Assembly: GCA_016342495.1 (NCBI GenBank)
Contig: JAEIOG010000002.1
Coordinates: forward strand, 9,320-73,319
Direction of reading: 5' to 3'
DNA: 64,000 nucleotides
DNA from: Phycisphaerae bacterium
GTDB lineage: Bacteria; Planctomycetota; Phycisphaerae; Sedimentisphaerales; SM23-30
Shown here: positions 1 through 64,000 of the stretch, piece after piece
How positions within the stretch are numbered: position 1 is the stretch's first letter
Layout: every line of letters starts with the position of its first letter
Notes under the pieces: model-generated
Databases searched by the model: none
Told to the model about the DNA's origin: nothing
Seen by the model: the letters and a program-made list of their open reading frames with translations, nothing else
Program-made: the position numbers and the translations under genes

Positions 1-639
1 TTGGCGCATAATGGTTTGTTATTCCTGGACGAATTCCCGGAATTCAGTCGTTCAGTTCTGGAAAATATCCGACAACCATTAGAAGATGGCACTGTTACTA
101 TTTCACGGGCCGCGGGCACTTTTGCTTTTCCTGCCGACTTCATGTTAGTTACGGCCATGAACCCATGTCCCTGTGGCTACCTAACCGACCCCAAGAAAAA
201 ATGCAAGTGTAGCCCCAATCAGGTTGAACGCTATATGGCTAAAATATCCGGCCCTTTAATGGATCGAATTGACATTCACATTGAAGTCCCGGCGGTACCT
301 TTTAGAGAATTATCCGACGATTCCGATGGCACAAACTCCGACGAAATGCGCAAAATTGTACTAAATGCACGCGAAATACAGGCTAAAAGACTCCAAAATG
401 AAATAGTTTTGACCAATTCCCGTATGAATTCCCGGCTTACCAGGAAATATTGCCTACTGAATTCCGATTGCAAAAAACTGCTGGAACAGGCGGTAACCGA
501 ACTGGGGCTAAGTGCCCGTGCTCACGATAAAGTATTGAAAATCGCCAGAACAATTAGCGACCTGGACCAAACCGATGAAATTCAGGCCCATCATATCGCC
601 GAGGCCATCCAGTATCGCAAGCTCGACCGCCGATATTAA
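1..639 (+). CDS. comM: YifB/ComM family Mg-chelatase-like AAA+ ATPase, C-terminal part (5' end outside window)
   Basis: LFLDEFPEF Walker B, AMNPCPCGY...C-x-C zinc motif, KISGPLMDRID, LSARA..KVLKIARTI.DL, H..EAIQYR end. Confidence 0.9.
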   Translation: MAHNGLLFLDEFPEFSRSVLENIRQPLEDGTVTISRAAGTFAFPADFMLVTAMNPCPCGYLTDPKKKCKCSPNQVERYMAKISGPLMDRIDIHIEVPAVPFRELSDDSDGTNSDEMRKIVLNAREIQAKRLQNEIVLTNSRMNSRLTRKYCLLNSDCKKLLEQAVTELGLSARAHDKVLKIARTISDLDQTDEIQAHHIAEAIQYRKLDRRY

Positions 640-741
640 ACCTGCCATTTCGACAGAAAATCAGCACGAAGCCGCAGCGCCATGCTAAACTCACTATCTT
701 ATCTGAGCTACTAAATCCTTATAATTGCACAGTTGGCTTTG

Positions 742-1059
742 CTATTTCTGGCCCCCGCCGAGCGAACGTATGGTTTCGGCGACATCCCCGATCTGCATAA
801 TTTTCAAACCGAAATTTTCCCCTATTTTCACCGGTTGCCCCAAACCGATAGTGCGATTATTGGCCATCAAATCGATATGCTGATAGGCATCTTTGTCAAA
901 CTGGATAATACTACCGATATTAAGCATCAAAACATTTTGCATAGTCATTTTTTTTTCAGCAACCTTAACAATAACTGGTACTTCCATTTTTAAGATACGG
1001 TCAATATGGCCATGCCCGGCTTCGCCTTGCTGTTGTTCATTTTCATTTTCTTCTGCCAT
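742..1059 (-). CDS. FliM/FliN (SpoA/FliMN_C domain) family protein
   Basis: ILKMEVPVIV..AEK.M....VL.LNIGSIIQF...and G.PVKIGENFGLKI match the FliN/FliM C-terminal pattern. Confidence 0.8.
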   Translation of the reverse strand: MAEENENEQQQGEAGHGHIDRILKMEVPVIVKVAEKKMTMQNVLMLNIGSIIQFDKDAYQHIDLMANNRTIGLGQPVKIGENFGLKIMQIGDVAETIRSLGGGQK

Positions 1060-1367
1060 AAAACACCCTGTTAAAATTGTTCTTCTTCTGATTAAAAAAT
1101 ATGATGCCAGCTTTTTCGCTCCAGCATGCCTAAAATCTAGTTACATTATATCTATCGACGTTAAGATTGGCAAGCTGTATAATTTGTGTGCTTTTGTCTT
1201 TTGTTATAAACACTTTTTTACCAATTCGGCCATGGTAGGCCCTGAACAACCCTTGACACAACCCTCTTTTATAGATATTATTAGGATTGAATTTGAAATA
1301 GCAAACCATGGGAGATGAAGACAAGCTGCACACCGCGGCATAAAAAACCAAAACATGAGGTATTATT

Positions 1368-1772
1368 ATGGCTGAGTTTGAAGGAAAAGATATTTTACTG
1401 ATCGATGACGACAATGATATTATTGTCACCATATCAGCTGCCCTGGAAGAATTGGGCGTTAGCATTCGTCATGCCGGCAATGGCAACAAAGCCGTCGATA
1501 TGGTTAAAGAAAAGACTCCGGATTTATTAATCCTTGACCAGATGCTACCGGGCCGCAGCGGTTTTCTAGTTCTGGAAAAAATTAAACAATTGAGGATGGA
1601 AACCGGCAAGCCTCCTGTCATTATGATTACAGCTAATCCTGGCGCTCGCCACAAAGCTTATGCTGAAACTTTAGGTGTCAACTGTTATATCAACAAGCCA
1701 TTTAGAATGGATAGACTGTTGACTGCAACTAAAGAATTGCTAAGTGCCACCCCCCCAAAAAACAAAGAGTAA
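1368..1772 (+). CDS. Single-domain response regulator (receiver domain)
   Basis: ILLIDDD, PDLLILDQMLPGRSG (phospho-Asp), VIMITA, YINKPF; GAGG RBS upstream. Confidence 0.92.
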   Translation: MAEFEGKDILLIDDDNDIIVTISAALEELGVSIRHAGNGNKAVDMVKEKTPDLLILDQMLPGRSGFLVLEKIKQLRMETGKPPVIMITANPGARHKAYAETLGVNCYINKPFRMDRLLTATKELLSATPPKNKE

Positions 1773-1821
1773 AAAAAGACCCGCTGACATCCTGGCAACG
1801 GGCCTGTATATGAATTTTTAT

Positions 1822-1852
1822 AACCCCAGCTTTATGTTGGGGTTTCTCTTTT
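1822..1852. terminator. Probable intrinsic terminator between convergent genes
   Basis: AACCCCAGC-TTTAT-GTTGGGGTT hairpin followed by T-rich run. Confidence 0.55.
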
Positions 1853-2874
1853 TAAAACTTGAAGCCTATATTTGAGAAGTAATAAGTATCAAGCTTTTCA
1901 ACATTATCAGATGCCTGAGAATTATAATCGTGTTTTACACCAATCTTAAAATAAATACTCTGGCTTTCATTCAAATACATTAAAAATGCAGTGTCAGCAG
2001 TTATTCGATATTGCTGAAAATCATCTAATACCGGACGGTAAATCGTCAACTGCTGGAAATCAACGCTTGAATTAATTTTATAACGCAGGTCTGATTCCAG
2101 AGAAGCAATCGGGGACGATTCTGCGGCTTGCTGATATTCTTTCATTCTTTGATAACCAAAGCCAAACCTGTTTTCATATTTAACATGATCAGTTTCGACC
2201 CAACGCATTCCCACACCCGCTGTCAGCGTTGCCAGATAATCAATTTCTTCTACCGGGTCAATTTCAAAATCGACGGCACCATAATATGAAAATCTTTTAG
2301 AAACTTTGCGGCCGACGCGACCACCAGCTTTCTTTTCATCATCGGTAGTTGTGCTTACACCATTATTCGTCTGTCGGCCATAGCGACTGTTAAAATAAGC
2401 AGCATATATCCAGTTGGGGTTTTCAGCTTCAAATTTGAAATCAGTGGTGAAACTGGTTTTTTCAGTATTGCCTTCACGCAATGCCATACCAAAATCTCCC
2501 TGAAAACTTTTTACAAATTTATAAGGGTCGCGGCAATGTTCACCGAAATCTTTGATATCGCCAGCTTTGACGACCTTGGAGCTGCCACCAGTAATAACCG
2601 TAACAACATCATCATCAATCTTAAGTTTGCGTTCGACTGATTTCTCTTCATCGACTAAAATCATGGGCAAAGCATTTTCAGTTTCCAGTTTGGCAATCTT
2701 AGCGATGTCAACCTTCAATGTACCCAAAGTATCAGATTTGAACATCAACTTGCCGCCTTTGATGCCAACAGTGGTTCCATTGACCACATCGCCATCTTTC
2801 ATAATCAGCTGATCGGCAAAAGCACCCGAAGTCAGCAACAATACCAGTAAAAACATATCTATTACTTTTTTCAT
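1852..2874 (-). CDS. DUF481/YdiY-like outer-membrane beta-barrel protein
   Basis: Signal peptide, AD..MKDGD.V.G N-domain, GNTE motif, amphipathic beta strands, C-terminal IGFKF. Confidence 0.8.
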   Translation of the reverse strand: MKKVIDMFLLVLLLTSGAFADQLIMKDGDVVNGTTVGIKGGKLMFKSDTLGTLKVDIAKIAKLETENALPMILVDEEKSVERKLKIDDDVVTVITGGSSKVVKAGDIKDFGEHCRDPYKFVKSFQGDFGMALREGNTEKTSFTTDFKFEAENPNWIYAAYFNSRYGRQTNNGVSTTTDDEKKAGGRVGRKVSKRFSYYGAVDFEIDPVEEIDYLATLTAGVGMRWVETDHVKYENRFGFGYQRMKEYQQAAESSPIASLESDLRYKINSSVDFQQLTIYRPVLDDFQQYRITADTAFLMYLNESQSIYFKIGVKHDYNSQASDNVEKLDTYYFSNIGFKF

Positions 2875-3062
2875 AAGTATATCCTTAAAACAGATTCATA
2901 ATATTTGCATTCACATTCATGATTTTCTGCAAGTTTCCAATGATTGTCAATACAAAACTCGCTAAATTGCCAACTGTCCGATAATATCGCCCATTCAGGC
3001 TTGCTCAATTATATTCAACCAAAAATATTTTTTTCAACTCAATAAAAAAAAAAATCTCAGCC

Positions 3063-3623
3063 TCAATCCTGGCCAAATTTCGGATAATACTCACTCAGTC
3101 GGCATATCGCCATCGCCAATGCTTCCACGCTTTCTTTGGTGCAATACACTGGTCCATCATTGTAATCACCACCAATACAGGGCACCCCAATAAAACAACA
3201 AAACCTGCAAAGCTGTGAATAAATATCGGTCTCATCAAAACAGGAAACCGGATCCGGACAGTCTTCATAAAGATCATAACTCAGATCGCCAAGTGCCTCT
3301 GTCAAAAACCTTTGCATTTTCTCATCTTTGCATTTTTCAATCACCAGGTCTTTTTCAGTAGGAGTAGCTGTAACATCAACCACCAACACCACATCATCTT
3401 CATTTAATGTACTTAAAACTTCACACGCACCGGCCATATCAACTTCTTCATCATAAGTTAATTCAATGCGGGTATGTTCATTATTAAGTTGGCCAGAAAA
3501 ATATGCTTTCATTACCGCATAAACCCCAACAAAATTATCCAGATGTCCTTTATAACAATCGCCCTCGTGCGATAATGAGTGAAATTCAAAACCCGTATCT
3601 GCATGGCAAGAAATAACTAACAT
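3063..3623 (-). CDS. Small Zn-dependent exopeptidase-fold protein (M28/M42-like core)
   Basis: ISCHADT (HxD), GHLDNFVGV, TYDEEV, LVVDVT in the order of M28/M42 metal ligands. Confidence 0.6.
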   Translation of the reverse strand: MLVISCHADTGFEFHSLSHEGDCYKGHLDNFVGVYAVMKAYFSGQLNNEHTRIELTYDEEVDMAGACEVLSTLNEDDVVLVVDVTATPTEKDLVIEKCKDEKMQRFLTEALGDLSYDLYEDCPDPVSCFDETDIYSQLCRFCCFIGVPCIGGDYNDGPVYCTKESVEALAMAICRLSEYYPKFGQD

Positions 3624-3723
3624 AAAATACTTTCCTAATAAAAATTATAATTCCAGAAGAACATGGCCTGTTTTATTCTCAATATAAACCACGAGCACGA
3701 GGCTGGAAGGGATAGATTTATTT

Positions 3724-3982
3724 TTACTTAACATATAAAGGATTCAATGACAAAGAACGACACTTAGACATATTACAAACCAATTCTCATTTGACGATAA
3801 CCATCCTTCCCCACAAATATTGCACATAAGCCAATTATTTTCAATAGAAGTTACTAAAGTTACCACATCTGGTCTGACAAACTCTAAATCAATTTTTCCC
3901 CGAGCACGCGGCACAGAATTGCCTGTATCACGGGCAGTAGAACCAAAACATAAACTCCTACAATCTATACCGAATCCAAGCC
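3724..3982 (-). pseudogene. Start-less, frameshifted fragment of a small zinc-ribbon protein
   Basis: Manual translation ...WLMCNICGEGWLSSNENWFVIC then, after a frame change, KCRSLSLNPLYVK*; no convincing start. Confidence 0.4.
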
Positions 3983-3991
3983 CTTAAAGCA

Positions 3992-4384
3992 TCAATCATA
4001 TTTCTGTAGCTCTGCAAACATAAATTCTTTATCCTGAGCTGTTGGTTTGTGTTTGGAAAAGTCAATTTCAGCAAATCTATCAGAAAAATATGTCTTCAAA
4101 CCAGCCCAACCCGCTAATTGTAAAACCCTATTCTTTTCACAAGCTAGTTCCAAAAGTACTGGCAAAGCAAATTCAATATCATGCCCCCTTTTGGCCAATT
4201 CTTTTAAAACAGAATTACACTTCATTTTATTCTTTTGAATTATTTCACGTAATTCTTCAGAAGATTTTTCAGGTATTTTTTTTATATCTCTCAAAAATTT
4301 GCCTGCAATAATAAAATGCAATATTGGCCAGCCTAGAGCCAAAGTAAAACCCAGTATTTTAAGCACAGTCCAGCAATTTTCCAT
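3992..4384 (-). CDS. Hypothetical membrane-anchored protein
   Basis: Open frame with N-terminal hydrophobic helix (ILGFTLALGWPILHFIIAG); ATG at 4384 chosen as likely start; AT-rich. Confidence 0.55.
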   Translation of the reverse strand: MENCWTVLKILGFTLALGWPILHFIIAGKFLRDIKKIPEKSSEELREIIQKNKMKCNSVLKELAKRGHDIEFALPVLLELACEKNRVLQLAGWAGLKTYFSDRFAEIDFSKHKPTAQDKEFMFAELQKYD

Positions 4385-4446
4385 ACAAAACCTCAAGCTC
4401 CTCATTAGACACATAACACTGCAATTGACCACAAAGTACTGTCGGG

Positions 4447-4478
4447 CGGGTGGTAACGATTAACTTGTTAACCGATGG
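4447..4478. repeat. Palindromic repeat element (CGGTTAAC-NN-GTTAACCG family), degenerate copy
   Basis: CGATTAACTTGTTAACCGATGG; related copies near 14444-14468, 19738-19770 and 20249-20278. Confidence 0.7.
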
Positions 4479-4637
4479 TTAAATGCTACAAAAAACATTA
4501 CAACGATAGCCATCCATCACGACCAATATTAATGGAATCATTTTTTAATTCTTCCAAAATTAAAAATCTATTCTAACCCAACCCAACATCTCAATCAAAT
4601 AAAAAACCACCCACCAGCCAGAGCCCTGATAAAATCA

Positions 4638-4725
4638 ACATGAGCAAAGCGAACTCCACAACCCAGCCCGTAACTAACCCCAACCAATCGCCGGCAGTAT
4701 ATCCAACCAGTCCAAACACAAACCA
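4638..4725 (+). repeat. Composite REP-like intergenic mosaic repeat
   Basis: CATGAGCAAAGCGAACTCCACAACCCAGCCCG..ACTAAC..CAACCAATC..GCAG.ATAT..AACCA..CAAACACAAAC; also at 13.6-13.77 kb, 15.7 kb and inverted at 19.5 and 20.0 kb. Confidence 0.8.
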
Positions 4726-4727
4726 AC

Positions 4728-4759
4728 AAAAAAGGCATAGCCTTTTATTGCTATGCCTT
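4728..4759 (-). terminator. Intrinsic terminator downstream of rho
   Basis: Minus strand AAGGCATAGC-AATAAAAG-GCTATGCCTT then T6. Confidence 0.8.
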
Positions 4760-4781
4760 GGATTCTCAAAATATATTTTCT

Positions 4782-6347
4782 TTAATTCAGATTCATCGTC
4801 ATCAAAAATTCCGCATTGGATTGAACTTTCCTTAAACGGTTTTTCAAAAGCTCGACACTTTCGACCGGGTTCATATCGCTTAATACCCGACGCAAGCGAT
4901 AAACCAGTTCCAGTTCCTTCGGATCCATCAGCAACTCTTCACGACGTGTGCCACTGCGACCAATATCAATTGCTGGCCAGGTGCGACGTTCGACCAGACG
5001 ACGATCAAGATGCAATTCCATATTACCGGTACCTTTGAACTCTTCAAAAATAACTTCGTCCATCTTTGAACCAGTATCAACCAGTGCGGTAGCAAGAATT
5101 GTCAGCGAGCCGCCTTCTTCAATATTACGGGCAGCACCAAAGAATTTCTTAGGTTTCTGCAAAGCATTTGCATCAACACCACCGGTTAGAATCTTACCGG
5201 AATGAGGAATTTCAGTATTATACGCACGAGCCAGACGAGTAATCGAATCCAGCAAAATCACAACATCCTGGCCATATTCAACCTGGCGTTTGGCTTTTTC
5301 GATAACCATTTCAGCAACCTGTACATGACGGGATGCAGGTTCATCAAAACAGCTGGAGATAACTTCAACTTCTTTGCCAGTGGCCCGCTGCATTTCTGTC
5401 ACTTCTTCAGGACGTTCATCAATCAGCAAAACAATAAGTTGTACTTCTGGATGATTTATACTGATAGCATTAGCGATCTTCTGCAGCAGAATAGTTTTAC
5501 CGGTTCTAGGCGGAGCAACGATAAGACCACGTTGGCCTTTACCGATTGGAGTTGCGATATCAACAATACGCATGCTGATTTCTTCCGGGTTTGTCTCCAA
5601 AACCAGTCTTTCATTGGGATGCAAAGGGGTAAGATCTTCAAAAACAGTTTTCTCTGTTAGAGCTTCTGGATCTTCATAATTGACCGCCTCAACTCGCAAT
5701 AAAGCAAAATATTTTTCCGATTCCTTTGGCGGACGAATCTGACCTGCTACAATATTACCATTTCGCAATCCAAATCGACGAATCTGACTGGGCGAAACAT
5801 AAATATCATCCGGGCAGGGAATATAGTTATAATCCGGAGTCCGCAAAAAACCATAGCCATCTGGCAATAGCTCCAAAACACCTTCGCCATACATCAAACC
5901 ATTACGGCGAATTCGCTCGCGGACAATTTTAAAGGTCAAATCCTGTTTCTTCAAACCAGTATATTCGTTTAGGCCTTCTTCTTTGGCCATCGCCCGAAGT
6001 TCTTCAACGCTCATTTTCTGCAAATCAGTAATATGCAGATTGCCACGTTTGATTTCTTCGTATTTGGCATGGGTCTCTTCATCGAAAACATTAACGATGG
6101 TATGACTTGAAGATTCTTCCTGAGCCTTTTTGTCATTGGATTTCCCGTTTGTACCATTGCCTTCTTTGACTTGAGACTTCGAAGCGGCTTTAGCTACCTT
6201 GGGCTTGCGACCTCTTTTTTGTTTTTTGTCAGTCACGGCTGATTCCTCCGCTTGCTCTTTGGTATTTCCGTCAACATCTTTAGCTACCTCTTTAGCAACT
6301 TTTTGTGTCTTCTTTTTTGTACTTCTTTTGATAGTGGCCTTAGCCAT
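4782..6347 (-). CDS. rho: Transcription termination factor Rho with Lys-rich N-terminal extension
   Basis: [73 protein letters not shown]. Confidence 0.99.
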
Positions 6348-6681
6348 CTAAAACTCCTGTTAATTAAAAGCTAATCTGAATTATTTCAAATTATCTGTAA
6401 AACACCAATATATAATGACTTATGTCATATATATGGATATTGCCATTTGCAATAATCATCTAAGCCAGGAGGTTATTCGTCGGAAATAGTTTTGGAAAAC
6501 TTTTAACTGATGAGAAAACACCTTTTTTTGAGACTGAGCCCAAAATCTTTGGCTTTTGCGTGCCGATGGCGTAAAACAATAATATGTAAGTGATGACAGC
6601 TTCAGTATTTATACTTCACAATCGAAAGTTTTAATACATTTACTTTCCCCAGACTAAGGTCACTGTGCAATAACCTAATGG

Positions 6682-7314
6682 CTATTCGCTTGCTGTGCTT
6701 GATATTATTCGGGAAAAAACACTAGCGACCTGTTGTGCTGTATCGGTGATACCGGAACTGTTGTTGACAATATAATCGGACATTTTGGCCTTCATGTCCA
6801 GTGGAATCTGACAATTTTCCACGTTTTTTATTCTTTTTTTATCCCAATTGCGATTTTTTATCAATCTTTCGTGCCGAATTGACTCTTCCACCTCCACAAA
6901 AACCAGAAAATCGCATAAATGCCCTTGCTCAGCTTCCAATAATACCGGGGCATCTAATATTATCGCCTTAACATCAACTTCAGCCGAAATCAATGCAATT
7001 TGATTCCTAACTTCCTTAAATATCAGAGGATATAGATAATTCGTCAGTTTTTTCAGCTTCGCCTGGTCCCCAAAGACAATCTGAGCTATCGCCCCGCGAT
7101 CCAACTGACCATCACTTACAATACCCCCACCCCACCAACTGACCAGAACTTCCACTATTTCCGGCCAGGTCAATATCTGATGATTAATCCGGTCGGCATC
7201 TATCGACTCACAGCCCAGCTTGACAAATTCCGCCGCAACCGAACTCTTACCAGCCCCAACACCACCTAACAGCCCAATCACCGGCTTACTATGTTTACCA
7301 TTTGTCTTTGTCAT
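6682..7314 (-). CDS. coaE: Dephospho-CoA kinase
   Basis: IGLLGGVGAGKS, IDAD, LDRGAIA..VF.D, LDAPVLLE, C-terminal Q...K...DYIVNN. Confidence 0.93.
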   Translation of the reverse strand: MTKTNGKHSKPVIGLLGGVGAGKSSVAAEFVKLGCESIDADRINHQILTWPEIVEVLVSWWGGGIVSDGQLDRGAIAQIVFGDQAKLKKLTNYLYPLIFKEVRNQIALISAEVDVKAIILDAPVLLEAEQGHLCDFLVFVEVEESIRHERLIKNRNWDKKRIKNVENCQIPLDMKAKMSDYIVNNSSGITDTAQQVASVFSRIISSTASE

Positions 7315-7344
7315 AAAAATTCATAACTCCATACCATATTCAAG

Positions 7345-7366
7345 GTAGGATGGGCTATGCCCATGC
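7345..7366 (+). repeat. GTAG-type REP (GTAGGATGGGC-nnn-GCCCATGC)
   Basis: 5' GTAG tetranucleotide plus hairpin; copies or variants at 7801, 12307, 13569, 53795 and inverted at 19865. Confidence 0.8.
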
Positions 7367-7527
7367 TGTTCAAATTCCTCATATTCCATATTAACATTAA
7401 AATCTATTTTAGCTATTTAAATTCTATTGTACCAGCCACACACAGCCGCTACCGGGCTTAAAAATCTACATTATATTTAACTATCTCATCAAGTTCATAG
7501 TCAAGATTGAAAAGTAAACATATACAT

Positions 7528-7742
7528 TTACCATTCATTCCTAACCCCCCCCATCATGCCATCAGTTAAAGTAATAGCGTATGTCGTTGAATAACCGCGA
7601 ACAGGATCATTATATCTTTTCCCTGAAATCACAGATTCACTTGTTGGCTCTCCTAATGTGATTGTACTTAAATATGGATAAAAGGGGATAACCGCCGTTT
7701 CTTCATTATTTTTTGTCAGATACCCATGCCATGCTGAACCCT
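7528..7742 (-). pseudogene. Possible 3' fragment of an unknown gene abutting REP elements
   Basis: About 65 open codons ending in TAA at 7528; the apparent start lies inside the REP palindrome at 7743. Confidence 0.35.
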
Positions 7743-7870
7743 GTAGAGACAAGGCATGCCTTGTCTCATTCCTACCCAGGTGCCGAATCCAGCCCAGTCC
7801 GATGGGCTATGCCCATGCTGATTAAAACAGCAATGAGCTCAGCGAATACCACGACCAACCCATCGACCAG
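7743..7870 (+). repeat. REP cluster: GTAGAGACAAGGCATGCCTTGTCTC palindrome, GGGCTATGCCC hairpin and ATGAGC..AGCGAATACCAC module
   Basis: GAGACAAGGCATGCCTTGTCTC perfect palindrome within 7743-7767, identical copy at 12194-12218. Confidence 0.85.
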
Positions 7871-8109
7871 TACCCAAGCCACAATAAAAACCAATTGCAT
7901 CAAAGCAGGCTCTGCCAGCTAAAAAAAATCCCCAACCATCTACGCGCACCTGCAGTCTAAATAAAATTAAACCCCGTCGCCCAGCAACATCGGGGTCTAA
8001 TTCACTTTTACCATTACATTTAAATTAAGGGAATCTCTAATAATTGCTTTCATCAGCGAGAGCGAAAAAAGATTCGCTCACAGTAGAAATCCAATTTTTA
8101 GAGTTTGCC

Positions 8110-8538
8110 TTAGGCTATCTCGACCATTTCTATCTCAAAGGTCAGATCCTCACCGGCCAATTCATGGTTAGCATCAAGAGTGATGGCTTCTTCAGCAATT
8201 TTAGTAATTGTTACAACTACCATCTGACCACCAGGCTGAGGCATTTGCAGTTTCATACCCAACTCCAATTGCATATCTTCTGGAAAACGGTCCCGCGGAG
8301 CTTCTAAAGTTAGCTCATCACGTTTTTCCCCATAAGCCTCTGCCGCTGGAATTGTTATTGTCTTTTTATCGCCTACAGCCATACCTTCAACTGCCTTATC
8401 AAAACCAGGAATCATTTGCCCAGCGGCAACTTTGAATTCCAAAGGGTCCCGCCCATGGGAACAATCAAATTCATTGCCATCTTTTAAGGTGCCGCGGTAA
8501 TGTACTTTTACGGTATCGCCTTGTTTAACCTGAGTCAT
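8110..8538 (-). CDS. FKBP-type peptidyl-prolyl isomerase (SlyD/SlpA type, no His-rich tail)
   Basis: GDTVKVHYRGTL.DG.EFD.S, GQMIPGF, AYG, LDANH.LAGEDLTFEI. Confidence 0.95.
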   Translation of the reverse strand: MTQVKQGDTVKVHYRGTLKDGNEFDCSHGRDPLEFKVAAGQMIPGFDKAVEGMAVGDKKTITIPAAEAYGEKRDELTLEAPRDRFPEDMQLELGMKLQMPQPGGQMVVVTITKIAEEAITLDANHELAGEDLTFEIEMVEIA

Positions 8539-8776
8539 TTTACTTACTTTCTGTGAGATAGTTATTGTTTGGCTCCTTACTTACAGGATTTCGCCGACAA
8601 TTATAACAAAATATCTCCCATACCGAAACAATAATCAATCCCAATATTGGGCCTACCCTTTCCCGACAACTATTACTCCATATTTACATGAATTAGTTTG
8701 AGAACTATCGAATCTAACGCTATCATCTGTTATTGCAATTCAGCAAATATATATCCAGCTTAAAATGGAGACTATT

Positions 8777-9688
8777 ATGAAAAATTTCACTTCCATCGCC
8801 TTATTGCTCTTATGCACTCTGACCGCAGGTTGCCAGAATAATCATCGAGCCGCCCTCAACCATGAAATCCAAATGCATGGCTTGCTTGCCGAAGGTGCAA
8901 CCGTACAGGAACTCGCAAGCGATTTCAATTTCACCGAAGGCCCTGCCGCCGACACCCAGGGCAATGTCTACTTCACCGATATCCCCAATAATCGCATCCA
9001 CAAATTCTCCATAGATAATAAACTTTCCTTATTCAAGGATGACACCGGCGGGGCTAATGGCCTGTATTTCGATAAAAATGGCAATTTATTGGCCTGTGCT
9101 GGCGGCGCTGGCAAACTCGTCCGATTTGATCTCCATACCAAAATGACCGAAACTCTAGCCGACAAATTCAACAATAAATCCTTCAATAGCCCCAATGATC
9201 TCTGGCCCGACCATAAAGGTGGCATTTATTTCACCGACCCACGCTATGGCCGCGACCGAAATCTGCCCCAGGACGGCGAACACGTCTATTATCTTCCACC
9301 CGATGGCAAAAACATAATTCGCGTAGTCAACGATATGGTCCGCCCTAATGGCCTGATCGGCACTCCCGATGGCAATATCCTCTATATCACCGATAACGGT
9401 GCTGGCAAAACATGGAAATACCACATCAATAGCGATGGCTCTTTGACAGACAAAACCCTTTTTGCCGAAGTTGGCAGCGATGGTATGACCATCGACATTC
9501 TCGGCAACGTTTACCTTACTACAAATTCTATCGAAGTTTATCAACCTTCAGGCCAGAAACTTACTAATATCCCCATCCCCCAGCGACCCACAAATGTCAC
9601 TTTTGGCGGCAAAAATAACGACACCCTGTTTATCACCGCCAGAAAATCGCTATATGCCATCAAGCTCAGGGTAACCGGAGCTGAATAA
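8777..9688 (+). CDS. SMP-30/gluconolactonase family lipoprotein
   Basis: Lipobox TAGC, FTEGPA, FNSPNDL, YFTDP.YG, RPNG, SDGMT.D, PTNVTFGG; GGAG RBS before ATG at 8777. Confidence 0.92.
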   Translation: MKNFTSIALLLLCTLTAGCQNNHRAALNHEIQMHGLLAEGATVQELASDFNFTEGPAADTQGNVYFTDIPNNRIHKFSIDNKLSLFKDDTGGANGLYFDKNGNLLACAGGAGKLVRFDLHTKMTETLADKFNNKSFNSPNDLWPDHKGGIYFTDPRYGRDRNLPQDGEHVYYLPPDGKNIIRVVNDMVRPNGLIGTPDGNILYITDNGAGKTWKYHINSDGSLTDKTLFAEVGSDGMTIDILGNVYLTTNSIEVYQPSGQKLTNIPIPQRPTNVTFGGKNNDTLFITARKSLYAIKLRVTGAE

Positions 9689-9725
9689 TTTATATAATGC
9701 AATTAATAAATAAAGGAGCATTTTC

Positions 9726-10505
9726 ATGAAACGAAGAGATTTTTTAACCGCCACGGCCATAACAACAGCCATTTCTATCACTAGCCAATCCCACGCTGCC
9801 GATAAGGCACCCGACACCAAACAATATCTGGAATTGCGACAATATGAATTTTCTTCCCGCCAAAAGCAAAACGCCTTTGAAAATTTCCTCGCCAAAGCCG
9901 CCATCCCGGCATTAAACCGCCAGTCAATCAAGCCCATAGGCGTTTTCAAAGCCGCTGACGACCAGAGTACCGACCTGTGGCTACTCATCCCGCACAATAC
10001 CGCCGAATCCGCAATTGCTTCCAATTCCAAAATGCTCGCCGACCCACTTTTCAAACAAGCTGGCAGCGACATCATCACTTGCCCCAAGACCGATCTGGCC
10101 TACAAACGTTTTACCAGCTCGCTGCTGTTGGCTTTTGATAAATGCCCCAAAGCGGAAGTGCCATCTCGGAAAAGCTCCAGAATATTCCAATTACGCATAT
10201 ATGAAAGCCATAACACAACGATGGCTAAACGAAAAATCGAAATGTTCAACACCGGTGGCGAAATCGACCTGTTCAGAAGTACCGGACTAAACCCCGTATT
10301 TTTCGGCGAATCCATTGTTGGCTCTAAAATGCCAAATCTTACCTATATGGTTGGCTTTGACGACACCGAAGCCCAAACCAAAGCATGGGCTACTTTCCAA
10401 AAACACCCTAAATGGACAAAACTCAAATCCGACCCCTATTACAAAGACACCGTCTCCAATATCACCAACATTGTCCTGCGACCCAGCGACTCATCCCAAA
10501 TATAG
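9726..10505 (+). CDS. Tat-exported NIPSNAP family protein
   Basis: MKRRDFL twin-arginine signal; YLELRQY and FQLRIYES NIPSNAP repeats; MPNLTYM; LRP..SSQI end. Confidence 0.88.
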   Translation: MKRRDFLTATAITTAISITSQSHAADKAPDTKQYLELRQYEFSSRQKQNAFENFLAKAAIPALNRQSIKPIGVFKAADDQSTDLWLLIPHNTAESAIASNSKMLADPLFKQAGSDIITCPKTDLAYKRFTSSLLLAFDKCPKAEVPSRKSSRIFQLRIYESHNTTMAKRKIEMFNTGGEIDLFRSTGLNPVFFGESIVGSKMPNLTYMVGFDDTEAQTKAWATFQKHPKWTKLKSDPYYKDTVSNITNIVLRPSDSSQI

Positions 10506-10524
10506 CCAACCACCTTTAAAAAAC

Positions 10525-10560
10525 AAAAAGCCTCCTTATTATAATAGGGAGGCTTTTTTT
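10525..10560. terminator. Bidirectional intrinsic terminator
   Basis: AAAAAGCCTCC...GGAGGCTTTTTTT. Confidence 0.85.
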
Positions 10561-10593
10561 CCTGAAAAATCAAATTATTTCTTCAGCAAATCT

Positions 10594-10893
10594 CTATTCG
10601 TATGTGGCTTCTTCGGTGTCGATTTTTCGGGAAATTAGATACACGATGATTATAGCGATAGAATTCACTGCCAAAGCAATCTTTGGATGATAAGGCAGTG
10701 CCACTTCACTATTAATCAATTTCACCAATGGCAACGAAACCACATAAGATATCGCAACCATACTGATCATGGCAAAAAAGCCATAGATCACGTTCAACAA
10801 ATTAATGATGAACATCGTCAGAGTTCTACTAGCCATAACTTTATCCTTCCCATTCCATATATTATCTCCTGCCCGCATGTGTGTTTCTCCCAC
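10594..10893 (-). CDS. Small hypothetical membrane protein
   Basis: ORF with two hydrophobic segments; start uncertain. Confidence 0.45.
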   Translation of the reverse strand: MGETHMRAGDNIWNGKDKVMASRTLTMFIINLLNVIYGFFAMISMVAISYVVSLPLVKLINSEVALPYHPKIALAVNSIAIIIVYLISRKIDTEEATYE

Positions 10894-11198
10894 TCCACGG
10901 GCAGCTCATAACTAGAACGTCAACTAACTTAAAAAAATATTTTATCTACAAGCTATCACTTACTTAGTGACAATCTCTATATATAAATTCCCTAAAACAA
11001 GGAAAATTTGCTAAAAAAATAAAATTTTTCTTCAATTTATAAAAAATAGTAATGATAAATCATACAAATAACACACAGCTTACCCAACCTAACACTCTGA
11101 AGTTAAAAAAGTTAGAGCCCATATCAACAAAAGAACAATCAAATTGCTTTTACAATCAAAAATTTAACTCGCATCTAACAGCAACGCCGGCCAATCAC

Positions 11199-11849
11199 TC
11201 ACATACCAAGTGGTAGCTCCTCACCCATCTTTTTCATTATCTTACCCATCAGCTTTTCTTCACTTGGGCTAAGTGCATATCCGGTAATACCACCTGCTAC
11301 GCCACCTATAACTGCACCAGTACCAGCTTCACCACTGTCTTTACCGACTACAGCACCGGCGACCGCACCAACACCAACACCAATAGCAGTATTCAATGCC
11401 CGGTTGCTCTTGCCTTCGCCAGTTCCCATCCACAATGTCAAGCCAGTCTGGGCATCAACAATTTTTACGGTTATTATCACCGTATCCTTAAATTTCGGAA
11501 TATCTACCAGTACGATTGCTGGCACATTTAATATTTCACCCGCTTTGGCTATACTTTCTCTACTGGTAACATCGCTGGCCTGAAACTGTTGTTCTTTCAA
11601 TATCGCCTGTACCTTTTCCCGTTCAATTACCCGATAACCCTTACGCATCAATTCCATCTGGAACTTATTTGCTATTAGATTTTTATCATTACTACGATTA
11701 TACGCACCGCCCACAACATCTACTATTGCTATCTGATTGTACTTCACCGGGCTGAAATGCGGACTGCTTACAACATCAACCGTAGGACCGCAGCCCGAAA
11801 TAACCACGCACATCACCAACATTACCATCACTATAATCATCTTTTTCAT
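11199..11849 (-). CDS. Lipoprotein with CsgG/LpoB-like domain and glycine zipper
   Basis: Lipobox ISGC; VIERE.V.AILKEQ.FQ.S..T...KAGEILNV; KIVDAQTG..LW; GAVAGA/GAVIGGVAGG zipper; AGGAG RBS. Confidence 0.75.
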   Translation of the reverse strand: MKKMIIVMVMLVMCVVISGCGPTVDVVSSPHFSPVKYNQIAIVDVVGGAYNRSNDKNLIANKFQMELMRKGYRVIEREKVQAILKEQQFQASDVTSRESIAKAGEILNVPAIVLVDIPKFKDTVIITVKIVDAQTGLTLWMGTGEGKSNRALNTAIGVGVGAVAGAVVGKDSGEAGTGAVIGGVAGGITGYALSPSEEKLMGKIMKKMGEELPLGM

Positions 11850-12040
11850 GATTTTTCTCCTGTAGAGTTTTATCGTTTAACTTACATCTATTAATTTAGA
11901 CGTCGCTCAAGACTTTTTCTTGCATAAAAAATCGTCATTTCCACCATTATCTAACAATTCACACGAATTATCCACCTTTATTTCCCTACCTACGATAACC
12001 AATCTATCAACTTCCAACAAACAGCACCGTGCTAACCCCT

Positions 12041-12370
12041 TAACTATAACCACAAGCGCCAGCGCGTGGACTATGCCCACGCTGTTTAAAATAGCTTCTC
12101 TTCCTTATCTTTAATCGTATTCCTGCGCTGGGTGCCAGTGGCCTGCCATACCTGTTCGCCGTGGCATCCGTTGGCACCCTCACGCTAACTCATGTAGAGA
12201 CAAGGCATGCCTTGTCTCCCTCTCCCCACACATCGCACCAACCCCATCCCCCCAGGGCTAACGCATGAAATTTAATTATGTCATTCCCGCGACGGGTGGC
12301 AGCCAGGTAGGATGGGTAAAACTTGTTTTGCCCATGCGGTTTAAAATTTTCATGAGCAAAAGCGAATACG
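12041..12370 (+). repeat. REP-like mosaic cluster downstream of the terminase gene
   Basis: CTATAACCACAAGCGCCAGCGCGTGGAC, GTAGAGACAAGGCATGCCTTGTCTC (12194), GTAGGATGGG..GCCCATGC (12307), CATGAGCAAAAGCGAATAC (12351). Confidence 0.8.
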
Positions 12371-13537
12371 GATTTTCTGTTGGTTTTTGCTGACGGCCGT
12401 TTGAAATTCTGCTGGCGATGGAATGTGTTCGAGTCGCTGGTTGATTGCGCCGGGTGCCCGCACCCGGTATGGCCAACGCTCACGCATCACCCGGACATGT
12501 TCGCTTATCGTCGCTCGCCGCCGAACATATTTATCCACCACAAAAACCATCCCGTCACTATCAACCTGAATCAGCAAACAAGCAAACGGATTACTAAAAC
12601 CAAAATCAATCGCCCGATACGTCTCAAGCCCTTCCCGATATGCCACATCACCAACATTTATATCCGCGTCAAACTCCGCGAAAACCAAATCTTGAACAGA
12701 AGGCCTCTTACATAACATCTCGCTTTGCCACCCCGCTTTGCTGGCCCGACGCTTTTGTGCTATCGCATCGTCAATTTTATAATGACCACCCGCCTGCTTT
12801 GCCCGCCCCCTGCAATCTGCCAACAATGCACACCGACTGCAACTCCGACCCACACATTTTTCAATCACATCAAACAAACACCATTTAAAAATCTCCGCAT
12901 CACCCTGCTGAGCATTTTTGATAATCTTACTCATCAAACCCGTTGGCCTGTGCATCGTCGACAACACTTCCAGCCTTGCCGATATATTATTTTTCGATTG
13001 TGTCACAAACTGCGCCGCCTGCCACACATCCTCGTCAAACATCTCCACCTCATCACAACGCAAACGCTGAACATGATGGCCCCGCACGCTCGATTGCGAT
13101 TGCGTCAAAGCCTGAACCGATGACCCATTGACAAAGCGACAAATGTTTTGCGTTATCTTGCCATCAACCATTTCTTCATAGCCACCCATTAGCCCCTGCT
13201 GCACATATTCATACATTCGCTGCGACTGCTGTTGGCTGCCGCCCAATATCCGCACCTGACACCTCGGTAAAAAAACACATTCCAAAAGCGAAGCCGCCGC
13301 CGCCAACTGCGTCTTACCGCCACCCCGACAGGACCACACTACAATATCTTTATTGTCATTATTCAAAAGCGAATAACTCAAATAATCCAAAGGGGTATTA
13401 TGTTCCTTGCAAACCGAATTCACCGATAGCTTCAAACCCAAAAATGCCTCCGCATAAGCCGCCACCTGCTCACGACTACTAGGCCGACATCTCCGCAACC
13501 GCTCATACAACTTAACCTGACTACCTTCATCAAACAT
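12350..13537 (-). CDS. Phage terminase large-subunit-like protein, C-terminal nuclease domain apparently truncated
   Basis: Walker A SCRGGGKT, SVRG..V..LRCDEVE Walker B, LSTM coupling motif, VFAEFD and AIDFGFSNPFACL nuclease start; similarity ends at ..WPYRV (~12465); GGGAG RBS before ATG 13537. Confidence 0.8.
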   Translation of the reverse strand: MFDEGSQVKLYERLRRCRPSSREQVAAYAEAFLGLKLSVNSVCKEHNTPLDYLSYSLLNNDNKDIVVWSCRGGGKTQLAAAASLLECVFLPRCQVRILGGSQQQSQRMYEYVQQGLMGGYEEMVDGKITQNICRFVNGSSVQALTQSQSSVRGHHVQRLRCDEVEMFDEDVWQAAQFVTQSKNNISARLEVLSTMHRPTGLMSKIIKNAQQGDAEIFKWCLFDVIEKCVGRSCSRCALLADCRGRAKQAGGHYKIDDAIAQKRRASKAGWQSEMLCKRPSVQDLVFAEFDADINVGDVAYREGLETYRAIDFGFSNPFACLLIQVDSDGMVFVVDKYVRRRATISEHVRVMRERWPYRVRAPGAINQRLEHIPSPAEFQTAVSKNQQKIRIRFCS

Positions 13538-13568
13538 ATCAATTCTCCCAATAATAAAATCATTCCAG

Positions 13569-13770
13569 GTAGGATGGGCTCTGCCCATGCCGTTTCAAAC
13601 ACCATGACCACAACCAACACCACAACCCAGCCCGCCTACTAACACCCACCAATCACCCACAGCATATCAAACCATCGCAAACACCACCTATAACCACAAG
13701 CGCCAGCGTGTGGACGTCAAACCCATGAACAAAGCGAATACCACAACCAACCCGTCACCTAACACCAACC
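13569..13770 (+). repeat. REP-like mosaic (GTAG REP plus composite modules)
   Basis: GTAGGATGGGCTCTGCCCATGC; CACAACCCAGCCCGCC.ACTAACAC; CTATAACCACAAGCGCCAGCG.GTGGAC; CATGAACAAAGCGAATACC. Confidence 0.8.
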
Positions 13771-13960
13771 GTAACATTTTAGCGATCTGGAGCAAAACAG
13801 CACGAAGCGGTATCGCCGTGCTAAGGCACTATGCTACATTACATGATGATTAAAGTGATTTTAGCATTAAAACACAATTTGCGTTTTTTAGCTGGGCGCT
13901 GCCGCTACCAGCTGTTTGTTGGTCAATTGTCGCCTTTGCTACATGTCGCTAAAATATTAC
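13771..13960 (+). mobile_element. 190-bp MITE, copy 1
   Basis: TIRs GTAACATTTTAGCGA / TCGCTAAAATATTAC; exact 8-bp target duplication CACCAACC (13763-13770 and 13961-13968); near-identical inverted copy at 21619-21808. Confidence 0.92.
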
Positions 13961-13980
13961 CACCAACCAATACAATTTCC

Positions 13981-14060
13981 AGCCCGAAGGGCTAACACAC
14001 CACAGCCCAGGGCAACGCCCTGGGTATACACCCCCAAAAAAATCCACGCCCTGAAAGGGC
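13981..14060 (+). repeat. REP-like element GCCCGAAGGGC...CCCAGGGCAACGCCCTGGG...GCCCTGAAAGGGC
   Basis: Three GC-rich hairpins; related copies at 14656 and 15614. Confidence 0.75.
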
Positions 14061-14136
14061 AACATAAAACATATTCATTCCTCACTTTGAAAACAAACCC
14101 TACCACCCACAATCACATACCATTACCAAACAATCA

Positions 14137-14421
14137 TTACTGGGGGACATAAGAATTCTTAAAAGCCTCAAATTCACTACCAGCGCCATTATTACATGCA
14201 ATTTTTCCAGCCATTATCATATCGGAATCATTCATTATATCACTGCAATTACCCCAATTATGAACAATTGCCCTGCAAGCCAAAATTCCCCATCTTTTAC
14301 CTAATGTTTTAATGCTATCTTCAACAACAGGTATCGCATCACTTTGATAACCGTTAAGACAAATTGCTAATATACATTTATATCTTGCTTCTATCCAGTT
14401 AGTTTTTTTGGTATAAGCCAT
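14137..14421 (-). CDS. Small Cys-containing orphan ORF or gene fragment
   Basis: 94 codons, no clear RBS, starts just after the GTTAAC palindrome; no family recognised. Confidence 0.4.
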   Translation of the reverse strand: MAYTKKTNWIEARYKCILAICLNGYQSDAIPVVEDSIKTLGKRWGILACRAIVHNWGNCSDIMNDSDMIMAGKIACNNGAGSEFEAFKNSYVPQ

Positions 14422-14443
14422 TTTGTAATATTCGGCGAGTGAC

Positions 14444-14468
14444 AGCGGTTAACTCGTTAACCGATGGA
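14444..14468. repeat. CGGTTAAC-NN-GTTAACCG palindrome
   Basis: AGCGGTTAACTCGTTAACCGATGG. Confidence 0.75.
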
Positions 14469-14653
14469 AAACTCATCCAAACCACAATAACCTAATCTAT
14501 GCAATATGTAGGACATGCATCCTGCTTGTCCATATTTCAACCATGAACAAAGCGAACACTCTCCCCACTCATTGCAAGCAAGCCTTATTATTCCATACTA
14601 AATATTACACAAACAAATCAAAAAAAAATTCCCCACAACCACTAATCCACCCT

Positions 14654-14763
14654 ACGGCCCGAAGGGCCAACACAACTCAGCCCAGGGCAAAATGAACAAA
14701 GTGAATGTCGCCCTGGGTAAACCTCCCCTCTCTTAAATTTAAAAAACCATGAGCGAAGCGAAT
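14654..14763 (+). repeat. About 110-bp direct repeat, copy 1 (downstream flank of lipoprotein gene)
   Basis: ACGGCCCGAAGGGCCAACACAACTCAGCCCAGGGCAAAATGAACAAAGTGAATGTCGCCCTGGGTAAACCTCCCCTCTCTTAAATTT.AAAACCATGAGCGAAGCGAAT; near-identical to 15613-15721. Confidence 0.9.
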
Positions 14764-14796
14764 CCCGAGGACCCAGTCTCAACCGCAAATAACACA

Positions 14797-15312
14797 TTAA
14801 TCTACAAAAGCGGCTTCGCCTTCGATGAAACTATTTTCAATGTCTGGATAATCACCAAATGGATCAATGGTAAAATAATGCATTAATTTATCTACTGCAA
14901 CTTTATATCCAGAATATTTTTCATGATTCATTATTTTGCCCATAATAAATATTTTAGGCGTAACATTCATGTGTCCAGCATCGACAGCATCAATAATCAC
15001 TATTTCAGTGCCGGCATCGATAATATCAATTATTTTATACTCATCGCCACCATCTGGCCCATGCCACTGCCCCTTTCTGAATAGTTCCATATATTCTTCT
15101 TTATCACCCACCAATCCAGCTACGAAATAATAATCACTGAACATATCTTTATATCTACCAAAAAACATAGGCGAAGTAAGCACAAGTTTATGGCCTACAT
15201 ATTTCTTGAATACCAATTGCTGAGCTTCCGGGCAAGGCCGCGAAATGCTGCACGAACAAAGAACCAAAGGCAAAATAAGCAATATAGCTAAAATCATAAT
15301 ATTTTTACGCAT
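14797..15312 (-). CDS. Orphan lipoprotein of unknown function
   Basis: MRKNIMILAILLILPLVLCSC lipobox signal; GAGG RBS; AT-rich. Confidence 0.75.
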   Translation of the reverse strand: MRKNIMILAILLILPLVLCSCSISRPCPEAQQLVFKKYVGHKLVLTSPMFFGRYKDMFSDYYFVAGLVGDKEEYMELFRKGQWHGPDGGDEYKIIDIIDAGTEIVIIDAVDAGHMNVTPKIFIMGKIMNHEKYSGYKVAVDKLMHYFTIDPFGDYPDIENSFIEGEAAFVD

Positions 15313-15612
15313 AATAACTTCCTCTGTAATATTTATTTTAATACGCAGTCATCTATCCGAATTATCTACTAATAAATTCACATCCTAATATAACAAATCC
15401 AACATAAAAAACAATCCCAAATAAAAGCGAAGCAAAATAATTTCAACAAGAGCGAAGCGATTTCCACCAAACTCAAATTGTCATCCTCGCGCAGACGAGG
15501 ATCCAGCCAAACCTATCCAAAATAACAAACTCACAATAAGTATCCCAAACATCCTGCTTGTCAACATTTCAACCGTGAACAAAGCGAACACGTTACCCAC
15601 TAATCCCACCCC

Positions 15613-15790
15613 ACGGCCCGAAGGGCCAACACAACTCAGCCCAGGGCAAAATGAACAAAGTGAATGTCGCCCTGGGTAAACCTCCCCTCTCTTAAATTTT
15701 AAAACCATGAGCGAAGCGAATACCACAACCCACCCCGCCAACTAACACCCACCAATCACTCGTAGCATATCAAACCATCGCAAACACAAA
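15613..15790 (+). repeat. About 110-bp direct repeat, copy 2, plus composite mosaic
   Basis: Near-identical to 14654-14763, followed by CCACAACC..CCCGCCAACTAACACCCACCAATCAC..AGCATATCAAACCATCGCAAACAC. Confidence 0.9.
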
Positions 15791-15796
15791 TAATTT

Positions 15797-15862
15797 AAAA
15801 CAAAGTCGCCCAGCGACACCGCCTCTTACTCGCTTACTCTCTTGCTCTCCTACTCTCTTACT
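15797..15862 (-). terminator. Duplicated terminator-like element preceded by AGTAAGAG octamer repeats, copy 1
   Basis: Minus strand: about five AGTAAGAG-like units, then GTCGC-TGG-GCGAC-TTTGTTTT; 24-bp core identical at 16288-16311. Confidence 0.55.
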
Positions 15863-16260
15863 CACCCAAACGCCTTAGCCAACTTCACCAATATTGGCTT
15901 CAAATCCTTGTCGGCTATACCATAATCATTATCTTCTTTCTCTTTTTCCTGATTATCATCATTGCATCTTTCAATCATATCCAAAGCCGCCCGCCGTGCA
16001 ACATCGGGTTTATCCGAATTCAGCAGCCCAACCAGCGTCTCCGCCGCTATCGGGCCATACCGGGCAATCTTCACTCTTGTCTCCAATTGTGCCTTTCTAC
16101 ATAAGCAGGCGATTTCCCGATTGAAAGATTTGCTATTCATAACCCGCTCCAGTTGACCCGGTTTTAATTTATACTTTTCAATAATCTGCTCCTGCGTCAA
16201 TTTCCCTTCAAACAAATCAAACGCAACACTACAATGTTTACCAATCGATCTTCTTGCCAT
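15862..16260 (-). CDS. HTH protein, putative terminase small subunit
   Basis: N-terminal HTH-like segment, then F..EI...and A..A.ETLV.LL.S.K.DVARRAA.D.I helical motif typical of small-terminase-like proteins; lies upstream of the large terminase; GGGAG RBS. Confidence 0.55.
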   Translation of the reverse strand: MARRSIGKHCSVAFDLFEGKLTQEQIIEKYKLKPGQLERVMNSKSFNREIACLCRKAQLETRVKIARYGPIAAETLVGLLNSDKPDVARRAALDMIERCNDDNQEKEKEDNDYGIADKDLKPILVKLAKAFG

Positions 16261-16287
16261 AACAATATCTCCCAATCTCAGTAGTTG

Positions 16288-16345
16288 AAAACAAAGTCGC
16301 CCAGCGACACCACCTCTCGCTCTCTTACTCTCTTACTCTCTTCTT
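16288..16345 (-). terminator. Duplicated terminator-like element with octamer repeats, copy 2
   Basis: AAAACAAAGTCGCCCAGCGACACC followed by about four CTCTTACT-like units on +; overlaps the last codons of the GNAT-like gene. Confidence 0.55.
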
Positions 16346-17065
16346 CTTAATAAAATACACCGGCACACTACCCATCTGCTCGACAACAAATTCACATTTA
16401 TCCACAAAACTATCTTGCCGCTTATTTACATACTTACTCATAAAACGTTTTATCCGATAACACACCAATTCTTTTTCACTTTCACCCAGACCATCTATAG
16501 CTTCCATCAATTTTTTCCCACTAATCAAATCTCTATCCTTAATCTCCATCTCATCAAAAGTCGCCAACAATTTTTCATGCTCAGCCGACACGCCACCATC
16601 ATAGCGAATCATCCCGGCTTTTTCAAAAAATGGATTAATCCTTCCCATCACCGCCAGTGCTTCTACATATTTCGTCCCAGCCATATCCAGGGTCTCTTTT
16701 ACCAGCCAACTGCCCAGCGACATCCCGCGATATTGGGGCGCTATAATCACCCGACTTATACAACGCATTTCACTATTCAATAATTTCAATCCCGCCGACC
16801 TGTCCGAACCGCAATACCTGTTATCTGTTGCGACATTTCTCAACCGGCAATTTATCACCGGCATCGAATAAACTATCACACCCACAACTTCCCTTTTACC
16901 GCCTAACTTATAAACTAAGGTTTTGCGCTCAGAATAAATCGCGAAAACCTTGTCAACAAACCCTGGCCTGCCATTGCGATAATGAAAATCTTTCAAAGCA
17001 CCATAAGCTCCCATCCCCGCCGGCTCAATCACCAAACCATCATACAATGTACATCTTTTCACCAT
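16325..17065 (-). CDS. GNAT-fold acetyltransferase-like protein (phage ABC-ATPase-associated type)
   Basis: FHY motif, VVGVIVYS.P, ISRVIIAPQYRGMSLG acetyl-CoA-binding motif, EALAVMGRINPFFEKAGM. Confidence 0.75.
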   Translation of the reverse strand: MVKRCTLYDGLVIEPAGMGAYGALKDFHYRNGRPGFVDKVFAIYSERKTLVYKLGGKREVVGVIVYSMPVINCRLRNVATDNRYCGSDRSAGLKLLNSEMRCISRVIIAPQYRGMSLGSWLVKETLDMAGTKYVEALAVMGRINPFFEKAGMIRYDGGVSAEHEKLLATFDEMEIKDRDLISGKKLMEAIDGLGESEKELVCYRIKRFMSKYVNKRQDSFVDKCEFVVEQMGSVPVYFIKKKRVRE

Positions 17066-17071
17066 GACTTC

Positions 17072-17743
17072 TCACTTCCCCGGATAATACACATCGCAAT
17101 GACTGCCCAAATGTTTTATCATCACCACATCCGGCGCCAGGTCTTCCAGCATATCATCATGGCTGGTAGCTACCACAAATGTCGTTCCAAACCGGTTGGC
17201 AAACTTTCGCACATTATGAGCCACCACCGCCGCAGTCACCCGATCCAGCGTTGAGCAAAACTCATCGATAAAAATCACATCCGGATTAATCGACAATGCC
17301 AGTGCCAACTTAAACCGATAGCGTTGACCATCACTTAAATGCTCAGAATTTCTCAGCACCGCAAAGGCATCACTTAATCCAGCCATACTGAGCCAACTCA
17401 TAACATCACTCAAATGGTCATCAATAAAACAATCAACCAATGGCCTGCCGGTTGGCACTTCTAATTCTCCAAGATTAAGAATCTCTTTAAAACCGACACC
17501 CTTCTTTTTGGCATTAGCCTGCATCTGCTCATACAACATCTTAAATATCTGCGATTTACCGGCCCCGCTGCCACCGGTAATATAAACCACCTGACCAGAT
17601 TCGATTTTGACTTTGCAATTATCAACAACAATCATCTCCCGACCAGGTCGGTTGCCCAGACCAAACATCGACGAAACCGCCGCGACATTTGGCGATAATT
17701 TTACTTTGGTATCAAACTTCTTCGTTAAAACATAACTTGTCAT
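17072..17743 (-). CDS. Soluble ABC-superfamily ATPase with no linked permease
   Basis: Walker A ITGGSGAGKS, signature LSDGQRYR, Walker B IFIDEF..TLD, H-switch VATSHDD; GGAG RBS before ATG 17743. Confidence 0.85.
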   Translation of the reverse strand: MTSYVLTKKFDTKVKLSPNVAAVSSMFGLGNRPGREMIVVDNCKVKIESGQVVYITGGSGAGKSQIFKMLYEQMQANAKKKGVGFKEILNLGELEVPTGRPLVDCFIDDHLSDVMSWLSMAGLSDAFAVLRNSEHLSDGQRYRFKLALALSINPDVIFIDEFCSTLDRVTAAVVAHNVRKFANRFGTTFVVATSHDDMLEDLAPDVVMIKHLGSHCDVYYPGK

Positions 17744-17777
17744 AATAATCTTCTCCAAATTGATAACTTTTACTATA

Positions 17778-18248
17778 TTAGCAGCATCCCGCGAATCTTG
17801 CTGATTTTTCATTGAGGTTTTTATGTTCATTTCTGGCTTTGTGTTTTATTAGCCATTCATCCAAATAACAAAGTTGGCGATAAACTGTACTGACAGAAAT
17901 TTTTCTTTTCAATGCGATAGTTCGCCGCCCCTGACCTAACAAAAAATGGTCGTAGGCAATCAATAATTGATTGTCAGTGAACTGATTACGATTTCGCAAA
18001 AAACACATATAGTCGTCGCTCAATAATCTTTTTACCATTTTACGAATTTTCCTGGATATATTCGCCGGGGTGATACCAATTAAAATACCCAGTTGACTAA
18101 AACTGGCATTATGGGACAAGTGTAGCTCCAGAATTATCCGGTCTGGTGGGGCCAGAAGTTTCATTCTATTCATGATAATGTCATACTCTGCCAATTGCAT
18201 TTTTCGAAAATCAACTGATTTACTAATTTGATCTAATTTGCCAACCAT
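17778..18248 (-). CDS. Protein with two sigma-70 region-4-like HTH domains (putative regulator)
   Basis: LAPPDRIILELH....SFSQLG..IGIT..NISRKIRK..KRL and FTDNQ..IAYDHFL.G...RTIA....ISVSTVYRQL; AAGGAG RBS before ATG 18248. Confidence 0.65.
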   Translation of the reverse strand: MVGKLDQISKSVDFRKMQLAEYDIIMNRMKLLAPPDRIILELHLSHNASFSQLGILIGITPANISRKIRKMVKRLLSDDYMCFLRNRNQFTDNQLLIAYDHFLLGQGRRTIALKRKISVSTVYRQLCYLDEWLIKHKARNEHKNLNEKSARFAGCC

Positions 18249-18288
18249 AAAAACTCCTTTCAATACATTCTATATAATCAATACAAAT

Positions 18289-18316
18289 AGTTTGTTATTT
18301 ATATAACTAACAGACT
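18289..18316. promoter_or_regulatory. 28-bp imperfect palindrome, candidate operator
   Basis: AGTTTGTTATTTATATAACTAACAGACT (24/28 positions self-complementary), about 40 bp upstream of the HTH gene start. Confidence 0.55.
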
Positions 18317-18690
18317 TATGAAGTTTACAACAGATTTAGGGAAATGCAAAAAAAATTTAGAATTTTTATAAAAAAATATTAAAATTACTTGTTTATCTAA
18401 CTTTTTAGGGCATAATTAAGGGTATAGAGGGTAAATAATTAAACAGTTATTATTTAATAGAAGGCCCGGCCTGTGAATTAAATAACAGTTGTCGCAGTTT
18501 ATTTAGGGTATTTTTATGGTAAGTTTGTGTCTACTACTAATTTTTACATGTAATTGCATAATTTATACCCAAAGGGTATGAACTTTTTGGCAGGTCCAGT
18601 TTTAATGCCTTGCAATGCAAGAACTTATGTATTTAAGAATGGAAAATTTTAAGGGTAATCAGTATACAATGCTTTTCAACAGGAGCTAAT

Positions 18691-19476
18691 ATGTCTTTAG
18701 GTCAGATCATCAGACAAAAACGTGAATCATTAAAAATGACATTAGATGAAGTATCACGTCACGTGGGTTATTCAAAACCTTATCTTTCGACCATTGAAAC
18801 TGGGCGGGTCAAGAATCCGCCAGCTGATGATTTACTAATTAAGCTTGAGCAAACTTTGCAGTTTACTTCTGGTGATTTACTAAGGATGGCCCATTTGGAA
18901 AAGATGCCAGCTGATGTTCGCCAGGCCTTTGAAAACAATCAGGCTGAGGTGGAATACTGGCGCGGGTTGGTTCGGAAGCTGGCGGCGAATGATGATAATT
19001 TAGCGATTGAAATTGATGAAAAACACGGTCATTTTTTGGGAAAAAACGCAAATAACTGCCAACAAATGTCGATTCCGGGACTTTTGGTGCCCGTAATTAA
19101 TAAGGTTTCGGCGGGATATCCGGTGGATTATGACGATATGGGCTATCCACCTGGTGCGGCGGATGACTATGTACGCTGTCCGGATTTGCATGATGCTAAT
19201 GCTTTTGCGGTACGGGTAGTGGGTGATTCGATGGAGCCAAAGTATAAGCAAGGGGACATCATTGTGTTTTCACCAAATATAAATGTCAATAGCGGCGATG
19301 ACTGTTTTGTGCGGTTGACCGACCCGCATGAGACGACATTTAAGCAGGTGTTTTTTAATGGGGATGGGAAAGTACGTCTTCAGCCTCGTAATCATAAATA
19401 TGCGCCGATGGTATTGCCCGAAGAAAAGATTAATGGGATATATAAGGCGGTTATTCGGTATGAAACGATTACGTGA
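18691..19476 (+). CDS. CI/LexA-type repressor (XRE HTH plus S24 peptidase)
   Basis: N-terminal HTH_3 (SKPYLSTIETG), VSAG Ala-Gly cleavage site, VVGDSMEP catalytic Ser, TTFKQ catalytic Lys; AGGAG RBS. Confidence 0.92.
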   Translation: MSLGQIIRQKRESLKMTLDEVSRHVGYSKPYLSTIETGRVKNPPADDLLIKLEQTLQFTSGDLLRMAHLEKMPADVRQAFENNQAEVEYWRGLVRKLAANDDNLAIEIDEKHGHFLGKNANNCQQMSIPGLLVPVINKVSAGYPVDYDDMGYPPGAADDYVRCPDLHDANAFAVRVVGDSMEPKYKQGDIIVFSPNINVNSGDDCFVRLTDPHETTFKQVFFNGDGKVRLQPRNHKYAPMVLPEEKINGIYKAVIRYETIT

Positions 19477-19504
19477 TTTTGTTTTATTTTTGTTATTTTT
19501 TTGT

Positions 19505-20346
19505 GGCGCTGGTTTGATATGCTGCGGGCGATTGGTTGGTGTTAGTTAGCGAGCTGGGTTGTGGGATTCGCTTTGCTCATGGGTTTGAAGTCCACGTGCT
19601 GGCGCTTGTGGTTATAGTTTGTGTTTGGGTTTTATTTTACAGGGTGGGCAAAGTAGTTGCCCATCTTATGCGACAGTATCTGTTCAATGGTAATGCCGAC
19701 AATATCCTTTAGAGCTGTGGGCAGCATATGGGAATTTCCATCGGTTAACAAGTTAACCGCTGGGTGCCCGTCGCCGTTGAAAGATTATCAGGGGACGATG
19801 AATTGGATGAGGATTGAATTTTGTAGAAGGTATGAGGTATTCGCTTCGCTCATGAAATTTATATCAGCGTGGGCATGGCCCACCCTTTCGTTGGTAGAAT
19901 TGTTTGCCGCTGGCTTTGTTCGCTGGTGCCGTTTGCTTCATGTTTGCGGTTGGGACAGAGTCTGCAAAATGAATTTGTCCATCCTACCTGGCTGGCTACA
20001 TTGGCTGGTCGGTGGGTTGGTGTTAGTTGGCGGGCTTGGTTGTGGGATTCGCTGTGCTCATGGGTTTGACGTCCACGCGCTGGCGCTTGTGGTTATAGTT
20101 TGTGTTTGGGCTAGTTTGATATGCTGCGGGCGATGGGTTAGTGTTGGTTGGCGGGGCTGGTGTTTGTGTTTGAGGCAAAATATGATAGCGGGATAGGTAG
20201 ATGATTTAGCCGGCCTATATGGCTGTGGGCAGCATATGGAAATCCCCGTCGGTTAAGAAGTTAACCGCTGGGTGTCCATCGTTTTTTTGGGTTCATTGAG
20301 ATATTTGATTGGGTTAAGATTAAGACGTTGCATGCAACGTCTCTAC
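19505..20346 (-). repeat. Long inverted-orientation REP-like mosaic with internal direct duplications
   Basis: Reverse complements of the 4.6/13.6/15.7-kb modules at 19505-19630 and 20010-20160; GCTGTGGGCAGCATATGG..TCGGTTAA.AAGTTAACCGCTGGGTG at ~19714 and ~20222; AGACGTTGCATGCAACGTCTCTAC at 20323. Confidence 0.85.
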
Positions 20347-20379
20347 AATTTGGTGGTGTAGCCGAAAAGGAGTAAGGTA

Positions 20380-21546
20380 GTGATTTATACAATTGGTAAT
20401 ATCCGGTTGCCTTTGGCGATAGAAGGGTTTCATAATCTCTTAAATAATACCGGTGTTCCGGCATTGATTATTTTGACGGCGGTGATCTGCGCGATCGTCA
20501 TTAATGCTATTATTTTCAGGATTATCCTGGTCATTAGCAAACGCAGCCGTCATATACCTGATAAATCACCTTCGGATCATTGCCACAAGCCCGGACAATG
20601 GGTATTGATATCCTGTTCATTGTATCTAGCATTGAATTTGATAGACATGGAACAATCGACTCGTAAATTTCTATATCATTTGATAACATTATTTTTAATT
20701 GCTTCTGTCTCCTGGCTGGTCGGGAAGGTGATATATGTGCTTGAAGATTTGGTTCTTAGGAATTTTGACGTAACGGCAAAAGACAACCTTCGGGCCAGAA
20801 AAATTCATACACAGCTAAAAGTATCAAGACGAATTTTAATTATTGTAATTGGAATTATATCAGTCGGTATGATGCTGATGACTTTTGACAAGGTGCGTCA
20901 GTTAGGGACTACGCTGTTAGCATCGGCGGGCATTTTGGGGATTGTTGTCGGGCTTGCCGCCCAACGGACGATCGGCACTTTTATAGCGGGTCTACAGATT
21001 GCTTTTACGCAGCCTATCCGTATTGATGATGTTTTGATCGTAGAAAACGAGTGGGGCCGGGTCGAAGAGATCACCTTAACATACGTTGTTTTGAAGATAT
21101 GGGATCAAAGGCGTTTGATAGTTCCCATTACGTTTTTTATTGAAAAACCATTTCAAAACTGGACAAGGGTTTCATCGGATTTACTTGGCACGGTATTTGT
21201 TTACGTTGACTACACGATACCGGTTGAAAAGGTCAGGGAGCAATTAAAGGTAATTCTTGATAAGTCTGAGCACTGGGATCGAAAGGTGTGTGTATTGCAG
21301 GTTACAAATACAAGTGAGAGAACTATCGAACTGCGGGCATTAATGAGTGCATCGGATGCTTCAATTGCCTGGACGCTGCGCTGCGAGGTGAGAGAGAAAC
21401 TCATCGAATATATTAAAGATCATTATGGCTGGACTCTGCCTAAGGCCCGAGTAGAATTAGAAAAACAATCGATGGCAAATACCGATACAGAAAACGAATT
21501 TCTGAAAGGAAACGATCATGGCAATCTAAAAGACAAAGTTCAATAG
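20380..21546 (+). CDS. MscS family mechanosensitive channel
   Basis: LLASAGILGIVVGLAAQ.T, QPIRIDD, EWGRVEEITLTYVV..IWD.RRL.VP, PFQNWTR; AAGGAG upstream of GTG. Confidence 0.93.
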   Translation: MIYTIGNIRLPLAIEGFHNLLNNTGVPALIILTAVICAIVINAIIFRIILVISKRSRHIPDKSPSDHCHKPGQWVLISCSLYLALNLIDMEQSTRKFLYHLITLFLIASVSWLVGKVIYVLEDLVLRNFDVTAKDNLRARKIHTQLKVSRRILIIVIGIISVGMMLMTFDKVRQLGTTLLASAGILGIVVGLAAQRTIGTFIAGLQIAFTQPIRIDDVLIVENEWGRVEEITLTYVVLKIWDQRRLIVPITFFIEKPFQNWTRVSSDLLGTVFVYVDYTIPVEKVREQLKVILDKSEHWDRKVCVLQVTNTSERTIELRALMSASDASIAWTLRCEVREKLIEYIKDHYGWTLPKARVELEKQSMANTDTENEFLKGNDHGNLKDKVQ

Positions 21547-21618
21547 TAATAAATCCTGGTAGTTAAGGTGAGCGGTAAACTATCAAAGGTTTGGAGAGTT
21601 ATCAGAGTAAAATTATTG

Positions 21619-21808
21619 GTAACATTTTAGCGACATGTAGCAAAGGCGACAATTGACCAACAGACAGCTGGTAGCGGCAGCGCCCAGCTAAAAAACGCAA
21701 ATTGTGTTTTAATGCTAAAATCACTTTAATCATCATGTAATGTAGCATAGTGCCTTAGCACGGCGCTACCGCTTCGTGCTGTTTTGCTCCAGATCGCTAA
21801 AATGTTAC
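21619..21808 (-). mobile_element. 190-bp MITE, copy 2 (inverted relative to copy 1)
   Basis: Perfect 15-bp TIRs GTAACATTTTAGCGA/TCGCTAAAATGTTAC; 8-bp target duplication AATTATTG (21611-21618 and 21809-21816). Confidence 0.92.
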
Positions 21809-22302
21809 AATTATTGTCAGTTGCTAAATATTATTACAATAAATCGACGTAAGCTTCCGAGCAACCAGTGGGACCAGCTAAGGCAGATAAACCATTTGTT
21901 AATGATGTGACGACCAAGACTATAGAGGAATTGGTTTCCTGGTGGGTTGTGTTTTTTGGCAAAGGGGGGAGTTTGATTGTCACTTGAGCACCCGGGGAGT
22001 TATGGTGTACCCAGCTGTGGAGTTTGGTGATTATTGGACCTGGGGATGATTAATATTGCAAAAGAGTAAGTTTTTGGTGTTGCCAACGGGGCCGGTGGGG
22101 TTATATAATTTAATGTTAATGCTTATTTTTAGTAAGTTTACGCTGATAAAAGGTATATTATAATGGTTTTATGTTGACCTGCGGATATGTAAGCTATAAA
22201 CTCAAGCGCTTTCGATTGTTTTATAATAGGTATAATAGCCGATGATATTAACATAAGATGTCCAGAACCGGATAGAGAAAGACAGTAAATATAAAAGATA
22301 GC

Positions 22303-22421
22303 GTAACATTTTAGCGACCTGGAGCAACCAGTGATGATTGGCAAGAAATAAGATTTTCTATCTAACCAACACACTATGGGGACAAGCTGGGAGCTTATCC
22401 TACCTATAGCTAAAATATTAC
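22303..22421 (+). mobile_element. 119-bp MITE with the same ends and a different interior
   Basis: GTAACATTTTAGCGACCTGGAGCAA ... TAGCTAAAATATTAC; 8-bp target duplication AAGATAGC (22295-22302 and 22422-22429). Confidence 0.88.
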
Positions 22422-22508
22422 AAGATAGCCATTGCGATGGAAATATCATAATAATAACCGACCAATACATAGAATTAGCATAAACTGTTGATTCAGAAGG
22501 ACTTATGG

Positions 22509-23390
22509 ATGGCCAACAAGGCGGAAAAGAGTTTCGCAAACGACTTTAGGAAATTTTTTCTGAAGGGTCTGGCAACATTATTGCCAACGGTATTGACCAT
22601 TATTTTGCTGATTAAAGGCTATGAATTTATTCAGGAGAACATAAGCGTTCATATCACCGAGGGGGTAATTAAGCTGGTAGTAAACTCAACAGACAGCTAT
22701 CCGGTTGTTGACCCTGAAGAATTACCTGAATTTTACCGGAGTAACCCTGATATATCGATAGAGCAAAAAAGTAGTATGACCCCGGAAGAAGCGTTAAGAA
22801 GTAAAGCTGTTCGCAGTTGGAAAATGAGCGAACAATGGAATCAATGGCCCAGATCGCTGGTAGGTTTTGTGCTGGCGGTGCTATTGGTGTATATTGTCGG
22901 CCGGGTGCTGGCATCGTTTCTAGGTCGCCGCCTGTGGCAGATGTTTGAACATGGCGTAGCGCGAGTTCCAGGTTTTAAGCAGGTTTATCCACATATTAAA
23001 CAGGTAACCGAGTTTTTCTTTGGGGAAAACAAGGTTCAGTTTAATCGGGTGGTGGCGGTGCAATACCCCAGGGCAGGTTTATGGTCGATAGGATTAGTGA
23101 CCGGTAGTGGCATGAACTATATCAATGAAACGCAAAAGGAGCAGTATTTGACGATATTTGTTCCAAGTTCACCAACCCCGGTAACCGGTTATATAATACA
23201 CGCCAAACGGGACGAGGTACTGGACCTTCCAATGACAATAGATGAGGCATTTAGATTCACGATAAGTGGTGGAGTAATTGTTCCGGAACATCAATTGGTT
23301 CCTGGTAGCCATAAGGAATTTCCAGCGGTGGCGGAATTGATAAGAAAACAAGAGATTAAGAACGAAACTGAAACTAAAAATGAAGATTAA
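22509..23390 (+). CDS. DUF502 family membrane protein
   Basis: FF.KGL..LLP..LT, RVPG.K.VY..IKQ, VAVQYPR.G.WSIG.VTG, FVPSSPTPVTGY, AFRF.ISGG; AAGGA RBS before ATG 22509. Confidence 0.88.
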   Translation: MANKAEKSFANDFRKFFLKGLATLLPTVLTIILLIKGYEFIQENISVHITEGVIKLVVNSTDSYPVVDPEELPEFYRSNPDISIEQKSSMTPEEALRSKAVRSWKMSEQWNQWPRSLVGFVLAVLLVYIVGRVLASFLGRRLWQMFEHGVARVPGFKQVYPHIKQVTEFFFGENKVQFNRVVAVQYPRAGLWSIGLVTGSGMNYINETQKEQYLTIFVPSSPTPVTGYIIHAKRDEVLDLPMTIDEAFRFTISGGVIVPEHQLVPGSHKEFPAVAELIRKQEIKNETETKNED

Positions 23391-23455
23391 TCTGTCAGAA
23401 CCTAGCAGAGGCAAGGTATGGCAGACAGTTACAAACAAGATAGGAGAACCTGCTA

Positions 23456-23827
23456 ATGATCACTAATATTACCGGCAGACACATTGAAATAACTGAAGCA
23501 ATCAAAACTCACATTGAAAAGAAAGTAAAAAAACTCAGCAAATACAATCAAAGGCTGGCAGAAATAGATGTAGTAGTTGAAACCGAAGGCAAAGGCTGCA
23601 AAGTCGAGATTATTGTCAAAGCCGACAATCATCAGCCATTTGTAGTTCATGAAAATGATAAAGACGCATATACCGCATTGGATTTGTGCATAGATAAGAT
23701 AGAACGTCAACTCAGAAAACATAAAGAAATCGTTCATAATCATAAGGATCAGGTTTCAACGGCGGAAGCGGTAGCTGGAGTAATTGAATCACAGGAAGCA
23801 GAAGCTGAGGCCAATGAACTGGAATAG
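23456..23827 (+). CDS. hpf: Ribosome hibernation promoting factor (HPF/RaiA)
   Basis: ITGRHIEITEAIK.HIE.K..KL.KY; D.Y.A.D..IDKIERQLRKHKE. Confidence 0.92.
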   Translation: MITNITGRHIEITEAIKTHIEKKVKKLSKYNQRLAEIDVVVETEGKGCKVEIIVKADNHQPFVVHENDKDAYTALDLCIDKIERQLRKHKEIVHNHKDQVSTAEAVAGVIESQEAEAEANELE

Positions 23828-24139
23828 ACAAAAACGATGCGGATAATGCGGATTTAGCGTATTTTCGTAGATAATTAAAATAATCCGCAATAATTTGCGA
23901 TTACGAGTTTTCAATTATTCAAGCTTAATTACAGGCAAGCAGTAAAGTTTGTGCTGGTTTTGGTTGCTAAATTGGGAAGAATCAGGTTTCCCCCTGATGA
24001 TAGAGGTTAAAAAGCTTTATTTGATTGGGAAAACCTGAGAAATAGAGTATAATATGTCCGAAACAATTGGAGTTTCGGACTGCATGAAGTTTTTATCAGA
24101 TCATCGGGCATTTGTCACGATGATCCGGAGTATTTACAA

Positions 24140-24616
24140 ATGAAATTGATGGATTTTATGGTACCAGACGCATTGGTGCCTGAATTACAGTCAGCGAATC
24201 GGGATGATATTGTCAACGAACTGGTTGATTCACTGGTCAAAGCAGGCAAAGTTTCGACAAAGGACCGTGACGATATAGTCGAACAGCTAATTGAACGTGA
24301 ACGTCAGGGATCAACCGGGATCGGCAAGGGCATAGCAGTGCCACACATCAAGCACCCTTCGGTAAAAAGCATAATAGGCACTATAGGTTGCAGTACTGAA
24401 GGTATTGATTTTAATTCGCTGGATAAGGCTCCGGTATATTCGGTATTATTGCTATTGAGTCCGCCAAATAACCCTGATCAGCATCTTGAAGCCATGGAAA
24501 AACTTTTCTCGCACCTGCAAAGGGATATGTTCCGCAAATTCTTACGTCAGGCCCAGAGCACTGAAGACATTGTAGATTTGCTAAAAGAAGCAGATGATGG
24601 GCGTAATGAGCTTTAG
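24140..24616 (+). CDS. PTS EIIA component (Fru/Ntr type)
   Basis: ERE..GSTGIGKGIAVPH (phospho-His), GIDFNSLD..PV, HL. Confidence 0.92.
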   Translation: MKLMDFMVPDALVPELQSANRDDIVNELVDSLVKAGKVSTKDRDDIVEQLIERERQGSTGIGKGIAVPHIKHPSVKSIIGTIGCSTEGIDFNSLDKAPVYSVLLLLSPPNNPDQHLEAMEKLFSHLQRDMFRKFLRQAQSTEDIVDLLKEADDGRNEL

Positions 24617-24649
24617 AAGTGAAAAGAATAAGATAACTGGTAAGATCAA

Positions 24650-24931
24650 ATGGCATTGAATCCCTCAGATAAAATAGTAAAAGAAGTGCAGGTGCTAATC
24701 GAAGAAGGATTACACATGCGTCCGGCAATGCAACTTGTTGAATGTGCAAACAAATATGATTCATCGGTATCATTGTCAAATGGCAAGACCGAAGTCGATG
24801 GCAAAAGTATAATGCAAGTGACAATGTTGGCAGCAACCAAAGGCACAATGCTGACGCTAAGCGCCAGTGGGTCAGATGCTCACCAGCAAGTCGAAGCGTT
24901 GGCACTGATCATTGAAGACAAAGTAAAATAA
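24650..24931 (+). CDS. ptsH: Phosphocarrier protein HPr
   Basis: GLHMRPA (His15) and DGKSIMQV (Ser46). Confidence 0.93.
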   Translation: MALNPSDKIVKEVQVLIEEGLHMRPAMQLVECANKYDSSVSLSNGKTEVDGKSIMQVTMLAATKGTMLTLSASGSDAHQQVEALALIIEDKVK

Positions 24932-24932
24932 T

Positions 24933-26672
24933 ATGGAAATATTAAAAGGCATAGGCGTATCACATGGCGTAGCGATCTGCTCGGCGGTGGTTCTAGATGC
25001 TGAAGAGGTACGGATACCTCAGCGTCACGTAGTTCCCAGTAAAACCGAAGTAGAGATTCAACGTCTGCGCAAAGCTTTTTTGGATGCCACTCAGGAAGTT
25101 TCCAATTTAAGGGTATCCCAGTCGGATCAATGGGACAGTCGAATCAAAGATATTTTTGCCGTACATTTACATTTTTTGCGTGATAAAACCCTGCGAAAAA
25201 AAATAGATGACCTGCTGGCAGAGAAATGTTATACGGCGGAATATGCGGTAAGTTTTGTGATGCGTGAAATTGCCCAGCATTTTTCTAATGAAAAAGATGC
25301 TTATATTTCTGAGCGTGCCAATGACATTATCGATATTGAGAAACGCCTGTTAAGGCATTTATTAGGGGAAAAACGTAAAGATCTCAAAAATCTGCGTGAT
25401 CCGGTAGTGGTGGTTGGCTATGACCTTAGCCCAACTCAGACCGCCAGTTTCGACAAGCGTTATATTAAAGGTTTTGCTATCGATGCCGGTGGTCGAACAT
25501 CCCATACAGCAATTGTCGCAAAGACTCTCGGGATACCAGCGGTAGTGGCACTGGGAAATATCAGCACTCTGGTGACATCAGGGGATACGGTGATAGTTGA
25601 TGGGACCCGTGGTCGGGTTGTGATCAATCCTGATGAAGAAACCATAGCTGAATATCGGGCATTTGCCGCAGACATCCTTCAGGCTTCCATCGAACTAGAT
25701 GTTCTAAAGGACATGCCAGCAGAGACACTCGATGGAGAAATTATCGAGCTGATGGCCAACATTGAATTTCCCAAAGAGGCCTTGACTACTTTGGAAAAAG
25801 GCGGAGATGGAATAGGTCTATATCGCACCGAGTTTTTATATCTGGATGCACCGAAGGAGCCAGAGGAAGAAACCCAATACAAAGTGTATGTTGAGACCCT
25901 GAAGAATATGGGCGACAAACCGGTTACGTTTCGGACAGTGGATTTAGGCGGTGATAAATTTCCGCGTAATATAAAGATGATTCGAGAAAAGAACCCATAT
26001 CTGGGTCTACGGTCAATACGATATTGTTTGCAGCATATGGACATGTTCAAGACTCAGATAAGAGCATTGCTTAGAGCATCGGTGCATGGCAAGACAAAAA
26101 TCATGTTTCCATTAATAACAAATCTGATGGAATTACGTCAGGCAAAATGGGTAGTTGCAGATGTAAAAGAAGACCTTGAAGAACAAGGTATCCCATTTGA
26201 CGATAATGTTGAGATTGGCATTATGATCGAAACACCGGCAGCGGCCCTTACCGCTGACAGTCTGGCCGACGAAGTTGATTTTTTCAGTATTGGTACAAAT
26301 GACCTGATCCAATACACCCTGGCGGTTGACCGTGTCAATGAGAAGGTAGCATCGCTATATAGTCCATTGCATCCGGCGGTTTTACAATTGCTCAGAAAAA
26401 TTGTGAAAGTGGCCAAGCGTTCGCGCATTGATCTGAGTCTCTGTGGTGAGATGGCATCGGAGCCGGAATTTACGCCATTATTGCTGGGTCTGGGATTTGA
26501 CACCTTATCGCTGGCAGCGCCGATGATACCAGAAATCAAACAGATAATACGATCAGTATCTATGGAATATTGTCGAGATGTTGCCCGAAGAGCATTAAAA
26601 TTCGACACCGATACACAAACAATCAGCTACTTACGCGAAGAGCTGCGAAAAATACAAAAAAGGGAAATATGA
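24933..26672 (+). CDS. ptsI: Phosphoenolpyruvate-protein phosphotransferase (PTS enzyme I)
   Basis: GGRTSHTAI, GIGLYRTEFL, E.NP.LGLRSIR, IMIETPAAA, FFSIGTNDLIQYTLAVDR, LCGEMA. Confidence 0.97.
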   Translation: MEILKGIGVSHGVAICSAVVLDAEEVRIPQRHVVPSKTEVEIQRLRKAFLDATQEVSNLRVSQSDQWDSRIKDIFAVHLHFLRDKTLRKKIDDLLAEKCYTAEYAVSFVMREIAQHFSNEKDAYISERANDIIDIEKRLLRHLLGEKRKDLKNLRDPVVVVGYDLSPTQTASFDKRYIKGFAIDAGGRTSHTAIVAKTLGIPAVVALGNISTLVTSGDTVIVDGTRGRVVINPDEETIAEYRAFAADILQASIELDVLKDMPAETLDGEIIELMANIEFPKEALTTLEKGGDGIGLYRTEFLYLDAPKEPEEETQYKVYVETLKNMGDKPVTFRTVDLGGDKFPRNIKMIREKNPYLGLRSIRYCLQHMDMFKTQIRALLRASVHGKTKIMFPLITNLMELRQAKWVVADVKEDLEEQGIPFDDNVEIGIMIETPAAALTADSLADEVDFFSIGTNDLIQYTLAVDRVNEKVASLYSPLHPAVLQLLRKIVKVAKRSRIDLSLCGEMASEPEFTPLLLGLGFDTLSLAAPMIPEIKQIIRSVSMEYCRDVARRALKFDTDTQTISYLREELRKIQKREI

Positions 26673-27367
26673 CAGATAATCCAATCGGTTCTGAGGTTCA
26701 GAAATATCGGCTGGTATTATGGTTTACGATTAAAAGGGACAGGAGATTTCTGTCGCATCGTGATACAGTAAAACTTTGGCAGCAGACATTTAGTCGCTGT
26801 GAGGTACCTTTGCGGTATACTCAGGGTTTTAATCCGCGAATTCGTTTATCATTGCCAATGCCGCGTAATGTCGCAATTGCTTCAGATTGCGAGCTTCTGA
26901 TCGTCGAACTGACCGAACAACTTGAAATTGATTCGTTTATCGCTAAGATCAACGCGAATTTGCCAGCGAACATTGAAGTGACACATGGTCGCTATGCAGC
27001 TTTTGATGAGCCCTTGTACCCAACGGGCTGCACATATGCTCTTAGTATAGCTAAGGAAGCTGATTTGGCAAAAATAGCGGGCAACATTGATAAATTTAAT
27101 GCAATGGAAAAGTTGGTTTTTACCCGTCCGTCTCGAGGTCGCCATCCAGTTAAATATTTAGATCTTAAGGTAACAGTTGGTTCTTTGGAACTGAATGGCA
27201 ATACCATCAATTTAAGCATGAATATATTTCGTACTGGCACCAGCAGGATTGATGAATTAATGAGTATGCTGGGAATTGATATGATAAAGGATATAACTTT
27301 TATCCAGAGAACAAAAGCTGTATTTGGCAAACAGATAGAGCTGGAACAGAATATAGAAATAATTTAA
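26669..27367 (+). CDS. TIGR03936/DUF2344 radical-SAM-associated protein
   Basis: RFLSH.D....W...F.R..VPL.YTQGFNPR.RLS; ATGA overlap with the ptsI stop; usual position before rne. Confidence 0.82.
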   Translation: MTDNPIGSEVQKYRLVLWFTIKRDRRFLSHRDTVKLWQQTFSRCEVPLRYTQGFNPRIRLSLPMPRNVAIASDCELLIVELTEQLEIDSFIAKINANLPANIEVTHGRYAAFDEPLYPTGCTYALSIAKEADLAKIAGNIDKFNAMEKLVFTRPSRGRHPVKYLDLKVTVGSLELNGNTINLSMNIFRTGTSRIDELMSMLGIDMIKDITFIQRTKAVFGKQIELEQNIEII

Positions 27368-27593
27368 AAGTGAAAAGTTGAGATATTTATAAAAATATAT
27401 TCTGCTTAGGTTATGGCAACAGGTTTCAGGTTTTTAATTGGCATAGCTACCCTGAAAACCATTAATTTGTAATAACGAAGCTACAACTAATTTTTCACTA
27501 TAAAAAAGAAAATCACCGCCAACAGTGGCGTATACCAATACAATGTACCCAGGGCGAAAGCTTTAAAGGGTAAAACAAATTGAAAGGACAATC

Positions 27594-29126
27594 ATGGCAA
27601 GAGAAATGCTAATAAATGTGGCCCAGGAGGAAGAGTGCCGCATAGCTGTCATGGCTAACAGAAGGCTGGAAGAGCTTTATGTAGAACGTTTGGGATCAGC
27701 GAGTCTGGTCGGAAATATCTATAAAGGCAAAGTAGTAAATGTTGAGCCAAGTATTCAGGCGTGCTTCATAGATTTTGGAGTAGGGCAAAATGGTTTTTTA
27801 CACATCAGCGATGTGCAAAGTTCATATTTAAAACAAGGTGAAAAGAAAGAGCGAGTTGGCAAGAAAAAGCCCCGCAAAGATCGTCCGCCAATTCAGGACT
27901 GTATCAAAAAAGGTCAGGAAATAATTGTTCAGGTGATCAAAGAAGGCATAGGGACCAAGGGGCCAACCCTGAGTACTTATCTTTCGATTCCAGGTCGCTT
28001 CCTGGTTTTGATGCCGGGCATGAATAAAACCGGAGTATCACGTAAAATAGAAGATGAAGATGCTCGAGGTAAGCTTAAGGTTCTGCTGGGCCAGTTGGAC
28101 CCGCCTAAGGATATGGGCATTATTATGCGTACAGCGGCGCAGGGTTCAAATAAACGTGATTTGCAGCGGGATATGAATTATCTGCTGAGGCTCTGGAAAA
28201 ACATGACCAAGAGTATCAAGCACGATCCGGCCCCGACGGCATTATATCAGGAATCTGATCTTATTACCCGCACCATACGCGATGTTTTTAATACTTCTAT
28301 ATCAAAAATACACTGCGATAGCGAAGCAGCTTATCATAAGGTTCGCAAGTTTCTCTCTATCGCGATGCCACGCAGTCGCAAATGCGTTACGCTTTATAAA
28401 GGCGCATCGCCGATGTTCAAGAATTATAAAATTGAACAGGAAATCGAACTAATTCAAAAGCGGCATGTTCCGTTGGCATCGGGCGGCTCGATTGTGATTG
28501 ACCAGACCGAAGCATTAGTAGCAATCGATATCAATAGTGGCAAATATCGCGAACAGGAAAACGCTGAAACTACGGCATTTAAGATCAATGTAGAAGCAGC
28601 CCAGGAAATCGCCCGTCAATTAAGATTGCGTGACCTTGGCGGCGTGATCGTCATCGATTTTATCGATATGATCGCAGAAAAACATAAACGTGAGGTAGAA
28701 CGAACATTAAGAGCAGCGGTCAGCACCGACCGGGCCAGTACCAAGATTCTGCGTACCAGTCAGTTTGGTCTGGTTGAAATGACCCGGCAGCGTATGAAAC
28801 CTTCGCTAAAGAGCAGCATATTTAAGGATTGTCCGCATTGCAAAGGTTCAGGTCTGATTAAGACTCCTGAGTCAATGTCAATTGAGATTATGCGACATAT
28901 GCAATATGCCATGGAACATGACAGCACAGAATCTATCGATATCAGAGTTTCGATCGATGTGGCAGCATATTTACAGAACCGCAAGCGGTCATCAATAAGT
29001 GATCTGGAAAAGCTGCATAACAAGAGCATTGAAATCCATATCGATTCGCTTTTGAGCAATGATGAATATATTTTCACGGCCCGCAATGGCCGGGGAATGA
29101 CAATAAATTCCCTAAATAGAGATTAG
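27594..29126 (+). CDS. Rne/Rng family ribonuclease
   Basis: GNIYKGKV..VEPSIQACF.DFG, VQVIKEGIGTKGP.L, QTEALVAIDINSG, RLRDLGG.IVIDFIDM, CPHC.GSG. Confidence 0.96.
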   Translation: MAREMLINVAQEEECRIAVMANRRLEELYVERLGSASLVGNIYKGKVVNVEPSIQACFIDFGVGQNGFLHISDVQSSYLKQGEKKERVGKKKPRKDRPPIQDCIKKGQEIIVQVIKEGIGTKGPTLSTYLSIPGRFLVLMPGMNKTGVSRKIEDEDARGKLKVLLGQLDPPKDMGIIMRTAAQGSNKRDLQRDMNYLLRLWKNMTKSIKHDPAPTALYQESDLITRTIRDVFNTSISKIHCDSEAAYHKVRKFLSIAMPRSRKCVTLYKGASPMFKNYKIEQEIELIQKRHVPLASGGSIVIDQTEALVAIDINSGKYREQENAETTAFKINVEAAQEIARQLRLRDLGGVIVIDFIDMIAEKHKREVERTLRAAVSTDRASTKILRTSQFGLVEMTRQRMKPSLKSSIFKDCPHCKGSGLIKTPESMSIEIMRHMQYAMEHDSTESIDIRVSIDVAAYLQNRKRSSISDLEKLHNKSIEIHIDSLLSNDEYIFTARNGRGMTINSLNRD

Positions 29127-29146
29127 AGGGGAAACGATACTAAAAA

Positions 29147-29183
29147 TAAAGCCAGCTCCAATTAAATGGGACTGGCTTTTTTT
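29147..29183. terminator. Intrinsic terminator between convergent genes
   Basis: AAAGCCAG.TCCA...TGGGACTGGCTTTTTTT. Confidence 0.7.
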
Positions 29184-29253
29184 AATTTTAAATTCAGGCG
29201 ACGAATCTATCTTTGTGGTCCACGCGCTGTCGCTTGAGGTTATAGTTGTGTTG

Positions 29254-29712
29254 TTATTGTCTGCCTTCTTCGATAGATGTAGACTCTGCAACCTGTCGAT
29301 AGCCCAGAGCATAAATAATATCCAGAATTTCAGTATAGCTAGGAAATGGCCGACGATTAACTTTTTTGTATTCTTCAATGGCTTTAAGGAAAGCGAACTG
29401 TTCATCGTTCATTTCGCCCTCTTCGGCACTGCGGCGTTCGTCGCTGCGGCGTTTACCAGGGCCACGACGTCGTTCCATTTCGACCCGGCGATCATCATTA
29501 TTTACCCGTCTTTCGGGGCCGGCATAGTCACCAATGCCATTACGGCGGTCAAAACCACTGCGGCGACCATCACCACGACGATCCTGGTTGTTGCCACGTT
29601 TTTCATCAAAATCAATATCATCGAGATTTTCTATGTCTTCGATATCATCAATATCGTCTAAATCGTCTGTGCTATCATAATCTTCCAGCATTGTGTCACT
29701 CATTTCCTGCAT
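29254..29712 (-). CDS. Hypothetical protein with acidic N-terminus, (D/E)RR repeats and a conserved-looking C-terminal domain
   Basis: Repeated DRR/ERR units; EEGEM.DEQF.FL.AI..YK..N.RPFP...E.L C-terminus; GGAGG RBS. Confidence 0.75.
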   Translation of the reverse strand: MQEMSDTMLEDYDSTDDLDDIDDIEDIENLDDIDFDEKRGNNQDRRGDGRRSGFDRRNGIGDYAGPERRVNNDDRRVEMERRRGPGKRRSDERRSAEEGEMNDEQFAFLKAIEEYKKVNRRPFPSYTEILDIIYALGYRQVAESTSIEEGRQ

Positions 29713-29832
29713 TTTCAGTCCTCCATGTATTGATCATTGTCAAAGTTATCTGATAGGTCATGGCCGAGTTCGGGGTCAAAAGCTGAGAAATTTTCGGCTA
29801 TCTGCAATTCGTCGTCATCGGTGTCATCATAA

Positions 29833-30072
29833 TCAATTAGAATCAAAATATTCATATTCGAGCTCATCGCTCAAATCATTTATGCGTTCGAGGATGTCTC
29901 TAGCGTCATCAATTTGATCTTCCGGAACTTTGATAGTGATTTCATTATCAGCATCAGGGTCTCTTTTAGAGATAATAGCTTCGATGTCATAATCTTCCAG
30001 CAATGTCTGAAATTGTCTAGCCTGGGTAAGATTGTCCGCAATCGTTAGAATTATATAGTCATCATGATCCAT
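29833..30072 (-). CDS. Small DUF2007-like (putative signal-transducing) protein
   Basis: A.N..QA......LE..DI.A...and I.VPEDQ..DA..IL pattern. Confidence 0.6.
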   Translation of the reverse strand: MDHDDYIILTIADNLTQARQFQTLLEDYDIEAIISKRDPDADNEITIKVPEDQIDDARDILERINDLSDELEYEYFDSN

Positions 30073-30447
30073 AATTAAGATATACCTTATTTTGTCAGTT
30101 TTTATCAATAAAAAAGCATTCAGCCTAAAACTAATATAAGTATAGCCCAAAAAAAAGCTTCGTGCATAATAACCAGCAAAAAAAATATGGTTTTGCTATT
30201 GATAGCAACTTTTATATATTCGACCAGTTCCGGGTGTATCTTTGATAATTTTTGGTCAAAATATGGTAAATAATAAATTATTCACGGATTTTAGCTGATT
30301 ATTAAGGAATAACACATATTGTCTAACTTATTGCTTAGGTTTTTAGTGCGATAAAAAAAATATAGTATATCAATAATTATTGGTATGGGTGTATTTGGTC
30401 GATAATGGTTATTTAAGATATATAGTCATATAACAGGAGAAATATAA

Positions 30448-31122
30448 ATGCCAATCAAAGAAGACTTTACCCAAGAAACCTGGCGAGTATTTAGAATCAT
30501 GGCTGAATTTGTTGAAGGATTTGACGAATTAAGCAAGTTAGGGCCAGCAGTTACGATATTCGGCTCGGCCCGAACCCAACCGGGCACACCATATTATGAT
30601 TTGGCTGTCGAGACCGCAGCTGCATTTGTCAAGGCAGATATGTCGGTAATTACAGGTGGTGGCGGCGGGATCATGGAAGCTGCTAACAAAGGAGCCATCG
30701 AAGCTGGTGGTACCAGTGTTGGGCTAAATATAGAGCTGCCCCATGAGCAAAAGCCCAATGAATACCAGAATTTATCTTTGAGTTTTCGATATTTCTTTGC
30801 TCGCAAGACCATGTTTACCAAGTATGCCGACGGTTTTGTATGTCTTCCGGGCGGATTTGGGACCTTAGATGAATTTTTTGAATCATTAACACTGATTCAA
30901 ACCCTGAAAATGCATAGATTTCCCGTGGTATTAATGGGTACAGACTACTGGAAAGGTCTGCTGGAATGGATCGAAAAAGTAATGCTGGCCGGCGGTAATA
31001 TTTCACCGGAGGATATTGATCTTTATACCTTAACCGATGATCCTGGGGTGGCAGTAGATATTATCACTAAAAGCCAAAAAAAATGGATAGAGCCAAATGG
31101 AGTAGTTAAAAGAAAAAAATAG
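30448..31122 (+). CDS. LOG family (TIGR00730) nucleotide phosphoribohydrolase
   Basis: WRVFRIMAEFVEGF, VTIFGSAR, ITGGG.GIMEAANKGA, FRYFFARK, PGGFGTLDE. Confidence 0.95.
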   Translation: MPIKEDFTQETWRVFRIMAEFVEGFDELSKLGPAVTIFGSARTQPGTPYYDLAVETAAAFVKADMSVITGGGGGIMEAANKGAIEAGGTSVGLNIELPHEQKPNEYQNLSLSFRYFFARKTMFTKYADGFVCLPGGFGTLDEFFESLTLIQTLKMHRFPVVLMGTDYWKGLLEWIEKVMLAGGNISPEDIDLYTLTDDPGVAVDIITKSQKKWIEPNGVVKRKK

Positions 31123-31151
31123 TTTCTTAAGAGAAATTGGATATACTATCA

Positions 31152-31188
31152 GGTCATGTTGGCAGAAGCTGGCATGGCCTTTTTATTT
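31152..31188 (+). terminator. Probable intrinsic terminator
   Basis: GGTCATGTTGGC-AGAA-GCTGGCATGGCC hairpin (with G-U pairs) then TTTTTATTT. Confidence 0.6.
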
Positions 31189-31211
31189 AGCCAGAGTTAT
31201 GCTGGGAATTA

Positions 31212-32327
31212 ATGATGGAAGATTTTAGACAATTGCATGTTGATGTAGCTTTTGGGCGTTCAAAAGGTAAGATTATCTGGCAGCCCCGAATCACTTGCTG
31301 GTATAACGACAAATATTTCAATAATGAAACTTTGCCGGATGGCTATGAGGGATTATCGTTTTATGACATTTATCGTAAGCTGGGCTGTTCGGCCAGGCTA
31401 TATGATTTTAATGATTGCTTTATACGCAATGAAGAGCCAAGGGTTAGAGAATATATTGAAGATTTAGGTAATAATCGACAAAAAAGGACAATAGAAACCC
31501 CAGTCGGTCGACAAATTGAAATACTCCAAAAGAGTAACCATAACCCAGAGTCGATACGTATTAAATGGGAAGTAGAAACTGAAGATGAACTGAAAGTGGC
31601 ACTGTGGCGTGAAGAAAATGCTACGTGGCAATGGGACCAGCAAAAATACGACAAGCTTTATGCTGAACTTTGCGATTTGGGTGCTCCGACAATATTTATG
31701 CCCCGCATGAATGTACAAAATTTATATATTGAGAAAATGGGTATTGAAAAAGGCATCTATGCATTATATGATTGGCCCGATACAATAGAAGCGTATTTTA
31801 AGGCCAGAAGTTTATCGCATGATATATTAATAAAACTTATAAATGATTCGCCAATTGAGATAATAAATTTTGGCGAGAATATTCATTCGGCGACATTGAC
31901 CCCGCGTCTATTTAAAAAGTATCATCTGCCTGAATGTCAAAGCCGCTGTGAAAAACTCCATGCAGCTAATAAATTTGTCTGTTCACATTGGGATGGGAAC
32001 TGTCAAGGTCTTTTACAATATGCAGGGGATACCGGACTGGATGGTATCGAAGCTATTACGCCAAAGCCCCAGGGCGATGTAACCCTGGAAGAGATAAAAG
32101 AGGCATTGGGCGAGGAGATGTTTTTGCTGGATGGAATACCGGCGGTATATTTTGATAAGACATATTCGGAAGAAATTTTGATTAATTGTGTACATAAGTT
32201 AATTGGGTTGTTTGCCCCGAAATTAATTCTTGGAATTTCCGATGAAATTTCTTCGACCGGTGATATAGAACGAGTCAGAATTGTAAAAGAAATCGTTGAT
32301 GAATATAACAGAAAGCAGCTTTGCTGA
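31212..32327 (+). CDS. Uroporphyrinogen decarboxylase / MtaA-CmuA fold protein
   Basis: IETPVG, FGENI....L.P.LF.KY.LP, SHWDG, GLDGIEAITP.PQGDV.LEE...ALG, ILGISDE. Confidence 0.75.
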   Translation: MMEDFRQLHVDVAFGRSKGKIIWQPRITCWYNDKYFNNETLPDGYEGLSFYDIYRKLGCSARLYDFNDCFIRNEEPRVREYIEDLGNNRQKRTIETPVGRQIEILQKSNHNPESIRIKWEVETEDELKVALWREENATWQWDQQKYDKLYAELCDLGAPTIFMPRMNVQNLYIEKMGIEKGIYALYDWPDTIEAYFKARSLSHDILIKLINDSPIEIINFGENIHSATLTPRLFKKYHLPECQSRCEKLHAANKFVCSHWDGNCQGLLQYAGDTGLDGIEAITPKPQGDVTLEEIKEALGEEMFLLDGIPAVYFDKTYSEEILINCVHKLIGLFAPKLILGISDEISSTGDIERVRIVKEIVDEYNRKQLC

Positions 32328-33766
32328 ATAAAGTTGAGAATCATTTGTTAAAAAAACTAAAAAAACGCTGGAACGGCCCGGTTGGCTATAAAAAAATATT
32401 GTTATTGGCAATGCCATTGATTGTCAGTAGCGGTTCGCATTCGATTCAGATGTTTGTTGACAGGATATTCCTTGCCAAACTTGACCCAAACATGATGAGC
32501 GGGTCGGTAATGGCTGGCATAACCAACTGGACAATTTTAAGTCTATTTGTTGGTGTGGCAAGCTACACAAATACATTTGTGGCCCAATATCATGGAGCAA
32601 AAAAATATAATCAAATTGGCATTGCGATATGGCAAGGGATATTTTTTGCCACTTTTGCCGGTTTGTTTATGGTTGGAGTCAGCTTCCTGTCGGAAGATAT
32701 TTTTGCATTTATGAAACATGATGAAAAAATCATTCCGCATGAGATTATGTATTTCAGGATTTTAACACTTGGTGCCTGGCCTATGCTTTTAAGTAATTCG
32801 TTATCATGCTTTTTTAGCGGCAGAGGCAAGACCAGGGTGATTATGATAACAACATTAATTGGCACCACTTTGAATGTCATTCTGGATTATATATTAATCT
32901 TTGGTAAATTTGGTTTTCCGCAAATGGGAATAAAAGGAGCAGGTATAGCAACAGTTGCTGCGGCGGTGTTAATGAGCGTAATTTATATATGTTTAGTTTT
33001 CAACAGTAAGTATCGCCAAAAATACAATATTCTGCCAAAAAAATATTTCGATCGTGATATATTTACAAGGCTAATGCGTTTTGGTTTCCCAAGTGGTTTG
33101 CAAAACACTCTGGACATGATTTCATTTATGACTTTTGGTCTATACGTCGGTAGACTGGGAGATGTCAAGATGAATGCACACATGTTAGCTTTGCAGGTAA
33201 ATCTTTTGGCTTTCTTACCGATGATAGGTATGTCGATTGCAGTTGCAACCCTGGTTGGTCAATCATTGGGAAGTAATGATCCTAAAAAAGCTCAGACAAT
33301 TACCTGGCGTGCCGCCCAGATGTCTTTTACATATATGACTTTGCTGGCAATCAGTTTTTGTATCATTCCAGATTTATACCTGAATTTATTTAAGAGCGAG
33401 CGCAATGCTGATATTTTCGCTGAAATGCTACCCATCGCCCGACAGCTTTTGATATTTGCAGCACTGATATCTATTTTTGACACCGGAAGCATTATCATGG
33501 GCGGAGCCTTGCGCGGAGCTGGCGACACTCGTTTTGTGATGTGGATGTCGGTTGCGATACACTGGGGTTTACTATTAATACCAAGTATTATTATTAATGC
33601 TTGCGGTGGCGGGCTTTACCATTACTGGGCATTTTTCACACTAACGGTTTGTGTTTTGGCTATAGCTTTTCTGTGGCGGTTTAATAACGGTAAATGGAAA
33701 ACAATGCGGGTAATCGAAATGGACGAGCCTGTTACCGAAGGTTTTGAGCCGCCTGAATACCAGTAG
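32321..33766 (+). CDS. MATE family efflux transporter
   Basis: FVDRIFL, FVAQYHGA, LNVILDYILIFGKFGFP.MGI.GA.IAT, GQ.LG, GALRGAGDT, W.F..GKW. Confidence 0.95.
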   Translation: MLNKVENHLLKKLKKRWNGPVGYKKILLLAMPLIVSSGSHSIQMFVDRIFLAKLDPNMMSGSVMAGITNWTILSLFVGVASYTNTFVAQYHGAKKYNQIGIAIWQGIFFATFAGLFMVGVSFLSEDIFAFMKHDEKIIPHEIMYFRILTLGAWPMLLSNSLSCFFSGRGKTRVIMITTLIGTTLNVILDYILIFGKFGFPQMGIKGAGIATVAAAVLMSVIYICLVFNSKYRQKYNILPKKYFDRDIFTRLMRFGFPSGLQNTLDMISFMTFGLYVGRLGDVKMNAHMLALQVNLLAFLPMIGMSIAVATLVGQSLGSNDPKKAQTITWRAAQMSFTYMTLLAISFCIIPDLYLNLFKSERNADIFAEMLPIARQLLIFAALISIFDTGSIIMGGALRGAGDTRFVMWMSVAIHWGLLLIPSIIINACGGGLYHYWAFFTLTVCVLAIAFLWRFNNGKWKTMRVIEMDEPVTEGFEPPEYQ

Positions 33767-33815
33767 AATAACTCAAACTGACTATCTGTAAGTTTGAAAG
33801 TGCGAATATCTACAT

Positions 33816-36800
33816 CTAAAATGAAGTGTTCTCTATGCCGAACATCACGCCCCCGGCAATATAACCCTGGTTGCGAAAAACTGGAACAGGGAGGAATTGT
33901 TTTGGAGTACCGAAAGGTTTGTCGCTGGCGATAGCGGTGGTTAGGCCAATGAGATAATCGCCATAATTGATTTTCAATTTGGTGCCATTGGCATCTTTAG
34001 CTATGAGCTGCTGAATATAATTTAATCGCTGCCGATAATATTGCTTTTGGGTATCGGTTACATTAATTTTGTTTTGATTAATGAGTTCAAGTTGGGACTG
34101 CTGCAGTTTGAGTTCGGCGTTTAGCAGGCCGATAGCCTTATCATATTCGGCTGAATTTCTAACCGGAATGGTCGTGCCATTCATATACAGGTCAAATTTA
34201 TCACCCTGGAAAACCAGGTGATTGTTGCGGGAGCCATCGGCTAACTGATCGAATTTACAAGTCATTTTTTGCCATTGGTATTGTGATGTTTTAAGTGAAG
34301 GGATAATTTTTTGCATCCAGCCGGGGCCACCAGAGCCAATGGTTAAGCCATCATTAAGGACGGTTTGGCCTTTGCCAGTCCAGCAATATTCCATATTAAA
34401 AACATCATAAAGACTGGTTTGGAAATCATATTTTTCGCTTACATCACCTTGAAGGATAAGTCCGGGCAGTTTATTTTCGACAATTCGACAAAGCGCGGGG
34501 CTGGCCATAAGGGCATTGCTTTGCATAGAATATTTCAAGATCGGTTTTTCTTCGGCAAGGTCACAATTAATATCGACAGAATAAACACCTGCATTAACAC
34601 TGGTGATAACACTGCCAAGAAGCTGTTGGTCGGCTATGGAAAATTTACCTTTGAGCTGTTTGGGTTGGAGAAAAACTTCATTTTCAGGATCGGTAAAACC
34701 CAGGTTGGAAATATTGGCATTAACCTGAATATTACATTGCTTGAGATATTTAACTATTGCTTCGGCATTAAAATCTGTGTCAGAGGAATTGGTAAAATCA
34801 AGTATTTTTATATCGGCTTGCATCTGGTCAATATCGAGGTTTTGGCTATTGAGAAAAATTTCTCCGCTCGGATATTTATCAAGTTTATCAAATACAGAAA
34901 GATTGGTTAGATGAGCATTTACGTTAACATCATTTTGATTTAGCTTAAACTGAAGATTGTCCAACAAGGTCAGGTTATCGCAAAATTTAATCTTATCGAA
35001 AGCTATGACGAAATCCTGAGATTTATATTGGCCACCCAGGGTGCCCATGCAATCAATTGAATGGATATAAAATTCAGGGGGAGAATTATGTTTGACAGTA
35101 AGAGCAATATCACCGGAGAGTTGGGTCTGAAAGTCTTCGACTGGGAAGTTATCGAGCCAACCTATTAAGCTCTGGCCATCGGTTATATTGAAGTTGCAAT
35201 TATAATTCTGGTCGTCTTTGATTGCTATGGCAATAACATTATCGAGAGCATTGATTTTAATACGGTTTAAGTTAAGTTTTGATTTATTTTTGTCATAGGC
35301 GGCATCAAAAGCGATATCTAATTTTTCAGTGGCAGGCTTATTAAAATGTTGTGGTCCATCTTGAATTTCAAGTTTATGTTTTATCTCAGTATTGGTCAAA
35401 TCGAGATTAGACTGAATATCAACACTATCGCTATCCCATTTAATAATCCCATCAAACTGGGCAGCGCCTTGCAGCTGTGGCAGGTCATCATAGCCAGCGA
35501 AAACCAGGTCAAGAATTTGTTCAGATTGGATATTTGAATTAACATTAAAATTACCCTCATAAATCGATGTAAAATAATTATAATCATAAACATCGCCAAC
35601 GGATTCATCCAGATACAAAGAGCCACTGGCACTAAGGCGGGATTTATCCAGCAGAAAATCGAGCGACAGGCAATTGGCAATGATCATCGGTTGGCTATTG
35701 AAAAAACCTGGAAAAATGCAACGCATCAGATCATAATTAATTTTAATTTCAAAATTGGTATTAAGTTTGCAAGGCTGTTGAGAAATTTTATTATAGGTAT
35801 GAAATTCTTGTTTTTTATTTTTGACAATAATATCAAAGTCAGCTTCGGTTGCGTCAAAACCGAGTTTCGCCTGCCAGTTGTTTGCATGATTGAGTTTAAA
35901 ACCTAACTTGATTTTACCCGTGAGATTTTCCAGTTGGTGATCTTTGACTTTTATCGAGCCATCAAAGTCTGGAAAAGCCTGGAAAAGTTTTTCGCAATGG
36001 TCGGTTTCTGCAATAAGAGTCGCATCGTAGAATTGATAGCTTCCCAGGTTAAAAGGCAGGAGTTGATTTTCTAAATTAATATTGCTGTAAAAATCTTTTC
36101 TAAAACAGCCCTTCACATTTAGATTCAGGCCATCGATATCCATTGCTACCTTGCCATTAATATAGCCAATCACTATATTTTCGGTTAAATCAAAATCTAT
36201 ATGAGCTGGAAAATTCATTAACTTGTGGTAGGTAAATTTGCCGCTGTTGTCTTGTAAACAAAAATCTGCATTAGTCAAATCGAGTTTGCTATGCAATGTA
36301 TTTTTTGTGGGGCTTTGCTCAAAATTAATATTCGCCTGTAAATCTCCATCCAGATTAATTTGTTTGCGAATAAGCATTTTCTGCAAGAAAGGAAATATTT
36401 TTTTCAACGAGTCAATATTTTTCAATTCAATATCGGCGTCGAGCTGGGCAATGTTTTTTTGATCGGTTAGAATCAGCTTATGAGCTTGCAACTGGATATT
36501 GCCCTGGCCAACACTGACGTCTGCAGAAATATTCTCAAAAGTATTTTGATTTGTTGGCCATCGGCCTTGAACATTCATTTTTAGCTGTTGGCCCAGCTCT
36601 TTTGCAAAGATAGTTTGGTTTTGATAATATCCATGGCAGGAACTATCACCGGCCATCACCGCTGAAGCGGCTAAAGTATCATCATGAAAATCCAGATCAA
36701 ATACCATCGGGCCACCTGCGACGATATTTTCACTGATCGGAAAACATAAATCATTGCCAAATTGAGCGACATCTTCAAAATTAATTCTAACAGTGCCGTT

Positions 36801-38129
36801 GGGTTTGATCGCCTGTGCGAAGATATCTTGAATAATTATTTGGGCTCGCATGGTTGCAGTTGACAGCTGAGAATCATTAATATCAAGTTTTATTTTGTTC
36901 GCTTGTTTGTTGAGTTTACCTTGCATAACAAACGGTATGCCCGCAGGTTTGATGGCATATTCGAGATCAAAACCCATGTCAGTAGCATCTATTTCAAAGG
37001 ATGCCCGGGTAAAAGAACCTGGTGTACAATTAAGATTAAACTTCAGATTGCCCCGAGGCTTTAGCTGTTGAGCCAACTGCAAATTATTTAAAAAGGGCAA
37101 AGTCTGGAAAATTTTATCAAAATTCAGTTGGCTATCTTTCAGTTCAAAATTTAAGCTGTTCAAACCAAAATCATAGCTGAATTCACCAGCGGTATTAAAT
37201 TCTGAACTGGCAAATGTTGATTGAGCTTCGATATAGTCCTGGGAAATAATTGAATTAATTTTTGTCGCTATGGAAAAATCTTTGAATATATCGCCCTGCT
37301 CGCTTTTAACAGTTAAATTATTGACAGCCAAGTTCAGATTGGCATTTAGGGAAATATCTGGATTAAATCTGGTAGTTAGATTTGCCGAAAGCCTACCGGT
37401 AATACCAGTGGGGTTGATGCCAAAGTCAGCCAAAAGGGATTTCAGTTTCTCGTTAAGGATAATTCTGGAAAGATCAAAATTTGTGATGTCAACGCAAACG
37501 GGGATTTTAGCATCGCCGGGCGATAAATAATCTGGAACATCTCCATTTTTGCCAAACGAGGTTATAGCCGGGTCAGAGCCGGATTTTTGGGAGGCATTTA
37601 TATTCCATGCAAATTTATTGTTTAGATTATTAATCCAGACCTGGCCATTACTGTAAAGGGTGAGAATTTTTTCATTTTTGAGGAAAAATCCCACGGTCAT
37701 CTGTTGATAATCAAAACGGTCAAAATCAATTTGCAGGGGTGGCAATTCCATAACATTGACACGGCCATCTGGTAATACCACTACATTGACATCGACATCC
37801 TGCATCACAGCCAACTCTAAATGCCTGGCTTTAAGTCCAAAAAGATCAAATTCACACTGAAATTTGCCAATTCGCATCAGTTGGCCAATACCAAAATCAC
37901 TATGTCGGGCGACATTAATACCCTGAATTTCAATGCCTTGCGTCCAGCTTAATTTTAACGAATCGATTTTAGTCTGACGATTCATCTGGGAAGTCATCTG
38001 TTTTTCAATAGTGGCCTTTATATAACTTTTGGGCAGCCAATATGGTAAGGTTAAAGTAGCCAACGCCAGCAAAAACACGCATAAAGCTATTATTATCAGT
38101 ATCTTATGTTTTTTCGACCTTTTTTTCAT
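33816..38129 (-). CDS. Large AsmA-like envelope protein
   Basis: N-terminal basic stretch plus TM anchor, AsmA-type start (I...M...MNR...ID.L.LSW..GI.I.G..V), about 1400 aa of repetitive beta-strand pattern. Confidence 0.65.
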   Translation of the reverse strand: MKKRSKKHKILIIIALCVFLLALATLTLPYWLPKSYIKATIEKQMTSQMNRQTKIDSLKLSWTQGIEIQGINVARHSDFGIGQLMRIGKFQCEFDLFGLKARHLELAVMQDVDVNVVVLPDGRVNVMELPPLQIDFDRFDYQQMTVGFFLKNEKILTLYSNGQVWINNLNNKFAWNINASQKSGSDPAITSFGKNGDVPDYLSPGDAKIPVCVDITNFDLSRIILNEKLKSLLADFGINPTGITGRLSANLTTRFNPDISLNANLNLAVNNLTVKSEQGDIFKDFSIATKINSIISQDYIEAQSTFASSEFNTAGEFSYDFGLNSLNFELKDSQLNFDKIFQTLPFLNNLQLAQQLKPRGNLKFNLNCTPGSFTRASFEIDATDMGFDLEYAIKPAGIPFVMQGKLNKQANKIKLDINDSQLSTATMRAQIIIQDIFAQAIKPNGTVRINFEDVAQFGNDLCFPISENIVAGGPMVFDLDFHDDTLAASAVMAGDSSCHGYYQNQTIFAKELGQQLKMNVQGRWPTNQNTFENISADVSVGQGNIQLQAHKLILTDQKNIAQLDADIELKNIDSLKKIFPFLQKMLIRKQINLDGDLQANINFEQSPTKNTLHSKLDLTNADFCLQDNSGKFTYHKLMNFPAHIDFDLTENIVIGYINGKVAMDIDGLNLNVKGCFRKDFYSNINLENQLLPFNLGSYQFYDATLIAETDHCEKLFQAFPDFDGSIKVKDHQLENLTGKIKLGFKLNHANNWQAKLGFDATEADFDIIVKNKKQEFHTYNKISQQPCKLNTNFEIKINYDLMRCIFPGFFNSQPMIIANCLSLDFLLDKSRLSASGSLYLDESVGDVYDYNYFTSIYEGNFNVNSNIQSEQILDLVFAGYDDLPQLQGAAQFDGIIKWDSDSVDIQSNLDLTNTEIKHKLEIQDGPQHFNKPATEKLDIAFDAAYDKNKSKLNLNRIKINALDNVIAIAIKDDQNYNCNFNITDGQSLIGWLDNFPVEDFQTQLSGDIALTVKHNSPPEFYIHSIDCMGTLGGQYKSQDFVIAFDKIKFCDNLTLLDNLQFKLNQNDVNVNAHLTNLSVFDKLDKYPSGEIFLNSQNLDIDQMQADIKILDFTNSSDTDFNAEAIVKYLKQCNIQVNANISNLGFTDPENEVFLQPKQLKGKFSIADQQLLGSVITSVNAGVYSVDINCDLAEEKPILKYSMQSNALMASPALCRIVENKLPGLILQGDVSEKYDFQTSLYDVFNMEYCWTGKGQTVLNDGLTIGSGGPGWMQKIIPSLKTSQYQWQKMTCKFDQLADGSRNNHLVFQGDKFDLYMNGTTIPVRNSAEYDKAIGLLNAELKLQQSQLELINQNKINVTDTQKQYYRQRLNYIQQLIAKDANGTKLKINYGDYLIGLTTAIASDKPFGTPKQFLPVPVFRNQGYIAGGVMFGIENTSF

Positions 38130-38292
38130 AGTTTAGGCATTCTAATGAAAAGGGTGGCAATGAGCAACTAAAAAGATTTCACCTTTACTATTGAGCTAAA
38201 ATTGAGTTTTATCTTGCATATACAAGACTTTTAGATATAATGACAAATTGCGAAATATTGTGATTTTTGTTATTTTAAATATGGTTTAACGT

Positions 38293-38667
38293 ATGCCAAA
38301 CACATTTGGACAGACCGGAAAGACAGCTATAGTATTAGCGATGTTGATATGCTCAACTTTTGCGATAATATCGCTTACGAGCCCGACAACCGCTCAAGGT
38401 CAAGCTGAAATTCAAAATAGCAATAATGCCATCATTTCATATCCGTTTCTAACCCGAACCGGAGATGAAGCAATAGCATTAATAGATACCGAAAACAAAA
38501 CCATGTGTATCTATAAATATGAGTCAGGCAACTCAGGCAGTTACCAGCTAAAGCTAGTTGCTGCCCGAAGCTATCGCTATGATTCCCTCCTGAAAGACTA
38601 TAATACTGCAGAGCCCAGACCTGAAGAAGTCAAAAAACTGTTATTTAATGACTCCCGGAAAGACTAA
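38293..38667 (+). CDS. Hypothetical exported protein
   Basis: Signal-like N-terminus; LIDT....MC.Y.Y...LKLVAARS.RYD..L..YN...P.PE.V motif. Confidence 0.7.
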   Translation: MPNTFGQTGKTAIVLAMLICSTFAIISLTSPTTAQGQAEIQNSNNAIISYPFLTRTGDEAIALIDTENKTMCIYKYESGNSGSYQLKLVAARSYRYDSLLKDYNTAEPRPEEVKKLLFNDSRKD

Positions 38668-38821
38668 AAAGCACACTGAAAAACAGGTTTACTGCCAAAG
38701 TATAAGTTATCAGAATAAGCAGACAAAATAAAATATCTTGTCATAAAAGATTATTTGACAAGACCTTAAATAAATAATAATCGTTCGGAACAAAAAGCAA
38801 CGAACCGGAGGACCCACCGTA

Positions 38822-39913
38822 ATGGCTAAAATGTTTTACAATATCGAAGAAGCCATGAATAAACTAGGCTGCAGCGAAGATAAAGTCAGGCAACTGGCTC
38901 AAGATGGCACGCTGCGTGAGTTCAAAGATTGCGGCAAGTCAATTTTCAAAGTAGATGAAATTGATGAACTGGCAATTGGCATGGTTAGCGGCGATGCTGC
39001 TGGGGCCAGTCCCATAGTCGAACCTCCATCACTAGGCGACTCCAATATGGACATTTCTCTGGCTGATACTGCCGAAGACATATCTCTAAGTGGAAGCACT
39101 ACCGGGGAAATTGACCTTTTGTCAATGAGCACCGGCACCAGCATCGGGCTTTCATCAACATCAACTGGCGATGCAATATCGCTAGGGGCTGATGATTCAC
39201 TGGGTGAACTATCACTAGACGACACTACACCGGCAAATGATGACACTGTTGTAACCAGTTTTGGCACTAATGCCCTATCTGCCAGTAGTTTAGGTGATGA
39301 CGACTTTGCGATGGGCGACCTTGAAAGCGATGAACTGGGCGACCAGATTTCACTTGATAGCGGTTCCAGCGGCTCAGGTTTGCTTGATTTATCTCGTGAA
39401 GCTGATGAAACCAGTCTTGGGGCAGAACTATTAGAAGAAATTTACCCTGGTGCTGAGGATTTTGGAAATGCAGCCCCGGCAGCATCATTAGATATGCCCG
39501 AGAGAACTTCAACATCGACAGTTCTTGTAGATGATAATGCCGCTGGTGGAGCAGTTGAACCCATGTCAACGCCATCGATGCCGATGGCGGCAGCTAGAAA
39601 TATTCAAATGTACGATGAAGCAAGCGGAAAATTTGGCGTTATGCTACTGGCACCGCTTCTGATACTCATTTATATGGCTTGTGTAGCATTTTCATCAGCA
39701 ATGAATGTTAAATTGCCAATGGTTTCAGATACACTTAATCCCAAGATTGCCTATATTGCCGTTGGCGGATTGGTCTGGGTCATTATTTTCCTGATTATTT
39801 CTATGGCCGGTGGCGGTTCTGGTGGTGGTGCATCGACGGCTTCTGCCAAGGCAAAAAAAGCAAAACCTGCTAAAAAAGCCTCTACACCAAGAAAAGCAAA
39901 GAAAAAGAAATAA
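38822..39913 (+). CDS. HTH / acidic low-complexity / two-TM membrane protein
   Basis: MAKMFY..EEA..KLG.....V..L...G.LREF.D excisionase/MerR-like HTH; long D/S-rich linker with SGSGLLDLSREAD.TSLGAELL.EI; two TMs; Lys-rich tail; GGAGG RBS. Confidence 0.8.
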   Translation: MAKMFYNIEEAMNKLGCSEDKVRQLAQDGTLREFKDCGKSIFKVDEIDELAIGMVSGDAAGASPIVEPPSLGDSNMDISLADTAEDISLSGSTTGEIDLLSMSTGTSIGLSSTSTGDAISLGADDSLGELSLDDTTPANDDTVVTSFGTNALSASSLGDDDFAMGDLESDELGDQISLDSGSSGSGLLDLSREADETSLGAELLEEIYPGAEDFGNAAPAASLDMPERTSTSTVLVDDNAAGGAVEPMSTPSMPMAAARNIQMYDEASGKFGVMLLAPLLILIYMACVAFSSAMNVKLPMVSDTLNPKIAYIAVGGLVWVIIFLIISMAGGGSGGGASTASAKAKKAKPAKKASTPRKAKKKK

Positions 39914-39935
39914 TCTTAATATAGCAAACATGACC

Positions 39936-39972
39936 AAACTCCTTTTCTTTTATCGGGAAAAGGAGTTTTTTT
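39936..39972 (+). terminator. Intrinsic terminator
   Basis: AAACTCCTTTTC...GAAAAGGAGTTTTTTT. Confidence 0.8.
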
Positions 39973-40197
39973 AATTTAGAAGTCTACCAATCATTAAAAT
40001 TTTCACTGGAATATAAAGGACTTACAAAGGTTTTTTCACAAGAGTAATTAACAGGATTGACTAGACTGAAAATTTTGTTAATATCATATTGTTAAATAAT
40101 GTCTGAAAGCCTAAGTGTATACACCACAAGGATTATCGGACGATAATATTATAGTAAATACTTAGTAGCCGGCAGAGTCCGGGTTAGGAGCACGGGT

Positions 40198-40986
40198 ATG
40201 AAAGCCGTCAAGCTTATCAGCAAATTTGTGATTACAGGTTTGATCCTCATCAGTGTCAGTGGTTGTGTGCCAACGGCCAAATATAAAGAACTGCAACGCG
40301 AGAACCAGACAGCTAACCGGGCTCGTGAAGAAGCCATGGAGCAAAAGCAAAATCTCGAACTGCAGCTGCAGCTCTGGCAAAGTAAATTCAATCAAATTGA
40401 CAATTTGCGCAAAGTTGACCAAGACCGAGTGATTACTCTCAAAGAAGCTATCAGTCAACAAGATGCAATTATCAAAAGATTATCTGAACAGATTGGCGAA
40501 TCATTTTTGCCACCAGAGCTCAATAGTGCATTGCAGGAATGGGCGATAAGCACAGGCAGCGATCTGGTAACTTTCGATGAAAAAACCGGCGTGGTAAAAT
40601 TCAAAAGCGACCTGACTTTCGCACCCGGCAGTGACACTGTTTCAGACAATGCCCGTGCAGCTTTAGAAAAGTTCAGTCAGATCATGTCTGAAGATACCGC
40701 AGGGACATTTGATATTATTGTTGCTGGTCATACCGATGACATCCCAATTAAAAAACCTGAGACAAGAGCCAAGCACCCAACCAACTGGCATTTATCGGCT
40801 CACCGGGCAATATCAGTTGAAAACATACTTTCAACTTCTGGCATAGCTGAAACCCGTTTGTCTGTCGCAGGCTTTGGTGAGTTCAGACCCGCCGAACCAA
40901 ATGCACCCGGTAAAAAAGGCAATGAGAAAAACCGTCGGGTAGAAATTTACATAGTACCTTCCGGCAATGTCAAAGTTGCAAAATAA
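40198..40986 (+). CDS. OmpA/MotB-family lipoprotein with coiled coil
   Basis: Lipobox VSGC, coiled coil, F.PGS, V.GHTDD.PI, NWHLSAHRA.SV, GFGEFRP..PN, NRRVEI. Confidence 0.9.
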   Translation: MKAVKLISKFVITGLILISVSGCVPTAKYKELQRENQTANRAREEAMEQKQNLELQLQLWQSKFNQIDNLRKVDQDRVITLKEAISQQDAIIKRLSEQIGESFLPPELNSALQEWAISTGSDLVTFDEKTGVVKFKSDLTFAPGSDTVSDNARAALEKFSQIMSEDTAGTFDIIVAGHTDDIPIKKPETRAKHPTNWHLSAHRAISVENILSTSGIAETRLSVAGFGEFRPAEPNAPGKKGNEKNRRVEIYIVPSGNVKVAK

Positions 40987-41009
40987 GATTATTCAAAAAT
41001 ACTGATTAT

Positions 41010-41040
41010 AAGGCAGGGCTATGCGGTCCTGTCTTTTTTT
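41010..41040 (+). terminator. Probable intrinsic terminator
   Basis: AAGGCAGGGCT-ATGC-GGTCCTGTCTTTTTTT hairpin with G-U pairs. Confidence 0.6.
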
Positions 41041-41055
41041 ATGGAAGGTTTTTTT

Positions 41056-41505
41056 ATGCGAGTTGTTATTCAGCGGGTAAGCAATGCTACAGTTCGGGTC
41101 GAGGGTAAAGCTGTTGGGCAAATCTCAAAGGGTCTGCTTGTGTATCTGGGGGTTGAAAATGGTGATACTGAGGATGACATGAAATTTATTGCCGACAAAA
41201 TCGTGAACTTAAGGGTTTTCAGTGATGACCAGGGCAAGATGAACCTATCGACCCTTAATGTGAGCAGTGAAGTTTTAATTGTCAGCCAGTTTACATTGCT
41301 AGGGGATTGCCGTAAAGGCAGAAGGCCCGGATTTGACTTATCAGCAGAACCAAAAGTTGCGGAAATACTTTATGAAAAAACCATTGAGGCAGTAAAAGCC
41401 TATGGGGTCAAGGTGCAAACCGGAATGTTCCGGGCTCACATGTATATCGAAAGCGTCAATGACGGGCCGGTAACATTTTTACTGGACAGCAAAAAGTTGT
41501 TTTAA
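41056..41505 (+). CDS. dtd: D-aminoacyl-tRNA deacylase
   Basis: MRVVIQRV, LRVF.D..GKMN, VSQFTL, KGRRP.F, NDGPVT. Confidence 0.97.
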   Translation: MRVVIQRVSNATVRVEGKAVGQISKGLLVYLGVENGDTEDDMKFIADKIVNLRVFSDDQGKMNLSTLNVSSEVLIVSQFTLLGDCRKGRRPGFDLSAEPKVAEILYEKTIEAVKAYGVKVQTGMFRAHMYIESVNDGPVTFLLDSKKLF

Positions 41506-41510
41506 ATATA

Positions 41511-42701
41511 TCAATTTATATTTCTGGTTTTGGCCCAGGTAACATGTTGGCGTTTCATTACGAATCGCATAAAGCCAATTAGTATCGCAAAATTCATTGA
41601 GATAAAGTATTTTGGTATTGCCAGTAATTTCAGAACCCCGGTAAGTTTAGGCGTCACTGTGCTAATTAAGCCGCTGCCATAGAATATGGTTTGTAATATC
41701 ATTGTTGAGCCATAAAATGCTTTGCCGACCAGCAGAATATTAGCCATCAGCATCCCAATCAAAAAGAATGGCACCATCCACCTCAAAAGTTTATGGCTAT
41801 AAAAAGCAAAGCTGACCCGTCCACATCGGGGGTTTAGGATTTGCGGCACTAAGAACAATGATTGGAAATTACCCGCACTAATTCTGATTCGCCTACGTAG
41901 TTCGCCCTTCCAGTCTGCAACATCTTCATGAGCCCTGGCATCATCGGCAAAAACACAGCGATAGCCCTGTGTCATTATTTTCATGCCCAGCACCTGATCT
42001 TCAGTAACTGCATGTTCGGGTAAAACATTATAGAGTTCACGACGAATAGCAAAAATGCCGCCATTAACGGTCGGGACGGCACCGAGGTCGCTTTCTAATT
42101 GTTTAATTTTATTTTCATAGCGCCAATACATGCCTTCAGGTTTACATGCGTCAGCGTCGGTAGTTTGGGCAGATAATTCCAGATGGCCAATGACACAGCC
42201 AACTTTTTCGTCATTGAATTTACTTACTAGTTTTCTTATTGAATCACTGGCATACATGGTATTTGCATCAGAAAAAACCACCAGGTCGCTATGCACCAGT
42301 CCCATCAAAAGATTAAGCATTCTGACTTTGCCACGCCGTTGAGGAATCAGCACGACATGAAACCTTGTATCAGTTAACTTCTGCAGGATTTCATTGGTAC
42401 GATCATCACAACCGTCAGAGCCAATAATAAATTTTATCCGGTCTTCGGGATAATCAATTGCCATGCAGTTTAAGATTTTATCACTTATTACATCCTGCTC
42501 ATTATAAGCACTTATTACCATGGTGACTGCGGGCAGTTCCAAATCTGTTGAGATTAAACTGTCATCATTGCTGTTAAAAGTATTTCGGCTGAACCTGTTC
42601 ATTAGAATTAACAAAACCGGGTACAAAACATAAGTGTACATCGTTGCTAACAAACACATCCAAAATATAATTTGCAAAATTAATCTATAGTTATCATTCA
42701 T
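41511..42701 (-). CDS. GT2 family glycosyltransferase (PgaC/IcaA-like membrane type)
   Basis: ISAYNE, SDGCDD.T, FSDAN, YWRYE, NGGIFAIRR, TED, RR.RISAG, SHKLLRW. Confidence 0.92.
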   Translation of the reverse strand: MNDNYRLILQIIFWMCLLATMYTYVLYPVLLILMNRFSRNTFNSNDDSLISTDLELPAVTMVISAYNEQDVISDKILNCMAIDYPEDRIKFIIGSDGCDDRTNEILQKLTDTRFHVVLIPQRRGKVRMLNLLMGLVHSDLVVFSDANTMYASDSIRKLVSKFNDEKVGCVIGHLELSAQTTDADACKPEGMYWRYENKIKQLESDLGAVPTVNGGIFAIRRELYNVLPEHAVTEDQVLGMKIMTQGYRCVFADDARAHEDVADWKGELRRRIRISAGNFQSLFLVPQILNPRCGRVSFAFYSHKLLRWMVPFFLIGMLMANILLVGKAFYGSTMILQTIFYGSGLISTVTPKLTGVLKLLAIPKYFISMNFAILIGFMRFVMKRQHVTWAKTRNIN

Positions 42702-42749
42702 TTTTTTATTAACCCCCCAGTAAAAAATTCAGCAGGATGAAATCTGTAA

Positions 42750-43658
42750 TTACAAAGGTTTGCGGCAATAGATTTCGAGATTGCCCGGGTGTTTGCCACT
42801 AATTTTTTCATAGCTGGCCATCACATAATTGCTGACAGACTTAATTCTGTTAATTAAGCTGCTGTTGGCATTGGTTTCATTGGAAGTTGATTTAACTTTG
42901 ACAACTTCCAGGCCGGCCTTATTAGCAATTGTTGTAAAAGTATCTTCATTAAAAAAGTAAAGATGCATGGTCGGGCCAAACGAAGGACGTTTGCTATGCA
43001 AAAGTCTTTGCAAGACAATACCTTTGATTTTTTGCCAGGTTGCCGAAGGGAAACGCAGAGCGACGATGCCGCCTGGTTTGAGCCATTTATTAACCTGCTC
43101 CAGCACCGCGCGGGGGTCACTGACATGTTCGATAACATCCCAAAGGGTAATGGCGTCAAAGCTTTCATGGGGCAACTGAACATTTTTCATATCATCGCAA
43201 ATCACCGGCATATTCATAATATTCCGGGCATAATGCGCGGAAGTTTCAGCCGGTTCGATACCAGTTACATCAAAACCATTATTCTGGGCCAATTGCATGA
43301 AATGGCCACTGCCACAACCGATATCCAGAAGTTTATTTTCATTAGAAGGATTTTTATTTAAGAAGTTTTTAATTTCTGTGATAGCTGGTTTAAAGACTAC
43401 CATTTTGGCCTGACCATGGGCCTGGAATTGTTCATCGCTGGAATTATCATAAAGATATGTAGCATTATGTTCGCTTAGACGAGGGTTGGTATAAACCAGC
43501 TGGCAATGCCTGCATCGGACTATTTGAAAATCCAGCTCCTGGCCAAAATGTTCGACAGTTTCTTTATGATAGACAGCAGTATCATCACGGCCACAAATAT
43601 TACAGCATATGTATTCCCATTGCAGCGATACTTTTTTTTGTTCTAATGTAGATTCCAT
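42750..43658 (-). CDS. Class I SAM-dependent methyltransferase with N-terminal zinc motif
   Basis: CNICG...C.HC.LVY.NPR, LLDIGCGSG, FDAITLWDVIEHV.DP, LKPGG, HLYFF. Confidence 0.92.
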   Translation of the reverse strand: MESTLEQKKVSLQWEYICCNICGRDDTAVYHKETVEHFGQELDFQIVRCRHCQLVYTNPRLSEHNATYLYDNSSDEQFQAHGQAKMVVFKPAITEIKNFLNKNPSNENKLLDIGCGSGHFMQLAQNNGFDVTGIEPAETSAHYARNIMNMPVICDDMKNVQLPHESFDAITLWDVIEHVSDPRAVLEQVNKWLKPGGIVALRFPSATWQKIKGIVLQRLLHSKRPSFGPTMHLYFFNEDTFTTIANKAGLEVVKVKSTSNETNANSSLINRIKSVSNYVMASYEKISGKHPGNLEIYCRKPL

Positions 43659-43679
43659 ATTCTTACCAAACTGACGTTT

Positions 43680-45143
43680 TTATTTTTTAACCAGGTGTCT
43701 TGCCACTTTACAAAAGCCTTTGATATTTCTTTTAGCTTCATGCGGATTAGATATAGATTGAATAAATTTTTTCACTATGTATTTTCGTCTCAGATAAAAT
43801 GATCTTCTTGCATGGTCGCAAAACCCTACCACATCGCAGCCTTTAAGCCCAGGCAGGTCCACGACGCTATTGTGCATACCCTGGGGGGTAAGCCATTTAT
43901 TAAAATTTGTGGTATTCAAATATTTATTTTCTTCTGCCCAGCTATACATCTGGGTTCCCGGATAAACAATCACCGGGAAAAACTGAGCAGTGTCAGGGTC
44001 CAGTTCGATAGCCATATCTAATGTTTTTTGCATTAGCTCTGGAGTTTCACCCGGGTTGCCAAATACAAAGCAGCCATGCACCAGCAATTTGGCTTTGCGT
44101 GCGTTGGCCATAAATTCCCGTCCCTGCTGAACCGTTGCGCGTTTATTAATATTTTTAAGGATTTCTTCATCGCCGCTTTCAAAGCCAGCGACCAGTAAAC
44201 GGCAACCAGCCTTTTTCAATAGCTGCATGGTTTCAAAATCAAGATCGACGCGGGTATCACACCAGAAATCAATTTGATTGCCTTGCTCGATCAGAAGTTC
44301 GCAAGTTTTGCGGAGACGTTTAAGGTCACCGGTAAAGAGATCATCTTCAATGCCGATTTCCCGGACATCGGGTAGCTCTTTAGCAATATAAGCGAATTCC
44401 GCGGCGATATTTTCCGGAGAACGCATGCGATATTTACCGCGATGCATAACCTGTGGATACAAACACCACTTGCATCGATTAGTACAGCCACGTGAAGTGA
44501 TGATCATAATCATCGGAAACTGGGCGGCAGAAAATACATAATCGCGAACATTTAGAAACTTTTTATAGACGCTGCTGACAAATGGCAGGCTGTCCAAATC
44601 GCTGATGAGCTCACGGTCTGGGTTATTGATAATCTGGTCGCCGGATCGATATGAAATACCATCGACATTTTCAATACTTTTGCCATTCAGAACCGCCTGA
44701 CAGATTTCCATTGAGGTAATATCATATTCACCCCTTGCAACAGCATCAATACGCTGATCGGCATTTAGTACATCACAAGCCATCGCGGTAGCATGAGTGC
44801 CAACCATAATAACTTTGCAATCTTGAAATGCTTCTTTGATCGCACCGGCAGTAATAATATCTTCGTATATACTGGGTGTTGATGTATCACAGAAAACTAT
44901 ATCAGGAGGACTTGCCTGTAGATACTGAACGGTTTCTCTAGCATTGAATTTTCGAGCCGCGGCATCCAGCAATTCGATATTAATTTTTTCAGTATCGCTA
45001 TGCAATCTCTGCTGAGCGACGCCAGCGGCATAAGCAAGCCAGATCGGGTAATAGATAGTCCCGCTTTTGGTCACGGCGGGCGATCTGCTCGAACGTGAAA
45101 ATGCTTTTTTATTAAATGGGCCGTTAAGATATATGATATTCAT
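43680..45143 (-). CDS. B12-binding-domain radical SAM protein (HpnJ-like)
   Basis: YPIWLAYAA, TSTPS, GTH, RGE, TSRGCTNRCKWC (CxxxCxxC), EDDLF, GFESG, G.PGET, YPGT. Confidence 0.9.
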   Translation of the reverse strand: MNIIYLNGPFNKKAFSRSSRSPAVTKSGTIYYPIWLAYAAGVAQQRLHSDTEKINIELLDAAARKFNARETVQYLQASPPDIVFCDTSTPSIYEDIITAGAIKEAFQDCKVIMVGTHATAMACDVLNADQRIDAVARGEYDITSMEICQAVLNGKSIENVDGISYRSGDQIINNPDRELISDLDSLPFVSSVYKKFLNVRDYVFSAAQFPMIMIITSRGCTNRCKWCLYPQVMHRGKYRMRSPENIAAEFAYIAKELPDVREIGIEDDLFTGDLKRLRKTCELLIEQGNQIDFWCDTRVDLDFETMQLLKKAGCRLLVAGFESGDEEILKNINKRATVQQGREFMANARKAKLLVHGCFVFGNPGETPELMQKTLDMAIELDPDTAQFFPVIVYPGTQMYSWAEENKYLNTTNFNKWLTPQGMHNSVVDLPGLKGCDVVGFCDHARRSFYLRRKYIVKKFIQSISNPHEAKRNIKGFCKVARHLVKK

Positions 45144-45154
45144 TGGTGCACTTT

Positions 45155-46588
45155 TTATTTATTAGTTTGAATAGAGTTAACAGGAATAAAAACCATTGAT
45201 GGATTTGGATATGTCCATAAATCACGGGCAGGAGCTTTATCCGGCTCGACGGCATAAGCACGACAGCCGGCAACTAACATACCAGTCATAAACCAGAAAT
45301 TAAGCGACCCGCCCGGCAGCATATAAGTATTATTAGCGATCCAGATAAACAATTGACAAATAGTTCCAATTAAGGCCCCGACAATAACTGCAACAACCAG
45401 AGGATCTTGAATAAGTTTTAATTGCCGTCGAATATGGCGAACTAATGCCACAAGAATTAAAATGAACCCGACTACCCCGGGCAAACCGAGACGACAGAAA
45501 AGATTCAGCCAGAAGGAATTATAACCATTCCAGATACTGGTGGCTGGTATGATTTTTAAACTCCAGCCTAATTCCTGGACATCTACTAATAACATTCGTC
45601 CCAGTCCACAACCAAGTGGGCTGGTTTCCAGCATTTGCCATGCCATACTGGGGAAATTAATTCGATGGTCTCCATGTAAAGCGTGAGTGCCAAACCTGGA
45701 TTCAATATATCCATTTATCATTCCCCCACTAAACATAACTATAAATACGATAATCGCTGGTGCTGTAAATAATGTCCAGCGACTACGCCATAGAAAAATC
45801 AAAAATGTCATTAATACCAGGCAAAGCAAACCGGCCCTTGAACCAGTAAAGACCAGACAGGTGACATTCAAAGCCACCACAATAACAGCGATCACCCTGT
45901 TCCTGGGCGAAATATTTTTGCCAATAAACATCGCCAAGCCAATACCGATAAATACCAGTAATTGACAAGCTAATACATTTGGGTCACCATAACTGCTAAG
46001 AACACGTCGCATCGATTGAGAAGACACAATATATGAACTAGCGTTTTGTGTAGCAGAGTTATAAGTAAGTTTGTCAATTAAAATACTGCTGCCGATGAAT
46101 TTCTGCGCGATGCCATAAATGCTGACTAAAATTGAAATTGTTAACAGCAGCCAGACAAATGACATGAAAAAATGCTTTTTAGCAAAGGCTTCACTAACAT
46201 AGAAAAATATCCCTATGGAGTAAAGATACAGGAATAGTTCAATAAAAGCAATTTTGTAATGACTGCCATAACTAAGGCCAACAAATAGTCCAATACCAGC
46301 TATTGCGGCATAAACCAGAAAAAACTTGCCATAACTTTTGTGGACTTTCTGGCGGTGATGGCATATTAATAGCCATTCCATAATCAAAACCGCAGCTAAA
46401 ATATGTGCCAGTGGCAAAGGCAAACCCACTGCCGGTACAAATATACCTGCCCGGGGAAGGCCAAACAACAATAAGGTCATTATCAGTAGCCAGATTTCCG
46501 GGCTGCTTCTTGGTCTCAATGCGATAACACTGCTAATGGCTACCAAGCCAAGCAGTATCAATATTATTGGATCTGTGAAAAAAAACAT
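45155..46588 (-). CDS. O-antigen ligase / Wzy-like membrane protein
   Basis: Multiple TMs, YGI.Q, RV.SSYGDPN.LA, FTGSRAG, PLGCGLG, YNSFW......G..G. Confidence 0.8.
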   Translation of the reverse strand: MFFFTDPIILILLGLVAISSVIALRPRSSPEIWLLIMTLLLFGLPRAGIFVPAVGLPLPLAHILAAVLIMEWLLICHHRQKVHKSYGKFFLVYAAIAGIGLFVGLSYGSHYKIAFIELFLYLYSIGIFFYVSEAFAKKHFFMSFVWLLLTISILVSIYGIAQKFIGSSILIDKLTYNSATQNASSYIVSSQSMRRVLSSYGDPNVLACQLLVFIGIGLAMFIGKNISPRNRVIAVIVVALNVTCLVFTGSRAGLLCLVLMTFLIFLWRSRWTLFTAPAIIVFIVMFSGGMINGYIESRFGTHALHGDHRINFPSMAWQMLETSPLGCGLGRMLLVDVQELGWSLKIIPATSIWNGYNSFWLNLFCRLGLPGVVGFILILVALVRHIRRQLKLIQDPLVVAVIVGALIGTICQLFIWIANNTYMLPGGSLNFWFMTGMLVAGCRAYAVEPDKAPARDLWTYPNPSMVFIPVNSIQTNK

Positions 46589-46847
46589 AATAAATCCTGT
46601 AATAGTTTCATTAAAACATAAACAAATTCAGCCGAAACATCCCAAAGTTAAGTTCATCTGGTAATGTCTCATTGTCTAATTTATCGGTTTTATTGGCATT
46701 TAGGTTAATATTAAATAGCAAAGCTTTACCGATTAAAACAATTATAGGATATGGCGGGGATGTGAGGGGTAATTATCGGACTAATGCTATTTTAGATATT
46801 TGTATAAAACAGGGATGGGTACAGAATTGAATTCCGCAGAAAAACGG

Positions 46848-48032
46848 CTAATCAGGCAATTTAGAGCTGTATTGTGGTTTCAATTTGATGGCAATTTTTA
46901 TATCATCAAACTTGCCATTAAGTTCTTTGTACAGATTTTCTATGATAAACCGACTTTTTGACTTTGATAAATGGGGCTGGACAATTAATGAAAAAATTGC
47001 CTTACTATTCTCGTCATGTCCGATAATACGCATGTCCTGAAAACCTTCGATATAATCATAGTTCTTAATTGCCTCTGCAATTGTATCGTATAGCTTTTGA
47101 TATTGAGGATGCTCGGTATTAATCGGATCAATGTGCACAACAACGTGCTGGCAGAGTTGTCGGGCCAATTCTCTTTCAACGTTTTCAGCTATGTCATGGA
47201 GGTCCATCGCCGATAGCTGAGACTGAACTTCAATATGCAATGAAATCATTCGAGTTTGTCCATATTGATGCACTATGACATCATGAACAGCCTGAACACC
47301 TGGCACTCCATTAGCAATTTTGTCAATTTCTTCGATAACCTGCATTGATGGGCGCTGTCCCAGCAAAGGATGAATCGCCTGCTTGGCCAGCTTGTAGCCA
47401 CACTGAACAACAATCCCAGCGACAACTAGCCCGGCGACGCCATCGACCCAGCCATAACCTTTATTGCTGCACCATATCGCAATAACAACAAAAACCGTGG
47501 AAATCGCATCAGAACGATGATGCCACCCGTCAGCTTTTAAGGCCTGAGAATCCATTGCATTCCCTAATTCTATAGCAAAACGACCCATTAACTCTTTTGC
47601 AATAATAGTTCCGATCATAATTACTAAAACCAAAAAGCTGACATGAGCGGTTGCCACTGGGTGGATAATTCGCATTGTCGAACTTTTAAATAATTCAATA
47701 CCTGCGACAATAAGGGTTATAGCCACTATGAGCCCGGCAATATGTTCTGCCTGACCATGCCCAAAAGGATGCTCGCGATCCCCTGGTTTACACGAAGCCT
47801 TAAAACCAATTAAAACCACAATAGAACTACCGCAATCACTTAAGGTATGGATGGCGTCGGCTACCAACGAAACACTATTAAGGACCAGTCCGATAATAAG
47901 TTTGATAATAAATAATACCAGATTGATAAAAATGCTTAGCCATGCCTGCATATTGCCATAATGACGGCGAACTTCCAGAATGTGCATTTTATTTATGTCA
48001 CTGCCGATGATTTTCTTAACGATAGCTTTCAT
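46848..48032 (-). CDS. Cation diffusion facilitator family transporter
   Basis: SLVADAIHTLSD, D.EHPFGHG.AE, ALKADGWHHRSD, VHD..VH.YG, VHIDP. Confidence 0.93.
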   Translation of the reverse strand: MKAIVKKIIGSDINKMHILEVRRHYGNMQAWLSIFINLVLFIIKLIIGLVLNSVSLVADAIHTLSDCGSSIVVLIGFKASCKPGDREHPFGHGQAEHIAGLIVAITLIVAGIELFKSSTMRIIHPVATAHVSFLVLVIMIGTIIAKELMGRFAIELGNAMDSQALKADGWHHRSDAISTVFVVIAIWCSNKGYGWVDGVAGLVVAGIVVQCGYKLAKQAIHPLLGQRPSMQVIEEIDKIANGVPGVQAVHDVIVHQYGQTRMISLHIEVQSQLSAMDLHDIAENVERELARQLCQHVVVHIDPINTEHPQYQKLYDTIAEAIKNYDYIEGFQDMRIIGHDENSKAIFSLIVQPHLSKSKSRFIIENLYKELNGKFDDIKIAIKLKPQYSSKLPD

Positions 48033-48272
48033 ATAAACAATTATACCGCCAATATTATTGATTAGCAATAGTTTAACGCAACTGCCACCAACGACCGATA
48101 ACTGTTGACTTGTTGGCAATTATCACCTCATGATGCCAAATTTAACCAGAATTATGCCATATGTTGGGAAAAAACAACGCATATGTTTGACTTTGACCTC
48201 ATTGAATATTACCTATTATATAGAGTTTCAATAATTATTAGGAAATTTACGCAAGGAACCCATTAGCAATAT

Positions 48273-49415
48273 ATGTATGAGATCCCAGAAAAACTTGAAA
48301 GCCCAGAGCTGGCAGGAATTCATTTTGATACGGTCGCTTTTGATCTCATCAGAAATATGCCAATGGGTGTGATCGCCTTTGACGCAAATTTAATCATTAG
48401 CGACAGCAACCATCAAGGTCAGGATATTTTACATTGTCAAAAGCATCAAAATATCGCCGCAATCTTAACAGCTGCTACAGGCCATAATTGCGATACGGAC
48501 TGGGTTGAAATAATATCAAATGCATTGCAGGGAACAAAATCAGTTACCTTTGACGATCTTGAATTCAAGAATAACGATGTCGATCTGGTACTGCGAATCA
48601 TTTGCATACCGATGAAAACTGAATATGACCATGAATGCCCTGGCGGTGTTTTCTTAGTTGAAGACATTACCAGTTATGTAAGAATGCAGCAAGAGTTGGC
48701 AATGACCGAAAAATTAGCTTCGGTTGGCAAGCTTGCAGCTAAGGTTGCCCATGAACTCAATAATCCGCTGGATGGCATTTTACGTTATTTGAATTTAGCG
48801 GTCCGGGTCTTACAGGAATCAAATCAGGACCAGCCCATAAAATATTTAGAGCAATGCCAAAAAGGCGTGCTACGTATGGCCAAGATTGTAAATGAGTTGC
48901 TGGACTTTTCACGCAGCAGCACCCAGGCGACCCAGCAGGCTAATATAAATGACATTATCGTCGATGCTATTAAATCGATGCAGCCTTTGGCCAATGATAA
49001 GAAAATTATAATTAAGCAAAATCTCGCTGACAATATGCCTTCTATTCGTAGTGGCAACCTGTTTCAGGTATTTACCAATCTCATCAAAAATGCGATTGAC
49101 GCAATGCGATATGACGGCAGTATCAGCATCAACAGCAATATCATTAATAATAATATAGTCATTGCTTTTGCCGACACCGGCGCTGGCATCGACGATGATA
49201 TTGTCGACAAAATTTTTGAACCTTTCTTTACTACCAAAGAAAGCGGCAAAGGCACAGGTTTGGGCCTGGCCATCTGCAAAGATATTGTTCAGCGTTATAA
49301 TGGAACCATAATCGCAAAAAATAAAACCGACAGAACCGGTACAATATTTACAATTAATATCCCCATACAAAGTACCAGCTGGGTCAAGGGTCAAGAAAAT
49401 TACCGAGGAAAATAA
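48273..49415 (+). CDS. PAS-domain sensor histidine kinase (NtrB-like)
   Basis: [22 protein letters not shown]-box, [38 protein letters not shown]. Confidence 0.95.
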
Positions 49416-50815
49416 TGGATAATAAATCAATACTTGTCGTCGATGATGAAATGATAATTAGAGATTCGCTTTGTGAATTTCTTAAACTTGAAGGCTACCA
49501 TTGCAATAGCGCCGACAGTTTCAAAAATGCCTTAGTACAGCTCGAACAGCATCCATACAACATGGTTATTACCGATGTCAATATGCCCGAAGCTGATGGC
49601 TTTGAATTATTGCGCGTCGTTCGCAAACGATATCCTGATATTGCTATCGTCGTTATCACTGGCTATGGCACTATCGAAAGTGCGATAGGCGCTATTAAAG
49701 CCGGGGCATTCAATTATCTCACCAAGCCTATTGTCGATGACGAAATTCGTGTTATTGTCTCAAAAGCATTGGAACAGCAGGCACTGCTCAGCGAAAACAA
49801 ACAATTGAAACAAAAGCTTTCCAATCGCTATGGCATGGAAAACATCATCGGCACCGACTACAAAATGCTCAAAGTTTTTGATATGGTCGAAGCTGTTGCA
49901 CAAAGCAAAGCAACCGTGCTGCTATCGGGACAGAGTGGAACAGGCAAAAGCATTATCGCCCGTGCGATCCATCAGCGTTCAGACCGAATGACAAAACCTT
50001 TTGTCGAGCTAAGCTGTGGCTCACTGCCGGAAACATTATTGGAAAGTGAACTATTTGGCCATGTCAAAGGCTCCTTTACCGGCGCTGCCAGTGACAAGCA
50101 AGGTAAGTTTTTATCCGCTGATGGCGGCACACTATTTTTAGATGAGATTAATTCAGCGACACCTGGTTTACAAATGAAACTCTTGCGGGTCATTCAGGAA
50201 CGTCAGTTCGAACCGGTTGGCAGCAATGAAACCAAAACCGTTGATGTGCGTTTGGTCCTTGCCACAAATAGAGACCTGCAACAGCAAGTTCGCGAAGGCA
50301 AATTCCGTGAAGACCTTTATTATCGAATTAATGTTGTCAATATTGACCTGCCATCATTAGCTCAGCGTATCACCGACGTTCCAGTATTAGCTGAACATTT
50401 CCTGCAAAATATGTCATTAGTCCATGGCCGGGAAAAACATGGATTCACCGAAAAAGCGATGGCAAAACTGGAAGATTACCATTGGCCCGGCAATGTTCGC
50501 GAACTGGAAAATGTTGTCGAAAGAGCAGTAGTTCTAAGCACAGGATATTATATCGACATTATCGATCTGCCCCCACATATTGCCCAGCCCGCCAATGGCA
50601 CAATTATCAATGACTACAGTGCTATGACATTAAAGCAGGCTTTAGAGGAACCGGAAAAAAGAATCATCGAAGCCGCTCTGAAAAAGAATAATTTTAATCG
50701 CCAGGCAACCGCCGATACGCTGGGAATTAATCGAACGACACTTTACAAAAAAATGAAAAGCTATCAACTCGATATGGATAACGAATTCGCTAAATCACAA
50801 ATAATTGATTATTAA
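49415..50815 (+). CDS. Sigma-54-dependent response regulator (NtrC family)
   Basis: Receiver domain, GQSGTGKS, LESELFGHVKGSFTGA, GTLFLDEI, FREDLYYRINV, WPGNVRELEN, Fis-type HTH. Confidence 0.96.
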   Translation: MDNKSILVVDDEMIIRDSLCEFLKLEGYHCNSADSFKNALVQLEQHPYNMVITDVNMPEADGFELLRVVRKRYPDIAIVVITGYGTIESAIGAIKAGAFNYLTKPIVDDEIRVIVSKALEQQALLSENKQLKQKLSNRYGMENIIGTDYKMLKVFDMVEAVAQSKATVLLSGQSGTGKSIIARAIHQRSDRMTKPFVELSCGSLPETLLESELFGHVKGSFTGAASDKQGKFLSADGGTLFLDEINSATPGLQMKLLRVIQERQFEPVGSNETKTVDVRLVLATNRDLQQQVREGKFREDLYYRINVVNIDLPSLAQRITDVPVLAEHFLQNMSLVHGREKHGFTEKAMAKLEDYHWPGNVRELENVVERAVVLSTGYYIDIIDLPPHIAQPANGTIINDYSAMTLKQALEEPEKRIIEAALKKNNFNRQATADTLGINRTTLYKKMKSYQLDMDNEFAKSQIIDY

Positions 50816-50843
50816 TGAATATCGGAAGCTGTCAGGTTATATT

Positions 50844-50882
50844 ATAAAAAAACCCTCGATTTTACACCGAGGGTTTTTTTAT
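50844..50882. terminator. Bidirectional intrinsic terminator
   Basis: ATAAAAAAACCCTCG-ATTTTACAC-CGAGGGTTTTTTTAT. Confidence 0.88.
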
Positions 50883-50903
50883 TTTTAAGAACAATTGTGT
50901 GAT

Positions 50904-53213
50904 TTAATTGGTAAACAAAACCTTTGCGGGTATATTTTGTTTTTTGACGCCTGGGCCTTCATAAACAACTTTTAGCGATTCGGCTTCGCCCGCTTCAAAA
51001 TATCCCACGTGGATTTTATGCATACCTTTTTGCAATAGCACCTGACCACGAACCAGGTCACCGCCACCATGCAAACCATCATTATCGACGATCTTGGCCC
51101 CATCAATATACAGCACGCTACCATCATCACTGCTGGTATAGAAAGTATAAATGCCATCGGTTTCGATTTTGATATAGCCATCATATGCGACCGCAAAATT
51201 GTCAGGACGTGATTGTGGCAGAGCAAAATCTTTTTGCACACCGGTTTTTTTAGCAGTCATATTTTTGAAATCCGGTACTTTATTCAAACTGCCAGTTTCA
51301 TAATATGCAAATGTTATACCGGGTTTTACGACACCGGGATCAACAGCTTTTTGCATGGTCTGCTTTCTAAAGTTTCCAGTTACTATTGGGCTAAGCTTGC
51401 CGGATTTCGTTACCGTGCGGGCCTTGATTGTCATATTTGAATCAACTTTCAGCGGGCCTTTGAAAACTGGAGACTTGGCTGTTGGTTCGTTGCCATCAGT
51501 TGTATAGCGAACAGTTGCTCCTGCGATTGAAGCGGTTAAATCAATAGTTACATCCTTTTCAAAAACATAGCTTTTCTGCAGTCCAGCTGGGCCGGGCAAA
51601 CGGTAATTCGCACCGATATAATCCAGACGACTAAGGTGATAAGCTAAGCGTTTACTGAAATCTTCATAATTCTTATTTTCTTTTTTACTCCAGACCACTT
51701 CAGCCAGTGCACATGCTCGCGGCAGCAGCATATATTCTACCTGGGCAAAATTAGGAATATATTCGGTCCAGATATTAGCCTGAGCACCTAAGATATGCTT
51801 TGCCTGCTGGGCGTTAAGCACTGCGGGAATTGGTTCATAACTGTAAACTTTTTCCAGAGGTAAAAATCCGCCAATGGCCAATGGTTCATTTGCGGGTGTT
51901 CCCTGATAATGATCAAAATAGCAATGGCTGTTAGGAGTCATAATAACATCATGGCCTTCTTTAGCCGCGGCGATACCGCCAGCTTCGCCCCGCCAGCTCA
52001 TCACAGTTGCCTCTGGAGCCAGGCCACCTTCGAGAATTTCATCCCAGCCGATAATTTTGCGGCCTTTACTATTTAAGAATTTTTCGATACGTTTGATAAA
52101 ATAACTTTGCAGTTCATGTTCATTATGCAGACCTTCATCCTTGATACGCTTTTGACATTTGGGACATACCTTCCAGCTGGCCTTGGGACATTCATCGCCA
52201 CCGATATGGATATAGGTACCTGGGAAAAGATCTATTACTTCGGTAAGAACATCTTGTAAGAATTCAAAAGTCTTTTCATCACCGGCACAGTAAACTTCCT
52301 TAAATACACCCCAGGTTTGAGCAACTTTATAAGGGCCACCGGTACAGCCCAATTCTGGATAAGCCGCCAACGCTGCCAGTGAATGACCCGGTAATTCGAT
52401 TTCAGGGATAACAGTCACATAACGCTCTGCTGCATATTTTACAACATCACGAATTTCATCCTGAGTATAAAAACCGCCATGTTTTTTGCCATCATATTTA
52501 CCTGTATTCTTACCGATAACAGTCTGGTCACGCCAGGCAGAAATTTCAGTGAGCTTAGGATACTTTTTGATTTCGATACGCCAACCCTGATCTTCTGTCA
52601 GATGCCAATGGAAACGATTCATCTTGTGCATGGCCAAATAATCAATATATTTTTTGACTGAAGCGGCATCTTCAAAATGGCGGGCAACATCTAAATGCAT
52701 CCCGCGATATCCAAAGCGTGGCTGGTCCTGAATTCGCACCGGCGGGACAGTCCACTTTATATTTTTGACTTTGGTTTTGCTTTCGATTTCAGCTGGCAAT
52801 AATTGACGAAGGGTCTGGCAGCCATAAAATACGCCCTGGGCGGTTTTTGCCGAAATCGCGACCCCAAATGGCGTGGTCGAAAGGAAATAGCCTTCATCGC
52901 CAATATCAGTTTTAGGCTTTTTAGTCACAGCCAAAATAATCATTCCACCGCTTAAGTCTTTCAAGTCTTTCTGATCGATAACCTTTAAATCAAAGCCGGT
53001 AGCTGGCTTAATCAGCTTTGCGAAATATTTACCCACTGGTGCAGTCATTTCATCAACAATAATTTTGGTTGAACTGGTTATGACAAAATCGCTACCTTCA
53101 ATTTCAGTAATCTTATCAGGTCTGGGAATAATATTAATATTTTCCAGTGCCGCAAAACCCGGACCAGTTAGTAATAACAATAATACAACAATAGTCAATA
53201 AAACTCTTCGCAT
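50904..53213 (-). CDS. GH20 beta-N-acetylhexosaminidase with Fn3-associated and PA14 domains
   Basis: Signal peptide, YRGMHLDVARH, FHWHLTEDQGWR, IHIGGDE, GWDE, WTEY, YTTDG.EP, SDDGS..IVDNDGLH; GGAGG RBS before ATG 53213. Confidence 0.96.
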   Translation of the reverse strand: MRRVLLTIVVLLLLLTGPGFAALENINIIPRPDKITEIEGSDFVITSSTKIIVDEMTAPVGKYFAKLIKPATGFDLKVIDQKDLKDLSGGMIILAVTKKPKTDIGDEGYFLSTTPFGVAISAKTAQGVFYGCQTLRQLLPAEIESKTKVKNIKWTVPPVRIQDQPRFGYRGMHLDVARHFEDAASVKKYIDYLAMHKMNRFHWHLTEDQGWRIEIKKYPKLTEISAWRDQTVIGKNTGKYDGKKHGGFYTQDEIRDVVKYAAERYVTVIPEIELPGHSLAALAAYPELGCTGGPYKVAQTWGVFKEVYCAGDEKTFEFLQDVLTEVIDLFPGTYIHIGGDECPKASWKVCPKCQKRIKDEGLHNEHELQSYFIKRIEKFLNSKGRKIIGWDEILEGGLAPEATVMSWRGEAGGIAAAKEGHDVIMTPNSHCYFDHYQGTPANEPLAIGGFLPLEKVYSYEPIPAVLNAQQAKHILGAQANIWTEYIPNFAQVEYMLLPRACALAEVVWSKKENKNYEDFSKRLAYHLSRLDYIGANYRLPGPAGLQKSYVFEKDVTIDLTASIAGATVRYTTDGNEPTAKSPVFKGPLKVDSNMTIKARTVTKSGKLSPIVTGNFRKQTMQKAVDPGVVKPGITFAYYETGSLNKVPDFKNMTAKKTGVQKDFALPQSRPDNFAVAYDGYIKIETDGIYTFYTSSDDGSVLYIDGAKIVDNDGLHGGGDLVRGQVLLQKGMHKIHVGYFEAGEAESLKVVYEGPGVKKQNIPAKVLFTN

Positions 53214-53247
53214 AACAATGCCTCCAAAAAAAATTAATTTTATACCT

Positions 53248-53754
53248 TTAATTCTCAATTATCATTTCAATATCTTCAAACCTGGCAAGCTGGACATTTT
53301 TGCAAACCTTGTCAGCATCAAACACCCTGCCACTCATCGCGATATATACGCCTGGACCTTTGCATTGGACCGCCGCTACCGCCAACCCTAAATTAAATTC
53401 AGCATCGGTAAATTTGAACCTTGCCGGCGACAATGCCCCGGTCAGCACAATTGTTTTACCTTTTATCTCCGATAGCTTCAGGGCACTTTTAACCATAGTA
53501 TCGGTGCCATGCGTTACCACAATATATTTATTTTCGTCAGCGGCGACTCTGTCAAATAGCAGTTGCCGGTCTGCGTCTGTCATTTCCAGGCTGTCCTTTT
53601 GCATAATCGATTCACTTTCATATTCGAAAGTTATATTTGCTTCTTCCAGCAAACCAATCAATTGCGGACTACCTATCTGATATTCACTTTTCGCATCGAA
53701 ATATATTTTATCGATTGTACCACCAACCGAGAAAAACTTAATTTTCATAACCAT
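53248..53754 (-). CDS. Short asparaginase-domain protein (N-terminal domain only)
   Basis: GGTIDK.Y, KDSL, THGTDTM, VLTGA..P, DA.FNLG. Confidence 0.85.
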   Translation of the reverse strand: MVMKIKFFSVGGTIDKIYFDAKSEYQIGSPQLIGLLEEANITFEYESESIMQKDSLEMTDADRQLLFDRVAADENKYIVVTHGTDTMVKSALKLSEIKGKTIVLTGALSPARFKFTDAEFNLGLAVAAVQCKGPGVYIAMSGRVFDADKVCKNVQLARFEDIEMIIEN

Positions 53755-53794
53755 TCTCCACTAGCTTAACAAAATATGAATCGCAAGATACATG

Positions 53795-53815
53795 GTAGGA
53801 TGGGACCTGCCCATG
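53795..53815 (+). repeat. Isolated GTAG-type REP variant
   Basis: GTAGGATGGGACCTGCCCATG. Confidence 0.6.
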
Positions 53816-53835
53816 TTGATAAAACTAAAATATTG

Positions 53836-55110
53836 CTAGCTTTTTTTAATCGCCTTAGCACCAATATCGGTTCGGTAAACTGCATCATCAAATTTAACTT
53901 TGGCGACTGCTTCATAAGCACGCTTTTGGGCATCGGCGATGTCGCTACCCAAAGCAGTAACACAAAGCACGCGTCCGCCGCTATTGACTAAGGTTTCGCC
54001 TTCGGTTTTGGTGCCGGCATGGAAAACTTTCACATCGTCAACCGCTTCGGCTTGATCGATACCGGTAATCACCTTACCTTTTTCATAAGCATCAGGGTAA
54101 CCACCGGAGGCCATCACCACGCCAACTGCTGGTCGTGGATCCCATTTTAATGTTATTTCATCCAGCTTGCCATCAGCACAGGCGATCATCGCTTCGAGCA
54201 AATCACTTTGCAGACGCATAAGAATTGGCTGAGTTTCCGGGTCGCCAAAACGTACATTAAATTCCAAAACCCGTGGGCCACCAGCTGTGATCATAATACC
54301 GGCATAAAGCAAACCTTTATAAGGAGTTTCATTTCGGTTCATTCCATCGACAACCGGTACGAGCACTTCTCTTTCGATTTGACTCATCAGCTTTTCGGTA
54401 ACACAGGGTGCCGGACTGTATGCGCCCATGCCGCCAGTATTAGGGCCTTTATCACCATCACATAAAGGTTTATGATCCTGTGATGATTCCAAAACATAAA
54501 TATTGCGGCCATCAACAAAAGCTAAAATCGATGCTTCCTGGCCCAGCATTTTTTCTTCTACAATAATCTGTCGGCCAGCATCTCCAAAAATTCTGTCTTT
54601 CATGATTTTTTCAGCGGCACGCAAAGCCTCCGAAGGTTCATTGCAAACATAGACACCCTTGCCTTTAGCCAGACCGGCGGCCTTGATTACCACACCATTT
54701 TCACGGGATGCGATATATTCATAAGCGGTATCATAATCATCGAAAATTCGAGCTTCTGCTGTCGGGATAGAAAATGATTGCATAATCTTTTTGGCAAAAG
54801 CCTTGTCAGCTTCCAACTGGGCAGCCGGGCCGCTTGGGCCAAAAGCCTTGATGCCAACAGCCTCGAGCTTATCAACTAAGCCTAAAGCCAGAGGATCTTC
54901 TGGCCCGACCACTACAAAGTTAATCAATTTTTCTTTGGCGAACTTGACCAAACCTTCAATATCGGTATCAGATACATCTACATTAGTGCCAAATTGGGCC
55001 GTCCCGGGATTACCCGGAGCTATATATAGATGGCGACATAATTTAGACTTTGATAATTTCCACGCCAGAGCATGTTCACGACCGCCGCCACCAACCAGTA
55101 ATACTTTCAT
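53836..55110 (-). CDS. purD: Phosphoribosylamine--glycine ligase
   Basis: GGGGREHALAW, APGNPG, VVGPE.PL, GLAKGKGV, QDHK...GD.GPNTGGMGAYSP, EFNVRFGDPETQ, GGRVL. Confidence 0.98.
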   Translation of the reverse strand: MKVLLVGGGGREHALAWKLSKSKLCRHLYIAPGNPGTAQFGTNVDVSDTDIEGLVKFAKEKLINFVVVGPEDPLALGLVDKLEAVGIKAFGPSGPAAQLEADKAFAKKIMQSFSIPTAEARIFDDYDTAYEYIASRENGVVIKAAGLAKGKGVYVCNEPSEALRAAEKIMKDRIFGDAGRQIIVEEKMLGQEASILAFVDGRNIYVLESSQDHKPLCDGDKGPNTGGMGAYSPAPCVTEKLMSQIEREVLVPVVDGMNRNETPYKGLLYAGIMITAGGPRVLEFNVRFGDPETQPILMRLQSDLLEAMIACADGKLDEITLKWDPRPAVGVVMASGGYPDAYEKGKVITGIDQAEAVDDVKVFHAGTKTEGETLVNSGGRVLCVTALGSDIADAQKRAYEAVAKVKFDDAVYRTDIGAKAIKKS

Positions 55111-55289
55111 CTTATTTTCCTGTTTATATAGTTTAAGGATTGTGCTGAAATAATAAAAATACAGTTGGCTAATTTTACCGGATTTCTACTCTTTTTAAAA
55201 GATACTAATCCGATATTTTTATTTAATTATACCAATGGCAACATCACAACCTTCTACTTATATATCACCGGCCTGGCGAGAATTACCTG

Positions 55290-56141
55290 TTATTTTTGGC
55301 ATTTTGGACAAAAATGACTGCTGCGGCCAGAAATTTTGATTTTTTCTATATCACAACCGCATTTTCTACAAGGTTGACCGTCGCGGCCATAGACATAGAG
55401 CATTTTCTTAAATTTGCCCATTTCGCCATAGGCATTGCGATAATCGGAAAAGGTTGTTCCGCCATTTTTGATGGCTTTTTTGAGGATTTTTCGGATATTT
55501 TCGGCTAATTTTGGTATTTTCGTGCCCGTTACCGCCCGAGATTTTGTCTCTGGATGAATGCCGGTAGCGAAAAGCGATTCATCAACATAGATATTTCCAA
55601 GGCCAGCAATCCGAGTTTGATCCAGCAATAAGGTTTTGATAAGTCTTTCATTATCAAGTATTTGCGTTAATTCTTTAGTTGTTACCCCGGTGGCTTCTGG
55701 GCCTAAAGAGCCCATACCCAGCTGACACATTTGCCTATCCAGTAACTTGGCATTAGAAGTTTCCAAACTCAATAATAGCCAAACCCGGCCAAAACGTCGG
55801 GGGTCAACATAACATAAACGTCTGTCATCACATAATTTAAGCGTCATATGCGTATGCTTATCAACTGGGTCGTCCTGCTGCTTAATCAAAAACTTACCGG
55901 TCATGCCCAACTGAATAAGCATTGCTAAGTCATTGTCATATAAGATGATAAGTCGTTTTGCCCGGCGGATGATCTTTTTTATCCTGCTACCTTGATACCG
56001 GGTAATAAATTCCTGCCAAATACTGGCAAATGGCCCATAAACAATATCACCGCGTGCGATTTCGGCATTTTTTATTTCCAGGCCCAAAACCTGCTGGCGT
56101 AAACCTATCGCGATATTTTCAACTTCGGGCAATTCGGGCAT
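55290..56141 (-). CDS. mutM: Formamidopyrimidine-DNA glycosylase
   Basis: MPELPEVE, RRAK, LGMTG, DPRRFG, LLDQ..IAGLGNIY.DE.LF, C-terminal zinc finger CRKC...CPKCQ. Confidence 0.97.
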   Translation of the reverse strand: MPELPEVENIAIGLRQQVLGLEIKNAEIARGDIVYGPFASIWQEFITRYQGSRIKKIIRRAKRLIILYDNDLAMLIQLGMTGKFLIKQQDDPVDKHTHMTLKLCDDRRLCYVDPRRFGRVWLLLSLETSNAKLLDRQMCQLGMGSLGPEATGVTTKELTQILDNERLIKTLLLDQTRIAGLGNIYVDESLFATGIHPETKSRAVTGTKIPKLAENIRKILKKAIKNGGTTFSDYRNAYGEMGKFKKMLYVYGRDGQPCRKCGCDIEKIKISGRSSHFCPKCQK

Positions 56142-56229
56142 ATTTTACTCCAATATTCTAGCTTTTATGCTATATTTAAAGGCAAGTTTATCACGTATAC
56201 AATTATTCTAGCACTTTTGGGAACTCAAT

Positions 56230-57318
56230 ATGTATTATTTTTTCTATATTCTATTATTTGGCCTGCTTTCGATGAGCTATTATGTCCTGTGGCGATCGGT
56301 TGGCTTCTTTAATATCAAAAGGCGATATCTTTTCCATTTTGCCTGGCTGATGCTCAGCGTCAGTTATATTGCCGGGGCCATTCTGAATAAAGTTTATGGC
56401 GGACTATTTGGTCGTTGTTGTGAAAAAGCCGGGGCATTATGGTTTGGTATTTTGCTTATTAGTATTACCGTCCTGGTGGCTTATGAAGTGATTAAGTATT
56501 TTTTCCCTAAGACCAAAAGAAAATTTGTTGGGAAAATGGGGGTTATTGTCATTGTTGTATTGTCCATTTATGCTTATTGGCATGATAGTCAACTGAAAGT
56601 TAAAACATATCAGTTTAATTGTGATAATGAAATGACAATTGTTCAAATAAGCGATACCCACATTGGCACTATCGCTTATAAGCGATTTGAAAAAATTGTA
56701 GATTTGACTATCCAGCAGAATCCTGATGTTGTTGTCATTACCGGTGATATGTTTGACCATGGGCCGGAAGATGAATTATTGGAAATCGCCAAACTAATTG
56801 ATAGTATAGAAGTGCCGGTTTATATGGTCTATGGCAATCACGATAAGTATGTTGATCGCAGGGTATTAAATAAAGATGACAATACAAATGAAATGCCGCT
56901 GGTCCAGAAAATACTTTCACAAACCAAAGTCAAAGTTTTAATAAATGAAACAATAGATTTTAATGGCGTTCAGTTTATCGGAGGATATTCACCGCTTTGG
57001 TCTGCTCCGCTTGATAAAACTTTTGATATTGTGAAGGTTGACAGAGAAAAATATAATATCCTGCTTTATCATTGGCCTACTGATACCCAGCTGGCCGCAG
57101 ATAGTGGTATCGACCTTATGCTTACCGGCCATACACATGGGGGACAGGTAATTCCGTTTGGGTTGGCTGTCTTTGCATTTTTTGACCATATCTATGGTTT
57201 GCATAAAATTGATGATATGAATTTGATAGTCAGCAGCGGTGCGGGCTATTGGGCACCACCTATGCGACTGGGTAGCGATAGCGAAATTGTGGTTATAAAA
57301 TTGGGTAAGGATAAATAG
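56230..57318 (+). CDS. Membrane-anchored metallophosphoesterase (YkuE/YaeI-like)
   Basis: N-terminal TMs; SDTHIG, TGDMFD, GNHD, GHTHGGQ, PPMRLG..SEI. Confidence 0.92.
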   Translation: MYYFFYILLFGLLSMSYYVLWRSVGFFNIKRRYLFHFAWLMLSVSYIAGAILNKVYGGLFGRCCEKAGALWFGILLISITVLVAYEVIKYFFPKTKRKFVGKMGVIVIVVLSIYAYWHDSQLKVKTYQFNCDNEMTIVQISDTHIGTIAYKRFEKIVDLTIQQNPDVVVITGDMFDHGPEDELLEIAKLIDSIEVPVYMVYGNHDKYVDRRVLNKDDNTNEMPLVQKILSQTKVKVLINETIDFNGVQFIGGYSPLWSAPLDKTFDIVKVDREKYNILLYHWPTDTQLAADSGIDLMLTGHTHGGQVIPFGLAVFAFFDHIYGLHKIDDMNLIVSSGAGYWAPPMRLGSDSEIVVIKLGKDK

Positions 57319-57390
57319 CCAGATTTGGCAAGTACATCATACCTGTCTGGAACATCAGGATTAATTTGCAAATTGTGAGCTTATAGGAAA

Positions 57391-57874
57391 ATGAGGGATC
57401 TCAATGAGTTAAATATGAATTTTTATGGTTATCCAATGGATGCTCCTATAGCTCCTACAAAGCCTGAAATTGAGGATTTTCAAATAGAATTTGGTATTGA
57501 ATTGCCAAAAGCATATATTGAATTTCTGGAATTTTCGAATGGGTGGGGGTTCTTCTCAACTTAATTGTTTTGTGTCAGTGGAGGCTGAGTTTAATGATGT
57601 TTGGGCTATTGATTTGTTTTACTCTTTGACCACTGATGGTCCATACTGTATTAATCTTAAAAATGCAATGCAAACATATGGCCCACGCATAGGAGATAAT
57701 TGTTTGCCGATTGCATGTGATGGTGGGGATAATCAGATATTCTTAAACTTTAAATTTCAACCAGCAAAGGTACAATTATGCATTCATGATGAATGTTTCA
57801 AAATAATTGATGTTGCTAATTGCTTTGAAGATTTCATTGATAGGTTATATTTGGAGCCTGAGTTAGATTTTTAA
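57391..57874 (+). pseudogene. SMI1/KNR4 (SUKH) family protein split by a one-base frameshift
   Basis: ATG 57391 gives ...IEDFQIEFGIELPKAYIEFLEFSNG; the continuation GGSSQLNCF...PIACDGGDN.I....VA..FEDFI..L is in another frame; the shift lies in GGGTGGGGG at 57541-57549. Confidence 0.82.
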
Positions 57875-58095
57875 TTTGTGTGTAGATCGAGGGGGGGGCG
57901 GTTACCTTGGTAACTAATTGTTAAAATTCAGGAATTAACGATAGAATGCAAATTCAATGGTTGAGGCTACCGCACCATCGGGCTTGCCAGGCAAGACCAA
58001 TGCCACCCCATTAATATATTGAGCCTAAACGAGATAACAGGCACCCGGCGACAGTCGAGTAAAATAATTGTGTCTAATTAATATATTTTGTGTAA

Positions 58096-59400
58096 TCAAA
58101 GCTTTTCTTTTTGTTGCTTTTTATAATAAACAACACAGATAAACAATAGCAATAGGATGCCAAAAGCTAACCAAAGCAGTGTCATATCAAAGTTTTCTTT
58201 GTTTTCTGATTCAATTTCATTGTCTTTAGTAATAGCAACTTCATCTACAGTTTCTTGTTGGCCAGAATCTGGATTCAATTGTTTAGTTTCTATTTCTTTC
58301 TCTCCAAGAGCATACTTTTTAACGCTTTCAAAGCCTTCATCTTGCCATGCACTTATATCAGGAACCTCAATATCCAATGGTTTTCCCTTGACAGTTTTAT
58401 CGATAATCCTTGATATCCCCCTAGGCACACGAACATCAAAAAACGAATCCGACACTTGGGGATTAAGAACAATACTACTATCATCAAATTCAACTTCTTC
58501 AATCACATCAATCTCACTTTTACCCGCAGCTAGCATTTTATATGTGATATCAACCCATCTCAATGGTCTATATACTCCCTCATGCAATTGTTGAATATTG
58601 AATGCCTCTATCTTTCGGATCAAGCAATTATTCTCAGGATGTCGATATTCTGTTTTTACTGACATATAGCCCATTTCTGGAATAACGGTGTGATATACGT
58701 CCCACAATCCCAAAGAAAAATCAGTCGGCTCTTGCTTAATAACGATAGCACTTTTCCCTTCAAAACTAGTTGTTTCAACTATTGAAACTTTATCTGAAGT
58801 ATAAAGTCGATTGGGCAATCCTGCCCACTGACTTGTAAAATGAAGATCATTTTTTATCATATTTGAATTAGCCGTATTCTCCCAATCAACTACTGCATGA
58901 GAGGCTATTTCACTAAAGACCAATGTTTTTTCACCATCACATACATAAGTTACCGGTAGATACTTATCTGTAGAATCCCAGTCTAGAATCTTGTAAGAGT
59001 ATCGGTTATTTTTTCTATCAATCACCCCTTCATATCGTTCGGTATTTACGGTATAACCATTATTGTTTTTGACTTGCTCAATTCTAATGAGCATTGCCTT
59101 TCTCATTTTATCTTTCTCACCTGTTGATAATGCTCCGCCTTCTATAAGAGCTTCATACCGTTTTTTAATATTCTCTTCAGCATTTTCCCCAGCATTAGTT
59201 TTAATTATTCGCGTAAAAGAACCTTTAAAACTCTGGGCCTTGCTATTGGCTTCAATCATTTTCAAAGCAATATCTGTAGCACTAATACTTTCACTTCCAA
59301 CAGCCAAAGTTAATCGTGCCCCATTAATTAATACCATAATAAAAAAGATAGGCAACACCCTTTTAAAAACAACAAAGACATACATTTTAAAATTTTTCAT
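58096..59400 (-). CDS. Hypothetical exported protein with C-terminal TM anchor
   Basis: Signal-like N-terminus, beta-rich body ending LNPQVSDSFF, acidic linker, TM, YYKKQQKEKL tail; AT-rich. Confidence 0.75.
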   Translation of the reverse strand: MKNFKMYVFVVFKRVLPIFFIMVLINGARLTLAVGSESISATDIALKMIEANSKAQSFKGSFTRIIKTNAGENAEENIKKRYEALIEGGALSTGEKDKMRKAMLIRIEQVKNNNGYTVNTERYEGVIDRKNNRYSYKILDWDSTDKYLPVTYVCDGEKTLVFSEIASHAVVDWENTANSNMIKNDLHFTSQWAGLPNRLYTSDKVSIVETTSFEGKSAIVIKQEPTDFSLGLWDVYHTVIPEMGYMSVKTEYRHPENNCLIRKIEAFNIQQLHEGVYRPLRWVDITYKMLAAGKSEIDVIEEVEFDDSSIVLNPQVSDSFFDVRVPRGISRIIDKTVKGKPLDIEVPDISAWQDEGFESVKKYALGEKEIETKQLNPDSGQQETVDEVAITKDNEIESENKENFDMTLLWLAFGILLLLFICVVYYKKQQKEKL

Positions 59401-59611
59401 TTTTTTTCCTTTAATAAAAGCTCAACCAATTTATACAATTTTTATAACTGCATACAATATTGAAAATAGGAATCACATAGAGTTAGCTTCAATTTACTAT
59501 AACTAATTAAAATATAATATTCTACTGACCATATATTTTTTATTTAATTAACAAGCACTAACTGTTGCTGAATTAGAATATCCGGCGTTAGGTAAAAATG
59601 TCTTCTCATAA

Positions 59612-60835
59612 TTATATTTTCAATTTTCTTTTGTAAAAGAATAAAACAATAATAAATACCAAAACAATGGCAGTAATAATATAAAGCAAATAACTATCGT
59701 TTGGTTCATTATTCTCTTTGTCCTTTTCTACTGCTTCTTGAGAAGGCTCTGTTTCTTGAGTTTCGTATACTTGTAGCGAGGCCCCTTTTTGTGGCTTAGC
59801 TAATGGTTCATCGGTTTTTGGCGGCGTTGTCGCTTTAGTTACTTCATTAAATGAAGGGTTTGCAAGATCAAAACGATCTTTACCTTCATAATAATATCCT
59901 GTTTTCAAAATTGTGTCTGAAACATCGTCGCCATTTTTTACACCTAAACTTTCTAATTCAAACTCAGAATCAGGGATTGTTTCATTTATTTGATTGTTGG
60001 CAAATCTAACCTTGTAAGAATTTATCTTTGTTCCCCCATATTTCATTATTGTTTCCATAGTATAAAAAAATGTTTTGGGGACCCAAACACCATTGTGCTG
60101 TTCATATGACCAGTTTCTGTCTTCTATATTTTTCCCCCCGATTCCTATATATTGAATCAGAGCTCCACTTTTTGATATGTCAAATGTATGCCGATCAATT
60201 AAATCGCCACTTGTTGCTTCTAAAATAACCAAATCGCCTTCTTGCCACACCTTTACATCTGACAATTCAGGGTTGTTTGCCTCATGATAATAAAACATTA
60301 ACCTTACCGCCAAATCCCTTTTTTTATTTGTAAGATACCACATAGGATCAAATGTAGTTGTATATGTCGATTGGTCTGCTTCACTCAAGGGCCATATAGT
60401 CAAACTTTTTTTTCGTTCTCCATTATCAATAGTATAGTAGTTTTTGTATCGATAAAATCTATTACCTCTTTTCATTTCATTATGACGTTCTCGCTTTTCT
60501 CCAGCTATCAACTTCCCTGCATCATCAAGTATGTCAAGTTTATCGTTCGACATTGACCATCTACTAGCTTCTTGTTTTTTCGAAAACCAGAACTCTGCAG
60601 AATATTCTTCTCTGCGAGTGATATTTCCATTTTCTTCCCACAAACGTTCAATCTTAGCACTACCTTGCCAGTATCTAATGCTTTCCTTATTCTCTTTTAT
60701 CATCGTTGCTGTTTTTTTTAATAAATCTAAATCACCCTCAACTTTTGCTATAAGGTCACTGCATAGACCGTGGATTAATACAAATGAAAGTAATAATAAA
60801 GACACCTTTTTCTGGATAGTATTTATTGAATCCAT
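59612..60835 (-). CDS. Hypothetical exported protein with C-terminal TM anchor (same architecture as neighbour)
   Basis: Signal peptide, NGVWVPK..and INETIPDSEF LolA-like end motif, linker, TM, YKRKLKI tail; AAGGA RBS before ATG 60835. Confidence 0.75.
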   Translation of the reverse strand: MDSINTIQKKVSLLLLSFVLIHGLCSDLIAKVEGDLDLLKKTATMIKENKESIRYWQGSAKIERLWEENGNITRREEYSAEFWFSKKQEASRWSMSNDKLDILDDAGKLIAGEKRERHNEMKRGNRFYRYKNYYTIDNGERKKSLTIWPLSEADQSTYTTTFDPMWYLTNKKRDLAVRLMFYYHEANNPELSDVKVWQEGDLVILEATSGDLIDRHTFDISKSGALIQYIGIGGKNIEDRNWSYEQHNGVWVPKTFFYTMETIMKYGGTKINSYKVRFANNQINETIPDSEFELESLGVKNGDDVSDTILKTGYYYEGKDRFDLANPSFNEVTKATTPPKTDEPLAKPQKGASLQVYETQETEPSQEAVEKDKENNEPNDSYLLYIITAIVLVFIIVLFFYKRKLKI

Positions 60836-60891
60836 ATTTTTCCTTTCAAAAAAGACTAATCTCAGCATAGGCTAAGCACCATCGAACCCTG

Positions 60892-61479
60892 CTATTCTTT
60901 CAACACCATATCGATGCACATTACTGCGGCTACTATTAGTTGGCGGATGGGGTTATCGGTTGGGACATCGGGGTTGATTTCCAGGATATAATTGTCGGCT
61001 GTGGTGAACAATTCTTTGCCTAGGCCGGACCATTTTTTTGAGACATGGGCAAATTCATGGTCGCCATCGACGAAACGGAAATCCCAGCCAGTCCATTTTC
61101 CTTTGAGCATACAAACTTCATTGCCATCGCAATCCTGAACGGCGAACTTGCCACCGAAACTTAATAGTTTCTGCTGGAACATTCCGATCATTTCATCATT
61201 TTCATCAAAAACCGAAACTTTTGAGCGGAAAATCGAGATTCCACGTTTGACGCGTACAGCCTGATTGCCATCGGTATCCCGAACGGTTATATCAAATGGA
61301 GTCATACGTTTATAATCTGAAAAACGCAGCAGCTTAGTAATAAAACCGAGCTTCTCTTCACGACATTCCATGATAATCTGGCCAGTTTCCGGGGCAAGAA
61401 TATCAAAGTTGTTGGCGGCCTTGAACATGCCTACATGTTCTTTTACAAAAAACAAATTCTTTTCTAATACATTCAACAT
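60892..61479 (-). CDS. Scramblase / LURP-one-related (Tubby C-terminal-like) protein
   Basis: FFVKEH, TPF, LKGKWTGWDF, VSKKWSGLGKELFT.ADNY, A.MCIDMV. Confidence 0.8.
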   Translation of the reverse strand: MLNVLEKNLFFVKEHVGMFKAANNFDILAPETGQIIMECREEKLGFITKLLRFSDYKRMTPFDITVRDTDGNQAVRVKRGISIFRSKVSVFDENDEMIGMFQQKLLSFGGKFAVQDCDGNEVCMLKGKWTGWDFRFVDGDHEFAHVSKKWSGLGKELFTTADNYILEINPDVPTDNPIRQLIVAAVMCIDMVLKE

Positions 61480-61500
61480 TATATTACTCCTATTATAAAT

Positions 61501-61543
61501 TAATCCCTGTTTGGTACCATTTTAACAATACCAACAGGGATTA
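61501..61543 (-). terminator. Hairpin ending the capsid-module operon
   Basis: TAATCCCTGTTTGGTA...TACCAACAGGGATTA inverted repeat downstream of the lipoprotein stop. Confidence 0.5.
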
Positions 61544-61569
61544 CAATAGTAGATATATGAAATTGTAAA

Positions 61570-62142
61570 TTATTTTTCCAGCATTACCAGTTTTTTTGTT
61601 GGCTGACTTTGGTTTTGCTGGGCCTGTTTGAAAGCTTGAATGCTTTGGGGGTTTTGAGCTTTGAATATTTCATTGCCTTGAACGATTTCCTTTAGAGCTG
61701 TGCTTTTTTCTTTGGCCACCTTCAAGGAATTAACGACTCTGCCACCTAATAGTCCGCCAAAGACACCAGCGATACCGATAGCCACCTGCAGAACATCATC
61801 AGCGATTGACCATGGGTCTGGTCTTTGCAGAGCTGAGTGTGATGCTCGAGTGGTTATATCATTATTTGCCTGGGACAAAATAGACTCAGCATTGTCCGAT
61901 TCGGGTAATTGCTCCGGCATGCCATAATAATTTAAGATCGCCGAACTCTGGGAGACTGACTGGTTGGTCAAATCCTGCATGGTCTGGGGATAATTTTGGT
62001 CATGGGCCAATTGAGCAGCGGTCTGAGTTGTGCGAAAATGCAGGTAAGCATTTTGTTTCTGGTCCTGATTGGGCGCGAGTCTCAGGTTGCCGCAGCCACT
62101 TATCATCAGTGGCATTGCTATTAATATCATTAACTTTTTCAT
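61570..62142 (-). CDS. Lipoprotein with a second hydrophobic helix near the C-terminus (phage module; spanin-like topology)
   Basis: Lipobox ISGC; VLQVAIGIAGVFGGLLGG segment; co-oriented downstream of the capsid gene. Confidence 0.7.
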   Translation of the reverse strand: MKKLMILIAMPLMISGCGNLRLAPNQDQKQNAYLHFRTTQTAAQLAHDQNYPQTMQDLTNQSVSQSSAILNYYGMPEQLPESDNAESILSQANNDITTRASHSALQRPDPWSIADDVLQVAIGIAGVFGGLLGGRVVNSLKVAKEKSTALKEIVQGNEIFKAQNPQSIQAFKQAQQNQSQPTKKLVMLEK

Positions 62143-62410
62143 TTATGTTATCCTTTATATAATCAATTTCTTTTTCTAATGCCGCAATACGGTATTGATG
62201 ATCGGTGTTCATTGCAGAGACGATTTTAAAATGTTCAGCCAACTGCATACTTGAATTATTCAATTGATTCAAATCGCACCTTATCAATACCAGTTGTTTT
62301 TGTAAATCACACCAGGTAATAGTTATCGCCGTTATCAGCGTGATGATATGCAGCATATTTCCGAGTGAAATTTCCCGTTTGAATTTCCAGGCTGAATTAT
62401 TGCCACCCAT
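62000..62410 (-). CDS. Single-TM plus coiled-coil protein (holin/i-spanin-like)
   Basis: AAGGAG RBS before ATG 62410; ISLGNMLHIITLITAITITW TM, then heptads ..HQYRIAALEKEI; 3' end overlaps the next gene by 143 nt. Confidence 0.6.
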   Translation of the reverse strand: MGGNNSAWKFKREISLGNMLHIITLITAITITWCDLQKQLVLIRCDLNQLNNSSMQLAEHFKIVSAMNTDHQYRIAALEKEIDYIKDNINEKVNDINSNATDDKWLRQPETRAQSGPETKCLPAFSHNSDRCSIGP

Positions 62411-62423
62411 TTGTATCTCCTTA

Positions 62424-63080
62424 TTATGAACGTTTAAGCCGAATGGAGCCGCCGGAGATTTCATGATTGCTTTGGCCATCATTATCGGTATCGAAAAGCA
62501 GTTTCACTTTAGATTTTAAATGGCCAAAGCTATGTCGATAATGCGATGACTTATCCCAGAACATCTGGCTGTCTGGCTGGGTATCAGCTATCGAAGCCAT
62601 CAGATAGATTAGCATATTAAAAACCGATAAACTAATCAGGTCATTACTATTGATAATCTGAGCGATATTGAATGAATCATCCTGGCCTTCATTAATATCA
62701 AAATACCGCAAAATTTCAGCGGCGGCATCGTGAGCCTGAGGGTCATAAGTTGTGATCGACCAGTTGATAGCGGTAGCGGTTGGCACGGCTGCTGCTACCT
62801 GGGAACTATCGCTACGTAAAACGGAGATTGTCAATTCAGTATTGGAGTTGACACTGACAATTTCGAAACAATTATTAATTGCCATATCAGTGGTCTGCAA
62901 AAAAATCACATGCCCGCTTTTGATACCGCTGTCAATAAAATTCGCTGTTGGCGAAGTGAAAGTTGTTCCTGCGGTGTTGCCGTCATTGCTGCTGCATAAT
63001 TTTTGACTTTCGAATGCCAAATCCATAAAGAGTCTGGGCTCGTATTTCAATAAATCGATATCTTTGGAAAATCCAGTCAT
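62424..63080 (-). CDS. Hypothetical protein downstream of capsid, putative head-completion/adaptor protein
   Basis: Position directly after the capsid gene; FS.D.DL..YEP start and K..HY...F.....FD.DNDG......IRL.R end resemble head-tail adaptors. Confidence 0.5.
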   Translation of the reverse strand: MTGFSKDIDLLKYEPRLFMDLAFESQKLCSSNDGNTAGTTFTSPTANFIDSGIKSGHVIFLQTTDMAINNCFEIVSVNSNTELTISVLRSDSSQVAAAVPTATAINWSITTYDPQAHDAAAEILRYFDINEGQDDSFNIAQIINSNDLISLSVFNMLIYLMASIADTQPDSQMFWDKSSHYRHSFGHLKSKVKLLFDTDNDGQSNHEISGGSIRLKRS

Positions 63081-63109
63081 GTTATTATCTCCCTTTCAAA
63101 AGTATAAGA

Positions 63110-63138
63110 TGTCGGCACCTGAGAGCCAGGTGCCGACA
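63110..63138 (-). terminator. Strong hairpin directly after the capsid gene
   Basis: TGTCGGCACCTG-AGAGC-CAGGTGCCGACA perfect 12-bp stem; followed on minus by TCTTATACTTTT. Confidence 0.7.
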
Positions 63139-63147
63139 ATGATAATT

Positions 63148-63999
63148 TTACGCAACTGACATATCGGTTATGACCCCATGTGCTTCTTCGTTACGGAACT
63201 CCAGAGTATACTCACCGATAATCTGGCCACACTCATAATCCCCTCCTGAAGGCAAAGGCTTATAATGGAAACTGCGACCACTTAGCGGTAAGACTGAAAT
63301 TCTGGAACTGTCAAGCAGCAGAACAGAATCTTTCGGCATCCATCGAGTTGGTATGATTTTACAGACACCAAAATCACTTTCATATATATCAACCATATTA
63401 GAAAATGTGCTGTCTTTTGGGCCATAAGAACGCAAGCCATACATGAAAGAATTAATCATTCTTTTTTGATAGCCATTGACCACAATCAAATCGATATTGC
63501 TGTTGCTGGCTTCCCAGATTTTTCGCAAGGCATAATTGATCTGATTTTCACTTAAGGAAGTGCCCGCGGGGAAACCGCTCTGGCCGGCTTTGAATATATT
63601 GGTTTGGATGGAATTGATAATGCCATTCATAGAGCGTGCGACATTGCTTGAACCTTGCGGGTCAGTTGCCGCCATCCCGCCATTGATGACAGTGTTTTCC
63701 AGGTCACGTAATAATTCACGGAGACGTTCCTGTTTTTGATAATCCAGTTCGTCTGCTAAGCCCAATTGCCGGGCGGCTAAGTCACTGCCGGAAACTTCAA
63801 CTGAAGATGTAAAAATCTGGGTATAGTTGCTTTTGCGAATGCGATTAGTAAACCGGGCTGCAGGCTTGTCGGCACCTTCATAGGCAAGGTTGCCCAGGAT
63901 ATGCAGGACTTGATTGTCGGTGAGGTCTTCGGCGGTTGTACCGGCATAGCCACGCTGAACGGTTAATATATTGCCGCTGACATTAGTTATCACCATCAA
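63148..63999 (-). CDS. SU10/DUF5309-like (HK97-fold) major capsid protein, 5' end outside window
   Basis: NYTQIFTSSVEVSGS, ELDYQK...L.ELLRDLE..VING, RSMNGI, YESDFG, G.IIGEYTLE.RNE.AHG.I. Confidence 0.85.
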   Translation of the reverse strand: MMVITNVSGNILTVQRGYAGTTAEDLTDNQVLHILGNLAYEGADKPAARFTNRIRKSNYTQIFTSSVEVSGSDLAARQLGLADELDYQKQERLRELLRDLENTVINGGMAATDPQGSSNVARSMNGIINSIQTNIFKAGQSGFPAGTSLSENQINYALRKIWEASNSNIDLIVVNGYQKRMINSFMYGLRSYGPKDSTFSNMVDIYESDFGVCKIIPTRWMPKDSVLLLDSSRISVLPLSGRSFHYKPLPSGGDYECGQIIGEYTLEFRNEEAHGVITDMSVA

Positions 64000-64000
64000 C

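What the first reader, a model, noticed from the sequence alone, without database searches (positions are those of the whole stretch)
8000..23400. Sharp GC-skew reversal centred on the phage-like control region: oriC or a run-off replication origin
The + strand is strongly C-rich from about 8 to 17.7 kb, even inside + strand genes (line 8941: about 25 C vs 9 G by hand count). It is strongly G-rich from about 18.3 to 23 kb (line 19201: about 22 G vs 9 C). A C-to-G switch is the established signature of a bidirectional origin, and gene orientation and REP orientation also diverge here. There is no dnaA/dnaN and no TTATCCACA cluster at the switch, and the skew looks strongest near the switch and weaker further away. 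This fits either a DnaA-gene-unlinked oriC or repeated in-situ amplification from a phage-derived origin, like the run-off replication coupled to the Bartonella GTA (inference).
Basis: partly seen in the sequence, partly recalled or inferred. Interest (0 to 1): 0.75.

Follow-up and report, generated by a model that had tools for sequence, protein, structure and literature searches.

The report
Sharp GC-skew switch beside lexA
A very sharp flip in DNA strand composition lies between a bacterial SOS-repressor gene and a phage-like gene cluster; it looks like a place where replication forks have long diverged, but this genome has at least ten such flips, so it cannot simply be called the chromosome's origin.

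Summary
The cumulative G-C minimum of the window is at base 18,284, in the 427-bp spacer between an HTH gene and a LexA-like gene. It is the largest C-to-G switch in the 5.4-Mb draft genome and does not depend on gene orientation. The "phage-like control region" is the clade's own lexA, paired divergently with a conserved HTH/ABC-ATPase/GNAT/TerS-like/TerL-like module.

A switch here does not by itself identify oriC:
- The genome has 10 sharp upward switches and 1 sharp downward one.
- Its skew profile is a sawtooth.
- A complete relative (G004) shows the same pattern, with a smooth 300-kb decline of third-codon skew between two jumps.
- No DnaA boxes lie at the switch. The best DnaA-box cluster sits upstream of dnaN on another contig.

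In favour of real fork divergence:
- The switch falls inside a conserved gene pair.
- Both sides are compositionally equilibrated.
- The spacer is among the most AT-rich in the genome.
- It carries a repeat array found nowhere else in the genome.

My odds are 0.45 for a long-standing replication-initiation site (the only one or one of several), 0.30 for a rearrangement junction and 0.04 or less for phage run-off replication. All the evidence is compositional.

The parts
2501..17800 (.). C-rich arm: + strand skew -0.295, steepening towards the switch
   Evidence: Mean gene GC3 skew is -0.25 at 0-8 kb and -0.43 at 8-18.3 kb, for + and - genes alike.
8765..10505 (+). Two real + strand genes (SGL/gluconolactonase-like and NIPSNAP) that carry the C-rich skew against their own orientation
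   Evidence: Pfam PF08450 (E 5.8e-40) and PF07978 (E 1.4e-12). GC3 skews are -0.65 and -0.53.
12350..13588 (-). Terminase-large-subunit-like gene, lacking about the last 120 aa of its orthologues
   Evidence: PHROG 2, E 1.9e-13. The G004 orthologue of 480 aa aligns only over its residues 9-359. Orthologues in relatives have open frames of 479-576 aa.
15862..16275 (-). Small protein with weak similarity to a terminase small subunit
   Evidence: PHROG 2538, E 0.004. Conserved in G007, G015, G016, G017 and G013.
16325..17065 (-). GNAT-like protein of the module
   Evidence: Weak Pfam GNAT matches and PHROG 886, E 1.6e-8. GC3 skew is +0.63 in coding orientation.
17072..17830 (-). ABC-type ATPase of the module
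   Evidence: PF00005, E 3.6e-14, and PHROG 293, E 2.2e-36.
17778..18263 (-). HTH / sigma-70-region-4-like regulator. Its own GC3 skew is about 0, so the polarity changes within or beside it.
   Evidence: Weak matches. GC3 skew is +0.02.
18264..18690 (.). AT-rich divergent spacer holding the cumulative skew minimum (18,284). It has five same-strand AGGGTA copies (18419-18657) and a 16-nt inverted repeat (18443-18458 / 18477-18492).
   Evidence: GC is 0.269; only 1.6% of 752 spacers of 300-1500 bp are this low. It is the only site in the 5.4-Mb genome with 4 or more same-strand AGGGTA in 300 bp. Window counts are and the repeats. No DnaA box with 1 mismatch or fewer lies here.
18691..19476 (+). 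LexA-like repressor (HTH_3 + peptidase S24), the clade's conserved host gene
   Evidence: PF00717 (E 6.7e-20) and PF01381 (E 1.2e-8). Orthologues at 47-69% identity occur in 29 of 31 genomes including this one. GC3 skew is +0.47.
19477..20379 (.). REP-like repeat block, G-rich on the + strand. Copies of the same families left of the switch lie in the opposite orientation.
18700..38200 (.). G-rich arm (skew +0.132), decaying to about 0 beyond 38 kb and to negative values beyond 67 kb on the contig

Best explanation
The switch at 17.8-18.7 kb is a long-standing reversal of replication polarity on the host chromosome. DNA to its left has been copied leftward and DNA to its right rightward for long enough that synonymous sites on both sides have equilibrated. 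The simplest mechanism is that forks start in or beside the AT-rich lexA/HTH spacer, making it a replication-initiation site.

It is not phage-derived and it is not a DnaA-box-type oriC. It is one tooth of a sawtooth skew profile (abrupt upward jumps, gradual declines) that runs through this genome and through a complete genome of the same family. Within the 0.45 I put about 0.2 on 'the main or only origin' and about 0.25 on 'one of several initiation sites'.

Shown: the composition pattern, its independence from gene orientation, its position inside a conserved gene pair, and the family-wide sawtooth. Inferred: that skew polarity reflects fork direction, and that forks start here.
For: 1. Sharpness and rank. 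The cumulative minimum is at 18,284, and this is the largest of the sharp switches in the genome.

2. Orientation independence. + and - genes have the same GC3 skew on each arm.

3. The switch lies inside a conserved unit. lexA and the HTH-ABC-GNAT-TerS-TerL module are adjacent and divergent in every relative where both were found on one contig (G004, G007, G012, G014, G017, G032-G035). An inversion ending between them would have separated them. Yet in G000 lexA (GC3 +0.47) and the module (+0.46 to +0.65) are both G-rich on their coding strands. In G004, G034 and G006 lexA is -0.39, -0.49 and -0.69. lexA has therefore equilibrated to rightward polarity.

4. Origin-like local features. The spacer GC of 0.269 is in the lowest 1.6% of 752 spacers, and the spacer holds the genome's only cluster of 4 or more same-strand AGGGTA. 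The array is absent from 9 of 9 orthologous spacers examined (one search found no multi-copy array in 4 of them).

5. Upward jumps behave like sources.
- There are 10 sharp upward switches and 1 sharp downward one (5-kb arms; binomial p=0.012).
- Increments of the skew profile are right-skewed (0.60-0.83, p<=0.001).
- The asymmetry is also present in GC3 skew (0.39-0.73, p<=0.001), while gene orientation itself is symmetric.

6. In the complete relative G004, GC3 skew falls smoothly and unimodally. It runs from +0.46 (210-375 kb) through 0.01 (450-525 kb) to -0.34 (650-715 kb), between jumps at 207.5 and 715.4 kb. The slope is -0.237 per 100 kb (r=-0.78, p=1e-41, 201 ORFs) and is the same for + and - genes. 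A mosaic of inverted blocks cannot produce this gradient.

7. The one bona fide DnaA-box cluster, upstream of dnaN, coincides with a partial upward jump. In G004 at 46.5 kb GC3 skew goes from -0.32 to -0.03 (p=8e-5). In G000 contig C122 at 51.7 kb it goes from -0.26 to -0.15 (p=0.02).

8. Genes in strongly polarised neighbourhoods are co-oriented with the G-rich strand in 59.5% of 738 cases (p=3e-7), as expected if skew tracks fork direction.
Against: - No DnaA box with 1 mismatch or fewer lies in the spacer. The best clusters in the genome lie upstream of dnaN (C122) and of one dnaA copy (C212).
- No initiator, helicase or primase gene is nearby.
- No k-mer is shared by the 10 switch sites (best p=3e-5 before correcting for about 3e4 words). 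The sites lie between divergent (5), co-oriented (4) and convergent (1) gene pairs.
- The switch is not conserved. Only G000 has a strong V at lexA|module; it is weak in G007 and G012 and absent in the other 11 of 14 family genomes where both sides could be scored.
- 4 of 4 G000 switches that could be placed in G004 have no switch there.
- G004's main switch coincides with an inversion-type synteny break against its congener G033, where the two flanking genes lie 1.7 kb apart inside 40 kb of uniformly positive skew (34 of 34 ORFs).
- G017 has short patches bounded by sharp jumps in both directions.
- The right arm here is sub-saturating (mean GC3 +0.13 to +0.19) and fades within about 20 kb.
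- The up/down asymmetry is significant only in the tail. Over all zero crossings (122 up, 127 down) the Mann-Whitney p is 0.084.
- TA skew barely follows GC skew (r=0.07).
- Everything is compositional; no replication data exist.
Confidence: 0.45

Rival explanations
1. Rearrangement junction. Two blocks that acquired opposite skew elsewhere on the chromosome were brought together by inversion or translocation. No forks start here, and the skew is a fading historical record.
For: - The family is extremely rearranged. Neighbouring G004 genes map to different G000 contigs almost gene by gene.
- The genome has many switches, in arbitrary gene-orientation contexts and with no shared motif.
- They are not conserved in G004 (4 of 4).
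- G004's main switch lies at an inversion-type break against G033.
- G017 carries 13-16 kb patches with sharp edges on both sides.
- The lexA+module unit sits in uniform polarity in either orientation in most relatives.
- A REP-rich block that could mediate recombination lies at 19.5-20.4 kb.
Against: - The polarity change falls between lexA and the module, whose adjacency is conserved. A single inversion ending there would have separated them.
- lexA's own third positions match the right arm (+0.47), so the state is old, not a fresh scar.
- Inversions create equal numbers of sharp upward and downward jumps, but 10 against 1 are seen.
- Inversions cannot produce the smooth, unimodal gradient of G004 or the negative slopes on both arms here.
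Confidence: 0.3
2. Phage-derived origin with repeated in-situ (run-off) amplification, coupled to a GTA-like packaging module under LexA control.
For: - TerL-like and TerS-like genes sit next to a LexA-type repressor.
- Skew decays with distance.
- The spacer carries an iteron-like direct-repeat array.
Against: - No replication initiator, helicase or primase was found in the module by Pfam, PHROGs or NCBIfam.
- No HK97-capsid (PF05065) or portal (PF04860) match exists in the 95%-complete genome.
- The TerL-like gene here is truncated.
- The module is conserved in 16 of 25 family genomes, but a strong switch at it occurs only in G000.
- The other 9 sharp switches have no copy of the module, which is single copy.
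- By inference, DNA amplified in a cell that then lyses contributes few of a lineage's replication rounds and should not shape synonymous-site skew.
- The listing shows 0 occurrences of 'GC skew' in the two main Bartonella run-off papers (PMC2697382, PMC3610622).
Confidence: 0.04
3. Composition artefact of divergent transcription, coding-strand purine bias or oriented G-rich REP elements.
For: - Genes diverge at the switch.
- The coding strand is G-rich on average (+0.085).
- REP-like copies are G-rich and flip orientation here.
Against: - + strand genes in the C-rich arm have GC3 skew of -0.65 and -0.53.
- The observed skew (-0.3 to -0.48) is several times the coding effect.
- The asymmetry persists after removing 0.1-0.2 x orientation and in GC3 alone.
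- Genes, not only spacers, carry the skew.
Confidence: 0.03

Closest known systems
Bacterial oriC as the C-to-G switch of GC skew (Lobry-type skew analysis, Ori-Finder/DoriC practice; recalled knowledge; SkewDB paper PMC8941118, passages read)
   Same: An abrupt, orientation-independent C-to-G switch at an AT-rich spacer with diverging genes. Genes show a mild leading-strand bias (59.5% co-oriented).
   Different: There is no DnaA-box cluster and no dnaA or dnaN nearby. The arms are only about 20-27 kb before the skew fades. It is one of at least 10 such switches, and it is not conserved at the orthologous locus in relatives.
Skew N-domains of the human germline: abrupt upward skew jumps at initiation zones with a linear decrease between them, read as a gradient of fork polarity (PMC3320577, passages read; PMC2764438, listing only)
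   Same: The profile is a sawtooth: sharp upward jumps, gradual declines through zero, and independence from gene orientation. This holds in G000 and G004.
   Different: This is a bacterium (DnaA, DnaN and Rho are present). The domains are about 50-500 kb rather than about 1 Mb. The signal is almost purely G/C. No timing or fork-direction data exist. A global two-replichore pattern is superimposed in G004.
Skew anomalies left by inversions, horizontal transfer or plasmid integration (SkewDB 'Anomalies' section, PMC8941118)
   Same: There are several local skew peaks in one chromosome, and one of them (G004 at 207.5 kb) lies at a synteny break against a congener.
   Different: Downward partners of equal sharpness are missing (10 against 1). 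The declines are smooth. The switch studied here lies inside a conserved gene pair.
Run-off replication from a phage-derived origin next to the Bartonella gene transfer agent (PMC2697382 and PMC3610622, search listing and start of abstracts only)
   Same: Phage-like packaging genes lie near the feature, and the signal decays with distance.
   Different: No phage replication genes and no capsid or portal genes were found. The module occurs without a switch in most relatives. I saw no report linking run-off replication to GC skew in that listing.

Membership tests
DnaA-dependent bacterial oriC | Global minimum of cumulative GC skew of the replicon | tested here: inconclusive
   It is the local minimum of the window and contig and the largest switch in the genome. 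The genome is in 221 contigs with at least 10 switches, so a global minimum cannot be defined.
DnaA-dependent bacterial oriC | Cluster of DnaA boxes (TTATCCACA-like) | tested here: not met
   There are 0 boxes with 1 mismatch or fewer in 18264-18690. The nearest are inside genes at 17619 and 16398. The top clusters are C122:51547-51831 (5 boxes, upstream of dnaN) and C212:23299-23388. Only the E. coli-type consensus was tried.
DnaA-dependent bacterial oriC | AT-rich unwinding region | tested here: met
   Spacer GC is 0.269 against a median of 0.36 for 752 spacers; 1.6% are as low.
DnaA-dependent bacterial oriC | Linkage to dnaA, dnaN or other conserved origin-flanking genes | tested here: not met
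   dnaA copies are on C94 and C212 and dnaN on C122. In complete G004 the lexA locus is 62 kb from the main switch and 98 kb from dnaN.
DnaA-dependent bacterial oriC | Switch conserved at the orthologous locus in relatives | tested here: not met
   Of 14 family genomes scored on both sides, it is strong only in G000, weak in G007 and G012, and absent in the other 11.
Phage-derived run-off replication origin (Bartonella type) | Phage replication genes (initiator, helicase or primase) at the origin | tested here: not met
   None were found among the ORFs of 11.2-19.5 kb by Pfam, PHROGs or NCBIfam.
Phage-derived run-off replication origin (Bartonella type) | Particle (capsid, portal) genes in the genome | tested here: not met
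   PF05065 and PF04860 gave 0 matches in the genome, which is 95% complete. Other capsid folds were not searched.
Phage-derived run-off replication origin (Bartonella type) | Local over-representation of flanking DNA in read coverage | not testable with these tools
   Only one public run holds the stretch, and only as short contigs without usable depth.
Skew N-domain (fork-polarity gradient between initiation sites) | Abrupt upward skew jumps outnumbering abrupt downward ones | tested here: met
   10 against 1. Increment skewness is 0.60-0.83, p<=0.001. The whole-distribution test is not significant (p=0.084).
Skew N-domain (fork-polarity gradient between initiation sites) | Roughly linear decrease of skew between jumps, independent of transcription direction | tested here: met
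   In G004 at 375-675 kb the slope is -0.237 per 100 kb, r=-0.78, 201 ORFs. For + genes it is -0.221 and for - genes -0.269. Both arms of this contig have negative slopes.
Skew N-domain (fork-polarity gradient between initiation sites) | Measured fork direction or replication timing matching the skew | not testable with these tools
   No replication data are available.
Inversion breakpoint | Synteny break at the switch and a partner switch of opposite sign | tested here: not met
   lexA|module adjacency is conserved. There is no sharp downward partner on the 94-kb contig, only a gradual decline. The feature is met for G004's 207.5-kb switch against G033.

The most novel reading that the evidence does not exclude
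Members of this marine-sediment bacterial family, which has PVC-like hallmarks, copy their chromosome from several initiation sites. A gradient of fork direction lies between the sites, giving a bacterial counterpart of eukaryotic skew N-domains. The lexA/HTH spacer of this window is the strongest such site in its genome. It is DnaA-box-free and marked by a unique AGGGTA repeat array, while the canonical dnaN-linked DnaA-box cluster is only a weak site.
Probability: 0.2. Interest if true: 0.9.

Novelty: new variant of a known kind. Interest (0 to 1): 0.62.

Why it matters
GC-skew switches are routinely used to place oriC in bacterial genomes and to check assemblies. This family shows that a very strong, clean switch can be one of many. 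The skew can form a sawtooth with smooth declines, which inversions alone do not explain.

If the jumps are real initiation sites, this would be a natural bacterial chromosome with several origins, which has not been established for bacteria. It would be directly testable, because a complete genome of the family exists. If they are not, the family is a warning case for skew-based origin calling, and the smooth gradients need another mutational explanation.

Tried and rejected
- **Gene orientation or transcription as the cause.** Rejected.
- **Several copies of the phage-like module at other switches.** Rejected; the module is single copy.
- **A conserved motif at the 10 switch sites.** Nothing survives multiple testing.
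- **AGGGTA array as a conserved operator.** It is absent from 9 of 9 orthologous spacers, and no multi-copy array appears in 4 of them.
- **'The module always carries its own skew'.** Rejected by G014, where the module's coding strand is C-rich (-0.72 to -0.78). My first window-based tally of a V in 6 relatives shrank to 1 strong and 2 weak once gene-level GC3 was used. In G017 the switch lies downstream of lexA.
- **Read evidence.** One run (X1, marine sediment metagenome) holds 24% of the sampled words, as short low-depth contigs of related strains. The joints seen fall in REP-like repeats. It says nothing about coverage or about an inversion polymorphism.
- **Rfam and tRNA scans of the window.** Both were empty.
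- **Earlier notes of this scan.** Nothing on this locus.
- **Literature searches (listings only unless stated).** I saw no description of sawtooth skew or several origins in bacteria of this group. These searches are narrow and do not show that none exists. Supplementary files were not consulted.
- **A further fetch from G033/G034** to test conservation of G004's switches.
- **Taxon name.** Not obtained. Prepilin-type SBP_bac_10 N-termini (9 matches), two DnaA copies and the marine-sediment source suggest the PVC group, but that is an inference.

Full report
**Observation.** The window is G000:C79:9320-73319 of a 5,418,934-bp draft genome (221 contigs, GC 41.4%, 95% complete). Skew is -0.326 over 8000-17700 and +0.222 over 18300-23000. 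In 1-kb windows it reaches -0.478 at 15.5-16.5 kb and +0.324 at 19.5-20.5 kb. The cumulative G-C minimum of the window is at base 18,284. With 8-kb arms this is the largest switch in the 2.65 Mb of the genome that could be tested (difference 0.539).

**It is not a gene-orientation effect.** I called 3,706 ORF-based genes, a crude caller using the longest non-overlapping ORFs of at least 100 aa. It also kept a few spurious ORFs, for example 19657-20196 in the REP block and three short - strand ORFs at 22-27 kb. Over these genes the coding strand is G-rich by only +0.085 overall and -0.028 at third positions.
- In the C-rich arm, the two Pfam-supported + strand genes (SGL 8765-9688, NIPSNAP 9726-10505) have third-position (GC3) skews of -0.65 and -0.53.
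- In the G-rich arm, the 1438-aa - strand gene 33816-38129 has +0.22.
- Mean GC3 skew in + strand coordinates is -0.25 for + genes and -0.27 for - genes left of the switch.

**What the genes are.**
- Left arm, mostly on the - strand: DUF481 protein, Rho, dephospho-CoA kinase, an FKBP isomerase, a glycine-zipper lipoprotein, then a TerL-like gene, a small TerS-like gene, a GNAT-like gene, an ABC-type ATPase and an HTH/sigma-region-4-like gene.
- Right arm, on the + strand: a LexA-like repressor (HTH_3 + peptidase S24), a REP-like repeat block, an MscS channel, and further on a ribosome-hibernation-like ORF.
- The LexA-like gene is not phage-borne. Orthologues of 47-69% identity occur once each in 29 of 31 genomes of the family and order, counting this one.
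- The TerL-like gene occurs in 16 of 25 family genomes. Wherever both genes were found on one contig, the module lies divergently next to lexA (G004, G007, G012, G014, G017, G032, G033, G034, G035).
- The module is single copy in G000. Its TerL-like gene lacks about the last 120 aa of the G004 orthologue. No HK97-capsid or portal family was found in the genome.
- The conserved adjacency also argues against a mis-join at the switch.

**Is it oriC?** Two dnaA copies lie on C94 and C212 and dnaN on C122. No DnaA box with 1 mismatch or fewer lies in the 18264-18690 spacer. The genome's best cluster (5 boxes, 2 perfect) is at C122:51547-51831, just upstream of dnaN, and the second best is upstream of the C212 dnaA. 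The complete relative G004 has the equivalent cluster at 46.1-46.9 kb, upstream of its dnaN at 47,059.

**Many switches and a sawtooth.**
- With 5-kb arms G000 has 10 sharp C-to-G switches and 1 sharp G-to-C switch (binomial p=0.012).
- Over all zero crossings of a smoothed profile (122 up, 127 down) the step sizes do not differ significantly (p=0.084), but the tail does: 13 against 4 at a step of 0.2 or more, and 5 against 0 at 0.3 or more.
- Increments between adjacent windows are right-skewed (0.60-0.83, p<=0.001 by contig-wise sign flips) with negative medians.
- The same holds for GC3 skew (0.39 and 0.73, p<=0.001) and after subtracting 0.1 or 0.2 x orientation. Gene orientation itself is symmetric.
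- The other switches are also orientation-independent. They lie between divergent (5), co-oriented (4) and convergent (1) gene pairs and share no motif.
- On this contig, GC3 skew declines on both sides of the switch: -0.08, -0.25 and -0.43 before it, then +0.13, +0.19, -0.03, +0.01 and -0.23 after it.

**The complete relative G004 (4,585,758 bp, same family).**
- Sampling 20 kb every 105 kb shows a global two-arm pattern. Skew is positive from about 0.21 to 2.45 Mb and negative from 2.55 to 4.58 Mb. There are patches and further sharp upward jumps inside the samples at about 1.93, 2.88 and 3.815 Mb.
- The first 800 kb, read contiguously, form a sawtooth. Skew falls to -0.4 at 200 kb and jumps at 207.5 kb. 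A plateau of GC3 +0.46 runs from 210 to 375 kb. A smooth, unimodal decline follows through +0.26, 0.01, -0.12 and -0.20 to -0.34 at 650-715 kb. A second jump at 715.4 kb reaches +0.44, and there is a sharp drop at about 753 kb.
- The decline has a slope of -0.237 per 100 kb (r=-0.78, p=1e-41, 201 ORFs). It is alike for + genes (-0.221) and - genes (-0.269), and within-bin spread is unchanged.
- A patchwork of inverted blocks would give bimodal values, not this gradient. The pattern matches the definition of skew N-domains in the human germline, which are read there as gradients of fork polarity between initiation zones (PMC3320577, passages).
- The dnaN-linked DnaA-box cluster coincides with a partial upward jump in G004 (-0.32 to -0.03 with 12-kb arms, p=8e-5, about the 94th percentile of steps) and with a small one in G000 (-0.26 to -0.15, p=0.02).

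**The orthologous locus in relatives.** In G004 the module and lexA lie at 140.5-146.1 kb, inside the C-rich arm and 62 kb from the main jump, with no switch. Gene-level GC3 skew in coding orientation could be scored on both sides in 14 family genomes.
- Only G000 has both lexA (+0.47) and the module (+0.46 to +0.65) clearly G-rich.
- G007 and G012 show this weakly.
- G004, G006, G034, G017, G035 and G015 have a G-rich module and a C-rich or neutral lexA.
- G014 is the reverse (lexA +0.42, module -0.72 to -0.78).
- G009, G016, G032 and G033 are weak.

In G017 the apparent switch lies downstream of lexA and bounds a 13-kb patch with a sharp opposite edge at 581 kb. The switch at this spacer is therefore specific to G000's lineage. 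The locus does tend to sit in strongly skewed DNA: the TerL-like gene has |GC3 skew| of 0.49 or more in 7 of 16 genomes, whereas 0.48 is the 95th percentile in G000. Related genomes are not independent samples.

**Evidence that switches can be rearrangement junctions.**
- Synteny between G004 and G000 is almost nil beyond small clusters.
- 4 of 4 G000 switches that could be placed in the fetched parts of G004 have no switch there.
- The two conserved genes flanking G004's main jump (25 kb apart) are 1.7 kb apart in the congener G033, one of them inverted, within 40 kb where 34 of 34 ORFs have positive GC3 skew.
- Both G004 jumps lie beside low-GC accessory genes: type I restriction-modification, an HNH endonuclease and unknowns.

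**Why this switch is still hard to explain as a junction.** It lies inside a conserved, divergent gene pair, so an inversion ending there would have split the pair. lexA's own synonymous sites agree with the right arm, whereas lexA is strongly C-rich in genomes where it is on the other polarity. The state is therefore old and equilibrated. The spacer is also unusual:
- Its GC of 0.269 is in the lowest 1.6% of 752 spacers of 300-1500 bp.
- It holds the only place in the genome with 4 or more same-strand AGGGTA in 300 bp. Five copies lie at 18419-18657, against 18 in the whole window, which is the chance expectation.
- The array is absent from the orthologous spacers of 9 relatives.

Whether the array is an iteron-like origin element or an operator set for the neighbouring HTH protein is open.

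**Run-off replication.** Nothing supports it. There are no replication genes in the module, no particle genes by two Pfam families, the TerL-like gene is truncated, the module occurs without a switch in most relatives, and there are switches without the module. By inference, amplification in cells that then lyse cannot account for equilibrated synonymous-site skew. The only public run holding the stretch consists of short contigs and gives no coverage information.

**Synthesis.** I put 0.45 on a long-standing fork-divergence (initiation) site of the host chromosome. That splits into about 0.2 for the main or only origin and about 0.25 for one of several. I put 0.30 on a rearrangement junction, 0.04 on a phage-derived run-off origin and 0.03 on a composition artefact; the rest is unexplained. 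The most notable result is the family-wide sawtooth with smooth gradients. I did not find it described for bacteria in the searches, which were listings and are not an exhaustive survey. All of this rests on composition. Replication profiling of a cultured relative would settle it.

Noticed in passing
G004:C1:1-800000 (loci L018-L037, L134-L152, L040): The complete genome of the same family shows a sawtooth GC3-skew profile. Sharp upward jumps lie at 207.5 and 715.4 kb, with a smooth 300-kb decline between them that is the same for genes on either strand. Further jumps appear in samples at about 1.93, 2.88 and 3.815 Mb.
   Followed up: partly
G000 contig C122:51547-51831 (outside the window); G004:C1:46100-46900: The best DnaA-box cluster of the genome lies upstream of dnaN (dnaN, a small ORF, then a gyrB-like gene). 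It is conserved in G004 and coincides in both genomes with a partial upward skew jump. It is a classical oriC candidate, but one without a full skew reversal.
   Followed up: partly
G000 contigs C94:11479-11958 and C212:22169-22642: There are two full-length DnaA paralogues (open frames of 449 and 499 aa). G004 and G025 also have two. The C212 copy has 4 DnaA boxes upstream.
   Followed up: no
window 12350-18263 (- strand) with 18691-19476 (+): A conserved five-gene module (HTH, ABC-type ATPase, GNAT-like, TerS-like, TerL-like) lies divergent from the clade's lexA. It occurs in 16 of 25 family genomes with no capsid or portal genes found. It may be an SOS-controlled domesticated packaging or nuclease module; its function is unknown.
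   Followed up: partly
window 12190-12483 / 12350-13588: The TerL-like gene of this genome lacks about the last 120 aa of its orthologues and is followed by REP-like repeats. It is probably decaying.
   Followed up: partly
window 18419-18657: Five same-strand AGGGTA copies (seven AGGG cores) lie in a 27%-GC spacer, the only such cluster in the 5.4-Mb genome. They are absent from the orthologous spacers of relatives. A 16-nt inverted repeat flanking GGCCCGGCC lies at 18443-18492.
   Followed up: partly
window 4639, 11907-12080, 13594-13770, 14443-14797, 15481-15741, 19494-20281, 29218: Several families of REP-like intergenic repeats are present. Their G-rich strand follows the local skew in 13 of 14 copies that lie in clearly skewed DNA genome-wide.
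   Followed up: partly
relatives G006, G009, G015, G016: In 4 of 14 family assemblies the contig ends between lexA and the module, often within 0.3-2.2 kb upstream of lexA. The cause could be low coverage of an AT-rich spacer or structural variation; it is unknown.
   Followed up: no
window 14797-15312; G000 contig C27:179-1264: A 171-aa secreted or lipoprotein-like ORF with no family match has two tandem paralogues (83-84% identity) on contig C27 and a fragment on C69.
   Followed up: no
G025:C1:396571-402181: In a complete genome of another family of the order, rho, coaE and lexA are near neighbours on one strand and the module is absent. In the window's family, the module lies between them and lexA is flipped.
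   Followed up: no
G000, whole genome: TA skew at third positions is dominated by the coding strand (+0.18) and hardly follows GC3 skew (r=0.07). The replication-like asymmetry is almost purely G against C.
   Followed up: no

What the first reader, a model, noticed from the sequence alone, without database searches (positions are those of the whole stretch)
12350..63999. Candidate domesticated, split phage-derived DNA-packaging (GTA-like) system in a planctomycete
Seen directly: module A has a CI-like repressor divergent from double-HTH, ABC ATPase, GNAT, small-terminase-like and large terminase genes. Module B has a DUF5309/SU10-like capsid, an adaptor-like gene and two membrane/lysis-like genes. 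About 42 kb of housekeeping genes separate them, with no integrase, att site, phage replication or tail gene. Most genes keep clean RBSs and host-like composition. Established: gene transfer agents of Alphaproteobacteria, Bartonella and Brachyspira are encoded by dispersed, non-excising phage-derived clusters under host control. Inference: this is an analogous system in Phycisphaerae, which I do not know to have been described. Caveat: the terminase here looks truncated, so this copy may be non-functional or a decayed prophage.
Basis: partly seen in the sequence, partly recalled or inferred. Interest (0 to 1): 0.85.

Follow-up and report, generated by a model that had tools for sequence, protein, structure and literature searches.

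The report
Split domesticated phage head-packaging genes, Phycisphaerae
Two separated groups of phage-derived genes for building capsids and filling them with DNA turn out to be inherited vertically and kept intact across much of the bacterial class Phycisphaerae, although the copy in this genome has lost its tail genes and part of its packaging enzyme.

Summary
Module A contains a cI-like repressor, an HTH protein, an ABC ATPase, a GNAT-like protein, a TerS-like protein and TerL. Module B contains a SU10-type capsid, an adaptor and two membrane proteins. About 42 kb of host genes separate them, with no integrase hit among the ORFs scanned and no tRNA. Scaffold and an SPP1-type portal lie just past the window end.

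These are not a private prophage remnant. Capsid, portal and TerL are mostly single-copy. Each is in 32 of 41 genomes of the same order. Capsid is in 118 and TerL in 129 of 201 genomes of the class. Their trees follow host families. dN/dS is 0.08-0.23 in 13 of 16 usable comparisons. The two modules lie from adjacent to about 1 Mb apart.

Domestication and splitting are therefore supported. Gene-transfer-agent function is not shown. 15 of 39 sampled genomes carry a tail block with a baseplate-hub fold protein. 24, including this one, lack it, through at least 6 changes, yet keep the head and TerL genes under constraint.

This genome's copy is degraded. TerL lacks its last ~115 residues, which hold conserved motifs of the nuclease part, and unrelated genes sit between TerS and TerL. 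Six literature searches found no description of this element.

The parts
12350..13588 (-). Large terminase (TerL), truncated. The ATPase part and the start of the nuclease part are present. The last ~115 residues are missing.
   Evidence: phrog_2 E 1.9e-13. Relatives are 478-520 aa. The match to them ends near residue 364-379. The conserved motifs 'FCDPAG' and 'DH.IDALRYFF' are absent, and no remnant lies downstream. Of the 119 best non-self homologues, all but one partial record are 466-588 aa, and many carry PF17289.
14137..15312 (-). Two unrelated low-GC genes (94 aa, and a 171-aa lipoprotein of a multi-copy family) lying between the TerS-like gene and TerL. Not part of the ancestral module.
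   Evidence: No homologue at 20 of 20 related TerL loci, where TerS-like directly precedes TerL. GC 0.34-0.36. Other copies of the 171-aa gene lie on C27 and C69.
15862..16275 (-). Small-terminase-like protein (weak assignment)
   Evidence: phrog_2538 E 0.004. Conserved just upstream of TerL in 6 of 20 related loci by tblastn. No match to the DNA-binding protein at the same position in phage nickie.
16325..17065 (-). GNAT-like accessory protein of the packaging operon
   Evidence: Pfam GNAT hits below cut-off. phrog_886 E 1.6e-8. 23% identity, E 4e-10, to the protein at the equivalent position in phage nickie. Next to TerL in 11 of 20 relatives.
17072..17830 (-). Soluble ABC-type ATPase of the packaging operon
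   Evidence: ABC_tran E 3.6e-14. phrog_293 E 2.2e-36. 37-42% identical to ATPases that sit upstream of TerL in Pseudomonas phage nickie and Rhizobium phage RHph_X66. Found in 11 of 20 relatives.
17778..18263 (-). HTH / sigma-70 region-4-like protein at the head of the operon
   Evidence: Weak hits only (Sigma70_r4_2 E 0.0074; TIGR02937 E 1.6e-5 below cut-off). Found in 3 of 20 relatives.
18264..18690 (.). Divergent intergenic control region (inferred)
   Evidence: It lies between the cI-like gene and the operon. It contains an inverted repeat, 18443-18458 / 18477-18492. Its function was not tested.
18691..19476 (+). cI-type repressor (XRE HTH plus S24 self-cleaving domain)
   Evidence: Pfam. 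It is not the host LexA, which is on C180. 55-64% identical and adjacent to the operon in 6 of 20 relatives, all of family f1.
61570..62142 (-). 190-aa lipoprotein that closes the structural cluster
   Evidence: Signal sequence ending in ...SGC, read by eye in the translation. Homologue downstream of the capsid in 15 of 80 loci. In most order-level relatives it lies after the tail block or directly after the adaptor.
62000..62482 (-). Small protein with a hydrophobic stretch followed by heptad-like sequence (read by eye); it overlaps the lipoprotein gene
   Evidence: Translation. Homologue in 3 of 80 loci, e.g. L023:15379-15612. No family hit.
62424..63080 (-). Head-to-tail adaptor-like protein
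   Evidence: Model pLDDT 94.3. Best VIA-align matches are phage neck and adaptor chains, Z 7-9.1. Foldseek found nothing at E <= 0.001. It follows the capsid gene in 74 of 80 loci.
63148..64000 (-). SU10-type major capsid protein, cut by the window end. The full gene is G000:C79:72470-73621, 384 aa. Scaffold (L001:1675-2223) and SPP1-type portal (L001:2246-3814) follow just outside the window.
   Evidence: Orthologues are 379-393 aa in 40 other genomes.

Best explanation
The window holds both halves of an old, host-kept, phage-derived machine for building capsids and packaging DNA into them. The machine is widespread in Phycisphaerae.

The ancestral unit was one cluster of roughly 17 kb: ABC ATPase, GNAT-like, (TerS), TerL, portal, scaffold, SU10-type capsid, adaptor, then a short tail block with a baseplate hub and a variable beta-helix spike. 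It is still contiguous in some genomes. It has the same packaging-gene order as lytic phages such as Pseudomonas phage nickie.

It lost, or never kept, integration and replication genes. Chromosome rearrangements then cut it into two units that work in trans.

Inferred mechanism:
1. A signal relieves the cI-like repressor.
2. The operon is expressed.
3. Scaffold, capsid protein and portal form procapsids.
4. TerS/TerL pump DNA into them, and the adaptor caps the portal.
5. In lineages that keep the tail block, the particles could deliver DNA to other cells, like a gene transfer agent.

In this genome the machine is reduced and most likely cannot package DNA. TerL lacks the end of its nuclease part, the tail block is gone, and two foreign genes separate TerS from TerL. 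Capsid, scaffold, portal and adaptor are still full length.

My odds: domesticated and vertically inherited, about 0.85. This copy defective for packaging, about 0.75. Gene-transfer function in the tailed lineages, about 0.45.
For: Shown by calls:
- Capsid, TerL and portal are each present in 32 of 41 order-level genomes, G000 included. Among high-quality genomes the counts are 18, 21 and 19 of 22.
- At class level the capsid is in 118 of 201 genomes and TerL in 129 of 201, with nearly the same pattern by family. Examples: f6 19/19 for both, f19 9/9 for both, f11 0/9, f20 0/7 and f23 0/9 for both.
- Family labels on the trees: TerL needs 16 changes (the minimum possible is 16; shuffled mean 36.7). 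Portal needs 16 (minimum 16; shuffled mean 31.5). Capsid needs 19 (minimum 17; shuffled mean 35.8; this tree includes the four viral-contig rows as one group, which itself needs 4 changes). None of 200 shuffles was as low in any tree.
- NG86 dN/dS for the 16 of 48 comparisons with 0 < dS < 1: capsid 0.083, 0.087, 0.141, 0.281. Portal 0.105, 0.120, 0.133, 0.169, 0.391. Adaptor 0.079, 0.230. TerL 0.093, 0.109, 0.113, 0.170, 0.472.
- Distance between TerL and capsid: adjacent in G048 and G122; 9 kb in G157 against 688 kb in G037, which is in the same genus; 982 kb in G031.
- The block portal-scaffold-capsid-adaptor is present in 74, 65, 80 and 74 of 80 loci. None of the 13 flanking host genes of G000 is conserved there.
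- The tail-block protein t608 has a baseplate hub / VgrG fold (E 5e-12). A variable gene in the block has a beta-helix domain (PF13229, E 1e-7).
- Phage nickie and RHph_X66 have the order ABC, GNAT-like, DNA-binding protein, TerL, portal; in RHph_X66 an annotated capsid gene follows.
- Truncation of TerL in G000.
- Tail-block genes are absent from G000.
Against: - No particle, packaged DNA or expression data exist. No RNA run was listed.
- 24 of 39 classified genomes lack the tail block, through at least 6-7 changes on the gene trees. Tail-less pairs still show low dN/dS (G037-G157, G029-G040, G056-G086). A tail-dependent transfer role therefore cannot explain the constraint in them.
- Some genomes have TerL but no detectable capsid: family f13 3/3 against 0/3, and the high-quality genomes G008, G015, G028 and G039.
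- One pair, G161-G175, gives dN/dS of 0.28-0.47.
- Three IMG/VR phage contigs carry a capsid gene 50-63% identical that nests within the host clades. Exchange with phages therefore does occur.
- No endolysin or holin family was found.
- The TerS and GNAT assignments are weak.
- Family labels are coded GTDB groups and related genomes are not independent samples.
Confidence: 0.6

Rival explanations
1. The machine is selected for a head-only role that needs no tail of its own. One option is anti-phage interference: packaging or cutting invading DNA, or competing for capsid assembly. Another is tail-less DNA-filled capsids that borrow the tails of infecting phages, as capsid-forming satellites do. 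Gene transfer by its own tail would then be a side issue or an ancestral relic.
For: - The tail block was lost at least 6-7 times while capsid, portal, adaptor and TerL stayed intact and constrained.
- The adaptor, which is the docking surface for a tail, is kept in short forms.
- Three phage contigs carry a lone host-type capsid gene among replication, recombination or methylase genes rather than beside a portal (PHROG hits for L122 and L123 only). This pattern fits a conflict between phages and the element.
- The cI-type repressor has a self-cleaving S24 domain.
Against: - No defence family matched beyond a partial ABC hit to mad3.
- The long form keeps a variable spike-like gene, as expected for particles that adsorb to cells.
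- The idea about lone capsid genes rests on three contigs, and I hold only 14-17 kb of each.
- Nothing was tested experimentally.
Confidence: 0.22
2. The genes are ordinary defective prophage debris with no host function, both in this genome and in its relatives.
For: - In G000 itself TerL is truncated, the tail genes are missing and foreign genes are inserted.
- Fragmented capsid genes occur in G017, G055, G156, G170, G172 and G231.
Against: - Full-length genes of uniform size are found in 40 sampled genomes across 17 families.
- dN/dS is mostly 0.08-0.23.
- The trees follow host families.
- Neutral debris would not stay intact over divergence at the level of a class.
Confidence: 0.07
3. A mobile element, either a lineage of temperate phages or a capsid-forming phage satellite, has repeatedly integrated into Phycisphaerae genomes.
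For: - IMG/VR flags one host-type cluster as viral (L124/L191).
- Three phage contigs share the capsid gene.
Against: - No integrase hit among the ORFs scanned, and no tRNA or replication gene at either module in the window.
- The genes are mostly single copy, and the modules lie up to about 1 Mb apart.
- Of 83 IMG/VR relatives (80 kept and listed), 3 reach 60% identity or more and the other listed ones at most 38%.
- Cultured phages reach at most 33% for the capsid and 25% for TerL.
- TerL, portal and capsid trees all follow host families.
Confidence: 0.04

Closest known systems
Alphaproteobacterial gene transfer agents (RcGTA type)
   Same: - Phage-derived head and packaging genes fixed in the chromosome.
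- Vertical inheritance over a large clade, with purifying selection.
- No integrase or replication genes.
- Genes spread over more than one locus.
- Cluster size of roughly 15-17 kb in the contiguous form.
   Different: - Independent origin: the capsid is SU10-type and the portal is SPP1-type. That the RcGTA genes belong to other families is recalled, not tested here.
- The terminase is unlinked from the head genes in most genomes.
- An ABC ATPase and a GNAT-like gene accompany the terminase.
- The tail block is missing in most sampled genomes.
- Particle production and DNA transfer have not been shown.
Bartonella BaGTA, Brachyspira VSH-1 and other non-RcGTA agents
   Same: A domesticated phage of separate ancestry in another phylum. 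The 2024 review (PMC11841831, passages read) lists Bartonella, Brachyspira, Desulfovibrio and Methanococcus and has no occurrence of 'Planctomyc'.
   Different: Those agents are experimentally verified and tailed. I compared no sequences with them here.
Capsid-forming phage-inducible chromosomal islands (cf-PICI)
   Same: They encode their own capsid, portal, adaptor and terminase but no tail, like the short form here. This description of cf-PICIs is recalled, not taken from a call.
   Different: Those are mobile satellites with an integrase, att sites and replication genes, and their distribution is patchy. Here no integrase hit or tRNA was found and inheritance follows host families.
Packaging module of Nickievirus-like and related ~110-120 kb lytic phages (Pseudomonas phage nickie, Rhizobium phage RHph_X66)
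   Same: The gene order is the same: ABC ATPase, GNAT-like protein, DNA-binding protein, TerL, portal; in RHph_X66 an annotated capsid gene follows. The ABC ATPase is 37-42% identical, the GNAT-like protein matches at E 4e-10 and TerL at E 3e-13.
   Different: Those are complete lytic phage genomes. TerL identity is only about 22-25%, and the TerS-position proteins do not match.

Membership tests
Gene transfer agent / viriform (functional class) | Phage-derived structural and packaging genes fixed in the host chromosome and inherited vertically | tested here: met
   Presence is structured by family, and the TerL and portal trees need the minimum 16 label changes for 17 families.
Gene transfer agent / viriform (functional class) | Genes kept by purifying selection | tested here: met
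   13 of 16 usable comparisons give dN/dS of 0.08-0.23. The G161-G175 pair gives 0.28-0.47. 32 of 48 comparisons were saturated and dropped.
Gene transfer agent / viriform (functional class) | No integration, excision or replication genes; the element cannot move itself as a unit | tested here: met
   In the window no such family was found among the ORFs scanned and there is no tRNA. The modules lie up to 688-982 kb apart in complete genomes. The flanks in other genomes were not scanned for integrases.
Gene transfer agent / viriform (functional class) | Particles package host DNA largely at random and deliver it to recipient cells | not testable with these tools
   It needs purified particles and their DNA. 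No RNA holder was listed and only one fragmentary DNA run was found.
Gene transfer agent / viriform (functional class) | A complete particle with a delivery device (tail) | tested here: not met
   Not met for this genome. The tail-block genes were not found by tblastn or by the profiles. In the clade, 15 of 39 genomes have the block and 24 do not.
RcGTA-like agents (sequence family) | Homology of capsid and portal to the RcGTA head genes | not tested
   Pfam places ours in SU10_MCP and SPP1_portal. That the RcGTA genes belong to other families is recalled. No direct comparison was run.
Large terminase | N-terminal packaging ATPase plus a complete C-terminal RNase-H-like nuclease | tested here: not met
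   The ATPase part is present (phrog_2). The C-terminal ~115 residues, with two conserved motifs, are absent in G000. Homologues carry PF17289. Relatives do meet the feature.
SU10-type major capsid protein (PF17236) | Full-length match above the curated cut-off | tested here: met
   E 5.7e-87, 292 bits against a cut-off of 24.1.
Head-to-tail adaptor | Adaptor fold, with the gene placed directly after the capsid gene | tested here: inconclusive
   The position is conserved (74 of 80 loci). Many of the top VIA-align rows are neck or adaptor chains, but Z is only 7-9.1, which the tool calls middling. Foldseek gave nothing at E <= 0.001.
Phage satellite (cf-PICI-like) | Integrase, att sites, replication module, patchy distribution | tested here: not met
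Intact temperate prophage | A contiguous genome with integration, replication, lysis, head and tail modules | tested here: not met
   42 kb of host genes lie between the modules. No tail, integrase or replication genes were found.

The most novel reading that the evidence does not exclude
Phycisphaerae keep a tail-less capsid-plus-terminase machine as a cellular device in its own right. After at least six independent losses of the tail, the genes for the head, the adaptor and packaging stay under purifying selection. Phages that appear to share these hosts carry lone copies of the host-type capsid gene outside any head module. This suggests a conflict in which the host machine interferes with phage packaging or hijacks phage tails, and phages answer with a decoy capsid subunit. 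It would be a new functional class of domesticated virus part, distinct from gene transfer agents, tailocins and encapsulins.
Probability: 0.2. Interest if true: 0.92.

Novelty: new variant of a known kind. Interest (0 to 1): 0.8.

Why it matters
Verified gene transfer agents are known from only a few lineages, and a recent review asks how common they really are (PMC11841831, passages read).

This would add an independently domesticated capsid and packaging system that spans much of a class of Planctomycetota and reaches some further families of the phylum. Its two halves have been pulled apart by up to about 1 Mb, yet they have co-evolved.

The repeated loss of the tail with retention of the head and terminase is the unexpected part. 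It offers natural 'with tail' and 'without tail' lineages in which to test what such particles are for.

It also matters for practice. At least one cluster of this kind is filed as a viral contig in IMG/VR (L124/L191), and the listed homologues that carry a source name are nearly all labelled hypothetical protein.

Tried and rejected
- **Frameshift in TerL.** I looked for the missing C-terminus in the other frames and downstream. Using the last 135 residues of 20 relatives, no credible match to the missing part was seen in the window stretch 11001-14000, even at E up to 20; the only hits at E < 0.01 overlap the retained part of TerL (the output was cut). Only two chance-level hits appeared elsewhere in the genome. 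I read it as a deletion, not a frameshift.
- **Tail genes elsewhere in the genome.**
  - tblastn with two sets of tail-block proteins found none in G000.
  - The hub profile A1 matched only a distant 701-aa frame in G004, out of G000, G004, G031, G037 and G029.
  - The hub profile matched nothing in G157, G086, G122, G044 and G224. For that call the tool warns that an empty answer shows nothing without a positive control. serve as partial controls.
  - Profile A2 matched none of 5 genomes (same caveat).
- **An alternative conserved tail module downstream in short-form genomes.** Clustering of downstream ORFs found none. My ORF filter loses genes in GC-rich genomes.
- **The cI-like gene as the host LexA.** Rejected; a canonical LexA is on C180.
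- **ABC and GNAT as a defence system.** PADLOC gave only a partial mad3 hit for the ATPase and nothing for the GNAT-like protein.
- **Scramblase-like and two LolA-like genes (58096-61479) as part of module B.** Rejected; they are conserved in 0 of 80 loci.
- **Expression and read support.** No RNA holder was listed. One DNA run of a marine sediment metagenome held 29% of the sampled words as short, low-depth contigs of a related strain. No listed piece bridges the 3' end of TerL. Nothing can be concluded from this.
- **Foldseek against the PDB for the adaptor.** No match at E <= 0.001.
- **Literature.** Six full-text searches found no description of such an element in Phycisphaerae or Planctomycetota. 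I saw only the listings and abstract starts. For PMC11841831 and preprint 10.1101/2022.02.18.481119 I also read passages; the latter deals with alphaproteobacterial elements. Supplements were not opened and could hold relevant tables.
- **Ribosome-binding sites, promoters and terminators** were not examined.

Full report
**Where the window lies**

The window is G000:C79:9320-73319, on a 94-kb contig of a 5.42-Mb, 221-contig assembly with 41% GC. CheckM-type figures are 95% complete and 1.7% contaminated. Record titles of related loci name Phycisphaerae, Sedimentisphaerales, Anaerohalosphaeraceae and Planctomycetota MAGs.

**Checking the observation**

Module A reads on the minus strand from 18263 down to 12350.

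| Coordinates | Product | Support |
|---|---|---|
| 17778-18263 | HTH protein | weak sigma-70 region 4 hits only |
| 17072-17830 | soluble ABC ATPase | Pfam E 3.6e-14; phrog_293 E 2.2e-36 |
| 16325-17065 | GNAT-like protein | below Pfam cut-offs; phrog_886 E 1.6e-8 |
| 15862-16275 | small-terminase-like protein | phrog_2538 E 0.004 |
| 14137-15312 | two unrelated small genes | no homologue at related loci |
| 12350-13588 | TerL | phrog_2 E 1.9e-13 |

A cI-type repressor (HTH_3 plus Peptidase_S24) is transcribed divergently at 18691-19476. A canonical LexA exists elsewhere in the genome, so this repressor is an extra one.

Module B, also on the minus strand, holds:
- the SU10-type capsid gene, cut by the window end;
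- a 218-aa protein;
- a small protein with a hydrophobic stretch;
- a lipoprotein.

Reading on in the contig gives a scaffold gene and an SPP1-type portal directly upstream of the capsid gene, followed by host genes (a UDP-sugar pyrophosphorylase family gene, a MutS2-like gene).

The 42 kb between the modules and the 11 kb to the left of module A are ordinary host genes. I found no integrase hit among the ORFs scanned, no replication gene and no tRNA. All module genes are single copy in the assembly, and their GC is within the host range.

The three genes at 58096-61479 (two LolA-like, one scramblase-like) are not conserved beside the capsid gene anywhere (0 of 80 loci). I do not count them as part of the module.

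**The genes are conserved across the clade**

This changes the picture.
- Capsid, TerL and portal are each found in 32 of 41 genomes of the same order, mostly as one copy, at 45-70% identity.
- In a sample of 201 genomes of the class, the capsid is in 118 and TerL in 129.
- Presence or absence follows GTDB family and is nearly the same for the two unlinked genes. All 19 of f6, 9 of f19 and 5 of f21 have both. None of 9 in f11, 7 in f20 or 9 in f23 has either.
- In 301 genomes of the phylum the capsid is in 40. These include families outside the class, at 45-51% identity: f79 (11 genomes listed), f62 (6 listed), f55 and f116.
- In the 5.8-billion-protein collection, TerL has 1715 relatives at E <= 1e-50. 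Those of the best 120 that carry a source name are nearly all labelled hypothetical protein.

**Trees and selection**

I built trees for 40-47 genomes of 17 families. They group the sequences by host family almost perfectly.

| Gene | Label changes needed | Minimum possible | Shuffled mean |
|---|---|---|---|
| TerL | 16 | 16 | 36.7 |
| Portal | 16 | 16 | 31.5 |
| Capsid | 19 | 17 | 35.8 |

None of 200 shuffles was as low in any tree. The capsid tree includes the four viral-contig rows as an extra group, which itself needs 4 changes. The trees are 'quick' trees under LG+G4, and related genomes are not independent samples.

Of 48 pairwise codon comparisons, 32 were saturated or failed and were dropped. 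The 16 with dS below 1 give dN/dS of 0.08-0.23 in 13 cases. The three cases of the G161-G175 pair give 0.28-0.47.

Gene lengths are very uniform: capsid 379-393 aa, TerL 478-520 aa.

**The modules are truly split**

- TerL and the head genes are adjacent in G048 and G122, which gives the likely ancestral layout.
- In G048 the order is ABC, GNAT-like, TerL, portal, scaffold, capsid, adaptor, then tail genes.
- Elsewhere the gap ranges from 9 kb (G157) to 688 kb in a genome of the same genus (G037) and 982 kb in G031.
- The host genes that flank G000's module B are not found beside the capsid in any of 80 loci. In G014 the DUF502 gene next to module A is the same as in G000.
- Within family f1 the whole layout of cI-like repressor, ABC, GNAT-like, TerS-like and TerL is kept.

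**Origin**

The ABC ATPase is 37-42% identical to ATPases of lytic phages of about 110-120 kb. In Pseudomonas phage nickie and Rhizobium phage RHph_X66 the annotated order is ABC, a second 'ABC' protein that matches our GNAT-like protein (E 4e-10), a DNA-binding protein, TerL and portal; in RHph_X66 an annotated capsid gene follows. Module A is thus one coherent phage packaging unit and not a chance neighbourhood.

Close phage relatives are otherwise lacking:
- The best capsid match among 50,697 phage records is 33% identical. The best TerL match is 24-25%.
- A profile scan of IMG/VR found 83 relatives, of which 80 are kept and listed. Only three reach 60% or more; the other listed ones reach at most 38%.
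- One of the three is a host-type cluster.
- The other two, plus a fourth contig at 50%, are contigs of mobile character. For L122 and L123, PHROGs found a replication initiator, RecT, an exonuclease and a methylase, and for L123 its own TerL. For the third, L126, I read only the ORF starts by eye.
- In these three contigs the host-type capsid gene stands alone, away from any portal or adaptor gene. In the capsid tree they sit inside host clades.

**A tail block that is often missing**

In many relatives about 7 kb of extra genes lie between the adaptor and the closing lipoprotein:
- proteins of about 125, 260 and 265-390 aa;
- a variable gene;
- proteins of about 230, 600 and 113 aa.

The 600-aa protein folds like a baseplate hub (VgrG/gp27 type; Foldseek E 5e-12). 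The variable gene in L023 has a right-handed beta-helix domain, as tail spikes do.

The 218-aa protein of the window gives a confident model (pLDDT 94). Its best matches are phage head-to-tail adaptors, but only at Z 7-9.1.

Of 41 sampled genomes, 15 carry the tail block next to the head genes, 24 (G000 included) do not, and 2 cannot be judged. On the gene trees this needs at least 6-7 changes.

The hub profile was not found anywhere in nine of the ten short-form genomes searched whole. G004 has only a distant homologue. The empty result lacks a built-in positive control.

Short-form pairs still show low dN/dS for capsid, portal, adaptor and TerL: G037-G157 0.08-0.11, G029-G040 0.09-0.23, G056-G086 0.08-0.17 (no adaptor value for that pair).

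**State of the copy in this window**

- TerL matches its relatives only up to about residue 378. The last ~115 residues, which hold the conserved 'FCDPAG' and 'DH.IDALRYFF' motifs of the nuclease part, are absent, and no remnant is detectable downstream.
- Among the 119 best non-self homologues, all but one partial record are 466-588 aa long.
- Two low-GC genes without counterparts at related loci separate the TerS-like gene from TerL.
- The tail block is missing, as in four of the five other sampled genomes of family f1.
- The TerL end branch is long (0.64 against a median of 0.37), while that of the portal is not. This is only a hint of relaxed constraint.
- Capsid, scaffold, portal and adaptor are full length.
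- The nearest known TerL relative is only 62% identical, so I cannot tell whether the truncation is recent or fixed.

**Reading**

This is a non-excising, split, host-inherited phage-derived packaging system in Phycisphaerae. I found no description of it in six literature searches.

What it does remains inference. The gene set (TerS/TerL, portal, scaffold, capsid, adaptor) is what is needed to make DNA-filled heads. In tailed lineages a variable spike-like gene fits particles that adsorb to cells, as a gene transfer agent would. The repeated loss of the tail with retention of everything else argues that at least part of the selected function is independent of a tail. A few lineages with TerL but no detectable capsid add further doubt (f13; G008, G015, G028, G039).

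I rank a gene-transfer-agent-like viriform first. A head-only role (interference with phages, or use of borrowed tails) comes second. Inert debris and mobile elements come far behind. For this particular genome, the copy is most likely no longer able to package DNA.

Noticed in passing
L122:5970-7121, L123:7023-8180, L126:2855-4021 (IMG/VR contigs of 62, 41 and 39.5 kb): Three viral contigs carry a full-length capsid gene 50-63% identical to the host-type gene. It stands alone, not beside a portal or adaptor gene. In L122 and L123, PHROGs place it among replication, recombination and methylase genes. For L126 the neighbours were read only by eye. In the capsid tree the three nest inside host clades.
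   Followed up: partly
window:14797-15312 (-): A 171-aa lipoprotein gene inserted between the TerS-like gene and TerL belongs to a multi-copy family. Two tandem copies at 83-84% identity lie on contig C27, and a fragment lies on C69.
   Followed up: no
window 1-64000, sign change near 18300: GC skew is strong (up to -0.38 and +0.22) and follows the direction of transcription, so coding strands are G-rich. It flips at the divergent promoter region between the cI-like gene and the operon. I did not test whether this also marks a replication feature.
   Followed up: no
window:18443-18492: An inverted repeat with 16-nt arms, 81% complementary and 18 nt apart, lies in the intergenic region between the cI-like gene and the operon. 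It is a possible operator; chance was not excluded.
   Followed up: no
G098:C98:10377-11390, G068:C81, G146:C56 and others of family f10: In family f10 and some f14 genomes TerL matches in two or three pieces inside a single open frame of about 590-710 aa. This suggests insertions or extensions in the protein.
   Followed up: no
G017:C7:51618-54361; G170:C6; G231:C29; G055:C69; G172:C30; G156:C41: In several genomes the capsid gene is fragmented or interrupted (an internal stop, or pieces kilobases apart). Decay or disruption of the element has happened in other lineages too.
   Followed up: no
families f13 (G045, G054, G063) and f22 (G081); G008, G015, G028, G039: These genomes have a full-length TerL, but no capsid gene was detected with this query. 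G039 keeps only an 88-aa portal fragment.
   Followed up: no
window:12291-12301 (table 7): Contigs of a related strain in a marine sediment metagenome run off into unrelated sequence at about 12.29-12.30 kb, close to the truncated 3' end of TerL. This is a possible structural variant, but it rests on 2 low-depth contigs on each side.
   Followed up: no
families f79, f62, f55, f116 of the phylum: Capsid orthologues at 45-51% identity occur in families of Planctomycetota outside the class of the window. f79 has 11 genomes listed with a match.
   Followed up: no
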